Positions 1 through 63,321 of a stretch of 63,321 nucleotides of DNA are shown piece after piece. Each line of letters starts with the position of its first letter. Within the stretch, counting starts at the first letter, position 1. The DNA lies in assembly GCA_050251945.1 (NCBI GenBank), contig JBFWLW010000015.1, positions 1 through 63,321 of the forward strand. The letters are read 5' to 3'. The notes below the pieces were generated by a model. That model did not search any database and was not told where the DNA came from. It was given only the letters and a program-made list of their open reading frames with translations. Both the position numbers and the translations under genes were made by a program. The DNA comes from Deferribacterales bacterium. Its GTDB lineage: Bacteria; Chrysiogenota; Deferribacteres; Deferribacterales; Geovibrionaceae.

Positions 1-54
1 TTTTGATATGCTCTCGGCAATAACTAATGACATGCTTACCTCCGCATATTTTAA

Positions 55-70
55 CGCAAGAGACATGCCA
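55..70 (-). promoter_or_regulatory. sigma54 -24/-12 promoter of the ABC/Lol-like operon (second copy at 62863-62878)
   Basis: Minus strand TGGCAT-GTCTC-TTGC (GG-N10-GC), about 20 nt upstream of the ABC ATPase ATG. Confidence 0.75.
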
Positions 71-112
71 TATTATAACTCTATAATATTCAAATGGTTC
101 TATAAATAAAGG

Positions 113-129
113 TGTGCAAATTATGCACA
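113..129. promoter_or_regulatory. Palindrome, candidate upstream activator site
   Basis: TGTGCA-AATTA-TGCACA about 45 bp upstream of the sigma54 promoter. Confidence 0.45.
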
Positions 130-242
130 GAACATGCAGAAAAGTTACAGCCTAGTTAATTCTATAATCTTAGGAATATTGTTGACAATCTGATATACGG
201 GTGTATATATATCGTTCTGAATATAAATACGGGGTGAAAAAA

Positions 243-1415
243 ATGAATAAGAAATTACTAATACTTATTTTAGGTCTTAACGGCTTCATCGTGATGGCGG
301 ACAACTGGGTCGTTTCTCCCATCCTGCCTGCAATATCGGGAGACATAGGAACTAGTGTCACAAAAGCAGGTCTTCTGATATCTGCTTATATGATTCCTTT
401 CGGAGTTTTTCAGCTTATCTTCGGACCGCTGGCGGACAGATACGGCAAACGGCAGGTGATAAACGTTTCCATGATAATGTTTACCATAGCGACAGCGTTA
501 TGCGCAATCGGAACGAATCTTACCGATCTCAGCGTATACAGAGCTCTTACGGGTGCATTTGCCGCAGCTGTAATGCCGATTTCGCTGGCACTCATCGGCG
601 ACATTTTCCCAATGGAGGAACGTCAGTCCGCAATCGGAACATTTATGGGTATTTCCTTTCTCGGTCAGGGTCTCAGCATGGCAATAGGCGGAACTATCTC
701 ATATTATCTCAACTGGCGCGGGGTATTCGCTCTTTATGCTCTGATGTCGGTGGTTACAACGGCTCTGCTTCTCACCGTCGGCAGGAAAATTCCATCACAG
801 CCGAACTGTAAGGCAGGTTTCTTCGCTCCCTATAAAAAGATTTTTTCAAACAAAGCAAATATAATACTTTATCTGACTGTTCTGACTGAAGGAATATTCA
901 TTGTCGGCTCGTTCTCATATCTCGGCGGCTACATAGACCATGTGTTTCATTATAACTATCTCATGATAGGTCTTATAATGACACTGTTCGGATTTTTTGC
1001 CGTTGTAGGCGGGCGGATGAGCGGAAAGCTCGCGGCAAGAATCGGGCGTGGTTCTGTCCTTAAAGCGGGTCTTTTGCTTGCCGCTTCCGCAGAAATCATC
1101 CTCTTTCTCAGCGGCGGCAGCATTGCGGCGGTGATGACGGCTATTGGGCTGTTGGGGCTCGGATTCATGTTTGCACACTCTTCGCTTCTGACCATCGCCA
1201 CAGAGGCGGCACGGCAGGCAAGAGGGGCAGCAATGTCTCTGGTTGCATTCTGTTTTATGGGCGGCGGCGGTCTGGGAACTGCAATAGGAGGCAAGGTTAT
1301 CGACATGAGCGGATTCAGTACTTTTTTTGCGGTTTACGGCGGATTTCTGGTATTTCTGTTCATCTTTGTATTAATAACATTTAATTCCATACAGCGAAAA
1401 ATACAGGAAGGCTGA
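243..1415 (+). CDS. MFS transporter (DHA1-like efflux)
   Basis: About 12 hydrophobic segments; motif A GPLADRYGKR; ATG 243 preferred over the upstream GTG. Confidence 0.9.
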   Translation: MNKKLLILILGLNGFIVMADNWVVSPILPAISGDIGTSVTKAGLLISAYMIPFGVFQLIFGPLADRYGKRQVINVSMIMFTIATALCAIGTNLTDLSVYRALTGAFAAAVMPISLALIGDIFPMEERQSAIGTFMGISFLGQGLSMAIGGTISYYLNWRGVFALYALMSVVTTALLLTVGRKIPSQPNCKAGFFAPYKKIFSNKANIILYLTVLTEGIFIVGSFSYLGGYIDHVFHYNYLMIGLIMTLFGFFAVVGGRMSGKLAARIGRGSVLKAGLLLAASAEIILFLSGGSIAAVMTAIGLLGLGFMFAHSSLLTIATEAARQARGAAMSLVAFCFMGGGGLGTAIGGKVIDMSGFSTFFAVYGGFLVFLFIFVLITFNSIQRKIQEG

Positions 1416-1420
1416 GCAAC

Positions 1421-1939
1421 ATGAAAAAGTCTTTTATTACAAAGGCAGCGGTGCTGCTGATTATTCTGGTTATTGTATTGGGTATATACCGATTCAAAAA
1501 CGGCGGGGAAATTTCAGAGGGCACAGTGCAGCCGGACAGCGACTTTGCCCTGCACATCACAAATACAATAGACATGGACAGGTTCAAATCACACAATCTG
1601 CCGATTATCATAGATTTCGGTTCAGATTCCTGCGTTCCGTGTAAAGAGATGGCTCCTGTGCTGGAAAAACTCAATAGAGAGCTTCAGGGCAGAGCAATAA
1701 TAAAGTTTGTTGATGTCTGGAAACACAGAACTCTGGCGGACGGATACCCGATAACTCTTATCCCCACGCAGATATTCATAGACAGCAGCGGAAAGCCTTA
1801 CATTCCGGACGGAACAGAATCCGTTTCTCTGGTTATGCATAACTCAGAAGACACCGGAAAACACACTTTCACATATCATGAAGGGCAGGTTACCGAGGAA
1901 GAGATGCTGGATGTTCTGGCAAAAATGGGGATGAAATGA
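1421..1939 (+). CDS. Membrane-anchored thioredoxin-family protein
   Basis: N-terminal TM/signal segment; DFGSDSCVPC CxxC; IPTQIF cis-Pro motif. Confidence 0.85.
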   Translation: MKKSFITKAAVLLIILVIVLGIYRFKNGGEISEGTVQPDSDFALHITNTIDMDRFKSHNLPIIIDFGSDSCVPCKEMAPVLEKLNRELQGRAIIKFVDVWKHRTLADGYPITLIPTQIFIDSSGKPYIPDGTESVSLVMHNSEDTGKHTFTYHEGQVTEEEMLDVLAKMGMK

Positions 1940-2616
1940 CGGATCAGCTCGCGGGTGTCATAACGGCGGGTATGGTCTGGGCTCCCTTTGCGGCATTTCT
2001 GGCGGGGCTGCTGACATCGTTCACCCCATGTTCGCTGTCCGCTGTGCCTCTGATCATAGGATTTATGACGGGAACGGGGCACAAGGACACCAAGAGAGCA
2101 TTTTATATCTCACTGGTGTTTGCGCTTGGGACTTCTCTGATATACACTGCTCTGGGCATTTTTGCGGCTTATGCGGGGCAGCTGATGGGTACGTCGGCTT
2201 CATGGTGGTATATAGCATTAGGTGTTCTGATGCTCGCCATGGCGTTTCAGGTGCTTGGATTTATAACGGTGATACCGTCAAAGAATTTCATAAGCAGACG
2301 GCTTGGTAAGGGATATACCGGTGCATTTGCGGCGGGGTGTCTTGCGGGGCTTTTCTCCTCTCCGTGTTCAACGCCTGTGCTGGTTGTGCTTCTCTCCATA
2401 GCCGTTAAGGACGGAAACGCTCTGCACGGCGGGTTCTTGCTTTTTCTTTATGCTTTCGGGCATAGTATTCTCGCCATTGCCGCAGGAACATCGGTCGGTT
2501 TTGCAAACAGAATCATCAACAGCGAAAATTACGGCAGACTTAGTATCGCAATGAAATATATGACAGCAGGATTTATTCTCCTGCTGTCATTTTATATGTT
2601 CTATCTGGGGTTCTAA
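1936..2616 (+). CDS. ccdA: CcdA/DsbD transmembrane thiol-reductant protein
   Basis: FTPCS and SPCSTP motifs, about 6 TM segments, ATGA overlap with the thioredoxin. Confidence 0.85.
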   Translation: MTDQLAGVITAGMVWAPFAAFLAGLLTSFTPCSLSAVPLIIGFMTGTGHKDTKRAFYISLVFALGTSLIYTALGIFAAYAGQLMGTSASWWYIALGVLMLAMAFQVLGFITVIPSKNFISRRLGKGYTGAFAAGCLAGLFSSPCSTPVLVVLLSIAVKDGNALHGGFLLFLYAFGHSILAIAAGTSVGFANRIINSENYGRLSIAMKYMTAGFILLLSFYMFYLGF

Positions 2617-2644
2617 CTCATACAAATGTTCAGGAAAGCTTCTG

Positions 2645-3442
2645 TCAGTGTTTAACAGCCTTTATGACTGCCGAAACCACATAATCTTCCATTCTGCTTC
2701 CCGGTGCCCACTCCGAAATAAAGTTTCTGCTTTCGTCTTTCGGGGTGATGCTTATGTCACCGAATCCGCTTCCGGCAAGCATCATTTTAATCTCTTCAAC
2801 GGATGATGCCCCGCCCATACAGCCGGATATCAGAGCCAGATCCTGTCTGACATGTGCAGGCAGGTCGGCTGTTGCAACTATATCGGAAACGGCTATTCTG
2901 CCGCCCTTTTTAAGAACTCTGTAACATTCGCTGAAAACCCTGTCCTTTTCCGGAGACAGGTTAATGACGCAGTTGGAGATTATGACATCGACAAGACTGT
3001 CGCCGACAGGCAGATTTTCGATTTCCCCCAGCCTGAATTCAACATTTCCGACGCTGTTCTCCTCTACGGATTTTCTCGCCTTGCTTATCATCTCCGGTGT
3101 CATATCAACACCTATAACCTTTCCGCTGTCCCCCGCAGCTTTAGAGGCGAGAAAACAGTCTATCCCTCCCCCGCTGCCGAGATCCACAACGGTTTCCCCC
3201 GCTTTAATCTGAGCCTCCCTTATCGGATTCCCACATCCCAGACCAAGGTTTGAACCGGCAGGCAATGAAGCCAGCTCGTCGGCAGAATAGCCCAGAACTG
3301 CCGATATCATGTCGTTATCGACATTCTTATCTCCCGAACAGCATGTCGAAGAGCATCCGCAGCCGGAATCTTCCTGAACCGCATACTTTCTGTAATTGTT
3401 TCTGACGGCAGATCTGATGCCGTCTTTGGAGGTGAAATCCAT
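2645..3442 (-). CDS. arsM: Arsenite S-adenosylmethionine methyltransferase
   Basis: LGLGCGNP, DLGSGGGIDC, ISNCVINL and GCMGGA motifs; N-terminal CC. Confidence 0.92.
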   Translation of the reverse strand: MDFTSKDGIRSAVRNNYRKYAVQEDSGCGCSSTCCSGDKNVDNDMISAVLGYSADELASLPAGSNLGLGCGNPIREAQIKAGETVVDLGSGGGIDCFLASKAAGDSGKVIGVDMTPEMISKARKSVEENSVGNVEFRLGEIENLPVGDSLVDVIISNCVINLSPEKDRVFSECYRVLKKGGRIAVSDIVATADLPAHVRQDLALISGCMGGASSVEEIKMMLAGSGFGDISITPKDESRNFISEWAPGSRMEDYVVSAVIKAVKH

Positions 3443-3572
3443 ATTAAGCTCCTGAAATAAAATTGTTATAATTCAAGATATATAAAATCATTGCCGCGGC
3501 AAGCAAAAACTTAAATACAAGAATAATGACAAAAAATCTTGTACGAAATTTGTTATATTATATAATAAACAC

Positions 3573-4442
3573 ATGAAAATTTCAGTTTTAACCTTTTTTC
3601 TATCGTTTTTCTGCTTAACTTCCGCATTCGGACAGCCGTTAAAATTCGGCATTGCCTCCATAGTCTCTCCGGAGGAATCCCTTAACCTTTACTCGGAAAT
3701 GAACGACTATCTCTCGGAAAAACTCGGTAAGCCCATTGTTCCGGTAATTAAAAGAGATTATGACGAAATGAACCGTATGATTGCGGAAAACGAAGTGGAT
3801 ATTGCGTCTGTCTGCACAGGTGCCCTGCCCTATCTCAACGATAAACAGGTAAGGGTTCTGGCTGTACCTGAAAACGAGGGAAAACATTCATACCGCTCAT
3901 TTATCATTGCTAATAAGAAATACGGGATAAAAAGCATCAGCGACCTTCAGGGAAAAGTGTTTGCGTTCACCGACAGGCTTTCAAACAGCGGCACGCTGTA
4001 TCCGTCTTTCATGGTGATACAAAAGTTTCAGAAAACACCTGAAAAGGTTTTCAGTAAAATATATTATACAAAAAGCCACGACAGATCTATCTATCTGGTC
4101 AACAAGGGCGTTATTCAGGCGGCGGCTGTGGACAGCCTGATATTTAATTTCATAAAAGCAAACGAACCCGAAAAAGTTTCAAACATAGCTGTTATCCATC
4201 AGTCTTCCGACCTCATATCTCCACCTATCGTAGCTTCTGCGAATCTTTCTAAAGAAAACTATGATAAAATCAGAAAGATACTGCTCGATATGGATAAAGA
4301 CAAAAAAGGCAAAAGCATCCTGAAAAGACTGAAAATAGACAGGTTTGTCCCTGCATCCGTTGAAGATTATCATCTGATTAAAAAAATGAAGGCAGAAGTT
4401 GATAAATTTTATTCTGAAACACATACCCGAAAGTCTAAGTAA
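3573..4442 (+). CDS. Periplasmic PhnD-like oxyanion-binding protein, AioX/ArxX-like
   Basis: Signal peptide; DLQGKVFAFTDRLSNSG and SHDRSI..V..G...AAAVDS motifs; Cys in ASVCTG; overlaps the kinase gene. Confidence 0.8.
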   Translation: MKISVLTFFLSFFCLTSAFGQPLKFGIASIVSPEESLNLYSEMNDYLSEKLGKPIVPVIKRDYDEMNRMIAENEVDIASVCTGALPYLNDKQVRVLAVPENEGKHSYRSFIIANKKYGIKSISDLQGKVFAFTDRLSNSGTLYPSFMVIQKFQKTPEKVFSKIYYTKSHDRSIYLVNKGVIQAAAVDSLIFNFIKANEPEKVSNIAVIHQSSDLISPPIVASANLSKENYDKIRKILLDMDKDKKGKSILKRLKIDRFVPASVEDYHLIKKMKAEVDKFYSETHTRKSK

Positions 4443-5811
4443 AAGAACAGCACTTCTCATCGCGCTTCTGGGTGCTGTGACCATCGCCGTAAACATGCTT
4501 ATCATCTTTTATTTTGAATATAAGCTGGCTTTCAGAACTGCTGTTAACTATGTCAATGCCCAATACGAAATAATGGCTTCGGAACTTGCTGAGGCTATAA
4601 TCACCGAGGATATATACAGTCTTTTCACCTCTCTGGAAAAAGTAGCGCAAACTGTTCCCCATATTGATAATATAGCTGTAACCGATGCACAGGGGGAATA
4701 TATAACCGATGCCAAAGTCCGCATCGACAAACTGACGGGGACTGTCAGCCCCATCGAAATCAGAAAACCCATAAAGGCGGGCGGAAAACTGCTGGGACAT
4801 ATCGTATTTTATATCAACCGCGAATCAATAGTGCGGCAGATAGCATCTAATGTTGCCGGCGTGATGATTACCAGCATTTTTATCGTCATAATCGGCACCG
4901 TGGCGGGAATATATATTGCAGGCAGAATGACGAACCCCATTAAGTCGCTGTCCAGCCAGATAGGCTCTCTTGATGTTCTCAAACTGCCCTACAGGTTCAG
5001 CATCTCCCCCTATGCCTCAAAAGAGGCGAAAGAGCTGAAAAACGTGATCGAAAACCTGTCTGTTGAACTTAAAGAATCGCTGGAGCGGGTTCAGGAACAA
5101 CAGAAAGAGCTTATCAGAAGTGAACGGCTTGCATATCTCGGCACTATGTCCGCAGGACTTGCCCACGAGCTTAAAAACCCTATAATGGCTATCAATCTGG
5201 TTCTTGACAGCGTGAGTTCGGAGCTTGAAAGCACCAACCCATGGCAAGAGGATTTTTCCGTCATACGGCGGGAAGCGGACAAACTCGTTTTCAGGATCAA
5301 TGAATTTCTGGAATATTCCAGACCTGTAAACCTGATATATGAGCAGACCGATCTGTATGACTTTATCGAATACATCAAAGAACAGACATATCGGGATATT
5401 CTCAAACAGGTTGACATTATCTTCTCTGCTGATGAGAACACACCTATATGCACTGATTTAACAAAAATGTCGCAGGTGCTGAATATCTTTCTTAACAATT
5501 CGGCGGAAGCCGGAGCCAGGCATATTTATATTTCATTCAGCTTCGCAAACGGTCTTTTAAATATTGACTACACCGATGACGGATCGGGTTTCAAAACCGC
5601 TGATATTTCAAAAATAATGCTCCCTTTCTACACTACAAAACCGAAAGGCTCGGGGCTGGGTCTGGCAATCTGCGCAACAATAATAGACGCAATGGGCGGC
5701 ACTGTTTCCGCCGCCGCAAACCAGCCCAAAGGAGCAAAATTCAGTATTCAGTGTCCGGCAGATTTTAAATGTAAAGTTTTTTTGCCGAATTTTCTCGTCA
5801 TCATCAATTGA
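4399..5811 (+). CDS. Membrane sensor histidine kinase (NtrB-like, HAMP)
   Basis: Two TM segments; H-box GLAHELKNP; N box; DDGSG; PFYTTK; GSGLGL. Confidence 0.92.
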   Translation: MINFILKHIPESLSKRTALLIALLGAVTIAVNMLIIFYFEYKLAFRTAVNYVNAQYEIMASELAEAIITEDIYSLFTSLEKVAQTVPHIDNIAVTDAQGEYITDAKVRIDKLTGTVSPIEIRKPIKAGGKLLGHIVFYINRESIVRQIASNVAGVMITSIFIVIIGTVAGIYIAGRMTNPIKSLSSQIGSLDVLKLPYRFSISPYASKEAKELKNVIENLSVELKESLERVQEQQKELIRSERLAYLGTMSAGLAHELKNPIMAINLVLDSVSSELESTNPWQEDFSVIRREADKLVFRINEFLEYSRPVNLIYEQTDLYDFIEYIKEQTYRDILKQVDIIFSADENTPICTDLTKMSQVLNIFLNNSAEAGARHIYISFSFANGLLNIDYTDDGSGFKTADISKIMLPFYTTKPKGSGLGLAICATIIDAMGGTVSAAANQPKGAKFSIQCPADFKCKVFLPNFLVIIN

Positions 5812-5885
5812 TGTATTGAGGCAAAATTGAACTCTGCCGCTTAAATCATATGAAAAGAAATATGGTTTTAGATTTATAAAAAAAT

Positions 5886-6665
5886 TTACAAAATTGATTC
5901 AAGATATGATTTTAAGCCTTCTATCCTGAGAGCTTCCGCAGGAACATTTTTAATTATTTCCTTTGATGACTGAATTATCAGTGGTCTCTTGTAATCTTCA
6001 GTATGATCTGAACCGTGGATTTTGTCATGACCTGCATGATCTGACGTTATAACTATGAGAAATGACGGACTCTGCTGAATTTTTGCAATTAAAACCCCAA
6101 GCTGTTCATCTATGAAATTAAACTCATCGAGATATTCCGGAGACATCCAGCCGCTGATCGGTCCTTCCGTATCCAGCCCGCTGATATGGAGAAAGATGAA
6201 CTGAGGCTTTGAGACATCAACCGCCTCTGTCGCCTTCTCAACAGCATCCTGCGGGGAATATATTTCGTTGTCCGCTGCATCGCTGCCCAGATACCCCAGT
6301 TTTGGCTTACTGTAAATCAGAGCCGTCTTGTAGCCGTGTTTTTTTGCATATGACAACATTGTGTCTTTGCTGACCCGTGCTTCGCCCTTACTCCAGTTGT
6401 TGTCTTTTTTGCCGTTTTGCTCCGGCAGCAGACCCGTAACCATGGAGGTATGCGCAATCAGGGTTTTCGGAGGCTTTGTGCTTGTACCTTCGGGGCTGTA
6501 AAATCCGGAATCAATGAGTTCGAAAAGATTTGGCGCATATTGACGCTGTACCGCATCCGGATGGAGGGCATCAATTGATATAATCGCAACGGTATTATAT
6601 TTCAGTTCATCGGCGAACGTCACGGAAGCTATCAGAATAAGCAATAAACAGATAATTTTCTTCAT
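5886..6665 (-). CDS. Exported alkaline-phosphatase-superfamily (NPP-like) hydrolase
   Basis: Signal peptide; ISIDALHPD, KTLIAHTSMVTG and TSDHAG motifs. Confidence 0.8.
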   Translation of the reverse strand: MKKIICLLLILIASVTFADELKYNTVAIISIDALHPDAVQRQYAPNLFELIDSGFYSPEGTSTKPPKTLIAHTSMVTGLLPEQNGKKDNNWSKGEARVSKDTMLSYAKKHGYKTALIYSKPKLGYLGSDAADNEIYSPQDAVEKATEAVDVSKPQFIFLHISGLDTEGPISGWMSPEYLDEFNFIDEQLGVLIAKIQQSPSFLIVITSDHAGHDKIHGSDHTEDYKRPLIIQSSKEIIKNVPAEALRIEGLKSYLESIL

Positions 6666-6686
6666 AACCTGTCCCCAAGTTTCAGA

Positions 6687-7664
6687 CTATATAAGCCTCT
6701 CTTTCAGTTCTTTTATCTTTGTTTCAAGGCTCGTCAGTTCGTCCATAACCTTCTGGCGGTCACGATATTTAAGATTGCGCTCCAGAAAGCTGTCAAACTG
6801 CTTAGTAATCGACTTGACTTTCTGATAGATCCGCACCTCTTTCGCAGGCTCGGTTTTGCGGGAGGCATCGCCCTCCCTTAACCGCAGAAGTAGCTTCTGC
6901 ATATCTTTCGTGTCAAGCAGTCCGTTTTCATATTTTGAGAAAATATCCGCCAGAGAGGGGTCATCCCTGTAGGGGAAGAAATCCTCCGCCATGCGGGGAC
7001 CTATTTTATTTGAAACTCTGATTATATCCAAAACACGGCCGGGATAAGCCAGCATTTTCAGATACTGAATCACAGAGCGAAGTGACACGCCCAGCTTCTC
7101 TGTCTCCTCCGTCAAATCATCGGATGACTGCGCCTCAATAGCACTTGATTTGTTTAACTCTGATATACACTTACTAAGTATGATTAAGTGCGGCACTTTT
7201 TCTTCGGCAGGAAACCACTGTGTTTTTAAAATTTCAGCAAATCCAACTGCCTTTTCAAAAGGGGTCAGATCTTCCCGCTGAATATTCTCAATTATCTGCG
7301 TAACAGCTATTTTTTTGGCGTCTGCAAAACGTTTGACCCGTGCCTTGATTCCGGTATGCCCGAGCAGTATAACAGCCCTGTAACGCCTTTCTCCCGCCAC
7401 CAGACGGTATTTTTTAATCACACCGCCTTCATGTATCTGTTCATCCTCTGAAAGCTCATGAAGAATGACCGGATTCAGAAGACCTTCGCTTTTTATACTT
7501 TTTGCAAGATTTTCAATGGATTCATCAGAAAATGTCGTTCTTATCTGCTCTTTAACGATGATTTCACTCAAAGGCACAACGGCATCCACAAATTCCTGAT
7601 TTGTAGCCTGCTGCATCTCGTCCCGCTGTTTTATCTTGCTTAAAAGATCGTTTCTTTTGCTCAT
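6687..7664 (-). CDS. parB: ParB-family partition protein
   Basis: GLLNPV, VAGERRYRA and ENIQREDL motifs. Confidence 0.92.
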   Translation of the reverse strand: MSKRNDLLSKIKQRDEMQQATNQEFVDAVVPLSEIIVKEQIRTTFSDESIENLAKSIKSEGLLNPVILHELSEDEQIHEGGVIKKYRLVAGERRYRAVILLGHTGIKARVKRFADAKKIAVTQIIENIQREDLTPFEKAVGFAEILKTQWFPAEEKVPHLIILSKCISELNKSSAIEAQSSDDLTEETEKLGVSLRSVIQYLKMLAYPGRVLDIIRVSNKIGPRMAEDFFPYRDDPSLADIFSKYENGLLDTKDMQKLLLRLREGDASRKTEPAKEVRIYQKVKSITKQFDSFLERNLKYRDRQKVMDELTSLETKIKELKERLI

Positions 7665-7667
7665 GGT

Positions 7668-8522
7668 CTATTCCTTCACCAATTTGGCTTCTATTCCGCT
7701 CAGAAGTGCTTCCATCTGAGTAACTGCATTTTTGTTTACTGAACCCCTCGATTTATAGTTAAGGATAAATTCCCGCTCGGCTATGGCGTTTTTATAGTCT
7801 GCGTAATAGGAGAGTATAGGCTCAACAACCATACCGGGAAACATCTCCTTGATATAATCTTTATATGCCAGATCAACTGAGTGGGTTGTTTTAAACTGGT
7901 TTATCACTATGCCCACAAGATTCAAATCCGGATTATCAGTTATTTTTATTTCATCATAGAGCTTAAGGGTGTTTTTTATTCCTTTGATGCTGAATTCGTC
8001 CGCGAGGGTAGGGATGATAAGGTTTTTTGCCGCAGAAAAGGCAGATTTAACAAGTGCCTTGCTGGAATCGGGGGGACAATCGAATATCACAACATCATAA
8101 ATATCAAACGCAAATGCCGCCAGAATAGACAGCAGAAATCTTGATGATGAAAATTCTTTTATTCTCAAATCAAGGTCGTTTATGGTCGGATCGGACGCTA
8201 TGACTGAAATATTGCCGCGCGTGAAAATTGAGTTTATCAGTTTTGTATTTAATTCATCGGTGGAAGCTTCGTCCTGTTTATACAGTTTGCTGAAATTATC
8301 CATTATAAATATCAGCAGATCTTTCAGTTTAACCTGTGAATCAGACCCCAGATCCCTCTGATCAGCTATGTATAGACATGAATTAAGCTGCTGGTGGTCG
8401 AGATCTATCAGCAATACTTTCCTGTCCAGTGATGCAAAGTATTCCGCAAGCTGGATGCTTATGAATGATTTACCCACGCCGCCCTTTGAAATCGAATTTA
8501 CTATTGAAATTTTGTCGCTCAT
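7668..8522 (-). CDS. parA: ParA-family Walker ATPase
   Basis: KGGVGKS, LLIDLD and IFDCPP motifs. Confidence 0.92.
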   Translation of the reverse strand: MSDKISIVNSISKGGVGKSFISIQLAEYFASLDRKVLLIDLDHQQLNSCLYIADQRDLGSDSQVKLKDLLIFIMDNFSKLYKQDEASTDELNTKLINSIFTRGNISVIASDPTINDLDLRIKEFSSSRFLLSILAAFAFDIYDVVIFDCPPDSSKALVKSAFSAAKNLIIPTLADEFSIKGIKNTLKLYDEIKITDNPDLNLVGIVINQFKTTHSVDLAYKDYIKEMFPGMVVEPILSYYADYKNAIAEREFILNYKSRGSVNKNAVTQMEALLSGIEAKLVKE

Positions 8523-10045
8523 ATCATGCCCTTACTGGTTTTTATAATCTGTTTATACACTGTTTCATAGTCCTTGTTGCTTTGGATCTGGCTGTCATAT
8601 TCCGTTATGAAGTTCTTTTTAATTTTTGAAACATATGATTTGCTCAGACCCGCAGCGTTTCCGATATCCACCTGTGAATATTCGTTATCTATTGTCAGCG
8701 CATATATAATTGCCCGCTTTATAAAAGTTATGGTCTCGTTCTGCGGTTTGTTTCCGAACACATCTTCAAACGAAAGATTCAGTTCTTTGCAGAATTTTTC
8801 CATGCGGCTTATAATTACGCTCATGGTATTATTATTGAATTTGTTAATAAAGCTGATTCCTGTGAGTTCCTGACAAAAACTGTTTATCCCGACAAAAGTT
8901 CCTTTATCGGTTATTTCATCGGCAAGGTCGTGTGCTTTGCCTTCCAGCTTGCGGAAATCGTCCGGCAGCTTGGTTACGGCGAGTTCCAGCATATTTATTT
9001 CTTCTTTGTTCAGGTTCGCAACGTCTATGTATCCTGTTTCAAGCAGCACTCTTTTGATAAATTTCATTTTTGCTTCAGGAGATGGGTAATCAACCGGAAT
9101 TATTCTGTTGCAGAGCCTTGATTCAAACTCTTTTTTCAGTTTTGCTTTTATTCTTGTTTCATCAATAGCCTGATAATCGAAAATTCTGTCGAAATCTTTC
9201 TTCGTGCATCTTTCATGTTCAAATACGAAGCTTAAATTTTCGGGGTTGTCGTGCATTGAATACAGGGTGATCTTTTTCTTTGATATCCGCAGATCCATCA
9301 GGTCATATAGAGCTATGAGGAAAAACATTGTCGTGGTGCTTAGAAAAATGGAAAGATCATCGAACATGACCAGATCAGCATCTGAAAGCTTATCAATAGT
9401 TTCGCTGTAATTCCGGTTTGAGGCAACTTTTTTAAAAAAGTTTTCCCAAAGGTTCTTCTTAAAATAATAAATCTGATAGCTTTGGTTTTTATCCATAAGG
9501 TGATTTATTATTGATTCCTGAAGGTGTGATTTCCCAAGCCCTCTGTCGCCGTAAATGCCTATGACTCCCTTTGTCGTCGTCTGTTTAAAATCGGTGTTCG
9601 CTATTTCAGACGCTATGTTAAAAGCTCTTCTGTTGCTGTCGTCCACTATGAAGTTGTCGAATGTATTTGAAATTGAAGTGCTTGATGGGTCATAGAAAAT
9701 CATATTTCTTTCATGTTTTGCGACATCTGTTTTCAGTGTTATCTTATGATTGAATTTGATTTTGTTTTTGAATTCCTTTGTGATAAGGTTTATAAAATTA
9801 GCTATGGTGTTGTCAAGTTTCAGACTTTCAAATATATACTTCTGGCTTGTGGTAAATTCTATGAGAACGTTGTCAATTTCATTTCTTGATGATCTGTTGA
9901 TTACCTCAATGGAGCAGTTAGCAAGAAACGCTCTGGTTTTGTTTGTAAAAGTTTCATACCTGCCTTCATTTTCGCAAATGTCCTGATAAAGGCTTTTTAT
10001 GAGATTTCTTACCTGTATTATGTTATATGTTGTTTCTGTTCCCAT
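8519..10045 (-). CDS. DnaA-like AAA+ protein, putative plasmid replication initiator
   Basis: TFDNFIVDDSNRRAF; Walker A GDRGLGKSHL; Walker B VMFDDL; sensor-2-like FRKLEG; C-terminal HTH lacking the DHTTV signature; 4-bp overlap with parA. Confidence 0.82.
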   Translation of the reverse strand: MGTETTYNIIQVRNLIKSLYQDICENEGRYETFTNKTRAFLANCSIEVINRSSRNEIDNVLIEFTTSQKYIFESLKLDNTIANFINLITKEFKNKIKFNHKITLKTDVAKHERNMIFYDPSSTSISNTFDNFIVDDSNRRAFNIASEIANTDFKQTTTKGVIGIYGDRGLGKSHLQESIINHLMDKNQSYQIYYFKKNLWENFFKKVASNRNYSETIDKLSDADLVMFDDLSIFLSTTTMFFLIALYDLMDLRISKKKITLYSMHDNPENLSFVFEHERCTKKDFDRIFDYQAIDETRIKAKLKKEFESRLCNRIIPVDYPSPEAKMKFIKRVLLETGYIDVANLNKEEINMLELAVTKLPDDFRKLEGKAHDLADEITDKGTFVGINSFCQELTGISFINKFNNNTMSVIISRMEKFCKELNLSFEDVFGNKPQNETITFIKRAIIYALTIDNEYSQVDIGNAAGLSKSYVSKIKKNFITEYDSQIQSNKDYETVYKQIIKTSKGMI

Positions 10046-10051
10046 ATTCAG

Positions 10052-10080
10052 ATGATAATATGCCGGAGAGGTTAAGTCAA
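10052..10080 (-). promoter_or_regulatory. sigma70 promoter of the dnaA-like/parAB operon (leaderless)
   Basis: TTGACT-17bp-TATCAT, then 6 nt to the ATG; no SD; the -35 lies inside a GTTGACTTAAC box. Confidence 0.65.
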
Positions 10081-10353
10081 CTTAGATTCAACTTTGGAAT
10101 GTTCAATTCTTAATATTAGTTTATAGATAAGTTATTATTATATGCTTCTTTGTGGATAAGTGGAAAACTATATACTAAACCTTTGTAAAAAAAGATTTAT
10201 TGTGTTTCCACAAAGTTGACTGGACGGTTGAATCAACTTCCACTCATGAGTTGACACACGTTGACTGGCGGTTGACTGAAAAGTTGTATCAACGCAGGTG
10301 ATGTACCTGTTGAGTCAACTCCGGTTGACTTGGAGTTGACTGAGGTTTGAATC
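10071..10353. other. Putative replication origin with AT-rich tract, DnaA box and iteron-like boxes
   Basis: AT-rich 10105-10145; TGTGGATAA at 10151-10159; GTTGA-type boxes at 10215, 10227, 10250, 10260, 10271, 10283, 10309, 10324, 10335 and inverted at 10071-10092. Confidence 0.7.
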
Positions 10354-10429
10354 CGGCAGAGTCTCCCTGTTTTGCACTGTAAGTCGCATATGCCTCGACA
10401 TCCCATGCAGAATATGTCATAATCTGGTT

Positions 10430-11047
10430 ATGGAACAGAACTTGCGGGAAACAATAGGGCAGGATATTTTTGATTATCAGATGCTGATGAACGCTTTGAA
10501 AGAATATGTCAGCCCGAGAGACAAAATCACAAGGCTGCTGAAATCAGGCGAAATTATCCAGCTCCGTAAAGGTCTGTATATTTTTCATCAGGCATACCGG
10601 AAGCAGTCTCTGTCCAGAGAAATCATAGCAAATATGATTTACGGTCCTTCATACATTTCATTTGAATACGCATTGAGTTATTACGGTATTATTCCTGAAA
10701 GGGTGAATGTTGTGACATCCGCCGCTTTGGGCAGAACCCGTTCCTATGACACCCCTCTGGGTGTATTCAGTTACAGGATGCTGCCTGCGGATGTTTTCAG
10801 CATCGGTGTTGACATCGTCGAATCATTCCATATCGCAACCCCTGCAAAGGCTCTGGCGGATAAAGTCGCATATGACAGCAACCTCGGTATAAGAACCGCT
10901 GCCGGCATGGCGGATTATTTGCAGGCGGGTCTGCGTGCTGATGTTTCCGATATTGATTTGTCAGAGTTGGCGGGAATAGGGCAGGCATACCGTATGACCA
11001 AGATTAAACTGCTGGAGGATGCCGTCAGGAGGATTAAGGATGAATAA
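10430..11047 (+). CDS. AbiEi-like type IV antitoxin / transcription regulator
   Basis: LRKGLY, PSYISFEYALSYYGIIPE and IATPAKALAD motifs. Confidence 0.85.
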   Translation: MEQNLRETIGQDIFDYQMLMNALKEYVSPRDKITRLLKSGEIIQLRKGLYIFHQAYRKQSLSREIIANMIYGPSYISFEYALSYYGIIPERVNVVTSAALGRTRSYDTPLGVFSYRMLPADVFSIGVDIVESFHIATPAKALADKVAYDSNLGIRTAAGMADYLQAGLRADVSDIDLSELAGIGQAYRMTKIKLLEDAVRRIKDE

Positions 11048-11903
11048 GGCTGTATTAAGGATGCTTGAAAAATATCAATGTGACACGGTGGACGCATATA
11101 TTCAGGCTCTCAGGGAGATTATGCAGGAAATTGCTCTGCTTGGTCTTTACAGAGGGAAGTTTTTTGAACATGCGGCGTTTTACGGCGGCACAGCACTTAG
11201 AATCATATACGGTCTTGAAAGATTTTCGGAAGATCTGGATTTTTCGCTTCTGAAACCCGATGACAGTTTCAGTCTGGATAAATACGGCGGTTACCTTGAA
11301 AAGGAGCTTGCCGCATATGGGTTTACTGTTTCAGTGGAACTCAAAAACAAAGCGGTTGAATCACAGGTTCAATCTGCATTTCTGAAAGCGGATACGGCAA
11401 ACGAGTTATTGGTTATTGAGGCAGGGGAGAGCCTTATAGGTCGGATTCCCCATGGTCAGAAGATCAAAATTAAAATTGAGGTGGACACTGACCCGCCGGC
11501 AGATTTTGACACGGAGATCAGATATCTGCTCAATCCGGTTCCATTCAGTGTGCGGGTGTACACTCTGCCGTGTCTGTTCGCCGGCAAGATGCACGCTCTG
11601 CTGTTCAGGCGGTGGGGGAAGAGGGTGAAAGGCCGTGACTGGTACGATCTTGTATGGTATCTGGCAAATCATCCTGAAATCAGCCTTGAACATCTGAAAG
11701 CGCGCATGGTTCAGACAGGCGACTGGCAGTCGGACAAACCTTTTTCAATGGACGACCTGCAATCTCTTTTCATGGATGCGGTTGATAAAACAGATATTGA
11801 ACAGGCAGGGAAAGAGGTTGCCCCTTTTCTTAAAAATCCTTCCGAAACCGCTGTCTGGTCAAAAGACTTCTTCAAAAGTATAGCTTCGGGATTTGTATCT
11901 TAA
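11040..11903 (+). CDS. AbiEii-family nucleotidyltransferase toxin
   Basis: FYGGTALR, RFSEDLDF, K.HA and KGRDWYDL motifs; overlaps the antitoxin gene. Confidence 0.9.
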   Translation: MNKAVLRMLEKYQCDTVDAYIQALREIMQEIALLGLYRGKFFEHAAFYGGTALRIIYGLERFSEDLDFSLLKPDDSFSLDKYGGYLEKELAAYGFTVSVELKNKAVESQVQSAFLKADTANELLVIEAGESLIGRIPHGQKIKIKIEVDTDPPADFDTEIRYLLNPVPFSVRVYTLPCLFAGKMHALLFRRWGKRVKGRDWYDLVWYLANHPEISLEHLKARMVQTGDWQSDKPFSMDDLQSLFMDAVDKTDIEQAGKEVAPFLKNPSETAVWSKDFFKSIASGFVS

Positions 11904-11954
11904 ATTCTGCGGTTTGTTTTGTGTTTAAGCCTGTATATTTTCTTATCCGGAAAC

Positions 11955-12110
11955 TGTTACATAAGTGTTACAGAATGTTCATGCAGTATGTAAGATTCGA
12001 GTGTAACACTTTTAAGTATTTCTATGATCAATCAGCAGTTCAAATCATTGTAGTATAAAATAATACTTCTCAACTCCCGTTTAATTTCTCTATTGGCACA
12101 TGCCTTGCAT
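11955..12110 (+). promoter_or_regulatory. sigma54 promoter with upstream activator sites for the porin-caiB operon
   Basis: TGGCAC-ATGCC-TTGCA at 12094-12109; TGTAACACTTT at 12002 and inverted AAGTGTTACA at 11963. Confidence 0.8.
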
Positions 12111-12141
12111 TTTAAGGGTCATTCTTTTTATGGAGGTTTTC

Positions 12142-13464
12142 ATGATCCGGAAAATGTTAGGAATTTTTCTCATTATAGTTTGTATGACAGGCGTATCTTA
12201 TGCCTACAAACTGTCTCTCAACGGTTACAATGAAACGGAACTTCGTTTCATTGGCAACAGCTCTGTCGGTGACGGCGGCAGCAATGTCGATAACGACAAT
12301 GGAACCTATGTGAAGCAGCAGCTTCGTATCTGGGGTTTCCTTGAGATGGACGAAAAGACCAAGCTGATCATGCGTATCACACCCATCAACCACAGATGGG
12401 GTACAAGCTATCAGCACAACACATCAGTTATCAAAGGTACTGCGATTCTTGACCGTGCGTGGGTTCAATATAAACCCGTGAATGATCTTACCATCGACTG
12501 CGGTTTTATGACTGCTGCTAACTATTCTATCAAAGGCTGGGCACAAGGCTGGTATAACGGCGGATTCACAGAATTCGGTCCCAGAAGCGGCGGCAGGGTT
12601 GAATATGCCAAAGACGGCAGAAAATACTGGATCCAGTATGAAAAGACCTATGAAACAGACGACAGTGATATGTTTTACGATGTGAATCATAATAAAGACT
12701 CTGATGCTGTTATCATCGGTACAGACACAGCCGACAATGGTCCTCTTAAAACACACGCCTATGCTGCATACTATTCAACATACGGCGGCGATACCGATAA
12801 TAATGACCGGTCCAGCCTCGGCGGCGGTTATGTAAGTGCTGAATATAAGATCAGCGAAAATCTTTCTACAACTCTTTCAGGTTCATACGTTGCAGGAAAA
12901 GCCTATGACTCCGGCGGCATATATATGAAAGGAGAAGGAGAGGACGTATCCGCATACGGTCTTTATGGCGACCTGGTTTTTAAAAATGATTCTTTCACTG
13001 CAGGTTTTGATGCAGAATATTCCAGCTATGACAAAGAAAAAGGTTTCTTCTCTCTCGGCGGTGACCTCGACAGAATGTATATCATGGATGACATCATGGG
13101 TGACTACAGAGGCGTTCCCGCTTCAACGTCATTCCGTGCATATGTAACAAAACCGGTCGGAAAATTTGAGGTTACGCCTGCCATCGCTTATTACATGAGT
13201 AATGTTAAAGACAGTGATGTTGCCATTACATACGGCAGCCCCTATAACGCCAAAAAAACATGGACAAAAGACACATCGGCTCTTGAACTTGATCTGAAAA
13301 CAACATATCAGGTCAGTCCTGTTATCAGCCTTGCAGGCGGTTATGCTGTTGCATTCATAGACAACGTATCTACAGGCTCAAAAGACAGCAACGGCAACTA
13401 TGAAACATACGATGCCGATCCTGTTCATGTGGCATGGTTCAGATTTACAGCTTCTTTTAAATAA
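12142..13464 (+). CDS. Outer-membrane beta-barrel porin (putative substrate channel)
   Basis: Signal peptide; Tyr/Gly/Asp-rich amphipathic strands; C-terminal WFRFTASF beta-signal; SD GGAGG before ATG 12142. Confidence 0.7.
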   Translation: MIRKMLGIFLIIVCMTGVSYAYKLSLNGYNETELRFIGNSSVGDGGSNVDNDNGTYVKQQLRIWGFLEMDEKTKLIMRITPINHRWGTSYQHNTSVIKGTAILDRAWVQYKPVNDLTIDCGFMTAANYSIKGWAQGWYNGGFTEFGPRSGGRVEYAKDGRKYWIQYEKTYETDDSDMFYDVNHNKDSDAVIIGTDTADNGPLKTHAYAAYYSTYGGDTDNNDRSSLGGGYVSAEYKISENLSTTLSGSYVAGKAYDSGGIYMKGEGEDVSAYGLYGDLVFKNDSFTAGFDAEYSSYDKEKGFFSLGGDLDRMYIMDDIMGDYRGVPASTSFRAYVTKPVGKFEVTPAIAYYMSNVKDSDVAITYGSPYNAKKTWTKDTSALELDLKTTYQVSPVISLAGGYAVAFIDNVSTGSKDSNGNYETYDADPVHVAWFRFTASFK

Positions 13465-13474
13465 TACTGTTTTC

Positions 13475-13512
13475 TCCCCGTCTTCGGGCGGGGGGGGGAA
13501 CACCTGTTTTTT
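13475..13512 (+). terminator. GC hairpin followed by a T-tract
   Basis: ctccccgtc-ttcg-ggcgggggg then tgtttttt. Confidence 0.55.
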
Positions 13513-13545
13513 GGGTTTAAAGTTTTTATTTAAAAGGAGATTATT

Positions 13546-14757
13546 ATGAAAAAAAGTGAAATGCCTGTATTCGGGAACCTTCAGGGAATTAAGGTTCTCA
13601 GTATTACCAGCGCGATTGCAGGTCCTTTTTGCGCAGGAATGTTTTCCGAACAGGGTGCAGACGTAATTCAGATTGAAAGCGTACTGTCTCCCGATATGCT
13701 TCGCAACTTTGGCGATACATGGTCTGATTTCCATAAGAACCAGAGGGCGATAACTCTTGACGTACCCAATCCCGAATCAAGACCTGTTCTGGAAAAACTT
13801 ATAAAATGGGCCGATATCCTTATAGAATCATCAAAAGGCGGCACATGGACAAAATGGGGTCTCACTGACGACTATCTCTGGAGCGTCAACCCCTCACTTG
13901 TTATCACACATATTTCAGGTTTCGGGCAGGAGGGCGACCCCGCATACGTTCCGAGAGCCTCTTTCGATATCGTCGGTCAGGCGTTCAGCGGCTATATGTC
14001 GATAAACGGTGAACCTGATCCCGCTCCGCCATATGCACCAAAACCTTTTCTTTGTGATTACACCACAGGTCTTTTTGCTGCGTTCGGCACACTTTCAGCT
14101 TATCACAGAGCAAAAGAGACAGGAAAGGGCGAGAGCATCGACCTTGCGCAGTTTGAGACCCTCGTGCGCATGCAGGGCAACTACATCATGGACGCCATAA
14201 ACAAAGGTTCCGAGTTCAAACGCATGGGCAATAAGGATATTATCGGAGCCACAGACGGTACTGAGGTTTGCAGGGACGGACGCTGGTATTACATTGCCGT
14301 TGGCGGTGCCGGTCCTGTGAAAAAACTGGAAAAGCTCCTTGGATTGGAAGGCGACCCTGATTTTGCAGAACCTCATTCAATCATTGCTCGTTCATTCCCC
14401 GAAAGGGCGGCGAAATTCAATAAAGCGCTCAAGGCGTTTTGTCTGCAACACACGCCGGAAGAGCTGGATGAAATATTCTCAAAACTCCAGATTCCGGCAA
14501 GTCCAATAATGACTTACAGGATGATGCTTGAAAACCCGCATTACAAAGCGCGCAGTGTGTTTACGGAGTGGCACGACCCTAACACTGAGAAACAGATCAA
14601 AGGACCTGCGCCCGTACCTAAATTTAAAAATAACCCAAGCAAAGTTTTCCGTGGAGGTCCTACATACGGACAGGACAACGAAGACGTTTTTACAGAGCTG
14701 GGGTTTGATGAAAGTTATGTGAAAAACTTATATGACAAAGGACTTACCAAAAAGTAA
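13546..14757 (+). CDS. Class III (CaiB/BaiF) CoA-transferase, CaiB-like
   Basis: MPVFGNLQGIKV..IAGPF...GADVIQIE, ISGFGQ, SFDIVGQAFSG and IDLAQFE motifs. Confidence 0.9.
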   Translation: MKKSEMPVFGNLQGIKVLSITSAIAGPFCAGMFSEQGADVIQIESVLSPDMLRNFGDTWSDFHKNQRAITLDVPNPESRPVLEKLIKWADILIESSKGGTWTKWGLTDDYLWSVNPSLVITHISGFGQEGDPAYVPRASFDIVGQAFSGYMSINGEPDPAPPYAPKPFLCDYTTGLFAAFGTLSAYHRAKETGKGESIDLAQFETLVRMQGNYIMDAINKGSEFKRMGNKDIIGATDGTEVCRDGRWYYIAVGGAGPVKKLEKLLGLEGDPDFAEPHSIIARSFPERAAKFNKALKAFCLQHTPEELDEIFSKLQIPASPIMTYRMMLENPHYKARSVFTEWHDPNTEKQIKGPAPVPKFKNNPSKVFRGGPTYGQDNEDVFTELGFDESYVKNLYDKGLTKK

Positions 14758-14765
14758 TTCCGGCG

Positions 14766-14794
14766 GCGGTCGGATTAAACCGACCGCTTTTTTT
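14766..14794 (+). terminator. Intrinsic terminator or attenuator after the CoA-transferase
   Basis: gcggtcgg..ccgaccgc followed by T7. Confidence 0.65.
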
Positions 14795-14829
14795 AAAATC
14801 CGCAGACAGGTTCCTGAGGTGAACCAGTT

Positions 14830-16092
14830 ATGAATAACACTAATAAAATGCATTATGCATGGTATATATTGTTTTGTGTATGTGCGATTTATGGTGCCGG
14901 AATAGGAATGATAGGCAACAGCGCCGGCTTGTTTCTGCTTGTTGTTTCTAAAGATATGGGCTGGCAAAGCGCCAGTCTGAATTTTTATCTGACTATCGTT
15001 CAGATAGTTATGATGGTGCTGCTGCCCTTCGCCGGCAGGTTATACACCAGAGTGAACGTCCGCATTATCCTTTCAGCAGGAATAACGCTGATGGCCGTGG
15101 CATATGTCGGCAGTGCTTTTACTCATTATCTCTGGCAGTGGTATGTGATAGGTGTTCTTTTAGGTATCGCTTACGCTTTCATTCTTTACCTTCCCGGACC
15201 GTTGCTTATCAACAACTGGTTCGACAAGCGCGCCGGGCTTGCTCTTGGCATAAGCATGGCGTTTGCCAGCATCACTGCCGCAGTGGTCAACCCTCTCGGG
15301 GGTTGGATCATAGACCAGTACGGATGGCGCATGGCGAGGATCCTTATTGGTTCGAGCGCATGGTTGCTGGCTATTCCTTTCTGTCTTTTTGTCGCCAAGT
15401 ATAAACCCGAAGACCTTGGTCTTAAACCCTACGGGTATGACAATTTCAAAAAGGCGGGTGCCGTTTCCGTTATCAAAGGTGTTTTTTACAAAGACGCACT
15501 GAAAAATCCTGCTTTCTATCTTACTTTCTGCCTTGCCGGAATCATAGTGTTCTGCGCAACGATGCACATGATGACACCAAGCTATGCGAACTCTATAGGG
15601 CTTTCATCGGCGACGGGTGCGACCGCCGTTTCCGTTATCATGATAGGCGGAGTCGTTGGCAAATTCTTTCTCGGCTGGCTTGTTGACAGGATAGGTGCCA
15701 GAAACACCACATTTTTCGCGATGCTTCTTGGAGCAATGGGAGCCGCAGTCGTTTTAATTGGCAATACGAATGTAACCGTTTTTTTTACCGGGGCGTTTAT
15801 GTTCGGTTTCAGTTACGCGGCTCTGACAATTGTCCCTCCTCTTGTAGTGCGGGCCGTTTACGGCCCGCTTGATTACGAAAAGATATATTCAAGCGTAACG
15901 ATAGCTTTTGGTCTTTTCGGGGCATCGGCACCGCTGGTTTACGGGCATATCTATGACGTAACGAAAAGCTACAGAGGTGCGTGGGGATTTGTTCTGGGTT
16001 TTTACCTGATAGCGTTCTTTTTAACGATTTTCATTTTCATGTTCAGCAAAAAACTTACATGGAAGGAGAAGATCGTGACTTCAAATAATTAA
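14830..16092 (+). CDS. MFS transporter (OFA/monocarboxylate-like)
   Basis: About 12 TM; NWFDKRAGLALG, YGWR and GWLVDRIG motifs. Confidence 0.88.
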   Translation: MNNTNKMHYAWYILFCVCAIYGAGIGMIGNSAGLFLLVVSKDMGWQSASLNFYLTIVQIVMMVLLPFAGRLYTRVNVRIILSAGITLMAVAYVGSAFTHYLWQWYVIGVLLGIAYAFILYLPGPLLINNWFDKRAGLALGISMAFASITAAVVNPLGGWIIDQYGWRMARILIGSSAWLLAIPFCLFVAKYKPEDLGLKPYGYDNFKKAGAVSVIKGVFYKDALKNPAFYLTFCLAGIIVFCATMHMMTPSYANSIGLSSATGATAVSVIMIGGVVGKFFLGWLVDRIGARNTTFFAMLLGAMGAAVVLIGNTNVTVFFTGAFMFGFSYAALTIVPPLVVRAVYGPLDYEKIYSSVTIAFGLFGASAPLVYGHIYDVTKSYRGAWGFVLGFYLIAFFLTIFIFMFSKKLTWKEKIVTSNN

Positions 16093-16108
16093 TTATAAGA
16101 GGTTTTTT

Positions 16109-17359
16109 ATGACTAACACAAAAAGTGGCGGTATTCATTACGCATGGTGGATCATGGTCGCATGCTGTGCCATGTACGGTGGTGCAGTTGGTGTCATTGG
16201 CAACACCATGGGACTTTTCCTGAACCCTGTAATGGAAGAGATGGAGTGGACACGTCTTCAGGCTTCCTATTATATGTCCATCAGCGGTATCGTTCTTGCG
16301 ATCTGCCAGCCTATCGCCGGCAAACTGTTCTCAAAAATTGATATCCGCATCCTTCTCGGCTGCGCAGTGGGCGTGCTTTGCCTTTCCTATGCGGCGTCCT
16401 CTCAGTTTCATTCCCTCGCGGCTTGGAACGCTTTCGGCATTATCATAGGTGTATGTAACGCATTCCTGTTTTATCTGCCGATCCCGATACTTATGAACAG
16501 CTGGTTTAAAGACCGCCTTGGTCTTGCGCTGGGTATTGCAGTTGCATTCTCAAGTATTACTGCGGCTTTTGCAAACCCCATAGGTAACATGCTTATCGCT
16601 GAGTACGGCTGGAGAACAACCAGGCTCATCTTTGGCGGTATCGTGTTCGTGGCTGTAATGCCTTTTATGCTCTTTGTTGTGAGAAGAACTCCCGAAGAGA
16701 AAGGGCTTAAACCTTATGGCGTGGAAAAAATGTCTGCACAGCAGGTGGCAGCGGCAGCTGGTGAAGCAACCGGAGCAACTTTCAAACAGGCTCTTATGTC
16801 CGTTTCGTTCTGGTGTTATTTCCTGATGGCATGTCTCATCGTCACCTGTGCGTCAATGCACGTTCAGACCCCCGGTTATGCGGCATGGAAAGGACTTGGT
16901 TCTCAGATAGGTGCAACTGCTGTTTCCGTTATCATGATAGGCGGTATATCCGGCAAGATATTCCTTGGCTGGCTTAACGACAAAATAGGAATTGTCAAAA
17001 CAGGTATGTTTGCAATGGTTCTGGGTATTATAGGCAGTGTTATTGCGGTTGTGTCAAACATGAACGTCACTCTGTTCTTTGTGGGAACATTTATGTTCGG
17101 TGTGGCATACGCTGCGCTCACTATCGTCCCTCCTCTGCTGGTGCGTTCAGCATTCGGCATGAAAAGTTATTCCCAGATATTTTCCATCATAACTTTCGGG
17201 CTGGGTATATTCGGCGGAACCGTTGCTCCAATGCTTTATGCTAAACTTTACGACGCTCATAAATCATTTGCGATCCACTGGCCTCTGGTTGCGGGAATGT
17301 TCGCCGCGGCGCTTGTGCTTCTGATAATCGGAAACGCAACAAGTAAAAAGGCTTACTAG
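16109..17359 (+). CDS. MFS transporter, paralogue of the upstream gene
   Basis: HYAW, SWFKDRLGLALG, ATAVSVIMIGG and YAALTIVPPL shared with 14830-16092. Confidence 0.88.
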   Translation: MTNTKSGGIHYAWWIMVACCAMYGGAVGVIGNTMGLFLNPVMEEMEWTRLQASYYMSISGIVLAICQPIAGKLFSKIDIRILLGCAVGVLCLSYAASSQFHSLAAWNAFGIIIGVCNAFLFYLPIPILMNSWFKDRLGLALGIAVAFSSITAAFANPIGNMLIAEYGWRTTRLIFGGIVFVAVMPFMLFVVRRTPEEKGLKPYGVEKMSAQQVAAAAGEATGATFKQALMSVSFWCYFLMACLIVTCASMHVQTPGYAAWKGLGSQIGATAVSVIMIGGISGKIFLGWLNDKIGIVKTGMFAMVLGIIGSVIAVVSNMNVTLFFVGTFMFGVAYAALTIVPPLLVRSAFGMKSYSQIFSIITFGLGIFGGTVAPMLYAKLYDAHKSFAIHWPLVAGMFAAALVLLIIGNATSKKAY

Positions 17360-17368
17360 TAATAGTTT

Positions 17369-17404
17369 ATGCACAGGTTTCCGGTTTTGCCGGAACCTGT
17401 GCAT
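17369..17404. terminator. Long stem-loop between the MFS and the ligase
   Basis: atgcacaggtt(t)ccgg...ccggaacctgtgcat inverted repeat; no clear T-tract. Confidence 0.4.
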
Positions 17405-17466
17405 CTTAAAGACGCAACCCCGCACAGGCAGCAGCCGATGCCGCGGGAAAATCTATTACTGACGGG

Positions 17467-19032
17467 ATGAACATAATGATTAACATGGGATATTTTCTTA
17501 TTAACAGTGCAAATATACACCCGTTTAAAACAGCCCTTGTTCACGGAGAGCGCCGTATAAGCTTTTTAGAGCTTAATACCCGTGCATGTAAACTTGCAAA
17601 CGGTCTGCGGAAGCTGGGGGTGAAAAAAGGCGACAGGATTGCGTATGTCTTTCCGAACTGCATTGAACTGGTGGAAACATATTTTGCCATACAAAAACTT
17701 GGTGCTGTGGCGGTCCCTCTTAATCACAGGCTGGTGCACACTGAGATTAATCTGCTTTTGGAATCTGCCGGTTGTTCCGTACTTTTCTTTAATGAAAAAT
17801 ACAGAGATATCGCTCTGCGCGAAGGAGGGAAACCCACGAAGGGGTTGAAACATGCGATATGTATAACAGAGAACCTGTTGGGACAGGACGTTTCATATGA
17901 AGCTCTTCTGTCTTCCGGCGAGTATTCTGAACCTGATGCCGGCATTTTGCCAGAGGATATCTGCCGCATACAGTTCACAGGCGGAACCACTGGTATCCCG
18001 AAAGGTGTTGAACATTCCCATGAACAGGATGTTCTCACAATGCTGTCGCTGTTGGTGCAGACCAAAATAGGTACAGTTCCGGAAGAAGTTGTGATGGCAC
18101 AAAGCCCCATGAACCATCACGGCGGATACACGTGGGTGATGTGTGCCATGGCTGCCGGATGCACGTATGTTATGCAGGATAAGTTCGATTCGTGCCGCAT
18201 ACTGGAAGCTATCGAAAAGGAAAAGGTTTCGTACCTTCTTCTGCTTCCGCCGACAAGTTATCTGAGGCTTATTAACGACCCATGCATGAAAAACTATGAC
18301 GTTTCATCCGTTAAGGTGGTTCAGACATCGGCAGGCGGAACGTCAAAAGAGATAGCACAGAAGATTTTTAAGGCTTTCATTAATTGCGAAATGCACTACG
18401 GATGGGCTCAAACGGAATCTGGTGTCGGTACCAAGCTGATACTGACCAGAGACATGAACCCCGAAGACACTATATTTAAAAGTGTCGGCAGACCCGCGGC
18501 CCTTGCCGAGCTTAAGATTGTTGACGACGAAGGCAGAGAGGTGCCTGATGGAACTGTGGGCGAATGTTTGTTCAGAGGTCCTACAATGATGACAGGATAT
18601 TACGGTCAGCCGGAGCTTACTGCCGATGTACAACGTGGCGGGTGGCTTCATACTGGCGATCTGTTTTACAGAGAGAACGGATTCTATTACATGGTGGGCA
18701 GAAAAAAGGACATGATAAAAAGCGGCGGCGAGAATGTTTTCGCTTCCGATGTCGAAAAAGTGCTTCTGAGCAATCCTTTTGTTGAAGAGTGCGCTGTTGT
18801 CGGTGTTCCGGATGAACAGTGGGGAGAGGCAATCGCCGCCATTATAAAACCCGCGGAAGGCTGCAAACCGACATTCGATGATATCATATCATATTGCAGG
18901 TGCAGTATGGCGGGTTACATAAAACCTAAGTACATCCGTTTTGTTAACGAACCTCTTGCGGATGGTGCTGGGAAAATTCAAAAATCAAAGCTTATGGAGA
19001 AATATAAAATGCTCCACATTTCGGAGGAATAG
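17467..19032 (+). CDS. Acyl-CoA synthetase (AMP-forming)
   Basis: FTGGTTGIPKG, GWAQTE, HTGDL and GRKKDMIKSGGENV motifs. Confidence 0.92.
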   Translation: MNIMINMGYFLINSANIHPFKTALVHGERRISFLELNTRACKLANGLRKLGVKKGDRIAYVFPNCIELVETYFAIQKLGAVAVPLNHRLVHTEINLLLESAGCSVLFFNEKYRDIALREGGKPTKGLKHAICITENLLGQDVSYEALLSSGEYSEPDAGILPEDICRIQFTGGTTGIPKGVEHSHEQDVLTMLSLLVQTKIGTVPEEVVMAQSPMNHHGGYTWVMCAMAAGCTYVMQDKFDSCRILEAIEKEKVSYLLLLPPTSYLRLINDPCMKNYDVSSVKVVQTSAGGTSKEIAQKIFKAFINCEMHYGWAQTESGVGTKLILTRDMNPEDTIFKSVGRPAALAELKIVDDEGREVPDGTVGECLFRGPTMMTGYYGQPELTADVQRGGWLHTGDLFYRENGFYYMVGRKKDMIKSGGENVFASDVEKVLLSNPFVEECAVVGVPDEQWGEAIAAIIKPAEGCKPTFDDIISYCRCSMAGYIKPKYIRFVNEPLADGAGKIQKSKLMEKYKMLHISEE

Positions 19033-19034
19033 AA

Positions 19035-19805
19035 ATGAAAAACATACTGAACGACCTTATAGCCGAGCAGTCGCTGGTTGATAACCTTGTTTCCGGTCTG
19101 GCAGATGAACAGTGGCTTAAGCCGGTTCCCGGGACCGGAACATGGACAATAAGGGAAACGATAGTTCATATCGCTTTCTTTGATTATGCGGCAAAGAAAC
19201 TCATGACTGGAGAGGCTGAGGATCTTATGGTGATATCCAAGGAGGCGGGGCAGGACGAGTATTACAGGTCACATGCATATGACGGCATGTCGGGAGCCGA
19301 CGCGCTGCGCTGGTGGCGCGAGGAACGAACCCGTATGACCGCTCTGTTTTTTGACAAAGACCCGAAAGACAGGATACCATGGGCGCCGGGATTGCCTATG
19401 TCCGCCCGGTCGCTTGCTTCCGCGAGACTAATGGAACTCTGGGCTCACTCTGTTGATATTTACGATTCTCTGGGTCTTGATCCCGTTGTTGAGGACCGGA
19501 TTGCTCATACGCTTTTCCTCTCATGGCAGGCAAGAGCCAATGCATACAGAATAAACGGATTTGAACTTCCGGAAACGCCTCTTTATTTGGAACTGACTTT
19601 ACCGGGGGGTGGAATATGGGAAAAAGGTGACCCTGCCGCTGAAAACTGCATCAAGGGAACGGCAAAAGACTGGGCTCTCGTATCCATACGCAGAAGGAAT
19701 TGGCACAATACGGGACTTAAAATTTCAGGCAGTGAAGCTGAAAGATATGCAAATGTTGTGCAGACCTACGCAGGACGGGCAGACAAAGCCCCTGAAACAA
19801 AATAA
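19035..19805 (+). CDS. DinB/MDMPI-superfamily metal-binding protein (TIGR03084-like)
   Basis: WTIRETIVHIAFFD and ARLMELWAHSVDI motifs; C-terminal LELTLPGG..W domain. Confidence 0.75.
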   Translation: MKNILNDLIAEQSLVDNLVSGLADEQWLKPVPGTGTWTIRETIVHIAFFDYAAKKLMTGEAEDLMVISKEAGQDEYYRSHAYDGMSGADALRWWREERTRMTALFFDKDPKDRIPWAPGLPMSARSLASARLMELWAHSVDIYDSLGLDPVVEDRIAHTLFLSWQARANAYRINGFELPETPLYLELTLPGGGIWEKGDPAAENCIKGTAKDWALVSIRRRNWHNTGLKISGSEAERYANVVQTYAGRADKAPETK

Positions 19806-20125
19806 ATGTAGTATGAATTAAACAAAAAAGGGTCTGCGCTTTTGTTGCCGGATCCCAAATCGGGGTGTATAATATCGAAAACATATGTATCAAAATATGT
19901 GATTCGAGGCATTGGTTACTGGCTGTTTCCAAACCGAACACCACGATGAACATCTATATTTATCAAAAAAGTTTTACTGTCCCTATGCATTAATTCGGCT
20001 TTATGAACAGATGGACTCAAAATATTAACTTTTAGTTAATTAAATTTAGCGGCAATGCAATTTATGGCTTAAGCCTCATCAATCTAACGAACTTGATATG
20101 ATACCACGTCATAGGGGGTGACTAG

Positions 20126-22048
20126 ATGAATAGCGGACAAGAGAACGTTGTTGCTGCATGGAAAACATTTATCACGGAACATACCGTTCCGAAAGGGCTG
20201 GTCAGACCGGAGGTCATGAGATCGTGGCAGAGATGTTACGAATCCGGTCTTGACCCGTGGTCTTCAAGTTTTCCAATGGGTTCAATGCAGGAACTGGAAA
20301 TACGCACAAAGCAGAATCAGGATCTGCTGAACGTTGCATATCCTATTATGCAGCTTCTTTTTACAGCTCTTAATATTAATATTTCCATCTGCGATAAAGA
20401 CGGGTTTGTATTTAAACTGATATCCCCTCTGGATCATTATCCGAGAACGCTCGGTTCCTTTGTCAGGGAATCGTCCAACGGCAACGGCGCAATTACGATA
20501 GCCCTTCAGGAGAAGATAGCGACAAGGCTCGACGGTTTTGAACACTACAGGGCGATATCCCATGCCTGTTCCGATGCAAGCGCGCCGCTTATAAAAAACG
20601 GCGCTCTGGTGGGCGTTATAAACGGTGTCAGTCTTTTCGGACCGCTTCCGGATATAACGCTGGATATGCTGAAAAGCGGAGCGGAACTCATAGAGGGGAT
20701 GCTTGAATATGAAACTCAGCACAAAACCACTCTGGAACTTATCCATGACAAAGAGCTGAAAAAACTCTTTGCCGGGTTTATAGACCTGTCCAGTGACGTA
20801 GTTATAATAGCGAAACTGGACGGCTATGTGAAATACGCCAATAAAGCGGCGAGAGATTACATAGAAAATATTTTCAGCGGATTAAACATCACCGATCTTT
20901 TTGACAACATAGGCGATGCTCTGCATCTTCTTGACAACGAAGAAAATCCTGTGCAGACGTATAGGCTTCTTAACGGTAAGATGGTCAAACTGCTTAGAAG
21001 AGGGCTTATCAGGATTGAGGAATGTATGTCGTACATGCTGGTATTCGACCAGAACGTTGACACGAGCACTGTTAAGGCAAAAGACTCACCTTCGTGTTCT
21101 TATCCTTATGACCTTTATATCGGTGAAAGCGAAGCATGGGACAATGTTGACGAGATGGTGCACAGGGTCGCAGGGTTCTCATCAAACGTGATGATATTCG
21201 GTGAAACGGGAACAGGCAAAGAAGTGGTTGCAAAGGCGATACACAAACTTAGCGGCCGCAAGGGGAACTTTGTTGCCATAAACTGCGGAAACGTTCCCAA
21301 GGAACTGCTTTGCAGTGAGTTTTTCGGATATGAGAGGGGCGCCTTCACTGGTGCCAGAGCAGAGGGTTCCATTGGTAAGTTCGAGTATGCCAACAAAGGC
21401 ACTCTGCTTCTGGATGAGATAAGCGAAATGCCGTTGGATATGCAGGTCAGCCTGCTTCGGTTCATTCAGGAGCGTGCTGTTACCAAGATAAATTCCAATA
21501 CGACCAAAAAGGTTGATGTGCGCATTATCGCGGCGACAAACAAAAACATCAGAGAACTTGTGAACAAGGGGCTTTTCAGAGAGGATCTTTATTACAGGCT
21601 GGCAGTGATAGAGATAGACCTGCCGCTTCTGAGCGAAAGAGAAAACGATGTCGTACTTCTGGCTGAATATTTCATTCAGGAGCTTTCGCTGCAGCTTTCC
21701 ATTCCCGTCAAGGCTTTAAGCGAAAATGCCAGAGAAATGCTTCGCAGGCATAAATGGCACGGGAACGTCAGGGAACTGAGAAACTATATCGAAAAGCTTA
21801 TGATATTGACCATCGGCAGCGAGATAACTTCCGATGTTTTGAAAAAATACGGGATAAACTGTGCATATGAGCCGCCTGTCAACAATTTCATTGAGAGGAA
21901 CTCAAAGCTCGACGTTATCAAGGTATGCCTTGAAAAGCATCAGGGCAATATCGCCAAGACCGCCAAAGAACTTGGTATTGCACGAAACACATTATACCGG
22001 AAAATCGAAAAATATAATATTCAGCTCAAAACATCCATAGTCCGGTAG
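20126..22048 (+). CDS. sigma54 enhancer-binding activator, AcoR-like (GAF-PAS-AAA+-Fis)
   Basis: VMRSWQRC N-terminus; GETGTGKE; GAFTGA; FREDLYYRL; GNVREL; HTH LGIARNTLYRKI. Confidence 0.93.
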   Translation: MNSGQENVVAAWKTFITEHTVPKGLVRPEVMRSWQRCYESGLDPWSSSFPMGSMQELEIRTKQNQDLLNVAYPIMQLLFTALNINISICDKDGFVFKLISPLDHYPRTLGSFVRESSNGNGAITIALQEKIATRLDGFEHYRAISHACSDASAPLIKNGALVGVINGVSLFGPLPDITLDMLKSGAELIEGMLEYETQHKTTLELIHDKELKKLFAGFIDLSSDVVIIAKLDGYVKYANKAARDYIENIFSGLNITDLFDNIGDALHLLDNEENPVQTYRLLNGKMVKLLRRGLIRIEECMSYMLVFDQNVDTSTVKAKDSPSCSYPYDLYIGESEAWDNVDEMVHRVAGFSSNVMIFGETGTGKEVVAKAIHKLSGRKGNFVAINCGNVPKELLCSEFFGYERGAFTGARAEGSIGKFEYANKGTLLLDEISEMPLDMQVSLLRFIQERAVTKINSNTTKKVDVRIIAATNKNIRELVNKGLFREDLYYRLAVIEIDLPLLSERENDVVLLAEYFIQELSLQLSIPVKALSENAREMLRRHKWHGNVRELRNYIEKLMILTIGSEITSDVLKKYGINCAYEPPVNNFIERNSKLDVIKVCLEKHQGNIAKTAKELGIARNTLYRKIEKYNIQLKTSIVR

Positions 22049-22118
22049 CAGTTTTTTTTTATCTTCTTCAAAGGTCGTCAGGAGTTGTCCTCGCGACCTT
22101 TTTTAAAGCCTTTTTTCA

Positions 22119-22258
22119 CTGAACACTCCTGAACACTTTTTTTTGAAATGTAACACTTTGCTCTGTTTTACTTTGATCACACTGTGATGTGTTTACAGGA
22201 TAAAATTCTTTATTATTAATTATTTGTTTAGTTGATATTTTTTGGCACTCCTTTCGCT
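22119..22258 (+). promoter_or_regulatory. sigma54 promoter with upstream activator sites for the OYE-fixX operon
   Basis: TGGCAC-TCCTT-TCGC at 22243-22257; TGTAACACTTT at 22149; ctgaacact repeats at 22119 and 22129. Confidence 0.75.
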
Positions 22259-22284
22259 TTAATAAAGGACATAAGGAGAGTCTT

Positions 22285-24339
22285 ATGTCCAAATATTTTC
22301 CTAATTTGTTTTCACCAATACAGGTTGGTTCAATGACGTTGAAGAACAGGCTCATGAGCACTTCGATGTCACCCGGTGAGGGCTACACCGGAAAAGATAT
22401 GAAGCCCACTAAACGTTTTTTAAACTATCTTGAAGAGAGAGCAAGGGGCGGCATTGGGGCAATATGCCAGACCATTTCTTTTTATCCTATGGATCCCGAA
22501 GGTCATCTTTTGCCCGAGGCATACGACGAAAGCCACATTCCACATATGAAACAGATGGCGGAAGTGGTTCAGAGATACGGATGCAAAATGATCGCTCAGG
22601 CATTCACAGTGCATGAGTGGCGCAGACTCCCCGATGAACCTATCGGTCACTGGGGTCCCTCCGACGTTCGTCTTCCTCCCGCAATGCAGGAAATAAAGCC
22701 TATGACGAAAGAGGACATTCAGGTCTTTATCAGGCATATCGCAAACGGCGCAAAAATCGTTAAGGCTGCCGGATGGGACGGTGTCGAGCTTGTCGCAGGC
22801 GTCGGTGCTATCCTGTCGCGGTTCATGTCCAAAGCGACCAACATCCGTACGGACGAGTACGGCTCGCAGACCATGGAGAACAGATGCCGTATAACCGTTG
22901 AGTGCATCAACGCCATCAAAGAGGCTTGCGGTGAGGATTTCCCCGTCGTCGTCCGCTGGACGCCCGTTGACTATATCAAGGGCGGAAACGAGATGAAGGA
23001 TGCAATCGAGGTAGCAAAGATTCTGGATAAGGCAGGTGCCGCATGGCACAACCTTCAGATAGGCTGGCACGAAAGTTCTGTTCCTCTGACCATAAAATCT
23101 GTTCCGGAGGGCGGTTTCTCATGGATGGGCAAAGAGATCAAAAAAGTGGTCAAAGCTCCCGTTGCCGTGGGTTACAGAAACACAGACCCTGTAAATATGG
23201 AAAGGATAATTGCGGAAGGCCATACGGATATAATCGCAGGTCTGAGATACAGCATCGCCGATCCTGAATTTGCAGTTAAGGCACAACAGGACAGACCGGA
23301 AGACATTAAGATGTGCATATGCTGCTGCCGCTGCCTTGACGACGTTGTGAGCAGGGGCAAACCGCTGAACTATTGCAGCGTGAACCCTCGTCTGGGCGAA
23401 GAGCTTGACGACGAACTCGGCTGTTCCACCCTGCGCAAAAAAGTAATGGTGGTGGGTTCCGGTCCCGGAGGACTTTCCGCCGCTTTTGCCGCACATAAAC
23501 GCGGACACGATGTTACCGTTTACGAGAGAGGACCCAGAATAGGCGGCTGTCTCGTAATGAGTGCCATATTCAGCCCGCTTTATGAAAGACTTACAAAATC
23601 ATATCTGACACAGCTCAGAAAAACACCCGGTATCAAAGTTAAACTGAAAACACCCGTAACACCCGAACTGGTGAAATCCGAAAAACCGGATGCGGTCATT
23701 GTTGCCATGGGCGGCGAACCTAAAGACCTGCACGTTCCGGGTGTGGACAGAGGAAACGTTGTGCGTTCACACGACTTCCTTTCGCTTCTTAACGGAAAAG
23801 CGCCGAAAAAGCCCGGGCTTTTCAATAAATTCATGTGGATGGGTGCAGGAATATTTCTCGGTCTGTTCTACAGTCCCACACGCATCAGAAATATGATGTG
23901 GTTCCCGTGGCCTTTCGGCAAACGTGTAGCCATCATCGGCGGCGGTCTGCCCGGATGCGAACTGGGTATTGAGCTTCTGCACAACAAACGCCGGATGGTC
24001 ATTATTGAAGAGAACAAGAAGGTGGGCTATGACGTTGGCGGCAGTGAACGTTTCCACGTTACATCCGCATTCAAAAAATCACCCGACGTACAGATGGAGC
24101 CATTGACTAAGGTTGTTGAGATCAGCAGCGAGGGAGTTAAGGCGTGTAGAGCGGACGGCACCGGATTCACTTATAAAGCGGACACCGTGGCGGTCACTCT
24201 CGGCTTTGAAAAGAACATGGGGCTTACAGAGTCCATAAAGAATCTTGCAAAATCTGTCGAGGCTGTCGGCGACTGCTCAAATCCCCAAAGGATGGCCGAT
24301 GCCACTAAAGCGGGCTACATAGCCGCTAAAAGGATATAA
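22285..24339 (+). CDS. NADH:flavin oxidoreductase (OYE domain + 4Fe-4S + FAD domain; FadH/BaiCD-like)
   Basis: LKNRL, ERARGG, GWDGVEL, RTDEYG and CICCCRC..CSVNP motifs; GSGPGG and GGGLPG Rossmann motifs. Confidence 0.9.
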   Translation: MSKYFPNLFSPIQVGSMTLKNRLMSTSMSPGEGYTGKDMKPTKRFLNYLEERARGGIGAICQTISFYPMDPEGHLLPEAYDESHIPHMKQMAEVVQRYGCKMIAQAFTVHEWRRLPDEPIGHWGPSDVRLPPAMQEIKPMTKEDIQVFIRHIANGAKIVKAAGWDGVELVAGVGAILSRFMSKATNIRTDEYGSQTMENRCRITVECINAIKEACGEDFPVVVRWTPVDYIKGGNEMKDAIEVAKILDKAGAAWHNLQIGWHESSVPLTIKSVPEGGFSWMGKEIKKVVKAPVAVGYRNTDPVNMERIIAEGHTDIIAGLRYSIADPEFAVKAQQDRPEDIKMCICCCRCLDDVVSRGKPLNYCSVNPRLGEELDDELGCSTLRKKVMVVGSGPGGLSAAFAAHKRGHDVTVYERGPRIGGCLVMSAIFSPLYERLTKSYLTQLRKTPGIKVKLKTPVTPELVKSEKPDAVIVAMGGEPKDLHVPGVDRGNVVRSHDFLSLLNGKAPKKPGLFNKFMWMGAGIFLGLFYSPTRIRNMMWFPWPFGKRVAIIGGGLPGCELGIELLHNKRRMVIIEENKKVGYDVGGSERFHVTSAFKKSPDVQMEPLTKVVEISSEGVKACRADGTGFTYKADTVAVTLGFEKNMGLTESIKNLAKSVEAVGDCSNPQRMADATKAGYIAAKRI

Positions 24340-24341
24340 CT

Positions 24342-25100
24342 ATGGCAACAGTTTACACCAGAAAAGACGGATGCATCGGCTACGTCGTACTTAACAAGGC
24401 GGAACGCAGAAACGCCATAGATCCCGATATGATGGACGTTATGACAGACTGTTTCAACAGTCTGGAAGCGGACACTGATGTTAAGGTCGTGATACTCAGC
24501 GCAGAGGGCGACCACTTCTGTTCCGGTGGCGACCTGAAAGCCGCCCCCGGCGGTCATACCATCGAAAGCTCACACCATGCCCTGCGCAAATACGGCAAAA
24601 CCGTAATGACCATACAAAACATGGAGAAACCGGTCATCGCCGCAGTGAAGGGCTATGCGGTCGGCGGAGGTATGAGTCTTGCGCTTGCATGTGACATAAT
24701 CTTTGCTGCAGAAAGCGCAAAATTCAGCTGTAACTTTCTGAAGGTAGGCATCTGTCCGGAAATGGGCGCTATGATGTTCATGCCCCAGCTCATTGGTATG
24801 CAGAGATCAAAGGAACTCTGGTACACCGGACGAATTGTTTCTGGTGAAGAGGCATATGTCATGGGCTTTGTCAACAAAGTGGTTCCCGATCCGGAGCTTG
24901 AAAAAGAGACGCTGGGATTCGCAAACGGTATAGCGACCGTGCCTTCAATGTCACTCGCCATTACAAAGCGCATAGCAAATTCGACATATCACAGAGACCT
25001 TGTGAACATACTGGATACTGAAACGCTCAGTACCCCCTTTTGCAGTCAGACAAAAGAACATAAGGCTCTTGTTGAAGCCTTTTTGAACAGGAAAAAGTAA
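24342..25100 (+). CDS. Enoyl-CoA hydratase/isomerase
   Basis: FCSGGDL and KPVIAAVKGYAVGGGMSLALACD motifs. Confidence 0.92.
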   Translation: MATVYTRKDGCIGYVVLNKAERRNAIDPDMMDVMTDCFNSLEADTDVKVVILSAEGDHFCSGGDLKAAPGGHTIESSHHALRKYGKTVMTIQNMEKPVIAAVKGYAVGGGMSLALACDIIFAAESAKFSCNFLKVGICPEMGAMMFMPQLIGMQRSKELWYTGRIVSGEEAYVMGFVNKVVPDPELEKETLGFANGIATVPSMSLAITKRIANSTYHRDLVNILDTETLSTPFCSQTKEHKALVEAFLNRKK

Positions 25101-25197
25101 TTCTGATACGGCAGGACTCCACGGTGGTAAAACACCGGGGAGAGCCTCCCCTGCCGTCAGTACAAAGCGTTTTTTTAATAACTCAGGAGAGACAGAT

Positions 25198-26352
25198 ATG
25201 GATTTTACATTAACGGAAGAACAACAGCTGCTGCTGGACAGTCTTCAGGAACTGATTTTAAGAGAGGGTCCCGAAACTTACTGGAAAGAGTGCGACAGAG
25301 AGGAAAGACAGCCTGTTGAGTTTGTTAAATCGCTCATCGACAACGGTTTCGGACTTCTCGGTGTTCCGGAGGAACACGGCGGCGTTCCCGTTGACTATAT
25401 GACACAGATACTTGTTGCTCAGCACCTTTGCAAATTCGGTGCGCCCCACAACCTGCTCAGCTCGCCCCTTCAGATAAAAGATATTCTCAGCTTCGGAAAC
25501 GCAGAGCAGATAGCTCAGACTATGGACGTTGTCAAACAGGGATATCTGGCGTTCAGCCTCGGCATCACAGAGCCGCAGGCGGGTTCCGATACGAACAGGA
25601 TCGCGGCGACATTTACACGTAAGAACGGAAAAGTATACATCAACGGCAACAAGACCTTCATTACAGAAGGCGACAGATGCCCCTATATGATGTGTATGAC
25701 ACGTGATTTCGCCGTTGAGGATCTTTCAAAGGCTTTCACTATGTGGTGGATCGACGTTGAGAAGCATAAGGCGAACATCAAGTTTGAAAAACTGGATAAA
25801 ATTGGCTGGAAAATGAATCACACATGTGAAGTTTATCTTGAGAATGTGGAACTCGACGAATCCGATATGCTCGGAAAAGAGGGACACGGTTTTATGCAGC
25901 TTATGGAGAACTTTGAGATAGAACGTCTTATCATGGCGGCATACATCCTCGGAATGGCAGAATGTGCCTTCGCCGACGCCGCAAGATATGTCAACCAGCG
26001 CGTTCAGTTCGGCAAACCTATCGCCGCACAGCAGATAACACAGCTTAAAATAGCTGAGATGTACACCAAACTTGAGAATATGCGCAACATGATCTACAGA
26101 TGCGCATGGGAAATGGATCAGGGTATGTCAGTTCAAATATCTTCCGCTATGTGCAAACTCTATTGCGCACAGGCAGGAAACGAGGTCATTGATCAGGCGC
26201 TCCAGCTCCACGGAGGTATCGGGTACACCAACGATGCCAGAGTTTCAAGACTCTGGAGAGACGCAAGGGTATTCCGTATCGGCGGCGGAACGGACGAGAT
26301 CATGGTGCATATCCTCGGACGTGCAGTGCTGAAACAATATAAAGACAAATAG
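25198..26352 (+). CDS. Acyl-CoA dehydrogenase, CaiA/YdiO-like
   Basis: MDFTLTEEQQLL, ITEPQAGSD, NGNKTFIT, HGGIGY and IGGGTDEIM motifs. Confidence 0.92.
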   Translation: MDFTLTEEQQLLLDSLQELILREGPETYWKECDREERQPVEFVKSLIDNGFGLLGVPEEHGGVPVDYMTQILVAQHLCKFGAPHNLLSSPLQIKDILSFGNAEQIAQTMDVVKQGYLAFSLGITEPQAGSDTNRIAATFTRKNGKVYINGNKTFITEGDRCPYMMCMTRDFAVEDLSKAFTMWWIDVEKHKANIKFEKLDKIGWKMNHTCEVYLENVELDESDMLGKEGHGFMQLMENFEIERLIMAAYILGMAECAFADAARYVNQRVQFGKPIAAQQITQLKIAEMYTKLENMRNMIYRCAWEMDQGMSVQISSAMCKLYCAQAGNEVIDQALQLHGGIGYTNDARVSRLWRDARVFRIGGGTDEIMVHILGRAVLKQYKDK

Positions 26353-26433
26353 AGCTTAAACAGATGGCGGAAGAGTTTTTTGCTTTTCCGCCGCATAAAC
26401 TGAACTCACAAACGAAAGGATATCGGAAATACC

Positions 26434-27405
26434 ATGATTGAGAAAATATACGAGGATTTATACAGAATAGAGGTACCGCTCCCTGACAATCCTCTTGTGA
26501 TGCTGAACTCCTACCTGATATGCAGCAGCAAAAGAAACCTGCTGATAGACACGGGATTCAACACCGATGAGAGTAAAGCCGCCATCAACAGCGCAATGGC
26601 TGCGGTTGGTTTCTCAATGGAGAGTACGGATATCTTCATAACCCACGCCCACAGCGACCATGCAGGGCTTGCCGGTTATCTTTCCCGACAGAATAACGTT
26701 GTATATTGCGGAGCTTTTACCGCAAAAGCGTTCAAAGCGGGAAACAAAATGTGGGATTACCTGTACGAAGTTATAGCCCAGAGCGGACTTGATAAGAAAG
26801 ATTTCGATATGAAGATAGATATGCATATCCCCGCAAAGATAAGGAACATGCAAGTCGTATTCGAGGGGGACATATTATGTGTGGGAAGATGGAATCTTCG
26901 CTGTATCAATACTTCGGGTCATGCACCTGACCACTTCTGTCTTTATGATGAGGAGAAACAGTTTCTGTTCTCCGGCGACCATATACTTGCGGGGATAACA
27001 CCGAACATCACCCTTTGGGATGCTCCGTGGGAGTGTGCGGATAACCCGCTGATGGATTATCTGGAAAATCTGGATAAGATAGCCGCCCTTCATATCGAAA
27101 GGATATTTCCTGCCCACAGGGAGATAATCGAAAACGGCTACAGGCGGATACAGGAGCTGAAAGAGCACAATGCAAGGCGCATAGAGGACATCCTTGAGAT
27201 AATCGGAAACGATAAAGTTACGGGAGCCGAAACTGCAAGCCGAATGCATTGGGACATAAAGACCAAATGGATAGATTTTCCTCCGTTTCAGAAGCTTTTC
27301 GCCGTTGGCGAGGCTCTTTCCCACCTGACATATCTCGTATGCAGAGGTGTTCTGAAAAAGGAACTGGGTACGGACGGGATCGTTTACTACAGCCGGGTAA
27401 ATTAA
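26434..27405 (+). CDS. Metallo-beta-lactamase-fold hydrolase (possible acyl-CoA thioesterase)
   Basis: LIDTG, THAHSDHAG, GHAPDH, SGDH and PAH motifs. Confidence 0.85.
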   Translation: MIEKIYEDLYRIEVPLPDNPLVMLNSYLICSSKRNLLIDTGFNTDESKAAINSAMAAVGFSMESTDIFITHAHSDHAGLAGYLSRQNNVVYCGAFTAKAFKAGNKMWDYLYEVIAQSGLDKKDFDMKIDMHIPAKIRNMQVVFEGDILCVGRWNLRCINTSGHAPDHFCLYDEEKQFLFSGDHILAGITPNITLWDAPWECADNPLMDYLENLDKIAALHIERIFPAHREIIENGYRRIQELKEHNARRIEDILEIIGNDKVTGAETASRMHWDIKTKWIDFPPFQKLFAVGEALSHLTYLVCRGVLKKELGTDGIVYYSRVN

Positions 27406-27432
27406 GAAAATCAGGTTTATTAGGAGATAATT

Positions 27433-28194
27433 ATGAATGTATTGGTTTGTTATAAGATAGTATACGAGGAACAGGATATAGTTACGGCCGCAGACGGCAC
27501 TCTCTCTTTTGACCGTGCAGAGCTTAAACTCAGCCTTTACGACCTCAACGCAGTTGAAGAGGCTGTCCGTGTTGCCGATGCCACCGGAGGCGCCGCAAAG
27601 GCTCTTAGCATCGGTGATGCTTCTGTTGAGAACAGCAAACTGAAAAAAGGCATACTTTCAAGGGGACCTCAGGAACTTTTCCTTGTGAAGGATGCCGCAC
27701 TTAAAAACGCAGATACACACCAGACAGCAAAAACTCTTGCCGCCGCGGCTGAAAAAATAGGTTTTGATCTCGTTCTCTGCGGCGAAGGTTCCGCAGATTA
27801 TTACGCACAGCAGACAGGCATACAGCTTGGCGAGCTTCTGAATGTACCCGTCATCAACGCTGTAAGCAAAATCACACCCGCAGACGGCAAAGTCATCGTT
27901 GAACGTGCCCTTGAAGACCTTGTGGAAGTTCTGGAAGTACCTCTTCCCGCTGTTTTATGCGTCACATCAGACATCAACGAACCCAGACTGCCCGGAATGA
28001 AAGAGATACTTGCCGCAGGTAAAAAACCTGTAACCGGGTGGAGCCTTTCGGATGTCGGCATGTCTGCTCCCGAAGCCACTGTGGAAGTTGTGAGCGTGCT
28101 TGCTCCCAAACAGGCGGACCGTAAAAATATTATCATCGAAGGCGACGGCAAGGTTGCGGAATTCTTTGAAAACATCAAATCCGGGATTAAGTGA
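27433..28194 (+). CDS. fixA: Electron transfer flavoprotein beta subunit
   Basis: YDLNAVEEA, LCGEGSADYYAQQTG and INEPRLP motifs. Confidence 0.9.
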   Translation: MNVLVCYKIVYEEQDIVTAADGTLSFDRAELKLSLYDLNAVEEAVRVADATGGAAKALSIGDASVENSKLKKGILSRGPQELFLVKDAALKNADTHQTAKTLAAAAEKIGFDLVLCGEGSADYYAQQTGIQLGELLNVPVINAVSKITPADGKVIVERALEDLVEVLEVPLPAVLCVTSDINEPRLPGMKEILAAGKKPVTGWSLSDVGMSAPEATVEVVSVLAPKQADRKNIIIEGDGKVAEFFENIKSGIK

Positions 28195-28204
28195 GGAGTC
28201 TGAA

Positions 28205-29110
28205 ATGAAAATACTTGTAATAAGCGATAAAATGGCAAATTTCAGCGAGCTTTGCGGCGGAGCGAAAGCTCTGGGCGGCGATGCTGTGGCGTTCGCAGTG
28301 TGCGGAAAAGATGAAGCGGTGGCTATTCCCGCGGGGAAAGTATATTGCGCGGAAGCCGGCAGAGACAAACTCTTTGAAGACAGCTTTGCATCCGTTAAAG
28401 AGGTTGTTTTAAAAGAAAATCCGGAAGCAGTGCTTATCAGCGCAACAAAAAGAGGTAAATATCTGGCTGCCAGACTTGCCGCCGCCCTCGGAACTTCAGC
28501 ACTTACAGACCTTTCAAACATTACCGTTGAAGGCGGATGTGTGAAGGGAACCCAGATGTATTACGGAGGCGCGGCTCTGCGCACTCTGAAAAGCAAAGGC
28601 ACAGCTGTTGTCACTGCCGGAGCCGGTTCTTTTGAACCCGTTTCAGGCAATGCCGGCGAAGTCGTTGACGCTCCCGTTTGCGAAGCAGGCAAAATAGTCA
28701 GAAAAGAGATCCGCAGAAAAGAGGTGCAGTCTGTAAACCTTGCCGCCGCTAAGATAGTGGTCGGTGTCGGAAGAGGATTTGCCAAAAAAGAGGATATAGC
28801 TCTGGCGGATGCTCTTGCGGCTGCTGTGGGTGGCGAGGTCGGCTGTTCACGTCCCATCGCAGAAGGCGAAAAATGGATGGACGTTGCCAGATATATCGGC
28901 GTGTCAGGTGTGACCCTGAAACCCGACGTATATTTCGCAGTGGGTATTTCCGGTCAGATACAGCATACGATAGGTATCGGCTCTGCCAAGACCGTTATAG
29001 CAATAAACAAAGATAAAAACGCCCCGATATTCAAGGTTTGCGACTACGGTATCGTCGGCGACCTTTATAAGATCCTCCCTGCACTGACAGACATGATAAA
29101 GGCAGGATAA
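28205..29110 (+). CDS. fixB: Electron transfer flavoprotein alpha subunit
   Basis: VGVGRG, GCSRP, YIGVSG, GISGQIQH and AINKD motifs; SD before ATG 28205. Confidence 0.9.
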   Translation: MKILVISDKMANFSELCGGAKALGGDAVAFAVCGKDEAVAIPAGKVYCAEAGRDKLFEDSFASVKEVVLKENPEAVLISATKRGKYLAARLAAALGTSALTDLSNITVEGGCVKGTQMYYGGAALRTLKSKGTAVVTAGAGSFEPVSGNAGEVVDAPVCEAGKIVRKEIRRKEVQSVNLAAAKIVVGVGRGFAKKEDIALADALAAAVGGEVGCSRPIAEGEKWMDVARYIGVSGVTLKPDVYFAVGISGQIQHTIGIGSAKTVIAINKDKNAPIFKVCDYGIVGDLYKILPALTDMIKAG

Positions 29111-29170
29111 TGTCCTCATTTCAGCGGCACGGGACGCAACACCCGTGCCGCCCCCAATTCAGAGGTTATT

Positions 29171-30463
29171 ATGAGTGAAGAAAAATTTGACGCGATAATT
29201 ATCGGAGCCGGAATCGCCGGTGCAACGGCTGCGCTTCAGCTCGCAAAGGCGGGACTTGAGGTTCTTGTTATCGAAAGAGGAAACTACGCCGGAGCAAAAA
29301 ACATGACCGGCGGAAGATTATACAGCCACAGTCTTGAAAAGGTGATACCCGATTTCGCCTCAAAAGCCCCTGTTGAGAGAAGAGTCACCAAAGAAAAAAT
29401 AAGCATGATGACGGAAACCGGAGCGGTCACCGTGGAATATACGGGTGACGAACTGCGCAGACAGGGCAGGGATTCCTATGTGGTTCTGCGCGGCGTTTTC
29501 GACAGATGGCTTATGGAGCAGGCAGAGGAAGCGGGCGCAATGTTCGTTGCCGGAATACTGGTTGAAGACCTGATAGTGCGTGACGGAAAGGTCTGCGGTA
29601 TCGTTGCCGGCGAAGACGAGATGTATGCGGATGTGGTAATCCTTGCGGACGGCGCCAACTCTCAGCTTATGCAGAAGGCGGGGCTCCAGAAGACCATCAC
29701 AAGCTCACACCAGATGGCAGTGGGTGCTAAAGAGGTAATTACACTCGACCGGAAGACCATAGAAGACCGTTTCGGCGTTTCCGAGGGCGACGGTGCCGCA
29801 TGGCTCTTCGCCGGTTCACCTTCCGACGGAAACATAGGCGGCGGTCTCATCTATACCAACAAGGACAGCATCTCTATAGGAATAGTTGTCACTATCGCGG
29901 AGATGGAAAAGGCAAAAAAATCCGTTCACGAAATGCTTGAACAGTTCAAGGAGCATCCCGCAGTCAAGCCACTTATCAAAGGCGGAAAACTTGCGGAATA
30001 TTCAGGTCATATGGTTGCCGAGGGCGGATATGACATGGTTCCGACACTTTACGGCAACGGTATCCTTGCCGCTGGTGATGCGGCTCACCTTGTGATAAAC
30101 GCCGGATATACCGTCAGAGGTATGGATCTTGCCGTGGGTTCTGCAACTGCTGCCGCAAAAGCTGTTATAGCGGCAAAGGAGAAGGGCGATTATTCAGCCG
30201 CGTCACTTGCGGCATACAAACAGCTTCTGGACGACAGCTTTGTTATGAAAGATATGAAGCACTTCAAAGACTTCCCGCACTTTATGGAAAATAAACGTAT
30301 TTTTAACGATTATCCCGCTATGGCGAATGAAATCTTTTCCGGTCTTTTTGTTGTGGACGGAAGCGAACCTAAATCAATGCTATCAAAAATGATGAAGCCT
30401 GTCAGAAAGGTCGGCATCATGAACCTTATCAAAGACGGCTATAAGGGTATCAGAGCCCTTTAA
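29171..30463 (+). CDS. fixC: FixC/YdiS-type ETF:quinone oxidoreductase flavoprotein
   Basis: IIGAGIAG, GAKNMTGGRLY, AGDAA and RGMDLA motifs. Confidence 0.92.
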   Translation: MSEEKFDAIIIGAGIAGATAALQLAKAGLEVLVIERGNYAGAKNMTGGRLYSHSLEKVIPDFASKAPVERRVTKEKISMMTETGAVTVEYTGDELRRQGRDSYVVLRGVFDRWLMEQAEEAGAMFVAGILVEDLIVRDGKVCGIVAGEDEMYADVVILADGANSQLMQKAGLQKTITSSHQMAVGAKEVITLDRKTIEDRFGVSEGDGAAWLFAGSPSDGNIGGGLIYTNKDSISIGIVVTIAEMEKAKKSVHEMLEQFKEHPAVKPLIKGGKLAEYSGHMVAEGGYDMVPTLYGNGILAAGDAAHLVINAGYTVRGMDLAVGSATAAAKAVIAAKEKGDYSAASLAAYKQLLDDSFVMKDMKHFKDFPHFMENKRIFNDYPAMANEIFSGLFVVDGSEPKSMLSKMMKPVRKVGIMNLIKDGYKGIRAL

Positions 30464-30479
30464 TTTGGCAGGAGGACAT

Positions 30480-30755
30480 ATGACAACCGTGGAAGAAAAA
30501 CTGGGTGTGGACAAGTTCCATGTGGACGAGGAATACCCGCACATAGAAGTGAATAAAGACGCCAGCCCGAAAGATATTATGGCAGTTGTCCGCGCCTGTC
30601 CGGCGGGACTTTACAAATATAATGACGGAGTGCTTTCCTTTGACTATGCAGGATGTTTTGAATGCGGGACGTGCCGCGTTCTGAGCTTTGGCAAAGTCGT
30701 TTCTAAATGGACGTTCCCTAAGGGGTCGTTCGGCATCGAATACAGATTCGGCTGA
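30480..30755 (+). CDS. fixX: FixX ferredoxin-like protein
   Basis: ACPAGLY, GCFECGTCR and GIEYRFG motifs. Confidence 0.92.
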   Translation: MTTVEEKLGVDKFHVDEEYPHIEVNKDASPKDIMAVVRACPAGLYKYNDGVLSFDYAGCFECGTCRVLSFGKVVSKWTFPKGSFGIEYRFG

Positions 30756-30958
30756 TATCAGCTCATCAGTCTTAATCTGTTGTCAGGCTGTACTGTGTCC
30801 GCTTTCTGAGGGGAATAGGGAAAGGAGCGGGCGCAGTACTTTTTTTAGAGTCTCCAACACAATATCCATGCCCAGCTTATTCCGGAATTTAAAACAGTCT
30901 GCAAAAGACACAGCCTTATTATTTGTTACGACAGGCGGGGATATGTTGCCATGTCTGT

Positions 30959-31315
30959 TCAGCAGCCCATATCCTGCGGTTCAAATATTCTGTGTCCGAT
31001 CTTATATTTTTTTATTTCCTTAGTGCCTGATTCAACGGAGATTGTGATTTCCGTATTTTCAAAGCATTTGTTATCGAAATAGATGAAAGCCCTTTTCCTG
31101 CCGGAAATGAAAAATTTGCCGCTTTTTTCTATTCCCGAAACCCGCTGAACTGCCACACACGGGCTGCTTACTGCGATACTGAACTTTGTATCCGGTGCGA
31201 TTTCAAACCGGAAATTTTCATATTCGGTAATGTGAACGGGAGAATAGATTATTATTCCGCCGGCAAAACATGGGAAGCTGAAAAAGCAAAACAATAAGCT
31301 CAAGATACTTTTCAT
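30959..31315 (-). CDS. Small exported hypothetical protein
   Basis: Signal-peptide-like MKSILSLLFCFFSFPCFA; downstream of the molybdoenzyme. Confidence 0.5.
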   Translation of the reverse strand: MKSILSLLFCFFSFPCFAGGIIIYSPVHITEYENFRFEIAPDTKFSIAVSSPCVAVQRVSGIEKSGKFFISGRKRAFIYFDNKCFENTEITISVESGTKEIKKYKIGHRIFEPQDMGC

Positions 31316-31365
31316 AATGACACCTGAAAAAAGGGAGGGACGCCGATGCGCCCCTCTCTGATAAA

Positions 31366-34300
31366 TCATATTTTAATAACTTTGACTTTTGTGTCGTAAA
31401 ATGATGCGCTGCCGCCTATTTTATCGGTACAGCACATATTTTTGAGCACGGGGTCAATGGTGTTGGCGGCGTTGGCGCAAATGCCCGCAGCTCTCCTTTT
31501 GTCACCTTTGACGGTTTTGCCATTGACTGTAACGTCAGATGCTCCGTATGCCCAGTGTCCGTAGTGCCATGACACGGCTATTGTTCCCGGTCTGATAGTT
31601 TCGGACACTTTAACTTTGCCCTGCATTGCAACTTTCGTTCCGTTTTTAAGATCCCAGACGCCTTCGGGGTTTGATGCGGAAACTATTTTGGCAGTGTCTC
31701 CGGTTGACAGTCCCAGTTTAAGGGCATCCTTTGTGTGCATGAGGATAAAGTTTTCAGAATTGTGCAGCTCGTTTGACCAGTAGTTCCCTATGGTTCTGGA
31801 TTGCCCGCCGGTGATTTCCTTATATGTGATCATATCAAGGTCATAACCTGCCTGCTGCAATGGTCTGTCCAGCATGTCTGACGCAACTGTATAGACAGGG
31901 TAGCCCAGAAATCTCTTTCCTGTCATGGAATCCTTTGTGAGGGCAACCTTCTCAACATACATGTTGATGCGTTTTTTGTATTGATGAGCCACCTTGTCGC
32001 CGGCGTATGCATCGGGCAGGAACTCAAAGCGTCCGCCTCTGTTGAGAACATAGACCATTTTTGCCCAGTTTTTGGTTTGCATCTTTGCTCTTTCAATATC
32101 AAAAGCGGCGGGAGAAAGATGCTTTCTGGCTTTTTCAAAAACAGCCAGTTCATCCGCAGAGGCGGCGGGCACCCCCTCCCCTTCCATTGCAATGTTTTCA
32201 ACCAGTTTCATGTAGAAATCGGTGTCAGAATAGTTGTCCATTCCGGCTCCGAAACCGTCCTTGCCATATCCTGCAAGACCAAGTTTCTCCGCAACTGCAT
32301 ATGTGAATGTTTCAATACAGACGTGTGCCTTCTGTCCGTTGACTTTCACTGTGTCTGTGAGTGGTTCGACCATGGGCTGCCGCACTTTTGAACAGGTTGA
32401 GGCTACATCGGGTGTGGTGTGCGATGTTGCCCATCTTTCCCATATTGCTTTATCGGGAATGATATAATCGGCATACATGGACGTTTCCCCTATAACTATA
32501 TCGCTGGCTATGAACAGAGGAAGTTTTTTGACATCCTGAAGCATCTCAATGAACACCTGTCCCGCAGGAGTAGCAAATGCAGGTGTACCCATGTGTGTTA
32601 TGAGGCATTTTATGCCGTACGGGTAACTTTCATATCCCGATGGGATGATCTCCTGATAAACGTGACCTGTAAAGGGATAGAAAGGTCTTTTTGCGGGGTA
32701 GCCTGTAAAGAAGGATGTGGATTCATATTTCACCCCCTCTCTTGTAACAGCATATCCGAATGTTCCCAGCTTGTTGTTGACCATTTTCCCCATATCATAG
32801 GGGCATCCTGTTTTTCCGCCGTATTCGTGCCAGTGACCGCCGCCGACCATTATGCCGCCTGCCCAGTCTGTGTTTCCTACGAGCAAGTTGAGAGCAACAA
32901 TAGTTGTGGCGTTATAATAGCCGTTGGTGTGCTGAACTGCGCCTCTGTAGAAATCTATCCCTGTTTTCTTACCGTAGCTTGTAAATTCTTTTGCCACCAG
33001 CTGAACATCGGAAGCCGGAACTCCGCAGATTTCCGCCCATTCCCCCACTGTTTTTGAGAATGCTGACTCTTTGTAAATCTGGAATGAGGATTTAACTTTG
33101 ATTCCGTTAATTTCCGTGTCCACAAAAAGGTCACCTGTTACGGCATCGCCTTTTTCCTCTCCGGCGGCAGGCTTTCCGCCTGACATAACCACAAATTCGC
33201 CTTTGAGCCCTATTTCTTCCGGTTTAAGGTAAGCACCCGGACCGTCTTTTTCAATCTTCACCAGCCATGACGATGTGGTGTAGTTGGTCTCTTTCACAGC
33301 TTTTGCAGCGTTAAAGTTTGCAGCCTGAAGGTAGCCGGCATCATATTTACCGTTTTCGATTATATATCTTGCCATACCCAGAGCGAAAGCGGCATCCGTC
33401 CCGGCTTTAATAGGTATCCATTTTGTAGCCTTTGCGGCGGTTTTCGAGAATCTGGGGTCTATGACATAAACTTTTAAATCCCTTTCCGTAAGCCCTGCCG
33501 TAAGTTTTTCGCTGATTGCGGGAGGTCCGAAGTTAGCTTCAAAACCGCCAGTTCCGAAATAAACCACACATCCGGCATTCATGATATCAGGTTTGAGGTG
33601 TGTCACGCCGCTGAACATCTGGGCAAAACCGATGTGGTGGGACTGTTCGCAGATTGTAGTGTGTTCAAAAAAGTTTTTTGAGCCGAAACAGTCTTTTACA
33701 AAACGGCTCATAAATTCTTTCCGGCCGTGTTCGATCCTGCCCGCCATGAAAACAAGCTGTGAGTTTGCGGGACCTGCATCAGGGTGTTCAGGATTTGCAA
33801 AGAGATCAATCCTGTCTGCGTATTTTGCTTTGAAATCGGCAATACTCATCTTTTTGGCGGCAACGGCTTTGCCATCCTCTTCCATTTCTTTCATGAGTTT
33901 GGCATCTTTAACTTTATAGATGCTACGGAGACCGCCAACTTTTCTGGTTGCTTCGCCTTCGACATCTTTGAAAAGAAGTCCGCCTTCGACTATTTCGTTG
34001 ACCGCCTGATCAAAGTCTATGGCAATCCATTTGTTTTCGCCCCGTTTTCCTGCTCTTTTCAGAACTTTTTTGAGCCTGTAAGGGTCATAAAGCGACTGGA
34101 TGCCTGCCTGTCCTTTCGGGCATATTTTTGCATCTATCCTTGCTGCTCTCTCCAGCGGTTCATCAAGTGCCAGATTAGGATAAAGGTTTTGTGCTGTATA
34201 GGGATTGCCGTCTATTTTCAGCAATACGCCATCTTTCACCTTGCCTTTGATGGCGCAGGCAGTATGGCACTGCAAACAGATTGAATAAATAACGTGTTCG

Positions 34301-34479
34301 GGTTTTGACAAGTCGTAACTGTTGATTTCGCCGCCTGTTGCTGCAACCTTCTGTACGGCGTTTGCCGCACATCCGAGCTGTGATGCAAGAACGGCAGAAC
34401 CGCCCACAAACGCCGATGATTTAATAAATCCCCTGCGGTTAATCTCAAATTTATCAAAAATATCTTTAAAACTGCTCAT
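31366..34479 (-). CDS. Mo/W-bisPGD oxidoreductase catalytic subunit, TtrA/SrdA-like; Tat lipoprotein
   Basis: RRGFIK Tat motif plus QLGC lipobox; CLQCHTAC...CPKG FS0 motif; HTTICEQ Cys-ligand region; C-terminal dinucleotide-binding domain. Confidence 0.85.
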   Translation of the reverse strand: MSSFKDIFDKFEINRRGFIKSSAFVGGSAVLASQLGCAANAVQKVAATGGEINSYDLSKPEHVIYSICLQCHTACAIKGKVKDGVLLKIDGNPYTAQNLYPNLALDEPLERAARIDAKICPKGQAGIQSLYDPYRLKKVLKRAGKRGENKWIAIDFDQAVNEIVEGGLLFKDVEGEATRKVGGLRSIYKVKDAKLMKEMEEDGKAVAAKKMSIADFKAKYADRIDLFANPEHPDAGPANSQLVFMAGRIEHGRKEFMSRFVKDCFGSKNFFEHTTICEQSHHIGFAQMFSGVTHLKPDIMNAGCVVYFGTGGFEANFGPPAISEKLTAGLTERDLKVYVIDPRFSKTAAKATKWIPIKAGTDAAFALGMARYIIENGKYDAGYLQAANFNAAKAVKETNYTTSSWLVKIEKDGPGAYLKPEEIGLKGEFVVMSGGKPAAGEEKGDAVTGDLFVDTEINGIKVKSSFQIYKESAFSKTVGEWAEICGVPASDVQLVAKEFTSYGKKTGIDFYRGAVQHTNGYYNATTIVALNLLVGNTDWAGGIMVGGGHWHEYGGKTGCPYDMGKMVNNKLGTFGYAVTREGVKYESTSFFTGYPAKRPFYPFTGHVYQEIIPSGYESYPYGIKCLITHMGTPAFATPAGQVFIEMLQDVKKLPLFIASDIVIGETSMYADYIIPDKAIWERWATSHTTPDVASTCSKVRQPMVEPLTDTVKVNGQKAHVCIETFTYAVAEKLGLAGYGKDGFGAGMDNYSDTDFYMKLVENIAMEGEGVPAASADELAVFEKARKHLSPAAFDIERAKMQTKNWAKMVYVLNRGGRFEFLPDAYAGDKVAHQYKKRINMYVEKVALTKDSMTGKRFLGYPVYTVASDMLDRPLQQAGYDLDMITYKEITGGQSRTIGNYWSNELHNSENFILMHTKDALKLGLSTGDTAKIVSASNPEGVWDLKNGTKVAMQGKVKVSETIRPGTIAVSWHYGHWAYGASDVTVNGKTVKGDKRRAAGICANAANTIDPVLKNMCCTDKIGGSASFYDTKVKVIKI

Positions 34480-34489
34480 GAAGCCCCCC

Positions 34490-35230
34490 TTAACCGTGAC
34501 ACTTTTTACAGAGTTCAACGGAGTCTGTAATGTATTTTGTTGTCGGCAGAGTTTTTTCTCCTTCCATAAATACATACAGATTGAGCTCTTTTGCTTTCTG
34601 ATAAACAAAGCTTTCGGTATCTGATATATCACCGAAATACGTTGCGCCTCCGAGGCAGGTTGTCACACATGCGGGGAGCATGGCGGCATTCAGCCTGTGC
34701 AGGCAGTAGTGGCATTTTCTGCAGCTGTTCACCGGCAGTGATTTTGATGTCCTTTTCACCGCCTTGCCGTATTCATAGATGGGGCCGTGTTCATATTCCA
34801 TGAGCATCGGAGTGCCGGCGGTGTAAAAGTTGCCGTGATCAACTTTTATGGCGGAGTAAGGGCAGGCTTTTTCCGCCTGACCGCCGCATCCGACACATTT
34901 TGCGTAGTTCACAGCGACAATTCCGTCCTCTCTTTTATAGATTGCTTTGCCTGTGCAGGACTTGATGCAGGGTGCATCATCGCACTGCATACACATTCCG
35001 GGCATGAATATGCTCATAACATTCGGGAATTCCCCGTCTTCGGCTTCTTTTACCCAGCGGTAATTCACACCTTCCGGTGTTTTGTTTTCCGCTTTGCACG
35101 CAACAGAGCAGGAATGACAGCCGGTACATTTTCTGATGTCAATCAACATCGCCCATTTCCGCTTTGAAACGGGCTTCAGAAGAGCTCTTTCCAGATCTCT
35201 CTGCATCCTGACAATATTGGATTCGTTCAT
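34490..35230 (-). CDS. 4Fe-4S electron-transfer subunit (TtrB/DmsB-like)
   Basis: CTGCHSC..AC, CMQCDDAPC..SC and KCHYC..R....PACV..C motifs; SD GGAGG before ATG 35230. Confidence 0.9.
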   Translation of the reverse strand: MNESNIVRMQRDLERALLKPVSKRKWAMLIDIRKCTGCHSCSVACKAENKTPEGVNYRWVKEAEDGEFPNVMSIFMPGMCMQCDDAPCIKSCTGKAIYKREDGIVAVNYAKCVGCGGQAEKACPYSAIKVDHGNFYTAGTPMLMEYEHGPIYEYGKAVKRTSKSLPVNSCRKCHYCLHRLNAAMLPACVTTCLGGATYFGDISDTESFVYQKAKELNLYVFMEGEKTLPTTKYITDSVELCKKCHG

Positions 35231-35261
35231 AGGAACCTCCATTAGTGATAATGGAGAATAA

Positions 35262-35364
35262 CGCAATAGACGTGCCAATGAAGGGTGTGCTAAGTTTTTG
35301 ATAAACGGTGGCGGAGGCAGAAGTGTTGTAAGGTTTCTTTACGGTTTGCGTAAAGATTATTTAC
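35262..35364 (-). promoter_or_regulatory. sigma54 promoter plus tandem palindromic activator sites
   Basis: Minus strand TGGCAC-GTCTA-TTGC (35277-35263); GTAA-N7-TTAC at 35328-35342 and 35350-35364. Confidence 0.8.
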
Positions 35365-36749
35365 GGCTGGGCTATGCCATATTTTTTGAGCTTTTCATAG
35401 AAAGTTACACGGCTTATTCCAAGCATCTTTGCGGCGGCGGTATTGTTATTCTGGCATTCGGCAAGGACGTTCCGGATAAGCTGTTCTTCAACCTCTTCAA
35501 CAGCCCGGGTCAGGATATTCTCGTGATATTTCCGTCTGAAATATTCTGTGAAGCTGCAGGAGGAGGCATCTGTAGAATCAGATTCCAGCCCCAGAGCCGA
35601 TGTTATCACTTTTCCGGTTATCACTCCTGAGTTTGCCGTTGCCACTGCTTTAGCCATAACATTTTTCAGCTCGCGGACATTGCCCTGCCACCTGTATGAT
35701 TCCAGCAGCTCTCTGGCGGATTTTTCCATACAGCAGATATCTTTATTCATTGAATCAGAGAAAAATTTTATAAAATGCAGAGCCGACGGCCAAATATCGC
35801 TGATCCGTTTTCTGAGCGGCGGAATTTCGATGCTGAAAGTGTTGATACGGTAAAACAGGTCTTCTCTGAATGAACCGTTTGCGACGAGTTCACGCAGGTT
35901 TCTGTTGGTTGCAGACACGATTCTGATGTCAACTTTTTTGAACGTGTTATCGCCGACCCGCTGTATCCTGCCGTCCTGAAGCACCTGAAGAAGCTTGCCC
36001 TGCAGACTGAGGGGCATGTCGCCTATTTCATCCAGAAATATTGTGCCTTTGTCCGCCATTTGGAATTTGCCGGGATTTGAGGCATAAGCCCCCGTAAAAG
36101 CACCTTTGACATATCCGAAAAGCTCGCTTTCCAGCAGGTTTTCGGGTATTGCGGCGCAGTTTATATTGATGAACGGATTTCCGCTCCTTTTGCTGTATTT
36201 GTGAATGAGGTTTGAGGCAACATCTTTTCCCGTGCCGCTCTCTCCTGTTATCAAAACAGGGGTGTCGGTCGCCGAAATAATCGCTATACTTTTCAGGACA
36301 TCTTTCATTTCGCCGGAAACAGCTATCACAGCATCCGGAATATAGGGTATTTCCGATAATATCTCAAACTGCCCCTTATCAAAGCAATAATTATCTTTTG
36401 ACGAATATTTTTCTATAGTTTCAATAAGATGCCTGATTTCAGCAGGTTTTGTGAGAAAATCAATCGCTCCGGCACGGATGGCATCAAGAATAAGCTCCGT
36501 TGAACCGTGGGCGGTAAGCATTACCACCGGAATATCGGTTGTGAGTTTCCGGATACTTTTAAGAACATCAAGACCGTTTTCGTCTCCCAGGCTGTAATCA
36601 AGAAAGATAAGGTTAAAGTTTTCCGTTTTCAGCAGAATGTAGGCACCTTCAAGATCCATTGCGGTAAAAACTTCATAATATTTTCCGAGTGATCTTTTCA
36701 ACCCGTAACAGAGAGATTCGTCATCATCAATGATAAGTATTTTCTGCAT
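35361..36749 (-). CDS. NtrC-family sigma54 response regulator
   Basis: IIDDD receiver, FLDY; GESGTGKD; GAFTGA; GNVREL; Fis HTH. Confidence 0.93.
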   Translation of the reverse strand: MQKILIIDDDESLCYGLKRSLGKYYEVFTAMDLEGAYILLKTENFNLIFLDYSLGDENGLDVLKSIRKLTTDIPVVMLTAHGSTELILDAIRAGAIDFLTKPAEIRHLIETIEKYSSKDNYCFDKGQFEILSEIPYIPDAVIAVSGEMKDVLKSIAIISATDTPVLITGESGTGKDVASNLIHKYSKRSGNPFININCAAIPENLLESELFGYVKGAFTGAYASNPGKFQMADKGTIFLDEIGDMPLSLQGKLLQVLQDGRIQRVGDNTFKKVDIRIVSATNRNLRELVANGSFREDLFYRINTFSIEIPPLRKRISDIWPSALHFIKFFSDSMNKDICCMEKSARELLESYRWQGNVRELKNVMAKAVATANSGVITGKVITSALGLESDSTDASSCSFTEYFRRKYHENILTRAVEEVEEQLIRNVLAECQNNNTAAAKMLGISRVTFYEKLKKYGIAQP

Positions 36750-36940
36750 GCGTTATTCTTGCAAAAATCGGCTGTGCTGGCAATAAAATCTTTTTGCGTT
36801 CCATCATAGGAAAGCATTCCGCATAAACTCCGTTTCTCTGGCGGGGAATTTCAGTTCTTTTGCCCAGGGCGTGGCCGCCATGGACACAATCTTTATTTAG
36901 ATTGGACTCCCCTGCCCCGTACATTTTTATATTTTTTATC

Positions 36941-36960
36941 TTAGAAACGGACGTTTCTAA
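36941..36960. promoter_or_regulatory. Perfect palindrome, candidate recombinase crossover or operator site
   Basis: TTAGAAACG-GA-CGTTTCTAA abutting the recombinase promoter TTGAAA-17-TATAAT (36962-36990). Confidence 0.65.
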
Positions 36961-36995
36961 ATTGAAAAAATGTGAAATACCCTGTATAATGCGTT

Positions 36996-37820
36996 ATGAA
37001 ATATGTTGCCTACTACAGGGTATCCACAAAAAAGCAGGATTACGGTATTGATGCGCAACAGTCCGCCGTCCGTCATTATATATATAACAGAGGGGGCGAT
37101 CTGGCGGCAGAATTTTCAGAAAAGGAGTCGGGTAAAAATGCAGAGCGTCCGGAACTGAAAAAAGCGGTGGAGCTTTCCAAAAAAGAGGGTGCATCCCTAA
37201 TCATCTCAAAACTGGACAGACTTAGCCGTGAGGTTTCTTTTCTGTTCAATCTCAAGGCGGAGCTTGACAGGGCGGGAGTGCATATTGTCTGCTGTGATCT
37301 GCCTGACCTTAATACTCTTACGCTGGGTATATTCGCCACCATGGCACAGCACGAAAGGGAGCTGATCAGCAAACGGACTAAAGAGGGTCTTGCCGTGGCG
37401 AGGGAAAAAGGCAAGCGGATAGGAACGCCCGACCCTGTGCCGGACTATGTCAAGGAGCTGGGAAGAAAAGCCCAGACCAGAGCCAGCATCAAATATTATT
37501 CAAACGTGAAAGATATTATCAGAGAACTGAGGGCAGGGGGAAAAACCTATCAGAGTATCGCCGACCTTCTGAACCGGAGCGGATTCAAAACCCGTGAGGG
37601 GTTTGCCTACACGGCAGCAGGTGTCTGGCGTGTATATGGAGAGGGCGGCAGGCAGCAGCTTTTAGATGATGAAATTGTCCGTATAGTCCTTAGAATGGCA
37701 CAGCAGGACAAAACACTGACGGAAACAGCACAATTTCTCAATCTTGCCGGTTTTCGCACATCAAGAGGCAAGCTATTCAGACCTTACACCATAAGTAGAA
37801 TTATTTGCGGTATCAAGTGA
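36996..37820 (+). CDS. Serine recombinase (resolvase/invertase family)
   Basis: YYRVST..Q, ESGK..RPEL, KLDRLSR and ERELISKRTKEGL motifs. Confidence 0.92.
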   Translation: MKYVAYYRVSTKKQDYGIDAQQSAVRHYIYNRGGDLAAEFSEKESGKNAERPELKKAVELSKKEGASLIISKLDRLSREVSFLFNLKAELDRAGVHIVCCDLPDLNTLTLGIFATMAQHERELISKRTKEGLAVAREKGKRIGTPDPVPDYVKELGRKAQTRASIKYYSNVKDIIRELRAGGKTYQSIADLLNRSGFKTREGFAYTAAGVWRVYGEGGRQQLLDDEIVRIVLRMAQQDKTLTETAQFLNLAGFRTSRGKLFRPYTISRIICGIK

Positions 37821-37954
37821 ATGGATATCACCTGTGGCAACAATACTTGTGATATTGATTTTTTTGAATCAGAATACGAATCAAACTTCCTTAATACATA
37901 ATTAAGTTTTAAGCATACCTGCTGTTTTGTAAAAAAGTGTAAAAATGCTTGAAT

Positions 37955-37985
37955 ATATCGCATGCGATATTATACTGTGCGATAT
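37955..37985. promoter_or_regulatory. Candidate OhrR/MarR operator
   Basis: Perfect palindrome ATATCGCATGCGATAT plus a half-site tgcgatat upstream of gpx. Confidence 0.55.
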
Positions 37986-37997
37986 AAGGAGGACAAA

Positions 37998-38486
37998 GTG
38001 CAGTCATTTTATAATCTTTCAGCTAAAACACTTTATGGAGAGGTCATTAATTTTTCTGAGTATAAAGGGAAAACTGTTTTGGTGGTGAATACAGCGAGTA
38101 AATGCGGATTTACCCCACAATACAAGGATCTTGAGGAACTCAATAAGAAATATGCTGATAACGGTCTTGTAATCCTGGGGTTTCCATGCAATCAATTTGG
38201 CAGACAGGAACCGGGAAGCTCCAAAGATATTGAAAATACTTGCAAAATCAACTACGGAGTGACTTTCAGAATATTTGAAAAATGCGATGTCAAAGGCAGC
38301 GGGGCACACCCTGTTTTTCAATACCTTTCAAAGGCACTGCCGGGTATATTCGGGACAATGAATATAAAATGGAATTTCACAAAGTTTCTGATAACTCCGG
38401 ACGGTACGCCTATCAAACGTTTCGCACCATTGACAAATCCAAGAAAAATTGAGAAATACATTGTAAGGCTTCTAAGGCAAAAATAA
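37998..38486 (+). CDS. gpx: Cys-type glutathione peroxidase
   Basis: NTASKCGFTPQY, GFPCNQFG and KWNFTKFL motifs; SD AAGGAGG before GTG 37998. Confidence 0.92.
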   Translation: MQSFYNLSAKTLYGEVINFSEYKGKTVLVVNTASKCGFTPQYKDLEELNKKYADNGLVILGFPCNQFGRQEPGSSKDIENTCKINYGVTFRIFEKCDVKGSGAHPVFQYLSKALPGIFGTMNIKWNFTKFLITPDGTPIKRFAPLTNPRKIEKYIVRLLRQK

Positions 38487-38487
38487 A

Positions 38488-38922
38488 TTGAAAAACAGTG
38501 AATTATTAAAGCTGGATAATCAGCTTTGCTTTCCGCTTTATGCGGCAACAATGCTGGTTACAAGGCTCTACAGACCTATTTTACAACCTTTGGGACTAAC
38601 ATATACCCAGTACATAACAATGATGTACCTATGGGAAAATGCGCCCTGCCCTGTAAGCATGGTTGCAAATAAACTGATGCTTAACACTAACACACTTTCT
38701 CCCGTTCTCAAGAAGCTTGAAAAAAAAGGTTTTATATCACGTGTACGCTCCGAAGAAGACGAACGTATTGTCATTCTGGAAATGCTGCCAGAAGGACTTA
38801 AATTAAAAAATAAATGTGAATGTGTTCCTCTTAAATTAATAGAGTCAATTGATTTCTCAATGGACGATGCAGTTAAACTCAAAAAGCTTCTGTTATCTTT
38901 AATTGCGTCTTCACAAAAATAG
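38488..38922 (+). CDS. ohrR: OhrR/OspR-type MarR regulator
   Basis: LDNQLCFPLY, LTYTQY and R.RS.EDER motifs. Confidence 0.85.
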   Translation: MKNSELLKLDNQLCFPLYAATMLVTRLYRPILQPLGLTYTQYITMMYLWENAPCPVSMVANKLMLNTNTLSPVLKKLEKKGFISRVRSEEDERIVILEMLPEGLKLKNKCECVPLKLIESIDFSMDDAVKLKKLLLSLIASSQK

Positions 38923-39040
38923 GAACTATCTTTAAATTTCATGAATTGACGCACAAACATTCGACGCAGTTGTTGCGGTGAATATTATTGCTTTTGCGGC
39001 GAATAGGAGTTATATTCAATGCAAATAACGCGGTGATTAC

Positions 39041-40162
39041 ATGTGGATATACGAACATAAAAACTGGTCAGACTTCATTTGGGATATAAATACTATAGCT
39101 GATAAGCTCTCTGAAGTCAGATATAAACAGGGACGACTGCTAGGGAAAATGGAAAACCTCGGATTTGACCTTCAACGTGAGGCAAGTCTGAATACCCTAA
39201 CCCAAGACATAATAAAGTCATCCGCAATAGAAGGTGAGAACCTCAATATTAACGAAGTGCGCTCATCTATCGCCAGACGTTTGGGTTTAGACATCGGAAC
39301 ATCTATTCCAATCAGCCGTAACACAGAAGGTATGGTTGATATTATGCTGGACGTTGTTCAAGGTTTTGAAAAACCACTTACAAAAGATAGGCTTTTCAGT
39401 TGGCATTCTGCGCTATTCCCCAGCGGCAGGAGCGGGATGTACAAAATTACAGTCGGACAATGGAGAACGACTGATACAGAACATATGCAGGTAATATCCG
39501 GTGCATACGGGCATGAGATCATACATTACGTGGCTCCATCAGCCGAAAGAGTTGATAACGAAATCAAGCTATTCCTGCAATGGTTTAACAACACAAATAC
39601 AATCAACCCAGTTCTTAAAGCGGGAATTGCTCACTTCTGGTTCGTCACTATTCACCCATTTGAGGGTGGAAACGGGCGTATTGCGCGCGTAATTGCCGAC
39701 ATGGCTCTTGCCCGTGCAGATAGGATTCCACACAGATTCTATAGCATGTCCAAGCAGATAGAAGCAGAAAAAAAGGAATATTATGGCGCACTGGAACGGC
39801 AGCAAAGAGGCACACAAGATATAACCCTTTGGCTGGACTGGTTTACAGGATGCTTGGAGAGAGCCGTTGATAATTCAGATGAAATTCTGAATACTGTCCT
39901 TTACAAATCAAAACTTTGGAAAACTATAAACGAAAACCCTGTAAACGAACGCCAAAAAAAGATCATCAATATGATGCTTGAAAATGACTTTAAAGGACAC
40001 ATGAACACATCAAAATACGCAAAAATAGTTAAATGCTCCAACGATACCGCTCTTCGAGACATTCAGGAACTTAAGAACAGAGGCATCTTCATTCAGAATT
40101 CAGGCGGCGGACGAAGCACCAGTTATCATATAAGCAAAACTCCATTAGATATTAACGATTGA
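39041..40162 (+). CDS. Fic-domain protein with DUF4172 N-terminus and C-terminal HTH
   Basis: MWIYEHKNW, SSAIEGE, HPFEGGNGRIAR and TALRDI..GGGRST motifs. Confidence 0.88.
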   Translation: MWIYEHKNWSDFIWDINTIADKLSEVRYKQGRLLGKMENLGFDLQREASLNTLTQDIIKSSAIEGENLNINEVRSSIARRLGLDIGTSIPISRNTEGMVDIMLDVVQGFEKPLTKDRLFSWHSALFPSGRSGMYKITVGQWRTTDTEHMQVISGAYGHEIIHYVAPSAERVDNEIKLFLQWFNNTNTINPVLKAGIAHFWFVTIHPFEGGNGRIARVIADMALARADRIPHRFYSMSKQIEAEKKEYYGALERQQRGTQDITLWLDWFTGCLERAVDNSDEILNTVLYKSKLWKTINENPVNERQKKIINMMLENDFKGHMNTSKYAKIVKCSNDTALRDIQELKNRGIFIQNSGGGRSTSYHISKTPLDIND

Positions 40163-40170
40163 GCTGGGGA

Positions 40171-40914
40171 TTATCGGCAATTCATTAATTCATTGGCAAT
40201 CAATAACAGCTCGCGTCTGTTTTGTGCGCTGAACTTGATTTTTGCCTCATCCAGATGTGCATCTATCGTCTTAGGGCTGAGATCCAGAATATGTGCAACT
40301 TCTGTCCTGCTGTTTCCTGCGAGCATAAGAGATATCACTTCTATTTGTTTATGGGTTATTTTCAGAGATTTATTTAGCCTGCTACGAAAGAGTGTAAGGA
40401 CCGATTCTGCAATGTGGTTTCCTAATGCTCTCACTATACACATGTTCTTGAATATCTCTTTTTTATCCATTTGTTTCTTATTGATAAAGCAGAGAGTAAT
40501 ATTGAAAGATTTTCTGTGAAAACTGTAAGTGATCCCATCCACGACATTAGCGTCTCTGAAATCAGAGAATATTTTTGCTGCCGAAGGGCAATTGCAGATG
40601 AAACGATGGACATCACCCCAGTAATAAATGACCGGTTTCTGTTTAAGTACCCACCATTTCGGGTCATGTTTAAAATATTGCTGATTAAGATATAAATCCA
40701 AAAATTCAACAGGATAATCTGTTTGAAAATAGTCTAACACGCCCATGTTTGCGTAATTATTATTGTGCAATACGGCTGAAAACATATCAAACTCGAACAG
40801 TTTTTTGTAGCTTTTCACGAAATCAATATGTTCAGATTCTTCGTTTGCCATTCCTAACATGAAAATTAATTCGTTAATTCTGACCAATTCGTTCTTGTTA
40901 AATTGACTGAACAT
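40171..40914 (-). CDS. LuxR solo (autoinducer-binding domain + HTH)
   Basis: DYP.EF..Y....Y...DP, YYWG and DGIT motifs; HTH VAHILDLSPKTIDAHL; no luxI in the window. Confidence 0.8.
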   Translation of the reverse strand: MFSQFNKNELVRINELIFMLGMANEESEHIDFVKSYKKLFEFDMFSAVLHNNNYANMGVLDYFQTDYPVEFLDLYLNQQYFKHDPKWWVLKQKPVIYYWGDVHRFICNCPSAAKIFSDFRDANVVDGITYSFHRKSFNITLCFINKKQMDKKEIFKNMCIVRALGNHIAESVLTLFRSRLNKSLKITHKQIEVISLMLAGNSRTEVAHILDLSPKTIDAHLDEAKIKFSAQNRRELLLIANELMNCR

Positions 40915-41225
40915 GAAGCAACCCTCCTATCGAAGGTTTTTTATATTGCCTATTTGATCAAAAACGGGAAATAAAACGTTATTGTTATGGAGATATGCGT
41001 ATGGATTAATAATAGGTATTATTCGTATTTGTGTCAATTGACGTATTTCTGACGTTTATTTAAATAGGTCATTGCCCTACTTATTTCAGGTTTAATTTAC
41101 AGGGATTTCTGCCAGCGGTACATTTTGTTCGTTAAAGGATTTCTTCTTTAACTTTCGGGTGAGATTCTCATCCGGATTTCAGTTACGTCTTAGACACCGT
41201 AACTGTAAGAAAATAAGGAGGTTCC

Positions 41226-42668
41226 ATGCGAAAAAAGCTATGTCTGGCAGTTTATTCCTGCCTACTGTTGTTCGCATCGGTGTACAGTGCATCCGCCTTC
41301 GAGGATAGCAGCTACACCACACCGGACAACTGGCAGCAGCAGGTGACACCCGGTCAGTTCCGCCAGAGTGTCACAGGAGTTGGTCTGACGAAAGATACTA
41401 AGATGTATCTGAGTCTGACCACAAGATATCGTCTTAAATCTAATGACTACGCTGATGACCAGGATATTTACCAATATCTCCGTGTGAGTACGGATGCGGC
41501 AAAGCTTGGCACAGGTACGATCAAGTTCTCTGCATTCGGAAGGCTTGCAGACGACATTGACGGTTTTTCTGACAGGAACTGGTCAGATAACTACTATTAC
41601 AGCCAGAAGGACGGTCTTGATACCGAACTTGAAGCAAATGACTACGCACCCCGCCTCTATCATGGTTATGTCCAGTTAGATGGAGTAGTCGGACGCTCGG
41701 TTGTAAATCTCGGCAGATTCTATCTGAATCACCTTAACACCTTCCAGCTTGACGGAGCGGATGCCGCCTACAACGTGACAGATATGGTCAGCGTATATGC
41801 ATTCGGCGGTATGCCCGTAAGCTACTATTACGACGTTGACGGCAAAGACCATGTATACGGCGGGGGCGTGTCATTGAACTACAAGGACAGCACAAAAGTT
41901 GGCGCTGAATATGCCTACCTTGATGTTCAGGATATCAACGATGACTACTCAAAGGTGAGTATAGTTCAGTCCATCCCTCACGGAACGGTAGTCCTTGGAT
42001 ATTCCCATCTCAATGATGCCGGAACGTTCAATGCCAATGCCGACTTTGAAATAGTGAAGACAAAGACACTTGTCAGCCTCGGTTACGAGGGTATGTATGA
42101 CAATGTGGACTCAGATAAGACCTATGTTGTAAACCCTCTTACTTATGCACTTTTACCTCAGAGCAAGTATAACAAGTATTCTTTCGGGGCATATCAGCCC
42201 TTTCTTAAGCACTTTATAGCAGGTGTTAACTACGAAGGCAGATCTGTACAGGGAGAAGAGAGCTTCGATAACCGTAACTATAACAGATACGGGGCAAAAT
42301 TCGATATCAACGGGCTCCCTTCCGAAAATACTTACGTATCTTTCACAGTTGACAGGTGGGACATCGACAGCACATCGGAAAGCAATGACAACAGCAAGGC
42401 TGAATATGGCGTTCAGATCGGTCAGAAGATCACTGATAAGGTTGATGTTTGGTTCGGCAGTTCATTCAACAGATATGAATACGACTACAGCACTGACAAA
42501 CGTAAGGATTCTGTGCGCTCCTATTACATAGGCGGCTCCTATCAGCCCACCGAAGTTTTCAGTGTAATGGCAGATCTGAGCAGAGAGGATACAGATTTCT
42601 ATGACGACACGGACAGCGACCTTAGCGAGAGCTACAGGGCGGAGCTCTGGGTCAGTCTGGTGTTCTAG
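41226..42668 (+). CDS. Outer-membrane beta-barrel protein, putative cytochrome-conduit porin (copy 1)
   Basis: Signal peptide; Tyr/Asp-rich amphipathic strands; C-terminal LWVSLVF; paralogous to 55732-57165. Confidence 0.75.
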   Translation: MRKKLCLAVYSCLLLFASVYSASAFEDSSYTTPDNWQQQVTPGQFRQSVTGVGLTKDTKMYLSLTTRYRLKSNDYADDQDIYQYLRVSTDAAKLGTGTIKFSAFGRLADDIDGFSDRNWSDNYYYSQKDGLDTELEANDYAPRLYHGYVQLDGVVGRSVVNLGRFYLNHLNTFQLDGADAAYNVTDMVSVYAFGGMPVSYYYDVDGKDHVYGGGVSLNYKDSTKVGAEYAYLDVQDINDDYSKVSIVQSIPHGTVVLGYSHLNDAGTFNANADFEIVKTKTLVSLGYEGMYDNVDSDKTYVVNPLTYALLPQSKYNKYSFGAYQPFLKHFIAGVNYEGRSVQGEESFDNRNYNRYGAKFDINGLPSENTYVSFTVDRWDIDSTSESNDNSKAEYGVQIGQKITDKVDVWFGSSFNRYEYDYSTDKRKDSVRSYYIGGSYQPTEVFSVMADLSREDTDFYDDTDSDLSESYRAELWVSLVF

Positions 42669-42678
42669 GGAGTAATCA

Positions 42679-43137
42679 ATGAGAAAAATATTAGCACTGA
42701 TGATAATCCTTACAGTGAGCTTTGCGGCTTATGCAGTCAGCTCCAGCAAACCGGAAAGCCATGACCTTAGCTGGATGAAGCGTCACGGTGTGGCGAGCAG
42801 GGCGAACCTTAATGAATGTCTGGAGTGTCATACAGACAAGGTGTCCTGCATCAAATGCCATCAGGAAGTAGAGCCCAGAAACCATACTAACGGCTGGGTA
42901 AAGAATGGGCACGGGCTTGAGGCGAGATGGGACAGGAACAAATGCGCACCCTGTCATACAGAGGACAGCTGCATTGAGTGTCACACGCAAACACCGCCTT
43001 CGACCCACCGCCCCGGATGGGGAGGTAAGGGGCAGAGTGTGAACAGGCACTGCACCGGATGTCACTATCCTGTACAGCAGACAGGATGTTTCACTTGCCA
43101 TAAGGTTGTTCACTCAATAAATGCTTACGGTAAATAG
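42679..43137 (+). CDS. Small periplasmic hexaheme cytochrome c (copy 1)
   Basis: Signal peptide plus six CxxCH: CLECH, CIKCH, CAPCH, CIECH, CTGCH, CFTCH. Confidence 0.92.
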   Translation: MRKILALMIILTVSFAAYAVSSSKPESHDLSWMKRHGVASRANLNECLECHTDKVSCIKCHQEVEPRNHTNGWVKNGHGLEARWDRNKCAPCHTEDSCIECHTQTPPSTHRPGWGGKGQSVNRHCTGCHYPVQQTGCFTCHKVVHSINAYGK

Positions 43138-43148
43138 GAGATTTAATT

Positions 43149-46100
43149 ATGAGTATTAAAGACTTACTTCAAAATAAACATGTATCCAGACGCAGTGTGC
43201 TTAAAATAATGTCGGCGACCGTTGCAACTGCGGCATTAGCAGGTTGCGGCGGCGGCGGTTCCAATCCGAAAGAATATCAGGTTCTGGATCCTTCAGATGA
43301 CCTCGTCTATGATAAAAGCGAAAAAATAATCCATACAACAGGGTCATATAACTGCGGTTCAAGATGTCTGCATTATGTACATATCAAGAATGGAAAAGTT
43401 GTAAGAATGACATCTGCAGGTGACAAAACCAGAGGAACGAAGGCCGACAGCGAAGCAGAGTACGATAGTTCAGAGTTCGGCAAAGAACTGGAAAAACGCG
43501 CCTGTGTCCGCTGTTACGGGGGATATCAGGGGATTCTTTACCAACCAGACAGACTCAAATACCCCATGATGAGAATAGACACAGGTAAGCCTAAAGGCGA
43601 TGTAAACAACTTCAAAAGAGTGACATGGGATGAGGCGATTGAGGCAGTCGCTACAAGATTGAAAGAAGCATATGATAAATCTGCCTCTCTTGGATATGCC
43701 CCTATCGTTTCCAGGTATTTTTACAGTCTGATGATGATGACAGCTTACGGTCAGCAGTTGCCATATATAAAACTGGCTGGAAACGAGTCATACGGCGGCG
43801 CTGACCTCGGATGTTACGACACAGTTGGAAACTCTGCCAGAATCAACAGCAGGACAGACAGATATAATACTAAATTTATGCTCACATGGGCTTTGGATGT
43901 TACCAAGACCACCTATTGGCAGGTACACACCCATTTCATGAATCAGAAGATAAAAGAAAAAGCACATGGCGACATCCCTATGGTAGTTATCTCTTCAATA
44001 TATTCCGATGCGGCGGCTATGCTTACCACAGGTGTTCCCGGGTATCAGTATTCCATCAACGGGACAAACAAACAGGTTGATATCCCCGGCTGGATCGCGT
44101 GCAGACCGTCAACAGACAGTGCCTTAGCGATAGGGATGCATTATGTCATTTATAAGAATCAGAGAATGGATAATGACTTCATGCAGCAGACCACTACAGC
44201 AGACCAATCTCAACGAAAATGTTTCGGATACTGGAAAAATGACGAGGTGATCAGCCAAGCTCATGATTCCGATGGTTCAGGCACTTCAAGATTCGGTGTC
44301 AGAACGATCAACAGAGACACTATTCCTGCCTCGGCTCCTTACAACGCCACCGGAGCTGAAATCCCCAGTGAAACCATTTTGAAGGGATTGGCTTTCAAGG
44401 TGCCTGCAGGAGAATCTTTTGAAGAATATCTGTTGAGCCGTGAGGTCGAATGGGGCGGAGCAACTCCTTTAGCCGGAACAGAAACTTATAAATACAGAGA
44501 ACCTTCGACAGCTGCAACTCCGGGAGATGCAATCTATACACAGGTTCTCAGCTACATTGCATCGCTTACAGGCGTTTCTGCCGATATTATCGAAGCTCTT
44601 GCAATGAAATATTCAGAATACGCCGGACATCCTACAGATGCGGCACTTATCGAGACAGGCGGCGGCGCACAGAGGGCATGGAATGCAAGTGAATGGGTAT
44701 GGTCTCTGATAGGTCTCAGCACCGTATGCGGCTATATAAATAAGAGCGGCGGCGGAATGGCAGGGGCTTCCATGGGATTTATGCCGGAAAGCCTGTCATC
44801 TAACAGCGGAACCACCGATGTTTCATTGATAGGAGCTCTTGAAGAACCTAAAAACGGTCTGGCTCTTAACGTGGAACTCAGCGGATGGCAGAATGTCGTT
44901 ATTAACGGTAGAGACCACAGACCAGCTGATATGTTTACAAAAGACATTAATTACAGCACGGCAGGCAGGTTAACTCTCTCAGAAACCAAACCTCTTGAAG
45001 TTGATGTCATCATCCAGACCAATATTAATAATATTCAGACACACCCGAACGTGAATAAAAATATTCTTGCGGCTCAAAGTGTGTCGTCTTTTATCATAAT
45101 GGATCAGGTTATGACCCCCACAGCTCTTTTGGCAGATATCATACTGCCTGCCAGTACTCACTTTGAGAAGGAGTCATTTGTAGTTCCAACCAACACGTCA
45201 ATGATAGATTTCTACCACAGAGAGAAAGCGATAGACTTCATGTACGATACTCTGCCTGAACATGAAATTGCACAAAGGATCGTCGATAAACTCAATGAAC
45301 TGATGGGAACAGCCATCCCTGCTTATGTGTTTGCACCTTATGACACACGCTCCGAGGATGATTACAACAGCCTCCAGATCACTGATTATTACAGAGCAAA
45401 TGTGAATTCGAGTGCGACCCTGCCCTCTGCCGACGAGTTACGAGAGCTTGGTCAGTTCACTCTGCAGGTTCCCAAAAGTAATCCTTTAATACCCATGGCA
45501 GGGGATCTGATTTCCGCCGGAGATTTTGATACATCCACAGGCTTCATCAATTTTTACTCCCCTCTCAGAGCTATGCGCCCTGCAAGAGTTGTTACTGATA
45601 AAAATATATCCGGCGATACATCCGGAATATTCCCGCCTGTATATTATCCCGGTGGCTGGCGTAACGCTACATTATGCTATCAGCCTATGCTGCATGGCAG
45701 AGAGACGTATTTTGACAACGGGAACCCCATGACAGGCAACTTTACCGGATTCAAATCACCATTGAGCAGCAGAACATACAAAATGACTTATATGACCAAC
45801 AAATCGAGAAACAGAGGGCACACAGTATTCGACAGCGTCGCAGCAATCAAAGACATGTTTCCCCAGATGGCTAAAATGAATCCAGCCACGGCTGCGGAAA
45901 GAGGCATCAGTGAAGGTGATATGGTCTATGTTTACAATGACAGAGGCTGTATGAAAATTCCCGCACATCTCACACATGAGATATTGCCCGGAATTGTCAG
46001 CATTGAACATGGTGCATGGTACAGAGCCCACCCCACAGAACGGGTGCAAGTCTGGATGCAGGACGGAAGCGACCAAAGCCAGCCGGATGCTTTCAATGTA

Positions 46101-46238
46101 CGCACAGTGCCCGTGGACATAGGCGGAACTGATAATGTCCTCACAAACGATTTCTTCGGAGAAGACACCATGACCGCAGCAGGCGCTGTTCCTGCACAGT
46201 CCGGTCCTTGCGAAGTTAGCTTAACAAAACCTGAATAA
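43149..46238 (+). CDS. DmsA-like Mo-bisPGD oxidoreductase, Tat lipoprotein (copy 1)
   Basis: SRRSVLK Tat motif; LAGC lipobox; NCGSRC; DRLKYPM; ADIILPA; RGHT; C-terminal binding domain. Confidence 0.88.
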   Translation: MSIKDLLQNKHVSRRSVLKIMSATVATAALAGCGGGGSNPKEYQVLDPSDDLVYDKSEKIIHTTGSYNCGSRCLHYVHIKNGKVVRMTSAGDKTRGTKADSEAEYDSSEFGKELEKRACVRCYGGYQGILYQPDRLKYPMMRIDTGKPKGDVNNFKRVTWDEAIEAVATRLKEAYDKSASLGYAPIVSRYFYSLMMMTAYGQQLPYIKLAGNESYGGADLGCYDTVGNSARINSRTDRYNTKFMLTWALDVTKTTYWQVHTHFMNQKIKEKAHGDIPMVVISSIYSDAAAMLTTGVPGYQYSINGTNKQVDIPGWIACRPSTDSALAIGMHYVIYKNQRMDNDFMQQTTTADQSQRKCFGYWKNDEVISQAHDSDGSGTSRFGVRTINRDTIPASAPYNATGAEIPSETILKGLAFKVPAGESFEEYLLSREVEWGGATPLAGTETYKYREPSTAATPGDAIYTQVLSYIASLTGVSADIIEALAMKYSEYAGHPTDAALIETGGGAQRAWNASEWVWSLIGLSTVCGYINKSGGGMAGASMGFMPESLSSNSGTTDVSLIGALEEPKNGLALNVELSGWQNVVINGRDHRPADMFTKDINYSTAGRLTLSETKPLEVDVIIQTNINNIQTHPNVNKNILAAQSVSSFIIMDQVMTPTALLADIILPASTHFEKESFVVPTNTSMIDFYHREKAIDFMYDTLPEHEIAQRIVDKLNELMGTAIPAYVFAPYDTRSEDDYNSLQITDYYRANVNSSATLPSADELRELGQFTLQVPKSNPLIPMAGDLISAGDFDTSTGFINFYSPLRAMRPARVVTDKNISGDTSGIFPPVYYPGGWRNATLCYQPMLHGRETYFDNGNPMTGNFTGFKSPLSSRTYKMTYMTNKSRNRGHTVFDSVAAIKDMFPQMAKMNPATAAERGISEGDMVYVYNDRGCMKIPAHLTHEILPGIVSIEHGAWYRAHPTERVQVWMQDGSDQSQPDAFNVRTVPVDIGGTDNVLTNDFFGEDTMTAAGAVPAQSGPCEVSLTKPE

Positions 46239-46249
46239 CGGAGGTCAAT

Positions 46250-46984
46250 ATGAGTAATTGGGGATTCTATTTCAATCAAGATAGATGTTTTGGCTGTAAT
46301 ACCTGCGCAACAGCCTGTAAAAACTGGAACGAAGCACGCCGGGGCGATGCCGAAATTAATGTCATTGACGATCCTGAAAGCTATATGTCTGAAGTCGGCG
46401 AACAGGATACAGGCAGTTATTATATTAATCCTGAAACCGGAGCTAATAACTACGAACTGTATCGTAAATATTATATGAAAGAGGATTGGAGACGTGTTTC
46501 CATTGAAATGACAGGTTCGGTATCTGAAAACAATGATGGTACATTTTCATCGAACATGGACAAGAGATATGTTTCTATTTCGTGCAATCATTGTGATCAG
46601 CCGGCATGTGTTGACGCGTGCCCGATGGGTATCATAGTTAAAAGCAAAGAAACGGGGCTTGTCCTTGTGAATAACGAAAGCTGCATCTCCTGCGGGAAAT
46701 GTAAGGACGCTTGTCCTTGGGATGCACCGCAATTCTATGATGCAAACTATACAACCTATGCACTAAACGACCCTGCCAGACCAAAAATGACAAAATGCAC
46801 TGGGTGCCTCGACAGAATTAAAGAGGGTCTCCGCCCTGCCTGTGTTGCAGCATGCTTTAACAGAGCGCTTGATGCGGGTCCGATTGATGAGCTTAAGAGT
46901 AAATATCCGGCTGCAACGGAAACGGTTTCCGGCTTTAACAGAGCCAGCACAAGCCCGAACATAATCTTCAAAGCGAAAAGCTGA
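46250..46984 (+). CDS. DmsB-like 4x[4Fe-4S] subunit
   Basis: GFYFNQDRCFGCNTC, SCNHCDQPAC, CISCGKC..ACPWDAPQ and KCTGC..R motifs. Confidence 0.92.
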   Translation: MSNWGFYFNQDRCFGCNTCATACKNWNEARRGDAEINVIDDPESYMSEVGEQDTGSYYINPETGANNYELYRKYYMKEDWRRVSIEMTGSVSENNDGTFSSNMDKRYVSISCNHCDQPACVDACPMGIIVKSKETGLVLVNNESCISCGKCKDACPWDAPQFYDANYTTYALNDPARPKMTKCTGCLDRIKEGLRPACVAACFNRALDAGPIDELKSKYPAATETVSGFNRASTSPNIIFKAKS

Positions 46985-46995
46985 GGATCAGAGTT

Positions 46996-47679
46996 ATGGA
47001 ATTACTTAAAGAGTTTATGCGTATCAGAGGAGATATTTACAACGTATTGTCAGTTCCTTTCCATAAGGAATTGTCAGTTGAATATACGGAAGTATTAAAA
47101 AAATATCTCCCGGTCATCAGGGAATTAAGTGTTGCATCAGGTGACATGCAATTCAGAGATGCAGTAGACAGTTTCGCAGAGATACTGAATATAGAATTTG
47201 ACAAAGACCGTTATGATGGTGAATTTGCGAAGCTCTTTCTGGGAGTGAACAAAGCTTCTTATACCGGACATACCGTTACACCTCACGAGTCTGTTTTTCT
47301 GTCTCATACGCGCCTTGTTATGCAGGAACAATGGGATGAGGTGGTTGAAATATACTATAATAACGGTCTGGGCAAAGAAAAGAAATTCAAAGAACCTGAA
47401 GATCATATCTCAGCTGAAATGAGCTTTATGGCTCATATGTCGGCAAAAACAGCCGAATGTGTCAATTCGGATGACTCTTCTGGTTTGGCTAAGTGTTTGG
47501 AGACTCAGGTGATTTTTTTAAAAGAGCATCTCTGTTCTTGGATTCATTTGCTTGCAGATGATATCCGGCGCAGCACAGAAATAGATTTTTACAGATGCTT
47601 TTCGACGCTGGTTGAATGCTTCATTGAATCAGATCACAACACATTAGAACAATTAAAAGAAGAGTCTATCACGGTCTAA
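46996..47679 (+). CDS. TorD/DmsD-family redox enzyme maturation protein
   Basis: PHESVF, EPEDHISAE and FLKEHL..W motifs. Confidence 0.88.
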   Translation: MELLKEFMRIRGDIYNVLSVPFHKELSVEYTEVLKKYLPVIRELSVASGDMQFRDAVDSFAEILNIEFDKDRYDGEFAKLFLGVNKASYTGHTVTPHESVFLSHTRLVMQEQWDEVVEIYYNNGLGKEKKFKEPEDHISAEMSFMAHMSAKTAECVNSDDSSGLAKCLETQVIFLKEHLCSWIHLLADDIRRSTEIDFYRCFSTLVECFIESDHNTLEQLKEESITV

Positions 47680-47697
47680 CAGACAAACAATTGTCAT

Positions 47698-47730
47698 GCG
47701 CAGCAGCTTTTAGCTGCTGCGCTTTCTTTT
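47698..47730. terminator. Terminator hairpin between convergent genes
   Basis: gcgcagcagc-tttta-gctgctgcgc followed by tttctttt. Confidence 0.7.
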
Positions 47731-47749
47731 GTTATCTTTTCTTAAAATA

Positions 47750-48445
47750 TTAAAGCATAATCATTTCAGGATCTTCAATTTTGTACCCTCTGCCCCTTAT
47801 CGTATATAGAAGCTGTTTGTTAAACGGTTTGTCCACGCGGGTTCTGAGAGTCCAGAAATGTGCTTTTAATGCATCGCTTACCGGCGGCTGATCACCCCAT
47901 AGGTCATATTCCAGTTCCTCGCGTGAAACAAATCCGGGGGATTTTTCTACCAGTCTATGAAGAATACGGAAACAAGCAGAAGAAAGGCGGATACTATGCC
48001 CGCCGCGCTTCACTGCCCCGTTTCCGGGATCAAGAGTTAGGTCTGCAACTTTAAATTCTCCGGAAAAGGATTGTATCCGGCGGCGTTCCAGAACTGCCTG
48101 AACCCTAACAAAAAGCTCTTGCGGTTTGAAAGGTTTAGTTATGTAGTCATCGGCTCCGCATTTGAAACCGTTTAATACATCCGAAATATCCACGCGCTCG
48201 GTCAGGATAACAACAGGTATCTTAAGGTGCAATATTTGCCGGATCTTTGAACAGATATCAAAACCATTCATTCTGCGAAGGTTTATATCCAAAACAATCA
48301 CATCATAGGAGTGTTCTCTCAAAAGAGAGAGCGCAAGTTGTCCTGATGTCGCAAAGTCAGTACAACATTTTCTGGTTTCCATAAAATCGATGATACTCTC
48401 CGCCAGATTATAATCATCCTCAATAAGAAGAACTTTTAGAGACAT
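47750..48445 (-). CDS. OmpR-family response regulator (no adjacent kinase)
   Basis: LLIEDD, VLDINL, GADDYITKPF and wHTH YTIRGRGY motifs; start may be 48445 or 48469. Confidence 0.88.
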   Translation of the reverse strand: MSLKVLLIEDDYNLAESIIDFMETRKCCTDFATSGQLALSLLREHSYDVIVLDINLRRMNGFDICSKIRQILHLKIPVVILTERVDISDVLNGFKCGADDYITKPFKPQELFVRVQAVLERRRIQSFSGEFKVADLTLDPGNGAVKRGGHSIRLSSACFRILHRLVEKSPGFVSREELEYDLWGDQPPVSDALKAHFWTLRTRVDKPFNKQLLYTIRGRGYKIEDPEMIML

Positions 48446-48560
48446 ATTTTCAAACAATATTTCACACATCAGAATACCCGAAGATCTTTATTATGAATTA
48501 TTGGAAGCCGCCCCGGACAATACCTGAGAGCGGCTTTTCAGGGACACCTACAAGGAGTAT

Positions 48561-49604
48561 CTATCGCACGCTAATTTTATCATCCACTGAAATACAGCCG
48601 CTCATGCACGCCTTAACGCATACTCCGCAGCCGTGGCAATAAAAAGGGTTATGGTTAAAACCACCGCCAGCAGACTCTTTCAAAGCGCCAGTGGGACACA
48701 GCTTTATACAGATGCCGCATCCTGAACATTTTTCTTTATCAATATTCAGGCTGCACAAAGGAATTTTTCTATCGAAACGGATATCTCTTCTGATCAAGTG
48801 CTTAATTGAAGAAAACGTTTCTCTGAAAAGAGCAACCCGTTGTGAAAGTTCGTTTTTGACATTAAAATCAACTGCAGAATTCTCTTTAACCGTGAAAGCA
48901 TCCGTAATGTCATTCATTCCTATAGCAAATTCACGTCCGACTGTTTTAAAAAAATCTCTCCTGCCTAAAACCTGATTCTTTAATCTGGCCGATGCACTAC
49001 GTTCCGCAAAACCACTGGCAGACAATACTATCCCGTCTTCATCACAACATCTTTCAACAAAGCATTTGTCAAGACTTGACACAAAGTTATCAAGAGAATC
49101 CAACTGCTCAATAAGGCAATTAACTCCGTCAGAATGATTGCAGGAACTACAGTCACCAAATTTAAAGACAATTTTCTTTATTCCTTTCGTAAGCCAATAA
49201 AGAATGTGAACCGCATGTATACTGCCGACACAGTTGACTGCTTTGGTATTTTTAGCTTTGACTGCTTTACATTTTATAAACAGTTCTCCATTGTCCAACG
49301 AATCAATTATGCTGTCACACCATTTTTTTTCTGACATACCGGAGCGTTTAAAAGCTCCGTAGCTGCAGGCAGAGATACACTTTTCGCATCCTGTACATTT
49401 GGAGCTGTCCACAGAAATCCCTGTTCCCGGTCGACCTATTTTTATTGCATCAGCTTTGCATACAGCTTTACAGTCTCGGCATTCCACTTTTTTATGAAAC
49501 ATCGCAATGCAATGGTTGGATTCAGGTTTAACCGGAGAATAGCCTGCACTTTGTATTCCTCTGAATAGCCCTATCATTCTAACCTCAGTAACCCGCTGAG
49601 ACAC
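48561..49604 (-). CDS. Polyferredoxin-like 4Fe-4S protein
   Basis: CRDCKAVC, CTGCEKCISAC, CSGCGICIKLCP and CHGCGVCVKAC motifs; internal RRDFF. Confidence 0.85.
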   Translation of the reverse strand: MSQRVTEVRMIGLFRGIQSAGYSPVKPESNHCIAMFHKKVECRDCKAVCKADAIKIGRPGTGISVDSSKCTGCEKCISACSYGAFKRSGMSEKKWCDSIIDSLDNGELFIKCKAVKAKNTKAVNCVGSIHAVHILYWLTKGIKKIVFKFGDCSSCNHSDGVNCLIEQLDSLDNFVSSLDKCFVERCCDEDGIVLSASGFAERSASARLKNQVLGRRDFFKTVGREFAIGMNDITDAFTVKENSAVDFNVKNELSQRVALFRETFSSIKHLIRRDIRFDRKIPLCSLNIDKEKCSGCGICIKLCPTGALKESAGGGFNHNPFYCHGCGVCVKACMSGCISVDDKISVR

Positions 49605-50248
49605 TCCATATCGGCTTTAATCAGAATATACGGCAGCATTGCCAATGCGTTATAAATACTGCCTGCAGCCGACATCTTGAGCAGCTTTTTTCCGAAAGAA
49701 TCCAGCCAGTTAAGCATATGGTCTCTGATAAAATCAGATTGTATAATAAGAGATTCATCTGATATCTCTGAACTGCTTCTCTTTTGAATCATGGTGCAGA
49801 TGAAAAGACATTGTATTTCAAGGGAATCCTCAAGCTTACCCGTTCCTTCCGGCAGACTGAATCCGTGTTTACGATAGTATTTTCTGCAATTCTCCCACTG
49901 CTCACGCTTTATCAGATTTTTAACGGATAACACCGATGAAGCAGAGTCAGGAACTTTATTGACTCCCAATACAAAATGTTTTGTATGCTCTCTCGCCATC
50001 TCAAGCTGAAAATCGGCATCATCTTTCTTCCCGTAATTAACGTCTATCCATGTATTCATTTTTGTTACTGTTTCTTCTGCAATTATCTTTTCTTTCTCAC
50101 CAAATGTTGCATAATAAAGCATCAAAAGGTTTCTCAGAACCTCCACCCGTTCATATGTTAAAACCGAACTGAAGAGCGTGGACAGTTCTGAATAAAGATT
50201 GAACCTGCCCTTCATAAACAAATCCATATCAATTGCTTCAACATTCAT
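49574..50248 (-). CDS. Divergent TorD/DmsD-family chaperone
   Basis: VPDSASS, LEDSLEIQ and Q.DFIRDHMLNW resemble REMP motifs. Confidence 0.7.
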   Translation of the reverse strand: MNVEAIDMDLFMKGRFNLYSELSTLFSSVLTYERVEVLRNLLMLYYATFGEKEKIIAEETVTKMNTWIDVNYGKKDDADFQLEMAREHTKHFVLGVNKVPDSASSVLSVKNLIKREQWENCRKYYRKHGFSLPEGTGKLEDSLEIQCLFICTMIQKRSSSEISDESLIIQSDFIRDHMLNWLDSFGKKLLKMSAAGSIYNALAMLPYILIKADMECLSGLLRLE

Positions 50249-51512
50249 TATCCGCTCCTTTTATGACAACTTTTTCAAGATGGATCTCTCTGATGTACTT
50301 GTATCCGGAATATTCCGCCACACAGTAGGAAACTGCGGCTTCGGCATCTCTTTCCGGTCTGATAAGTCCCATGTCCTTCACTCTGAACTCAATACTGCTT
50401 TCGGATCCGTCAAAGAAGTAATAGAGTACCCCCTTTCTGTCCAATGCTTCCCTTATGAGCAGGGCGTCTTCTCCCCATGCTTTTACGGATTTTATGAAAA
50501 AATCATCTTCGTCAAACATTTCATAAGTGCTGAGTTTAGTTCCGGCATTCTGAAAATAGATCTGGGATGTCAGTTTGTTTTCGAGTGAGCAATAGTGTAC
50601 GCCTATTCTGAAATTGTTCGTCAGGGCGTATCTGATACATTCAAGTGCGGTTATCTCACTGCCGTCAACAGGAAGCCCGCCTGCATAATCGTATTTATAT
50701 AACACCCTGTAAGGGCGATGTTTTATTCTGTAGCCTCTGTCCCTGTAATCCTGCGGTCTCTGCCACGGGAAAAGGAACTCAAGCAGATTAACGCTGAATA
50801 TTCCGCAACGTTCCATAACATCCAGAAGCGAAGTCATTTCACCATATGAATCGGGAAGAACAGGCATCTCAACGGTCACATGATTTATATACCCTTTCGC
50901 AAGCAGAAGTTTCTTTTCCAATTCTCCGCTGTCATACTTTCCATCCGAATCCTTGACGGATATCCGCACCTCATCCAGACAGCCGGACAGTTTTTTTAAA
51001 ATATCCACCGTCATAAGGTCGCCGTTGGTGTAGAGCCTTGTCTCTGTTTTGCGGTCGTGCCGCTTTACTGTGCGGAAAAAATCTATACATTCATCGGGGT
51101 AAAGCAGCGGTTCGCCGCCTGTAACAGCAACAGACCTGACCTTTCCGGTTTTTTCGGCAAAAGTCTTAAATTCATTCTTTATATTAAAAACTGTGTTAAT
51201 TTTCTGATCATAGTTTTCCTGATTCCTGTTGGAACAGAAATAACAGTCTCTGTTGCAGTCCAGAGAAATGATGAATGTTTTTGCACCCATACCCGTTCTG
51301 CAATGATCGCAGGCTCTGGATCGCCTGTTTACTATCACGCTTTTGGAGCCTCCGCATACTGAGCCGCCCAAAGCTTTAATTTCAGCAATAAGATTTTCAG
51401 TCTCAGCTTTCCTGTCGTCAGCAAAATCCAGTCCTTCATTACGGACAGCTTTTTCAAATTCACAATAAATACGTTCATATCTGTTGATTTCTTTGTTTAT
51501 CATATCAATCAC
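50238..51512 (-). CDS. Radical SAM protein of unknown function
   Basis: CNRDCYFC CxxxCxxC; TGGEPL; LYTNG; extra CDHC and HYCS motifs. Confidence 0.88.
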   Translation of the reverse strand: MIDMINKEINRYERIYCEFEKAVRNEGLDFADDRKAETENLIAEIKALGGSVCGGSKSVIVNRRSRACDHCRTGMGAKTFIISLDCNRDCYFCSNRNQENYDQKINTVFNIKNEFKTFAEKTGKVRSVAVTGGEPLLYPDECIDFFRTVKRHDRKTETRLYTNGDLMTVDILKKLSGCLDEVRISVKDSDGKYDSGELEKKLLLAKGYINHVTVEMPVLPDSYGEMTSLLDVMERCGIFSVNLLEFLFPWQRPQDYRDRGYRIKHRPYRVLYKYDYAGGLPVDGSEITALECIRYALTNNFRIGVHYCSLENKLTSQIYFQNAGTKLSTYEMFDEDDFFIKSVKAWGEDALLIREALDRKGVLYYFFDGSESSIEFRVKDMGLIRPERDAEAAVSYCVAEYSGYKYIREIHLEKVVIKGADNEC

Positions 51513-51562
51513 AACTTTTTAATCCGGAGGCAGGCTGCCCCGCCTCCGGTAAGTACAAATTT

Positions 51563-52171
51563 CTATTTACGTTTAAATATTATGGAAGGTTCAAGATCCT
51601 TTCCAAGTGTTGAACTCGCAGCGTTTACCGCCTGAGTCGGATAACCGGTAACAGTTGACACCGTATCGGAATATTTTGATTTCAGATCTTCAAGAACTCC
51701 GAAATCAATTGCCCTCTGAGGACAAGCCCCAACACATGCCGTCTGCTTATCAGCCGCCACTCTGTCCCAGCACGCTGTGCATTTCTGCATGGGATGGTCA
51801 ACATTCCATGAATCCGATTTCTCCGGTTCCTGTGTGTCGTTTGCGAACTGAGGTGCTCCGAAAGGACAGGCAGCAAGGCACGCTTTACATGCAATGCAGG
51901 CATCTCTGTCAACAATAACGATACCGTCCTCATCTCTTTTGTATATGGCACCCATAGGGCAAACGCTTACACATGCCGGATTTGCACAATGGTTGCAGCC
52001 CATGGTAAGCTGATACACCTGCAGATTGGGGTAGCCCCCCACTTCTGTTTCTGTTCTTCTGCGCCAGAAGGCAGAACCGGCGTTTACACTGTTCCAGTCT
52101 TTGCAGGCAACGAGACATGCGTCACAGCCGATACATCTTGTCTGATCAAAGTAAAATCCTTTTTGTGACAT
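51563..52171 (-). CDS. DmsB-like 4x[4Fe-4S] subunit (copy 2)
   Basis: GFYFDQTRCIGCDAC..ACKD, GCNHCANPAC, CIACKAC..ACPFGAPQ and KCTAC motifs. Confidence 0.92.
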   Translation of the reverse strand: MSQKGFYFDQTRCIGCDACLVACKDWNSVNAGSAFWRRRTETEVGGYPNLQVYQLTMGCNHCANPACVSVCPMGAIYKRDEDGIVIVDRDACIACKACLAACPFGAPQFANDTQEPEKSDSWNVDHPMQKCTACWDRVAADKQTACVGACPQRAIDFGVLEDLKSKYSDTVSTVTGYPTQAVNAASSTLGKDLEPSIIFKRK

Positions 52172-52183
52172 TTTGAACTCCCC

Positions 52184-55100
52184 TTACGCCTTCTCAATTT
52201 TCAAACGGTCATCACTGCTCATAGACATACCGAACGCAATACGTGACGGTCTGCCGGATGAAAGAGAGTTAGTGGCACCGCCAATATCTATACTGTTCGC
52301 GTTCACGCTGAACCATCCGCCATCGCCTATTCCGGCATTATATGGAGCCATTCTGTTTGTAAAACGAACAGAAGCATACAAGGCTCCTCTTGAGTTGGAT
52401 ACCTTCACTCTGTCCCCTTCTGCAACACCGAGTTCTGAAGCATGTACAGGGTTCAGATATACAGGTTCATAGATATCATCATCCCAAACTCCATCCGTAT
52501 AACTTCTTGAAGGATCAAGATATGCTCGTTCGCCCTTTGAATTACGTTTATAGAGTTCATCCAGCAGGCTGGCGTTGCCCATTGTTGAGTGAGCCCTATA
52601 GTTGAAGTGTCCGGTCTGCTTTTTAAATATGTACCCTTTGGCTGTGAGACCGAGGAGGTCAGGGTGCGAATCGTCCGCGTGCATCGCCTCCACCGCAGGA
52701 ATATACATCGGAATGGGATAAACGAATCTGCGGCTTGTTGAATTTGCAGATGTTGAAGCGGTGTATATATGTCCGCTGTTTTTGAGTACAGCCGATCCGT
52801 CGGTATCGGTTGTCACTGTATCCAAACTGGACTGGGCAGCCTCATAATCCTCAAGCATAGCCTGATAGTATGCCTCAACCTTTCCTGACATTGTGTTGAG
52901 AGGATTCGTAGCAGGATCAGTTATAAAGTCTTCTTTAGCAATACGCTTAACTTTGTTAGGCCGCTGTTCGAGCATATTGACTCCGCCAACAAGCTGTATT
53001 GCGTCCCAGTCCTGATCTATCTGACCTTCGCTGTAACCTTTGTTCCAGTTATATTCCGACCATTCATAATCAGTGTTTACCACTGTGTTTGTTCCGTCAC
53101 CGACTGTTTTAAACTCCTCTTCTTTGCCCCATGCTGCGGCAATTCTTCTGGATATCTCAAATTCGTTGAGAGCTTCTCCGGGAGCATCGGTGATTTTAGG
53201 CATAACAAGTGCTTCGGCAGTAAGCCAGCCGCATGTTTCACCCCATTTCTCACCGGGTCCCGCACAGGGAAGGACATAATCGGATATCAGAGAACTTGCC
53301 GTGAAGAACAGATCGCCAGTGAGGATAAGCTCAACATTATAATTTCCGTTTCCGTCTTTCGCAGTACAAACCTCAACTATCTCGTTGGAATTGCCTGTCT
53401 GGTTGACAAAGTTGCCTCCAAAGCAGAAAAGTCCTTTTATGGGAGTTGTTACAGTGTTCGATCTGCCGTAATTCCATTTTGAAGTGTTTGATGTTCCGGC
53501 ACATCTCACATAATCGACCCAAACGGGAAGCGAAAGACCGTTCATCATGATCACATTACACAATGGGTTTGTTCTGGCAGTGTTGCCCACATAAGGTCCA
53601 AGCTCTCCCCCTTGAAGTGTCAGCTTGGTCATATCATATGAATCTGCTGCAATGCTTGAGGAACCGGGATTATTGCCATTGAGAGCGACCTTATCACTCA
53701 TTGTACCGGGGTATTTATAATTTACTTCATGAGAAAATCCATAGCTTCTTCCCTCGACACCAATGTTCTTTGTGACAGCAGACAGGACAGGTCCGAGGTT
53801 TACAGGCATATCGCCTTCGGTATGACGCTGAAGACCGCCTGAAACCCAGGTTGTGACCTTAGTTTTGACATACATTTCAGCAAGTTCTCTGATTTTATCA
53901 GCAGAAACGCCTGTAATTTTTGCCGCCCATTCCGGTGTTTTTGGTATCTGACCATAGCAGGGAGCAGTTTTTCCATAAAGACCGTCAGTAGTGGGAACGT
54001 TGTAGCCGATTGTGTCAGGATAAACGGACACACTCTGGTTAACTGTTGTTCCCGCTGTCATATTCGTGTATGCGGCTGCGCCGGAAGACATAACCGCATT
54101 GGTAAGCCTGTCGTCAGTTCCCATGATATATGCTGAAAGTGAAGCACCTGCGGGCACCTGATAAGCTGTTGCATTTGCATTTATATCTGCATAGTAATGC
54201 TTGGGGTTAGTGTCATCAAAAAAACCGTGAACATATTTTCTGATGAATTCTTCGTCAAGCCACGGATCAGAAAGCAGATTTCCCGATTCATCCCATGTAT
54301 TCACTATCATCTCATGTAACATTGCAAGCATCAGAGCAGCATCTGTTGTTCCTGTTATTCCCACATAGTCATCCGCAAAGGCTTCTGCTGTGGGAGTAAA
54401 TCTGGGATCAATAACGGTGACCTTGACCCCTTTTTCTCTGGCATTGGTGATATACCATGCTGTCTGCGGTCCGACTCTTGCTTCTGCAGGGTTAAACGCC
54501 CACAGGACAAGATTGTCGGAGTTTTCAATATCAGCCCTGTTGTTTGCCACTCGCAGCGCAACTGATGTTGCGGTTTCCTGTGCAAACCCGTCGTGGTCAA
54601 CAAAAAAATATGAATACGTGTGCTGCGGATAGCTGAGGTCGAGAACCCATTGCACAGGACTGCAGTCAGAACCGAGCAATTTAGTCAGGTTCGCTATTGT
54701 GTTGCCCTGGGATGTTCTGTCTGAAGGAGCAAGGCAGTTGTAAAATGTTGCTCCGCCGTAAGTTGTATAAACATCTTGCATTTTGGCGGCTATTTCGGAT
54801 ATCGCCTGATCCCATGATATCTCCACGAAACCGGTGATATCTCCCCTTTCTTTTGTTTGTTTAAGCGGTTTTGTAAGCCTGTCGTTGCGATACCACCAGT
54901 CGGTTTTTGCTCTGCATCTCTGGCAGGAGCGTATCTGAGCTTTGCCGGCAAAAACGTCTCCGTCCTCTCTGTCCTCATCAGTTACGATCCTTTTTACAAC
55001 ACCCTCTTCCACATAATATTTGCTGACGCATCCGCCGCCGCAGTTATGGGGGGTTGATCCGAGAATATATTTTCCGCTGACATCGGGCGGCTGAAGGTTA

Positions 55101-55240
55101 GGGTCTGATTCGTCAAAGTACGTTTTTGTCCCGCTTCCACCGCAGCCTGCGAGGGTGGCGGCAGCAACAGCCGCAGACATCCCCTGAAGAACCGAACGTC
55201 TGGTTACTTTTTTATCTTTTAATATTTCTGTGACTTTCAT
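52184..55240 (-). CDS. DmsA-like Mo-bisPGD oxidoreductase, Tat lipoprotein (copy 2)
   Basis: TRRSVLQ Tat motif; LAGC; HNCGGGC; IDPRFT; GTTDAAL; KTPEWAAKITG; RAHST. Confidence 0.88.
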   Translation of the reverse strand: MKVTEILKDKKVTRRSVLQGMSAAVAAATLAGCGGSGTKTYFDESDPNLQPPDVSGKYILGSTPHNCGGGCVSKYYVEEGVVKRIVTDEDREDGDVFAGKAQIRSCQRCRAKTDWWYRNDRLTKPLKQTKERGDITGFVEISWDQAISEIAAKMQDVYTTYGGATFYNCLAPSDRTSQGNTIANLTKLLGSDCSPVQWVLDLSYPQHTYSYFFVDHDGFAQETATSVALRVANNRADIENSDNLVLWAFNPAEARVGPQTAWYITNAREKGVKVTVIDPRFTPTAEAFADDYVGITGTTDAALMLAMLHEMIVNTWDESGNLLSDPWLDEEFIRKYVHGFFDDTNPKHYYADINANATAYQVPAGASLSAYIMGTDDRLTNAVMSSGAAAYTNMTAGTTVNQSVSVYPDTIGYNVPTTDGLYGKTAPCYGQIPKTPEWAAKITGVSADKIRELAEMYVKTKVTTWVSGGLQRHTEGDMPVNLGPVLSAVTKNIGVEGRSYGFSHEVNYKYPGTMSDKVALNGNNPGSSSIAADSYDMTKLTLQGGELGPYVGNTARTNPLCNVIMMNGLSLPVWVDYVRCAGTSNTSKWNYGRSNTVTTPIKGLFCFGGNFVNQTGNSNEIVEVCTAKDGNGNYNVELILTGDLFFTASSLISDYVLPCAGPGEKWGETCGWLTAEALVMPKITDAPGEALNEFEISRRIAAAWGKEEEFKTVGDGTNTVVNTDYEWSEYNWNKGYSEGQIDQDWDAIQLVGGVNMLEQRPNKVKRIAKEDFITDPATNPLNTMSGKVEAYYQAMLEDYEAAQSSLDTVTTDTDGSAVLKNSGHIYTASTSANSTSRRFVYPIPMYIPAVEAMHADDSHPDLLGLTAKGYIFKKQTGHFNYRAHSTMGNASLLDELYKRNSKGERAYLDPSRSYTDGVWDDDIYEPVYLNPVHASELGVAEGDRVKVSNSRGALYASVRFTNRMAPYNAGIGDGGWFSVNANSIDIGGATNSLSSGRPSRIAFGMSMSSDDRLKIEKA

Positions 55241-55257
55241 GGTTATCTCCATATCTG

Positions 55258-55722
55258 CTATTTACTGTAACTTGAAGGACTGTGACTCGTTTCGTGACAG
55301 GTGCCGCAGGTTGTTTCCTGCACGGGGTAATGGCAGCTGCCGCAGTGCCTGTTCTGGCTGTCGCCCTCCCCTCCCCAACCGGGACGGTGGGTTATGGGCG
55401 GCGTCGACTTGTGACACTCGGTACACGAATCCTCTTTATGGCACACCAGACAGCTCTCCCTGTCCCATCTCGCCTTGTACGCATGGGTCAGACGCTTCCA
55501 AGAACCATTGTGACTGCGCGGCGCTACCTCCTGATGGCAGGTGATACACTCCACCCTGTCCGTGTGGCAGTCTTTACAGCTTTCAGGATCAGACACTGAT
55601 GCCTGTCCGTGAAGCTTCATCCAATCGGCTGTATGGGTCTCGGGTTTATTGCTCTGGTATGCATACGCAGCGGTAAAAACTGCAAACAGAAGAAATAGTC
55701 CTGCTATAGTTATCTTTCTCAT
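55258..55722 (-). CDS. Small periplasmic hexaheme cytochrome c (copy 2)
   Basis: Signal peptide plus CKDCH, CITCH, CLVCH, CTECH, CGSCH, CGTCH. Confidence 0.92.
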   Translation of the reverse strand: MRKITIAGLFLLFAVFTAAYAYQSNKPETHTADWMKLHGQASVSDPESCKDCHTDRVECITCHQEVAPRSHNGSWKRLTHAYKARWDRESCLVCHKEDSCTECHKSTPPITHRPGWGGEGDSQNRHCGSCHYPVQETTCGTCHETSHSPSSYSK

Positions 55723-55731
55723 CGCTGCTCC

Positions 55732-57165
55732 TTATATTGATATATTAAGCCAGACCTCGGCAAGAAGGTTCTGGTCGAAATCGGAAGAGTCACGTTCCAG
55801 TATCTCACTCTTCTCAAGACTCACATCGCCTGTGATACTGATACGATTGTTCAGAGTGTACTGACAGCCTAGATAATGGGTCTGGATCCAGTCCTTTGTC
55901 TCGTCGTCTTCGACATCATACTCGAATCGCTCGAACCTTGTACCAAGCCATATGTCCAGATTGTCGGATACGACCTGTGTCAGCTGACCGCCGAACGTTA
56001 CGCTTTTATCTGATTTGCCATACGATGTGCTGTCAACATCCCAGTAATCCACATTGAAAGAGATATAGGTGTTTTTGGACGGAATCCTTGCAAGGTCGAG
56101 ATAGGCTGTGTATTTCTTGTAATCACGGTTATCAAGTTCGTAGCCGTTGGCATTTTTATACTCAGCCCCGACACCGACTACAACGTGTTCTGTTATTCCC
56201 TGAGAAATCCTCACTTTAACCTTTTTGTAATCCCCGTAAGGATACAGGGTGTACGTCAGAGGATTAGATACATAGTACCCGTTCTCTTTACCGATGGAAT
56301 CAAGCAGTTCCTCATAATTAACTGACAAAGTCGTTTTGGTCGGGTTATAACGGTAGACTCCACCGAGCTTATAGTAGCCGTCACTGTCTACCTGTCCGTA
56401 CTCGCCATATACTGAAGAACCGTTCAAAGAATAATCGGCGCGAACTTTCTGAAGGTCTTTTTTGTCATCTGATATATCAAGTCCGCTGAACACTCCTCTG
56501 AGTTTTAGATTGTTCACCGGTGCCAGCTCAAACCCTCCGCCGTAGACACTGTCATCATCAGTATCTACATAAAAGGAAACAGGACGGCCGCCGAATGCGA
56601 AAAGTTTTACCTTATTGTCAAGAAAGGATAACTGGGCATCGGCTCCGTCGAGCTGGAAAGTATCAATACGGTCTACATAAATACGCCCGAGAGTGAGTTC
56701 CGTATTCTTAACCACTCCGGAAAATTTCAGATATCCCTGATAAAGGCGTGACGCGGATTCGTTGTCGTCAGTTTCAGCGTCGAGGATATCGTCGTAATAA
56801 TAATATCTGTTCTCTCCCCAGTGTTCTCCGTTTCTGCCGTCAAGATCATGAGCAGCCCGGAAAAACAGGGCTCCGGACACCGTACCTGAACCAAGTTTTG
56901 CATCAGAGTAACGCATCCGTAAATACTGGTAGATATTCTGGTCGTTGGCATAGTCGTTGACCAGATATCTGTATCTGGTCGTGAGACTCATATCCATACT
57001 GCCGCCGAGAATACCATGCTGAACCGCCTGCGTCTTAAATCCGTCAGCCGTCAGATGCTGTGACCACGAATCAGGTGTCGTGTAGTCGGCATCTTCAAGT
57101 CCTCCGGCAAATATTGTGCAGGGAAGCAGCAACAATGAAAACATCAGAACAAAAAAATGCTTCAT
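55732..57165 (-). CDS. Outer-membrane beta-barrel protein, putative cytochrome-conduit porin (copy 2)
   Basis: Signal peptide; shares YTTPD.W, SLTTRYR, IYQYLR, TFQLDGADA and NPLTY with copy 1. Confidence 0.75.
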   Translation of the reverse strand: MKHFFVLMFSLLLLPCTIFAGGLEDADYTTPDSWSQHLTADGFKTQAVQHGILGGSMDMSLTTRYRYLVNDYANDQNIYQYLRMRYSDAKLGSGTVSGALFFRAAHDLDGRNGEHWGENRYYYYDDILDAETDDNESASRLYQGYLKFSGVVKNTELTLGRIYVDRIDTFQLDGADAQLSFLDNKVKLFAFGGRPVSFYVDTDDDSVYGGGFELAPVNNLKLRGVFSGLDISDDKKDLQKVRADYSLNGSSVYGEYGQVDSDGYYKLGGVYRYNPTKTTLSVNYEELLDSIGKENGYYVSNPLTYTLYPYGDYKKVKVRISQGITEHVVVGVGAEYKNANGYELDNRDYKKYTAYLDLARIPSKNTYISFNVDYWDVDSTSYGKSDKSVTFGGQLTQVVSDNLDIWLGTRFERFEYDVEDDETKDWIQTHYLGCQYTLNNRISITGDVSLEKSEILERDSSDFDQNLLAEVWLNISI

Positions 57166-57227
57166 GGCTTCTCCTTGTTTATTTCGCAATAACGGTTATT
57201 TCAAAATATAATAACCCATTACGCTAT

Positions 57228-57338
57228 TCCAACAAACGTTGGATAATATATTTCAACACCTTGAAAGAAAAATGTCAAGCAAATCTTCCAACGGGTGTTG
57301 GATAATGTGTTGAATCTATGTAACTAACGTTTGTTGTC
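57228..57338. promoter_or_regulatory. Repeated palindromic operators (candidate TetR sites)
   Basis: TCCAAC-N4-GTTGGA at 57228 and 57287; degenerate copy at 57323. Confidence 0.65.
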
Positions 57339-57370
57339 GACTTGTATTTTTTTGTGTGTTATGAATAGCA

Positions 57371-57979
57371 ATGACTAAGAAAAGCAGAAATTTTATTCAA
57401 AACAGAAATGATATAATCGAATTGACAATAGACCTTATAGCTATAAAAAGCGTTGCTTCCGTAAGCATGAGAGATATCGCAAAAGCCGCGTCTGTAGACA
57501 CATCCACCCTCTATTATTATTTTAAAAATAAAGAAGATCTGATGTTCCAGATTACCATTCACATAAATGAAAAAATGCAGGAAGCGCTTCTGAAACTGGA
57601 TTTATCCAATTTCAATTCTGATGAAGAAACATTTAAATATCTGGTCAGGTTTGTATATGACTACCTGTCAAAAAAACCTTCCCATGCCAGCACAATGAGA
57701 CAAATGTCTGTGATGGGAAACCTTATTCTGTCAAAAGCAATAATGGACGAAGTTCTGGACATAACAGTTCAAAACCTGGTTGTAATGGATTTTTTCAAAC
57801 AGATGGAAGCAAAATATCCAACCATGAAAACCCTAGGGCTGACATGCACCCTATTCTGCTATATGCCTATCTATGATCTTGTTATGCATACATATTTTCC
57901 GCACACAGTCACAGAAGAACAAATCAATACCTATATAAATTCTTTATGGAATTCAATTAAAGACTGCAGTAAGGACTAA
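57371..57979 (+). CDS. TetR/AcrR-family regulator
   Basis: SMRDIAKAASVDTSTLYYYFKNKEDL HTH. Confidence 0.9.
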   Translation: MTKKSRNFIQNRNDIIELTIDLIAIKSVASVSMRDIAKAASVDTSTLYYYFKNKEDLMFQITIHINEKMQEALLKLDLSNFNSDEETFKYLVRFVYDYLSKKPSHASTMRQMSVMGNLILSKAIMDEVLDITVQNLVVMDFFKQMEAKYPTMKTLGLTCTLFCYMPIYDLVMHTYFPHTVTEEQINTYINSLWNSIKDCSKD

Positions 57980-58245
57980 TATTTACCACTGCTCAAAAGT
58001 AAGCGGCGTATTTTCTATATGTTATTGATTTCATTTTATTAGCCACTCCTTATGATTTTTGCCAGGAATAACCATAGTGAGCTGTTTTGATGATTTCTTC
58101 AATACTGTCAAAAGACTCATTTCTCCACAGATTAAAAAATGGCATAAATATAAGTACAACATCATTTCACTGACGCTTGGAAACAGCGAACGCTGTAAAC
58201 GTCCCTCTTTTCTTACAGCAGATATTTAGAGTTTTCCACTCTTTC

Positions 58246-58455
58246 GAGCGCGTAAAAAAAAGTGTGTAAACCTTTTAAAGTCATATAAAGTATACAAGCG
58301 AGGTTTTTATGGTATTTGACAAGAAAAAGCTGAAAGAGATTTTGGCAGAAAACGAAGTAAAAACGACAGAAGACCTTCAGGTGTTCATGCGTGAAATGAT
58401 GAAAGAAGTCATTGAAACGCTTTATGAAGGCGAGCTCGAAAGCACTTGGACTAAA
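58246..58455 (+). mobile_element. IS256-family remnant (left end plus transposase N-terminus)
   Basis: IR-like GAGCGCGTAAAAAAAAGTGTGTAAA; peptide KTTEDLQ..MKEVIETLYEGELE, then a frameshifted HL.. motif; truncated. Confidence 0.7.
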
Positions 58456-58564
58456 ATACCGTACATCTGCCAGACCCGCCATAGCTTCTCCCGCCTTTTC
58501 ATAGACAGCGATGAGCGCATCGACTATCTGACTCCAAAACAGGCGAGACCCTGACGGGAAGATA

Positions 58565-59800
58565 TCAGAAATAGTATTTAAAGCGTGCCTCTGCCCTTCT
58601 GTCCATTACCTTTTCGCCGAACTCTGTGTTGTCTCTGCCGCTTAACAGATAGACTTTCAGTTTAAATTCAGCATTTTTTATCCCCGTCCAGACGGCTTCG
58701 GGTGCAAAAGAAAAACTGCCGTCATCGGCGTTTGCGGTGACAGTCAGCGCCGGGGTGAAATACAGGATATCAAACGGTTCTTTAACTGTTGCCCGCAGAT
58801 AGATATAGTTTCGCATGGGGTTGTTTTTCGCATATGGACTGTTCATGAGTGCATCGGGATTTTTTGTGCTGTCCGCCGCCTGATAGAAGAGATCCATCTC
58901 GTCTTGCGTGTAGCCGCCGGATTTGCGGAAATATTCTATAATATAAGTTATATCGTTTTCGGTGAGATAGCGTGCGCCGACAAGCCAGTTGTCGGTATCA
59001 ACACTCTCATGCCCGTCAAGAGTTGTGCGCATGACATCGTTATAGTGCGCGTATTCGCCGTGAATCTCGAAATTAGTCAGGATATTTCTTGAAAAGTCAG
59101 CTCCGTATCTTCTCCCCCTCGATTCACCCGTCGAATACATAAGATCCATGTCCGTATCCCAAAGCAGCCCGTACAGCTTGCCCGCATAGTTCATGCCGTC
59201 GTCCGCCCCAAGGGTTCTGTTGGCATCATCGTCAACATAATACGCCGCCTGTGTGTATGAGACGGTTTTAAGCGCACCGGAGAAACTGCGGGTATAGTCC
59301 GCCGAAGCGAGACGATAGCCCTCCATTGCGTCTTCCGGCGAATCTATATTTTTCGGTCTGTCCAGAAATGCCGCAGGGTTGTAGGCATAACCTTTTCCCC
59401 ATTTCATGGTCATTTTGCCTGCGTTAAGCCTGAAACTGCCCTTTGCATAGCCGACATACTGCTCCATAAACGTAAATTCGGTCTCTGTATCCTCTGCGGC
59501 AGATTCGGAATATACTGATGAAGTTTTAACGGTATATTTCAGCCCGCCAAGCTCATAACCGCCGTTCAGGCGCAGATCAGCCGAATAGTCATAGTTTTGA
59601 GGCTTTTCAGGGTATTTCAGGCGGTAAAGGGCTGATCCTCTGTCATAGCCGTATATATTCGACAGCAGTTCCAGACTGCCGTCAAACGAATAGGGCTTCT
59701 TTTCTATCTCGCTCATATCAAAGTCATATTCACCACCGAAAAGAGCGGGTGCGAAAAAAAGGCAGAGCAGAAACGCTCCGCCTTTAAGATATCCTTTCAT
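58565..59800 (-). CDS. Exported, probably outer-membrane beta-barrel protein
   Basis: Signal peptide; GK..MKWGKGYAYNP..F motif; C-terminal RFKYYF. Confidence 0.7.
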   Translation of the reverse strand: MKGYLKGGAFLLCLFFAPALFGGEYDFDMSEIEKKPYSFDGSLELLSNIYGYDRGSALYRLKYPEKPQNYDYSADLRLNGGYELGGLKYTVKTSSVYSESAAEDTETEFTFMEQYVGYAKGSFRLNAGKMTMKWGKGYAYNPAAFLDRPKNIDSPEDAMEGYRLASADYTRSFSGALKTVSYTQAAYYVDDDANRTLGADDGMNYAGKLYGLLWDTDMDLMYSTGESRGRRYGADFSRNILTNFEIHGEYAHYNDVMRTTLDGHESVDTDNWLVGARYLTENDITYIIEYFRKSGGYTQDEMDLFYQAADSTKNPDALMNSPYAKNNPMRNYIYLRATVKEPFDILYFTPALTVTANADDGSFSFAPEAVWTGIKNAEFKLKVYLLSGRDNTEFGEKVMDRRAEARFKYYF

Positions 59801-60519
59801 CTGAGATCCGCCATATTCGGCATGTATCCCATGGTGAAGACCTCGTCCTTAAATTCCCGCTTTTTTATCTTCGCAAAAATCATCACGGACTTATAGCCTT
59901 TGTAAAGGGGCGAGTCCGTCTCTATCACCGAAGGGCGCACGATCCCGCCGCCGAAGTCTTTAACCTCTTTAAAGTAAAGGGTCTTTATGAGCATTCCGTC
60001 GTGCGTCATGCACTCTATTTTCTTAGGCAGTTTTTTTGCCTTGTCGGCGGTTATCACCAGCCTGTCATATGCCACGGTTTTCGCCTTCGCCTTAAGTTTC
60101 AGAACGTATTCGCTCCCTGATTCTTCTGTCTGCGCCACGTCATATTCCGCCGCGTAGTCAAGCTGGAGGATATCGGCGTTGTTAAACACGCCGCCCACAA
60201 CCGATTGAAGGCTTGTTATGCGGATTGGTTTGCCCACGTTCGGAACATAAAGCCACATGTTTTCGCCCAGCCTGAGGGTGCTTCTGCCGTTTTCACTGGC
60301 AGGAGCGATGAAAAGGGAGGCTACCTTATCCAGCCCTTTTTTCACGGTGAACATTGTATACTCTCTCTTTGCTCCGCTCGGCTCTATGTTTATCAGTTTT
60401 CTGTATGACTCGTAGCTTTCGGGGCTAAGGTTTCTGTCTATTTCTTTTAAAAGTGCCGTCCCGTCTGCGGCAAAAACAGCCGCAGGCAGAAACAGCAGCA
60501 TTGCAATAAGTTTCAGCAT
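59797..60519 (-). CDS. LolA-like 'outer membrane lipoprotein-sorting' protein
   Basis: Signal peptide; F.APASENG...L..GENMWLY.P, GGVF...D and G.LIKT motifs. Confidence 0.8.
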   Translation of the reverse strand: MLKLIAMLLFLPAAVFAADGTALLKEIDRNLSPESYESYRKLINIEPSGAKREYTMFTVKKGLDKVASLFIAPASENGRSTLRLGENMWLYVPNVGKPIRITSLQSVVGGVFNNADILQLDYAAEYDVAQTEESGSEYVLKLKAKAKTVAYDRLVITADKAKKLPKKIECMTHDGMLIKTLYFKEVKDFGGGIVRPSVIETDSPLYKGYKSVMIFAKIKKREFKDEVFTMGYMPNMADLR

Positions 60520-60525
60520 GTTACC

Positions 60526-60906
60526 CTACTTCTTTTTAATTACGGCTTTGGCGGCGGCTTCTGCCGTACCTTTAAACGTTGCGGAAGTCATCCCTTTGGA
60601 TTTCAGAAATCCTTTGAACCTTTCGCCCGGAAAACTCTCTGCCGCAAAGACCTTAACACCCTTCTCCCTCAGCATGTTAATAGCCATGGGACCTGCGCCG
60701 GCTTCACCCTTGTAAGGGTTTGCGATAGTTTCCAGATATGTACCGTTTTCATCGTAAATAATGAAGAACGGTGCCTGTCCCGGGGTATTGCTCATGGCGG
60801 ACGATGGTTTGTTTCCGTTTGCTGCCGCAGCAAGATAAGGCGAACCCGCCCCAAAAACAACGGATGAAACAAGCATTGATAACAGTATAAAAAGTAACTT
60901 TTTCAT
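60526..60906 (-). CDS. NifB/NifX-like (FeMo-cofactor-binding fold) protein with signal peptide
   Basis: GQAPFFIIYD, IANP, GAG and L..KGV....A..FPG motifs. Confidence 0.7.
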   Translation of the reverse strand: MKKLLFILLSMLVSSVVFGAGSPYLAAAANGNKPSSAMSNTPGQAPFFIIYDENGTYLETIANPYKGEAGAGPMAINMLREKGVKVFAAESFPGERFKGFLKSKGMTSATFKGTAEAAAKAVIKKK

Positions 60907-60919
60907 AAAAACACCTCTT

Positions 60920-62158
60920 TTATATGTGTCTTAAAGCGTTAACCGGTTCTGTGCGTGAAGCCTTGACCGCAGGCTGGAGGCTTGCGATAACCGCCACAAC
61001 AACAACCGTCAGGCAGATAGCCGCAAGCTGTCTGTAGTCCACCGATGCCGTCAGCAGTATATCTTTCTGCTGACCGAAATTAAACGTCAGCTTCTGCATG
61101 TTCAGTATGTAAACTGCGGCGATGCTGACCACGGCGCCGATAACTGCACCTATTATGCCCATAAGAAGCCCTTCGGTGAGAAACAGCATCATTATCTTAT
61201 AGGGTCTCGTACCTATCGCCGCCGCCGTGCCTATCTCCCTTATGCGCTCATAAACAGCCATAATCATTACATTCAGAATGGATATCAGAACCACGGCAAT
61301 CAGCAGAATTTTCACAAACAGGGTCATCATGTCTATCATTCTGGCTACGTTGTAAAACGGAGACAGTTTTTCCCATGTGTGAACGTCGAAAATGGGCATA
61401 CCCTTTTTATTAAGTTCCGTTGACAGCCTTTTTGTCAGAGCCGTTTCAAACTCATGCAGTTTGCTGAAATCTTTAAGCCTTATGGCTATTTCGCTTATCT
61501 CGGGAACATCCATCCGCAAAATCTCCGCCGCATCGTCAATATGCACGTAGCCGTCACGCCCGCCGGGTCCTGTGGCACTCTCTATTATCCCTGTAACTTT
61601 AAGCTGTTTTCCGTTAACGGAGCCGTCCTGATTTGTGGCGACAACAACGATGGTATCGCCGAGTTTCACTTTCATTGAGTTCGCGAACAGTCTGGGGATG
61701 ATTATTGATCCCGGTTTAAGCTCTTTTGAGCCTTCCAGTATCCTTGAGGGCAGAAGCGGCACAACTTTGTATTCCTGTTCGGGGTTGATGCCGTTCAGCC
61801 TTATGTTCGATGTTTCGGTGAAAGTTGAGAACATCCCCCCGAATTTTATCCGCTCGCTCACAGCCTCAACGCCGCCAACGTCTTTAAGCGCATTGTCGAA
61901 CCTGTCAAGAGCCATGAATTTCATGTTCATATTCTGCGGCAGGGTCTCCGCCGCGCCCATATATCCCTTGCGGTGTACCTGAACATGCCCCGTCATTGAA
62001 TCTGTTATCTGGGATATCATCATATTTTTAAATGACCCGGAAACGGACACAAAAACCGATACGAACACAACGCCTATGACTATCAGAGAAACCGTAAGGA
62101 TTGTTCTTCTGGAATAGCGCATAAGGTTTCTGAGAGCTATTTTAAAGATATTGAACAT
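60920..62158 (-). CDS. FtsX/LolE-like ABC permease
   Basis: IALRNL.R..RRT, MAVYERIREIGT..AIG and PA.KASR.EP..ALR motifs. Confidence 0.9.
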   Translation of the reverse strand: MFNIFKIALRNLMRYSRRTILTVSLIVIGVVFVSVFVSVSGSFKNMMISQITDSMTGHVQVHRKGYMGAAETLPQNMNMKFMALDRFDNALKDVGGVEAVSERIKFGGMFSTFTETSNIRLNGINPEQEYKVVPLLPSRILEGSKELKPGSIIIPRLFANSMKVKLGDTIVVVATNQDGSVNGKQLKVTGIIESATGPGGRDGYVHIDDAAEILRMDVPEISEIAIRLKDFSKLHEFETALTKRLSTELNKKGMPIFDVHTWEKLSPFYNVARMIDMMTLFVKILLIAVVLISILNVMIMAVYERIREIGTAAAIGTRPYKIMMLFLTEGLLMGIIGAVIGAVVSIAAVYILNMQKLTFNFGQQKDILLTASVDYRQLAAICLTVVVVAVIASLQPAVKASRTEPVNALRHI

Positions 62159-62841
62159 TATACGCCCTCCCGAACAAGTTTTCCGTCTTCCAGAACAAAG
62201 ATACGCTCCGCCTCGCTCACAACCTTAGGGTCGTGGGTGGAAAACACAAAGGTTGTTCCGAAATCGTCCCGCATGGACTTCATGAGAGTAATGATTTTCA
62301 TTGCAGTGTCGTGATCGAGGTTCGCTGTGGGTTCGTCCGCCAGAATAAGGGACGGATTTGTCACCAGCGCACGGGCGACCGCCACCCTCTGTTTCTGACC
62401 GCCGGAAAGCTGGGACGGACGCTTTTGGGCATGTTCCGCCATCCCGACAGCCTCAAGCGTCCGCATAACCCGCTCGCGGCGCTCTTTAACGGCAACATTC
62501 TGCACCATGACAAGCGGATATTCAGTATTCTCGTAAACGGTTAAAACTGGAATAAGGTTGAAGTCCTGAAAGATGAACCCGATGTTATTTCCCCTGAAAT
62601 CCGCCTTTGCGGATGCTTTCAGCTTTGAAGTGTCTGTTCCGCAGACGGTAAGGCTCCCTTCCGTTGGTCTGTCCAGACAGCCTATGAGGTTCAGAAGAGT
62701 TGTCTTCCCGCTGCCGGAGGGACCTATAAAGCTGATAAACGAAGACTTTTCCAGTGTAAAGCTGACATCTGTCAGCGCATGGATCTTTTCAGACCCGAGC
62801 TGATACACTTTTGATATGCTCTCGGCAATAACTAATGACAT
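62158..62841 (-). CDS. LolD/MacB-like ABC ATP-binding protein
   Basis: GPSGSGKT, LSGGQKQRVA, ADEPTANLD and STHD motifs; SD GGAGG before ATG 62841. Confidence 0.93.
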   Translation of the reverse strand: MSLVIAESISKVYQLGSEKIHALTDVSFTLEKSSFISFIGPSGSGKTTLLNLIGCLDRPTEGSLTVCGTDTSKLKASAKADFRGNNIGFIFQDFNLIPVLTVYENTEYPLVMVQNVAVKERRERVMRTLEAVGMAEHAQKRPSQLSGGQKQRVAVARALVTNPSLILADEPTANLDHDTAMKIITLMKSMRDDFGTTFVFSTHDPKVVSEAERIFVLEDGKLVREGV

Positions 62842-63321
62842 GCTTACCTCCGCATATTTTAACGCAAGAGACATGCCATATTATAACTCTATAATATTCA
62901 AATGGTTCTATAAATAAAGGTGTGCAAATTATGCGCAGAACATGCAGAAAAGTTACAGCCTGGTTGATTCTATAATCTTAGGAATATTGTTGACAATCTG
63001 ATATACGGGTGTATATATATCGTTCTGAATATAAATACGGGGTGAAAAAAATGAATAAGAAATTACTAATACTTATTTTAGGTCTCAACGGCTTTATCGT
63101 GATGGCGGACAACTGGGTCGTTTCTCCCATCCTGCCTGCAATATCGGGAGACATAGGAACTAGTGTCACAAAAGCAGGTCTTCTGATATCTGCGTATATG
63201 ATTCCTTTCGGAGTTTTTCAGCTTATCTTCGGACCGCTGGCGGACAGATACGGCAAACGGCAGGTGATAAACGTTTCCATGATAATGTTTACCATAGCGA
63301 CAGCGTTATGCGCAATCGGAA
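62809..63321. repeat. Right copy of the terminal direct repeat; contains the ABC ATPase 5' end, divergent promoters and the MFS 5' end
   Basis: Offset 62808 from the left copy; 6 substitutions. Confidence 0.97.

Follow-up and report, generated by a model that had tools for sequence, protein, structure and literature searches.

A plasmid-borne DnaA paralogue with a replaced DNA-recognition helix as the putative initiator of a Deferribacterota plasmid

Results and discussion

We identified a full-length DnaA paralogue (P0001) on a circular element of a Deferribacterota genome, and judge it probable that this protein is the initiator of a low-copy plasmid, with the intergenic region at 10046-10429, upstream of its gene, as an origin built like a private oriC; the role of P0001 in driving replication is one that we infer from sequence. 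The window, the whole 63,321-nt stretch of DNA that was analysed, closes as a 62,808-bp circle through a 513-bp terminal overlap, the sole such overlap among 26 contigs. At the junction, six letters of the 3'-end copy run directly into position 514 onward in contigs of two runs, both of which may themselves be the source of the window's DNA. A canonical chromosomal dnaA is present elsewhere in the host genome, off the circle. An earlier note on this DNA had set the limits of the replicon at 6687..10045, which do span rep-parA-parB but omit the probable origin (Table 1).

Table 1 Features of the initiator-partition cassette and its candidate origin (window coordinates)
Feature	Position	Strand	Details
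Distal repeat array	10214..10342	both	11 copies of a 9-mer with core TCAAC, many 10-12 bp apart
DnaA-box-like site	10204..10212	+	GTTTCCACA; abuts last array copy
Tandem canonical DnaA boxes	10151..10167	-	TTTTCCACT, then TTATCCACA; 8-bp offset
AT-rich stretch, candidate unwinding element	10095..10150		15-20% GC
Two repeat copies over sigma-70-like promoter	10074..10093	-	11 bp apart; candidate autoregulation
DnaA paralogue P0001, proposed plasmid initiator	8519..10045	-	508 aa; Bac_DnaA E 7.5e-15
N-terminal domain, probably DnaA domain I	9731..10045	-	aa 1-105; KH-type-II fold
AAA+ domain III	8858..9688	-	aa 120-396; retains K172, D229, D230, Arg finger R310, sensor II R365
Family-specific insertion, sensor I to Arg finger	9146..9238	-	about aa 270-300; modelled as three short strands
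Domain IV with replaced helix-turn-helix	8522..8821	-	aa 409-508
Replaced helix-turn-helix S457-K474	8624-8677	-	SQVDIGNAAGLSKSYVSK, aa 457-474
parA	7668..8522	-	AAA_31 E 8e-24; top PLSDB match is pCALNI01 ParA
parB (ParB_N, GERRY motif)	6687..7664	-	ParB_N E 9.9e-17

P0001 has DnaA domains III and IV, a probable domain I, and a replaced recognition helix

P0001 is a DnaA paralogue, in which domains III and IV are established by both profile and fold and domain I is likely. The domain III motifs first noticed in this ORF are all present (TFDNF..SN at 128-138, GDRGLGKSHL at 166-175, FDDL at 228-231, and FRKLEG at 364-369), and the best fold matches of the protein were DnaA in every case. Its score against TIGR00362, 73 bits, lies below that family's cut-off of 343.9. 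The domain III model matched DnaA (8bv3_A, rmsd 3.1, 234 aligned) at Z 21.9, above DnaC (16.2), Hda (15.9), and IstB (15.4), and its five retained ATP-contact, Arg-finger, and sensor II residues are each invariant in 19/19 family members despite ~20% identity. Domain IV was recovered by hhalign (probability 98.3, E 1.5e-14; reversed control 0.17) and by fold comparison with DnaA DNA-binding domains (3pvp_A, Z 12.1, rmsd 2.7, 95 aligned; 1j1v_A, Z 11.6, rmsd 2.4, 92 aligned). The N-terminal domain is probably domain I: its low-confidence model (pLDDT 61) matched DnaA domain I 4tps_D (Z 5.2, rmsd 3.3, 82 aligned), with unrelated KH-II folds tying, hhalign gave E 0.022, the family profile aligned to T. 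maritima DnaA starting at residue 23, and Foldseek with this domain alone returned no match at E 0.001.

Structurally, the family departs from DnaA as follows. The insertion ahead of the Arg finger, previously put at ~30 aa, measures 29 aa relative to host DnaA, and is 20-39 aa long in all 19 members as opposed to -1 to +5 in 152/152 other DnaA. The C-terminal helix-turn-helix indeed lacks the DnaA signature, with the DH[ST][TS] motif in 0/19 members and the H of the R.DH[ST]T box-reading helix replaced by K or R in 15/19 (H in 141/152 other DnaA); both the recognition helix and the basic loop are replaced and vary from member to member. In B. subtilis DnaA, the single-strand (DnaA-trio) residues are E183, N187, I190, I193, R202, K222, and E228 (PMC10721633). 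When mapped via host DnaA, with a helix register possibly off by one, the N187 equivalent alone is retained in P0001, and across the family these residues are mostly replaced, together with the D of sensor I and the R of box VII.

A family of DnaA paralogues with a cassette conserved on plasmids

The family comprises at least 19 sequences, all with the ATP-contact residues and the insertion and without the DnaA box-reading helix or single-strand pocket; two close relatives from a search with P0021 (P0179 and P0180) stand outside the 19-member counts, and a profile search using the 19-sequence alignment found no further members. Within the phylum, the paralogue occurs in 3/68 genomes, each time as a second copy alongside a normal dnaA. 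Two plasmids, pCALNI01 and pDF308, and one metagenome contig also carry the rep-parA-parB cassette with an array upstream of it, and the four loci with known context (of 19 members) have gene order and the presence of an upstream array in common and carry unrelated cargo. Some of the other 15 members lie on contigs of 48-182 kb, and the ESM Atlas has a cluster of 62 members. The suspicion of a separate family of full-length DnaA paralogues with a replaced helix was thus borne out, and, as no published description of such a family appeared in the literature searched, it is apparently also previously undescribed.

Evolutionarily, the family is sister to all sampled DnaA in a free rooted tree, and groups with DnaA against phage loaders with support 99. 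Nesting with Deferribacterota DnaA was not rejected (p 0.46; p 0.56 with higher likelihood in a second test). Nor did the tests reject a control grouping that ought to have failed (p 0.60), and the trees therefore fix neither the position of the family nor the direction and donor of the derivation from chromosomal DnaA proposed earlier. Phage loaders were also considered as kin and rejected: viral contigs gave AAA-domain matches only (38 loci, 0 full length), and three single-protein scans gave no match.

In the cassette, the 4-bp overlap of the initiator gene with parA is real (ATGA) and is also present in the relative L029. The two top PLSDB matches of ParB are those of pCALNI01 and pDF308, and near-full-length parB matches were confined to the 3/68 genomes that hold the paralogue. 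The window contains neither a chromosomal-type parS within 3 mismatches nor an ACTTC-N7-GAAGT pair, and since no parS candidate was found on the circle apart from the array, ParB may own some of the repeats. Separate palindrome pairs that are possible parS sites occur on pDF308 and pCALNI01, including a perfect 17-bp palindrome found twice on pDF308, inside parB and just past it, away from the array.

That no other Rep had been recognised on the circle was also confirmed: neither in its 56 main ORFs nor in 16 others, small or alternative, was dnaN, gyrB, or a Rep family found, and an Rfam scan gave 0 matches. The missing dnaN context, likewise remarked on before, is without diagnostic value in this host, because its own dnaA and dnaN sit on separate contigs (C6 and C3). 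Nor, in sequence comparisons, does P0001 nest in a characterised replicase family. OriV-Finder represents known plasmid initiators by 35 HMMs (Table S2 of PMC12230664), with DnaA_N included and Bac_DnaA absent; of these P0001 matched RNA_helicase alone, at 17.2 bits and under the cut-off of 21.5, and none of the NCBIfam entries.

The candidate origin and how it might work

In the spacer upstream of P0001, a DnaA-box-like 9-mer recurs 13 times, for the most part at intervals of 10-12 bp. These 13 TCAAC-type cores in 384 bp are the maximum of 31,934 genome windows (runner-up elsewhere 7, mean 1.0), and AGTCAAC alone occurs 7 times, compared with 5 for the top 7-mer of any kind in 1000 shuffles. 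The 9-mer can be aligned in register with the DnaA box, having TC..AC in common and C changed to A at position 6. Three GTT(G/A)W-N-WYAAC palindromes lie in the distal array, and four 11-bp palindromes in the whole spacer. The AT-rich stretch contains the lowest-GC 40-bp windows of the spacer, both here and in L029, and ranks among the circle's lowest 100-bp windows. The putative promoter (-35 at 10080-10075, -10 ending 10052) was assigned by consensus match only, with 5 promoter-like sites found as against 2.0 in shuffles.

Comparison with relatives suggests that helix and repeat change together. L029, which is 76% identical and has the helix VTKSYVSK in place of LSKSYVSK, keeps the same core and the same spacings (11, 10, 23, and 12), and a 17-bp block around the DnaA-box-like site is identical in it. 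The second tandem box is the only perfect DnaA box on the circle; at the aligned positions L029 has two TCAAC-type boxes in place of canonical ones, and its spacer holds just one relaxed DnaA box. The spacer of pCALNI01 contains no exact TTWTNCACA and two sites at one mismatch. Both pCALNI01 and pDF308 have other helices and other repeats, a co-variation that comprises three independent types only and in which ParB differs as well.

Functionally, we posit that domain IV would bind the 9-mer through its core TCAAC, distinct from the DnaA box, and that plasmid and chromosome would therefore not compete. Copies spaced one helical turn apart would nucleate an ATP-bound head-to-tail oligomer via R310 and R365, and the neighbouring AT-rich stretch would melt, either through a changed single-strand surface that perhaps includes the insertion or with the help of host DnaA at the canonical boxes, both being proposed in view of the lost DnaA-trio pocket. 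Because no helicase gene lies on the circle, domain I would recruit that of the host, and P0001 binding over the promoter would limit the rep-parA-parB operon.

Replication skew was considered and rejected as support: the whole-sequence GC-skew minimum lies 0.8-2 kb from the array on the circle and on pCALNI01, yet we count it as gene orientation only, because third-position skew is opposite and a four-fold-site test is flat. An orientation-independent skew test likewise does not select the array (z 1.0, rank 24/201 on the circle; z 0.2, rank 88/201 on pCALNI01). In favour of the proposed origin, gene orientation on pCALNI01 switches at the array (rank 3/588), and this complete 58.7-kb plasmid shows no other Rep, either as annotated or among the 34 ORFs of it that were scanned. 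Against it, two further genes on pDF308 are annotated as replication initiation proteins, one of them facing the cassette's spacer, and the GC-skew origin falls near 0-2 kb, ~75 kb from the cassette.

Alternative explanations

It is also conceivable, though unlikely, that host DnaA, acting at the canonical boxes, starts replication here as on a minichromosome, and that the paralogue is a regulator or co-factor on the array, acting on the parAB operon, on copy number, or by gating host DnaA. The perfect and weak DnaA boxes in tandem followed by an AT-rich stretch, which resemble the basal unwinding system of PMC8287927, fit this reading, as do the altered single-strand pocket of P0001 and the intact cassette retained on pDF308, which appears to fire elsewhere. 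The canonical boxes, however, are replaced by family boxes in L029 and reduced to one-mismatch sites in pCALNI01, the Arg finger and sensor II are invariant throughout the family, and the part of the literature consulted describes plasmid Reps as commonly assisted by host DnaA boxes (PMC10797057).

We consider it very unlikely that the array is a partition centromere of ParB or ParA, with the paralogue acting at another site or serving partition rather than replication. Repeats over par operon promoters are common, the spacer contains the four palindromes, and the array is the sole parS candidate found on the circle; yet the copies are mostly short direct repeats with helical spacing that adjoin an AT-rich tract and DnaA boxes, and the paired 17-bp palindrome of pDF308 lies apart from its array. 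Least credence goes to the view that P0001 loads a helicase or helps transposition as an ATPase of the DnaC/IstB type, its element relying on another mode of replication or being a non-replicating excised island. Profile matches of P0001 to DnaC/IstB families, the serine recombinase gene, and the cargo blocks within relatives' large contigs would suit it. Against it stand the DnaA domain IV, the higher domain III fold score for DnaA, the tree's separation from phage loaders, the lack of a helicase or IS21 transposase adjoining the gene, and the presence of the cassette on two complete plasmids.

Relation to known systems

Chromosomal DnaA with oriC (TIGR00362; B. subtilis 8btg, A. aeolicus 1l8q/3r8f, E. 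coli domain IV 1j1v) shares with P0001 what is probably the same domain order I-II-III-IV, the AAA+ fold, the ATP-contact residues, the domain IV fold, and an adjoining 9-mer array with AT-rich stretch; P0001 differs in being plasmid-borne, in a single operon with parAB, and far under the TIGR00362 cut-off, and its family in the insertion, the variable recognition helix and basic loop, the altered DnaA-trio pocket, and a private repeat in place of DnaA boxes. Rhodobacterales "DnaA-like" replicases (types I and II), reportedly described by Petersen in 2011 (referenced in PMC9025767), resemble P0001 in name and as plasmid initiators beside parAB. They are, however, proteins of 218-226 aa with an N-terminal HTH, a C-terminal DnaA_N match, and no AAA+ domain, divergent from parAB, so that P0001 is ruled out as one of them (hhalign to the P0001 family, probability 0.2); the comparison drawn earlier was a false lead, since homology is not detectable. 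Iteron plasmids (RK2 TrfA, F RepE, R6K) and V. cholerae RctB share with the circle phased repeats, an AT-rich tract, helper DnaA boxes, and a rep gene next to a type I par locus. Their initiators are winged-helix proteins in the parts of the reviews consulted (PMC10797057, PMC6090056), unlike P0001, an AAA+ DnaA with sites of about 9 bp. Hda, DnaC/DnaI, and IstB share the initiator-clade AAA+ domain, with lower fold scores and without DnaA domain IV. Archaeal Orc1/Cdc6 paralogues have their own origins on secondary replicons. In logic these pairs are the nearest precedent, a cellular AAA+ initiator having been duplicated and coupled to a private origin beside it, although they belong to a different domain of life and use a winged-helix binding domain; no bacterial DnaA counterpart was found in the literature searched.

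More tentatively, and at a little under even confidence, we suggest that some bacterial plasmids form a class of replicons, each operated by a private four-domain DnaA and oriC, with recognition helix and box differing from one pair to the next, as the counterpart of the Orc1/Cdc6-origin pairs. This class may extend beyond Deferribacterota, be an ancient lineage alongside every chromosomal DnaA, and open DNA through another single-strand surface in which the inserted hairpin takes part. In the portions of the reviews consulted, DnaA is the chromosome's initiator and a mere helper at plasmid origins (PMC10797057), and a plasmid origin is said to suit all studied chromids (PMC6090056). If a plasmid does run on a full DnaA and private oriC, it would represent a second route to an independent replicon, by duplicating the initiator and changing its box. 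With three distinct natural pairs of helix and box to date, the family could help in learning what domain IV recognises in DNA, and it could show whether AAA+ origin opening needs the DnaA-trio mechanism. Direct tests are possible because complete plasmids are available from two carriers in culture. The cassette could also yield a vector for Deferribacterota, and the family could account for plasmids left untyped by current Rep lists.

Other contents of the circle

Elsewhere in the window, a serine recombinase gene lies at 36996-37820, and cargo blocks of the circle also occur within large contigs of relatives. Its three long Pfam-less ORFs start with signal-peptide-like stretches, as judged by eye.

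Fold and family of the DnaA paralogue

On re-examination, the open reading frame singled out in the earlier note was as described there: it is 508 aa long, carries DnaA motifs, a 29-aa insertion and a changed recognition helix, and overlaps parA by 4 bp. Structurally, its AlphaFold model (19 sequences as input) has a mean pLDDT of 87, and its eleven best Foldseek matches are all DnaA structures. In VIA-align comparisons, domain III of B. subtilis DnaA scored highest (Z 21.9, rmsd 3.1, 234 aligned), above DnaC (16.2), Hda (15.9) and IstB (15.4), and residues 409–508 matched DnaA DNA-binding domains with Z of 12.1 and 11.6. Profile comparison of the C-terminal domain gave a probability of 98.3 (reversed control, 0.17) and paired GLSKSYVSK with GGRDHSTVLH, one residue shorter. 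At the N-terminus, where domain I is expected, the first 105 residues adopt a KH-type-II fold like that of domain I; the match is weak and common to unrelated KH domains.

A six-sequence profile searched against 1.84 billion representatives yielded 13,872 matches at E 0.001, and 17 of the best 150 listed align as a single near-full-length stretch; these, with the paralogue and a second protein (P0002), make up a family alignment of 19 sequences with 16–76% identity to the paralogue. They were compared with 152 other DnaA proteins (listed matches of 380–620 aa, three earlier matches and 26 Deferribacterota DnaA, with one multi-domain match left out and P0014 represented by its cluster mate P0177). 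The Walker A lysine, both Walker B aspartates, the arginine finger and the sensor II arginine are invariant in all 19 members, the box-reading histidine position is K or R in 15, and the sensor I aspartate and box VII arginine are mostly replaced, as are the DnaA-trio-capture residues of B. subtilis DnaA described in PMC10721633. The insertion measures 20–39 aa in 19 of 19 members versus −1 to +5 in 152 of 152 other DnaA, a count that is partly circular because members were chosen by unbroken alignment. Evolutionarily, the 19 form one group, with support of 100 when the tree is restricted to columns occupied in 70% of rows, which should exclude the insertion, and 83 on the AAA core alone.

The paralogue occurs in 3 of 68 genomes of the phylum, each time as the second copy and on a different contig from the first, and plasmid-type ParB tracks it across these 68. 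Two of these contigs (G006:C2 and G014:C2) have the cassette proteins and coordinates of the public plasmid records pCALNI01 and pDF308, and were therefore counted once; among 72,556 PLSDB records, the paralogue is on these two plasmids only, and the database label of both proteins is just ‘DnaA/Hda family protein’. One family member (P0020) has a fused C-terminal RnlA/HEPN-like domain, and the cluster mate of another is labelled Methanomicrobium. The nearest ESM Atlas cluster has 62 members of ~503 aa, most often from Bdellovibrionota, and just 50% carry Bac_DnaA_C; it is possibly a wider branch of the family or another divergent DnaA family.

A conserved cassette and its repeat array

The paralogue gene, parA and parB lie in this order on one strand, amid unrelated cargo, in the window circle, pCALNI01 (58.7 kb), pDF308 (308.5 kb) and the metagenome contig L029, which carry the 4 of 19 family members with known gene context; L029 matches the window across the cassette only. 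In the spacer upstream of the window's paralogue gene, a 9-mer with the core TCAAC occurs 13 times; the next-best 384-bp window in the genome has at most 7 copies of the TCAAC-core repeat (31,934 windows), and 7 copies of any 7-mer were never reached in 1000 shuffles of the spacer. An 11-copy distal array is followed by a DnaA-box-like site and tandem canonical boxes; after these come an AT-rich stretch and, over promoter-like sequence, two further copies. In L029, the helix is nearly the same as the window's and the TCAAC core is kept, in 12 copies; spacings of 11, 10, 23 and 12 and an identical 17-bp block are common to both. TCAAC-type boxes in L029 sit exactly where the window has its canonical boxes, with the same 8-bp offset, which points to the family box as a DnaA-box variant. 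pCALNI01 and pDF308 each combine a different helix with a different repeat, namely AAACTAAC in pCALNI01 (8 of 11 copies inside the spacer, 11–12 bp apart; equalled in 5 of 1000 shuffles) and ATGCAAT in pDF308 (18 of 59 copies inside the spacer; equalled in 10 of 1000). Upstream of the repeats in L029 lies a short remnant that faintly matches UvrD_C_2 (E 0.085) and is perhaps the tail of a relaxase-helicase.

Proposed function and alternatives

From the observed fold, conserved residues, cassette and array, we infer that the paralogue is probably the initiator that replicates the element, in a mode likened to that of DnaA at oriC. Domain IV would bind the phased boxes, an ATP-bound oligomer would form and melt the AT-rich stretch by itself or assisted by host DnaA, the host helicase would be recruited via domain I, and the paralogue would repress its own operon. 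The impression that the circle encodes no other Rep was borne out, none of the known families being found among its 72 ORFs. No Rep family was found in pCALNI01 either, in its annotation or in 34 scanned ORFs; MOB-suite assigns this plasmid a rep_cluster_200.

The window's spacer includes canonical boxes beside the family repeat, and it is improbable, in our estimate, that host DnaA fires the origin while the paralogue regulates. Apart from the array, the window yielded no parS, a point against the initiator reading, although pDF308 and pCALNI01 have one separate pair of ACTTC-N7-GAAGT palindromes each. We regard a centromere role for the array as very unlikely. Only a slight chance is given to the paralogue being a loader on a non-replicating element. 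Two observations on pDF308 count against an initiator role. By skew, its working origin is near 0–2 kb (z 7.7, versus 3.0 at the cassette), with no obvious initiator alongside, and two further genes on the plasmid are annotated as initiators, one of which, with a Rep3_C match, faces the same spacer; its cassette may be a secondary or silent replicon. In the window circle and pCALNI01, skew does not locate the origin after gene orientation is removed. pDF308 also encodes a DNA polymerase, a DnaB-like helicase and a ribonucleotide reductase, and (L001, record 232630) has a perfect chromosomal-type parS palindrome just past the Rep3-like gene.

Relation to known initiators

The paralogue fell outside chromosomal DnaA (box-reading helix, single-strand pocket, TIGR00362 cut-off) and outside every plasmid initiator family tested. 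The Rhodobacterales DnaA-like replicases, brought in by the earlier note, did not hold up as kin: hhalign gave no homology to the family, and these proteins of 218–226 aa have an HTH and a DnaA_N match but, unlike the paralogue, no AAA+ domain. According to PMC12230664, OriV-Finder uses 35 initiator models, DnaA_N included and Bac_DnaA not; the main text of a 2026 plasmid-initiator phylogeny (10.1101/2024.09.03.610885) mentions neither DnaA nor AAA, and a term search of the pDF308 genome paper (PMC2885270) returned no dnaA. No precedent appeared in the accessible portions of PMC9025767, PMC8287927, PMC10797057, PMC6090056, PMC2791219, PMC11858219, PMC12839544, PMC4403523, 10.1101/2025.07.03.662523 and 10.64898/2026.08.31.748271, and no description of the family was found in the literature searched, a search with most subscription papers outside its reach. 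If its function is as proposed, this would be a new type among plasmid replicons.

The circle and its host genome

Among the 26 contigs of the host genome (3.07 Mb), the window (C15) alone has overlapping ends, of 513 bp with six differences. Named relatives, together with cargo in common with genomes of its family, place the host in Deferribacterota. The six 3′-end letters are matched exactly by contigs of two sequencing runs, which then read through into the sequence from position 514; the molecule is therefore a circle of 62,808 bp. Both runs are possibly the source of this DNA, which makes this a check on the assembly and not an independent occurrence. No tRNA and no Rfam match was found on the circle. 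The host's dnaN and canonical dnaA are on different contigs, and the absence of dnaN context at the paralogue therefore proves nothing; by eye, loci L007 and L009, unlike the host, have a dnaN-like ORF after dnaA.

Coordinates of features on the circle and related contigs
Replicon or contig	Coordinates	Feature
Window	10430-11903	AbiEi/AbiEii type IV toxin-antitoxin pair, adjoining the candidate origin
Window	10046-10429	384-bp spacer, candidate origin
Window	12100-30755	porin-like gene, CoA transferase, MFS transporters, acyl-CoA ligase, sigma-54 activator, beta-oxidation and ETF/FixABCX genes
Window	31366-35278	third oxidoreductase
Window	36996-37820	serine recombinase, 274 aa; resolvase domain and first half only of recombinase domain
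Window	41226-47679 and 48561-57189	two paralogous operons, opposite orientation
Host contig C6	C6:35881-37215	chromosomal canonical dnaA, helix GGRDHST
Host contig C3	C3:270715-271806	dnaN
L029	L029:7377-7637	remnant upstream of array
pDF308	L001:3888-4556; L109:11907-13721; L110; L115	Rep3_C-like gene facing cassette spacer; 604-aa ‘replication initiation protein’ without Pfam match; genes for DNA polymerase, DnaB-like helicase and ribonucleotide reductase

The AbiE pair is not at the corresponding place in L029. A 3.5-kb contig in a Marinimicrobia-labelled genome (L003) is a near-identical match to the paralogue gene, the spacer and the AbiE pair, and is probably mis-binned. A 9.4-kb cargo block is common to one of six same-genus genomes (84%). 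The 18.6-kb cluster that begins at 12100 is syntenic (~71%) in one of 15 family genomes examined (G026:C3) and absent at E 1e-20 from the other 14. Each paralogous operon encodes an outer-membrane-like protein, a small cytochrome, a molybdopterin oxidoreductase, an Fe-S subunit and a chaperone, and genes of anaerobic respiration are abundant on the plasmid.

Follow-up and report, generated by a model that had tools for sequence, protein, structure and literature searches.

The 63,321-nucleotide window analysed here, an entire contig of a Deferribacterales genome, carries two convergent operons (module A, 41226-47679, + strand; module B, 57165-48561, - strand), in each of which, on balance, a predicted 22-strand barrel would enclose a six-haem cytochrome and form with it a minimal wire through the outer membrane that feeds a lipid-anchored DmsAB-type enzyme, likely located at the cell surface. 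The open reading frames and their translations bear out the gene order that the earlier note gave for both modules, namely a ~480-aa barrel, a six-CxxCH cytochrome, a DmsA-like enzyme with a Tat signal and an LAGC lipobox, and DmsB; both also contain a gene for a TorD-like chaperone (Table 1). The modules had been called paralogous, and this stands for the barrels (39% identity) and the cytochromes (56%), whereas the alignment of the catalytic subunits was confined to the N-terminal ~177 residues (34%) and some short patches. Module B additionally contains genes that had been left off the list, for a radical SAM protein, a TorD-like protein and a polyferredoxin.

Table 1. Features of the two modules and their flanks (positions in the window).
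Feature	Position	Strand	Evidence
LuxR-type autoinducer-binding regulator, upstream of module A	40171..40914	-	Autoind_bind + GerE
Module A outer-membrane barrel (predicted), 480 aa	41226..42668	+	Sec signal ...SASA/FED; 22-strand AF2 model; no Pfam/NCBIfam
Module A six-haem c-type cytochrome, 152 aa	42679..43137	+	six CxxCH; Sec signal AYA/V; no lipobox
Module A DmsA-like molybdopterin enzyme, 1029 aa	43149..46238	+	PF00384/PF01568; N-terminus ...SRRSVLK...ALAGC/GGGGS
Module A DmsB-like four-cluster ferredoxin subunit	46250..46984	+	Fer4_11; TIGR02951 159.3 bits (cut-off 214.1)
Module A TorD/DmsD-type chaperone	46996..47679	+	PF02613 88.2 bits, above cut-off
OmpR-type response regulator between modules A and B, possible regulator	47750..48469	-	Response_reg + Trans_reg_C
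Module B polyferredoxin, 347 aa	48561..49604	-	several Fer4 families
Module B TorD-like chaperone	49574..50248	-	PF02613 43.6 bits
Module B radical SAM protein, 424 aa, candidate maturase	50238..51512	-	PF04055
Module B DmsB-like subunit	51563..52171	-	TIGR02951 170.9 bits (cut-off 214.1)
Module B DmsA-like molybdopterin enzyme, 1022 aa	52184..55252	-	PF00384/PF01568; N-terminus ...TRRSVLQ...TLAGC/GGSG
Module B six-haem cytochrome, 154 aa	55258..55722	-	six CxxCH
Module B outer-membrane barrel (predicted), 477 aa	55732..57165	-	ATG at 57165; longest ORF from TTG 57189
TetR-family regulator, divergent from module B	57371..57979	+	TetR_N

The plasmid-borne status proposed for modules A and B is plausible, because the first 513 bases of the contig recur at its end with 98.8% identity and ParA, ParB and a DnaA-domain protein are encoded on it; the contig is probably a circular plasmid. 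The modules are nevertheless no plasmid peculiarity, as the genome has a third one (module C) on another contig, C11, and the kit occurs throughout the phylum. A regulator like the OmpR-type one also adjoins module C.

Barrels A and B matched no Pfam and no NCBIfam family at E ≤ 0.01. The AF2 model of barrel A (pLDDT 79.3, pTM 0.72) showed 22 strands, with short turns at one face and long loops at the other, and agrees with the earlier proposal in predicting that the ~480-aa proteins are outer-membrane beta-barrels. Its best structural matches were 22-strand TonB-dependent-transporter barrels (5t3r_D, Z 17.8, 376 aligned; BtuB, Z 17.1), and MtrB (6r2q_B, Z 15.1, rmsd 6.4 Å, 342 aligned) ranked below these unrelated barrels. 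The MtrB/PioB/DmsF family (PF11854; ~650-700 aa, 26 strands) was ruled out by the absence of a profile match, the lengths of 480 and 477 aa and the 22 predicted strands. Similarly, the PDB sequence-profile search gave no match for the barrel, 6R2Q chains included, and MtrB_PioB was detected in one of the 24 wider barrel relatives scanned, at 17.1 bits, under the 23-bit cut-off. Distant barrel relatives are present in Brocadiales.

The cytochromes possess six haem sites and six further His that are invariant in 27 sequences. With six CxxCH in 152/154 aa, they were ruled out as members of the MtrA/DmsE decahaem family (ten CxxCH, ~300-330 aa), and a profile search against PDB sequences retrieved no MtrA chain, the best match (E 0.033) being to zinc-ribbon proteins. 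The lack of MtrA/MtrB resemblance noticed earlier was thus found again, as an absence of sequence similarity, in both family and PDB profile searches.

The prediction of the complex between barrel A and cytochrome A gave ipSAE values of 0.88, 0.88 and 0.89, against 0.00 for the best of three controls, with 249-279 contacts, a partner pLDDT of 67-68 and at least 81% of the contacts agreeing between runs. Among solved complexes 116 of 157 attain the same score mark, and among mismatched pairs 2 of 215, counts that are only rough here because our own alignments and four haems were used. On the barrel side, the predicted interface comprises alternate residues of nearly all strands, loops 128-133, 199-202, 299-312 and 347-350, and the N-terminal residues 28-47, and would correspond to the barrel lumen. 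In the model, cytochrome residue 38 contacts barrel residues 256/271, near the turn side, and residue 84 contacts 352/380, on the loop side; the cytochrome would therefore run, N to C, from the periplasmic to the extracellular mouth, as described for the MtrA chain (PMC7198977). Also, the invariant T32-P33-D34 of the barrel meets the invariant H28/D29/W32 of the cytochrome. The confident contacts do not include residues 106-152, with haems 5 and 6, and four of the six haems were supplied to the model, so that the protruding end of the cytochrome, with few listed pairs, is only surmised. Part of the high score may reflect the solved MtrAB structure, from which the predictor could have learnt such an arrangement, yet no sequence likeness exists. 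The threading of the cytochrome through the barrel, which had been suggested as a check, is thus predicted: the cytochrome would be sheathed inside the barrel, as in a porin-cytochrome conduit.

The function as a wire was weighed against separate tasks for the two proteins, in which the barrel serves as a porin for the substrate or product of the reductase and the six-haem protein as a soluble periplasmic shuttle replacing DmsC, from quinol dehydrogenase to a periplasmic DmsAB. This improbable reading draws on the UniRef name "alginate export domain-containing" carried by barrel relatives and on the top Foldseek matches of the barrel, which are 18-strand substrate channels (TM 0.30-0.47), but it is at odds with the lumen-wide interface and its score, with the remote kinship of the barrel to that of a multihaem cluster, and with the survey described below: the barrel also partners lipoprotein cytochromes, which need no small-molecule channel, and does not track specificity, since near-identical barrels serve diverged enzymes.

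The DmsA-like enzymes of modules A and B matched Molybdopterin/Molydop_binding and TIGR02166 (dmsA_ynfE), the latter at 215.7 and 325.4 bits, respectively, so far under the curated cut-off of 777.7 bits that membership in the DmsA/YnfE subfamily was ruled out for both; the module C enzyme lies above this cut-off (887.4 bits). The best solved relative of the module A enzyme is the Rhodobacter DMSO reductase 1eu1 (E 2.1e-27). In agreement with the earlier note, no NrfD/DmsC anchor was matched in any window ORF of at least 120 aa, and the three NrfD matches in the genome are all on other contigs (C1, C2, C20). A DmsABC-type membrane-bound reductase was ruled out, as the operons contain no quinol-oxidising anchor of the NrfD/DmsC type. 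DmsA-like genes with a Tat signal and a lipobox occur in all three modules. Across the survey, the lipobox was found in 34 of 35 DmsA-like proteins longer than 850 aa with an RR motif, all 34 of which adjoin a barrel or cytochrome, the sole exception being the window's TtrA-like enzyme, which is not accompanied by a barrel. The six residues following the lipid Cys of the surveyed DmsA-like lipoproteins are 47% Gly and 16% Ser. In several modules (L054, L061-L064, L085, L086, L091, L092) a radical SAM homologue (421-442 aa) is encoded between DmsB and TorD, and a polyferredoxin homologue (335-358 aa) closes the same module type in other genomes.

In Shewanella, DmsA is a Tat lipoprotein, Gly/Ser enrichment is reported to mark surface lipoproteins, and surface export requires the type II secretion system (PMC3223724). 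The arsenate reductase of Shewanella is listed in the same source as a Tat lipoprotein too, and such a lipoprotein therefore need not be surface-exposed. The present genome shows just one secretin, of the STN/PilQ-MshL kind, and gave no TIGR02517 (GspD) match above cut-off, whereas such a match exists in 53 of the 68 Deferribacterota genomes, those of all six congeners among them. Searching the genome by tblastn with congener GspD/E/F yielded just paralogues of 23-40% identity and no export route, and since the assembly consists of 26 contigs, GspD may lie on a missing one. It is therefore conceivable, but rather unlikely, that the DmsAB lipoprotein sits at the periplasmic face of the outer membrane, docked on the periplasmic end of the cytochrome, the barrel being mainly an anchor and a porin-cytochrome relic. 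The missing secretin, the periplasmic location known for some Tat lipoproteins (PMC3223724) and the lack of a confident placement for haems 5 and 6 would fit this arrangement. However, it leaves four haems in the membrane-spanning barrel without use, the listed contacts extend to the long (extracellular) loops, the lipoprotein cytochromes of sister modules are the partner type of known surface conduits, and surface sorting fits the Gly/Ser-rich N-termini. We thus infer that the DmsAB-type enzyme is likely at the cell surface.

In the favoured wire reading, electrons from the quinol pool would leave through an inner-membrane quinol dehydrogenase encoded elsewhere, for which an 11-haem NapC/NirT-type cytochrome and a cytochrome-b561/multihaem cluster are candidates. 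They would traverse the periplasm, reach haem 1 where the barrel opens to the periplasm, and travel over the six bis-His haems towards the extracellular mouth, then through the DmsB iron-sulfur clusters and finally to the DmsA molybdenum site, with reduction of the substrate (S-/N-oxide or oxyanion) outside the cell. Some members of the DMSO reductase family are dehydrogenases, and wires of the porin-cytochrome kind can run in either direction. MtoAB/PioAB are listed among the examples of such wires (PMC5566968). Inward flow to the respiratory chain, with the enzymes oxidising a substrate in the periplasm or outside the cell, or the wire importing electrons, accords with these properties but is most improbable, as reductases make up the closest named families (dmsA_ynfE, TorA, bisC), the named carriers are anaerobic respirers, and up to seven modules per genome suit a range of electron acceptors.

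Strong matches were found in 35 of 68 Deferribacterota genomes, with up to seven per genome, the mouse-gut bacterium Mucispirillum being among the carriers. The neighbourhood survey that had been recommended showed that 46 of 47 distinct cytochrome genes (22 genomes) are immediately preceded, in the same orientation, by a barrel gene, and that a DmsA-family gene lies within four genes of 40 of the 47; no redox partner was found near four (L079, L080 at a contig end, L081, L084). Three modules (L060, L065, L083) have, downstream of the pair, lipoprotein c-type cytochromes instead of DmsAB, with weak, sub-threshold matches to MtrC/MtrF domains. Comparison of the modules within genome G023 and within genome G030 gave identities of 97-100% for the barrels (80% where one is split into two ORFs) and 99-100% for the cytochromes, but just 45-63% for the DmsA bodies and 24-26% for another enzyme type. 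The best explanation is that barrel and cytochrome form a generic socket and that the catalytic head is the variable part. We found no published description of this kit. More tentatively, Deferribacterota may use a universal 22-strand/six-haem socket, the smallest known trans-outer-membrane conduit, for the extracellular respiration of many soluble acceptors; it would bear interchangeable heads (Tat-lipoprotein molybdoenzymes or small lipoprotein cytochromes) that in Mucispirillum would be poly-G phase-variable.

Contig C8 of the same genome carries an adjacent barrel/7-haem pair inside a classical multihaem cluster. Profile alignment with hhalign related the module barrel to the C8 barrel (88% probability, E 3.1e-6, 317 columns) and the module cytochrome to the 7-haem protein (97.2%, E 3.3e-11, 80 columns). 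The suggestion of independent evolution is thus doubtful, because both parts are remote relatives of the C8 pair; judging from these alignments, derivation from existing porin-cytochrome stock appears more likely.

To our knowledge, the wiring of a molybdoenzyme to a cytochrome that crosses the outer membrane has so far been a single lineage-specific case, the Shewanella-type DmsEFAB. The modules would add a second set of parts, about half the size, without sequence relation to DmsEFAB, phylum-wide and present in up to seven copies per genome; if this is true, extracellular reduction of S-/N-oxides or oxyanions is a general strategy and no oddity. The minimal conduit (~130 mature residues, six haems, a 455-residue barrel) would have a size apt for structural work and engineering. 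It also offers a hypothesis for the numerous "DMSO reductases" that lack an assignment in Deferribacteres respiring selenate and arsenate and in Mucispirillum schaedleri, in which last species an uncharacterised DMSO-reductase-like system is reported to be induced in gut inflammation (PMC5285517).

Compared with known systems, the modules share DmsA/DmsB/DmsD-type subunits with E. coli DmsABC/YnfEFGH, but lack the DmsC/YnfH anchor and have a lipobox after the Tat signal; the module A and B enzymes also carry ~200 additional residues. The extracellular DMSO/iodate reductase DmsEFAB of Shewanella oneidensis likewise combines a barrel, a cytochrome inside it, a Tat-lipoprotein DmsA with DmsB, no DmsC, and TorD/DmsD-type chaperones, as described in PMC3282943, PMC3223724 and PMC7198977. 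The earlier view, that of the same logic built from different parts, stands as a prediction because of the barrel model, the cytochrome in the lumen, the anchorless Tat lipoproteins and the absence of MtrA/MtrB similarity. DmsF is reported as an MtrB-family barrel of 662 aa (MtrB, 26 strands), against 480 aa and 22 predicted strands here; DmsE is given as a decahaem cytochrome 64% identical to the 333-aa MtrA, against ~133 mature residues and six haems; and the searches of this genome recovered no type II secretin such as Shewanella uses. MtrCAB/MtoAB/PioAB (6R2Q), as described, resemble the modules in the barrel-sheathed cytochrome (predicted here), its periplasmic N-terminus and the lipoprotein redox partner, but have ten haems instead of six and no detectable sequence relationship. 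Geobacter-type Pcc (OmbB-OmaB-OmcB) and Ext conduits are like the modules in having a 400-odd-residue barrel, a small periplasmic multihaem cytochrome and redox lipoproteins, and the C8 pair, to which the module barrel and cytochrome are remotely related, has a similar make-up. Pcc clusters are reported in Denitrovibrio acetiphilus and Ca. Kuenenia, with one per non-Geobacter genome (PMC4245776), against up to seven modules here, and their partner is a cytochrome, whereas that of the modules is a molybdoenzyme. The constant theme of the modules, a barrel, a periplasmic multihaem cytochrome and a redox lipoprotein, is also how Geobacter outer-membrane conduits are characterised (bioRxiv 10.1101/169086).

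The ORFs and their translations confirmed two convergent operons in the window (modules A and B), to which the earlier note had assigned the shared order of barrel, multihaem cytochrome, DmsA-like enzyme and DmsB. Both cytochromes carry six CxxCH motifs; they have a Sec signal and no lipobox. Both large enzymes present S/T-RR-S-V-L, then L-A-G-C, then a Gly-rich stretch. Family scans placed these enzymes in the DMSO-reductase superfamily, with dmsA_ynfE scores (215.7 bits for module A, 325.4 bits for module B) far under the cut-off of 777.7; neither Pfam nor NCBIfam gave a family for the barrels at E<=0.01, and no NrfD/DmsC gene was found among the window ORFs. Between A and B, the barrels are 39% and the cytochromes 56% identical, and the catalytic subunits can be aligned only in short patches and across the initial ~177 residues (34%). 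Seleniivibrio woodruffii provides the nearest named relative of the window barrel protein, at 88% identity.

Coordinates and composition of the modules and associated features (window numbering unless a locus or contig is named)
Feature	Location	Strand	Remark
Module A barrel	41226-42668	+	ORF
Module A cytochrome	42679-43137	+	six CxxCH
Module A DmsA-like	43149-46238	+	ORF, Tat motif and LAGC lipobox
Module A DmsB-like	46250-46984	+	ORF
Module A TorD-like	46996-47679	+	ORF
Module B barrel	57165-55732	-	ORF
Module B cytochrome	55722-55258	-	six CxxCH
Module B DmsA-like	55252-52184	-	ORF, Tat motif and LAGC lipobox
Module B DmsB-like	52171-51563	-	ORF
Module B radical SAM	51512-50238	-	ORF
Module B TorD-like	50248-49574	-	ORF
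Module B polyferredoxin	49604-48561	-	ORF
C11 module DmsA	L008:9091-11793		
TorA-like enzyme and TorC-like cytochrome	L008:14698-17639; L050, L063, L085		beside modules
B12-binding radical SAM protein	L051:12840-15182; L052:2821-5142		773-780 aa
Lipoprotein c-type cytochromes	L060:8814-9617; L065:9144-9662, 9742-10815; L083:6796-7686, 7697-8215		in place of DmsAB
Plasmid-type genes	6687-10045, 11019-11903		
TtrA-like molybdoenzyme	31366-35278	-	TtrA-like 1088-aa ORF with Tat motif, TtrB-like subunit and 136-aa ORF
Resolvase	36996-37820		
Fic protein	39041-40162		
Cluster adjoining module B	58565-62874	-	
C8 multihaem cluster	G000 C8:14694-31569 (L090)		lipoprotein cytochromes with 8, 7 and 9 CxxCH; 28-haem protein of 1083 aa; cytochrome-b561-type membrane protein; 414-aa barrel without Pfam family; adjacent 7-haem cytochrome
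Candidate quinol dehydrogenase	C5		11-haem membrane-anchored NapC/NirT-family cytochrome, 496 aa
Candidate quinol dehydrogenase	C8 cluster		b561/multihaem genes
Candidate quinol dehydrogenases	elsewhere in genome		three NrfD-type genes
Poly-G loci	L056-L059, L066, L069-L072, L074-L076, L087		e.g. L056:15454, L057:1983
G9 tracts inside barrel genes	L060:7467, L065:8096, L083:9270		

A third module of the source genome (3.07 Mb, 26 contigs) lies on contig C11 and comprises barrel, cytochrome (five CxxCH and one CxxxCH), DmsA, DmsB and DmsD; its 900-aa DmsA, with Tat motif and lipobox (TVGC), passes TIGR02166 at 887.4 bits. The three modules of this genome have diverged in all parts. By eye, the N-terminal FS0 iron-sulfur motif of the C11 enzyme reads C-x3-C-x3-C (CNVNCGSNC), and its first Cys is absent from modules A (..YNCGSRC) and B (..HNCGGGC).

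The window comprises contig C15 in full. This contig is probably a circular replicon of ~62.8 kb: ParA, ParB and a DnaA-domain protein are encoded on it, and its two ends overlap (1-513 versus 62809-63321, ~513 bases at 98.8% identity). The plasmid-borne character put forward in the earlier note is plausible for the contig; plasmid specificity is wrong or unproven for the kit of barrel and cytochrome, which recurs on C11 and across the phylum. Module A had no megablast match in the plasmid collection. C15 also carries an AbiEii-type toxin gene, a resolvase and a Fic protein. The cluster next to module B, not seen beside the module of a close relative (L085), encodes a MacB/FtsX permease and an ABC ATPase as well as a 411-aa protein with a weak Wzi-like match, a protein of the LolA_like lipoprotein-sorting type and a 126-aa ORF. 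The window's TtrA-like enzyme (NF011567, 447.5 bits, under the cut-off of 1750) lies among a TtrB-like subunit, a 136-aa ORF and a sigma-54 response regulator, without a barrel or cytochrome.

The cytochrome profile matched 43 of 68 Deferribacterota genomes, 35 of them with a best E-value <=1e-40 (table count) and the other eight weakly; one genome reaches seven strong copies, four of which lie in tandem. A locus scan seeded with the cytochrome alignment gave 9 loci only. Forty neighbourhoods were mapped with HMMs built from the alignments of this analysis, one cytochrome ORF (L064) being left out, and the resulting synteny sample comprised 47 distinct cytochrome genes from 22 genomes. A barrel gene lies immediately upstream on the same strand in 46 of the 47 (the exception is L081), and a DmsA-family gene stands at most four genes away in 40, including locus L050, whose sole DmsA-family neighbour is a TorA-like gene lacking the lipobox. 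In three loci (L060, L065, L083), small lipoprotein c-type cytochromes come after the pair, and their matches to MtrC/MtrF domain II/IV are weak and sub-threshold (E ~1e-3); the remaining four, L079, L080 (contig end), L081 and L084, have no partner. Among DmsA-like proteins longer than 850 aa with an RR motif, 34 of 35 carry a lipobox, and all 34 adjoin a barrel or cytochrome; the single case without is the TtrA-like enzyme of the window, beside which there is no barrel. The lipobox is also missing from four TorA-like neighbours of 791-818 aa. Hexahaem homologues are named in Geobacter sp. FeAm09, and a metagenome scan seeded with one of these gave three loci, all with the Deferribacteres-type kit.

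Several accessory genes accompany the modules. A TorA-like enzyme with a small mono-haem cytochrome resembling the TorC C-terminus was repeatedly seen beside them. One module type, that of module B, always comes with a radical SAM protein of 421-442 aa and a polyferredoxin of 335-358 aa; a second type has a B12-binding radical SAM protein, joined in L051 by a further B12-domain protein of ~590 aa. Possibly, these radical SAM, polyferredoxin and B12 proteins are enzyme maturases.

Counted from its secondary-structure list, the AlphaFold2 model of barrel A, built from an alignment of 37 sequences (pLDDT 79.3, pTM 0.72), has 22 long strands. One face has turns of 2-6 residues, and the opposite face bears long loops (111-142, 291-313). 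Structural alignment against 48,161 PDB representatives ranked 22-strand barrels of TonB-dependent transporters first (5t3r_D, Z 17.8, rmsd 4.2, 376 aligned; BtuB, Z 17.1), with MtrB (6r2q_B) at rank 15 (Z 15.1, rmsd 6.4, 342 aligned). Foldseek against the PDB returned generic barrels of 16-24 strands only (TM 0.30-0.47), and PDB sequence-profile searches found no solved relatives of barrel or cytochrome. The haem-free model of the cytochrome alone (pLDDT 53.8) was too poor for a fold search.

A single job predicted the complex, with four haems supplied alongside residues 25-480 of the barrel and 20-152 of the cytochrome. In ipSAE the three controls reached 0.00 at best, compared with 0.88, 0.88 and 0.89 for the pair, which had 249-279 contacts and a partner pLDDT of 67-68; the runs agreed to at least 81%. 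Of 157 solved complexes, 116 reach the mark used, as do 2 of 215 mismatched pairs; these counts are rough for the inputs used, and by the method's own warning a pass may reflect likeness to solved complexes. The confident interface is formed by four long loops, by alternate residues along almost every strand and by the N-terminal barrel segment 28-47, whose invariant T32-P33-D34 accompanies contacts with the invariant H28, D29 and W32 of the cytochrome in the model. The pairs listed place residue 38 of the cytochrome close to 256 and 271 on the turn face, and its residue 84 at 352 and 380 on the loop face. Outer-membrane barrels usually place their termini and short turns in the periplasm. Following this rule, the modelled cytochrome chain runs from N to C outward from the periplasm, the direction also described for MtrA (PMC7198977, seen in part). 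Six His residues outside the haem motifs are invariant in the alignment, which suggests six bis-His haems.

Within-genome comparison of two genomes, G023 (four tandem modules; L048/L049) and G030 (five modules; L052-L055), separated the evolution of kit and enzyme. Between modules, the barrels are 97-100% identical (80% for one barrel split into two ORFs) and the cytochromes 99-100%. Where modules share an enzyme type, DmsB (87-100%) and the initial 60 residues of DmsA (93-100%) are also conserved, and identity over the remainder of DmsA falls to 45-63%; one G030 module even combines the same barrel and cytochrome with a DmsA only 24-26% and a DmsB 38-39% identical. These identities point to a conduit under concerted evolution around a diversifying catalytic head in both genomes. 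Since near-identical conduits serve divergent DmsA bodies, the barrel does not track enzyme specificity, which counts against a substrate-specific porin.

The modules encode no quinol dehydrogenase; electrons would enter them through one encoded elsewhere in the genome, for which the table lists candidates.

Whether the enzymes sit on the outer membrane's external side was weighed from several lines. The predicted wire reaching the extracellular loops would favour the surface, as do the sister modules with lipoprotein cytochromes and the Gly/Ser-rich N-termini of the DmsA-like lipoproteins (47% G and 16% S over the first six residues after the lipid Cys), a composition tied to Shewanella surface lipoproteins in an unpublished remark cited in PMC3223724, seen in part. 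A further argument comes from a Mucispirillum-like lineage, in which the cytochrome shares 99% identity with a protein assigned by name to Mucispirillum schaedleri ASF457. There, the DmsA-like lipoprotein genes carry a G8-G10 tract ~13 codons past the lipid Cys (peptide ...IIYGGG), its reading frame intact in five loci and shifted in about eight; this spot accounts for 14 of the 32 G>=7 runs of all surveyed loci. The tracts are candidates for phase variation, a pattern typical of phase-variable surface proteins that would thus speak for the surface side; alternatively, the frame differences are homopolymer sequencing errors. Against the surface side counts the secretion equipment of the window genome, which has a single secretin of STN type and, in its 26-contig assembly, no GspD over the cut-off. 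GspD occurs in 53 of 68 phylum genomes including all six congeners (E ~1e-130 in these), and congener GspD/E/F queries found only 23-40% identical paralogues in the window genome, from which the GspD/E/F cluster that a congener carries (L094, G034:C42), and the 16-kb region surrounding it there, are missing; this may possibly be an assembly gap. GspD was also considered as a predictor of modules and does not track them, being present in module-less congeners as well (G032, G035).

In the parts seen of PMC3282943, PMC3223724 and PMC7198977, Shewanella DmsE is a decahaem cytochrome 64% identical to MtrA, DmsF a 662-aa MtrB paralogue and DmsAB the extracellular catalytic part, DmsA being a Tat lipoprotein that the type II system exports. 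The earlier note's view that the modules follow the logic of DmsEFAB with different parts was largely right: the predicted logic is the same, but the parts have no sequence likeness to those of DmsEFAB or to the MtrA/MtrB type. A pair linking such a barrel and six-haem cytochrome to DmsAB-type lipoproteins was not described in the full-text literature consulted, partial views with few subscription journals and no supplements (including PMC6896113, PMC13186404, PMC5285517, PMC9732548, PMC5877670, PMC5566968 and PMC4245776), and within those limits the kit may have been mentioned before. Two other comparisons were set aside: Geobacter ExtI, described as an OprP-like porin of 45 kDa, a Pfam match that the module barrels lack, and PCC3/PCC4, whose porins are much larger.

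Independent evolution, also proposed in that note, is wrong or unproven, as hhalign made both components remote relatives of a pair in the C8 cluster of the same genome, a classical-looking extracellular electron transfer locus (barrel versus barrel, 88%, E 3.1e-6, 317 columns; six-haem versus 7-haem cytochrome, 97.2%, E 3.3e-11, 80 columns, haems 1-4). OmbB/OmaB-type Pcc clusters, one per genome, are reported for Denitrovibrio acetiphilus and Ca. Kuenenia (PMC4245776, seen in part), and distant relatives of the module barrel come from Brocadiales. Searched against 1.84 billion representatives, the barrel profile recovered 558 sequences at E<=1e-3, with 347 of them reaching <=1e-10 and 47 reaching <=1e-30; none of 24 scanned from this set passed a Pfam cut-off for a barrel family. 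Twenty cluster look-ups in this wider family returned only 'hypothetical protein', one cluster being sourced from Brocadiales/Planctomycetota, and its ESM Atlas clusters, from Deferribacterota, Acidobacteriota and Nitrospirota, were without names. Because of the C8 pair, the Pcc reports, the Brocadiales relatives and the 558-member barrel family, we read the kit as a branch, reduced and diverged, of a large porin-cytochrome barrel superfamily that has not been curated.
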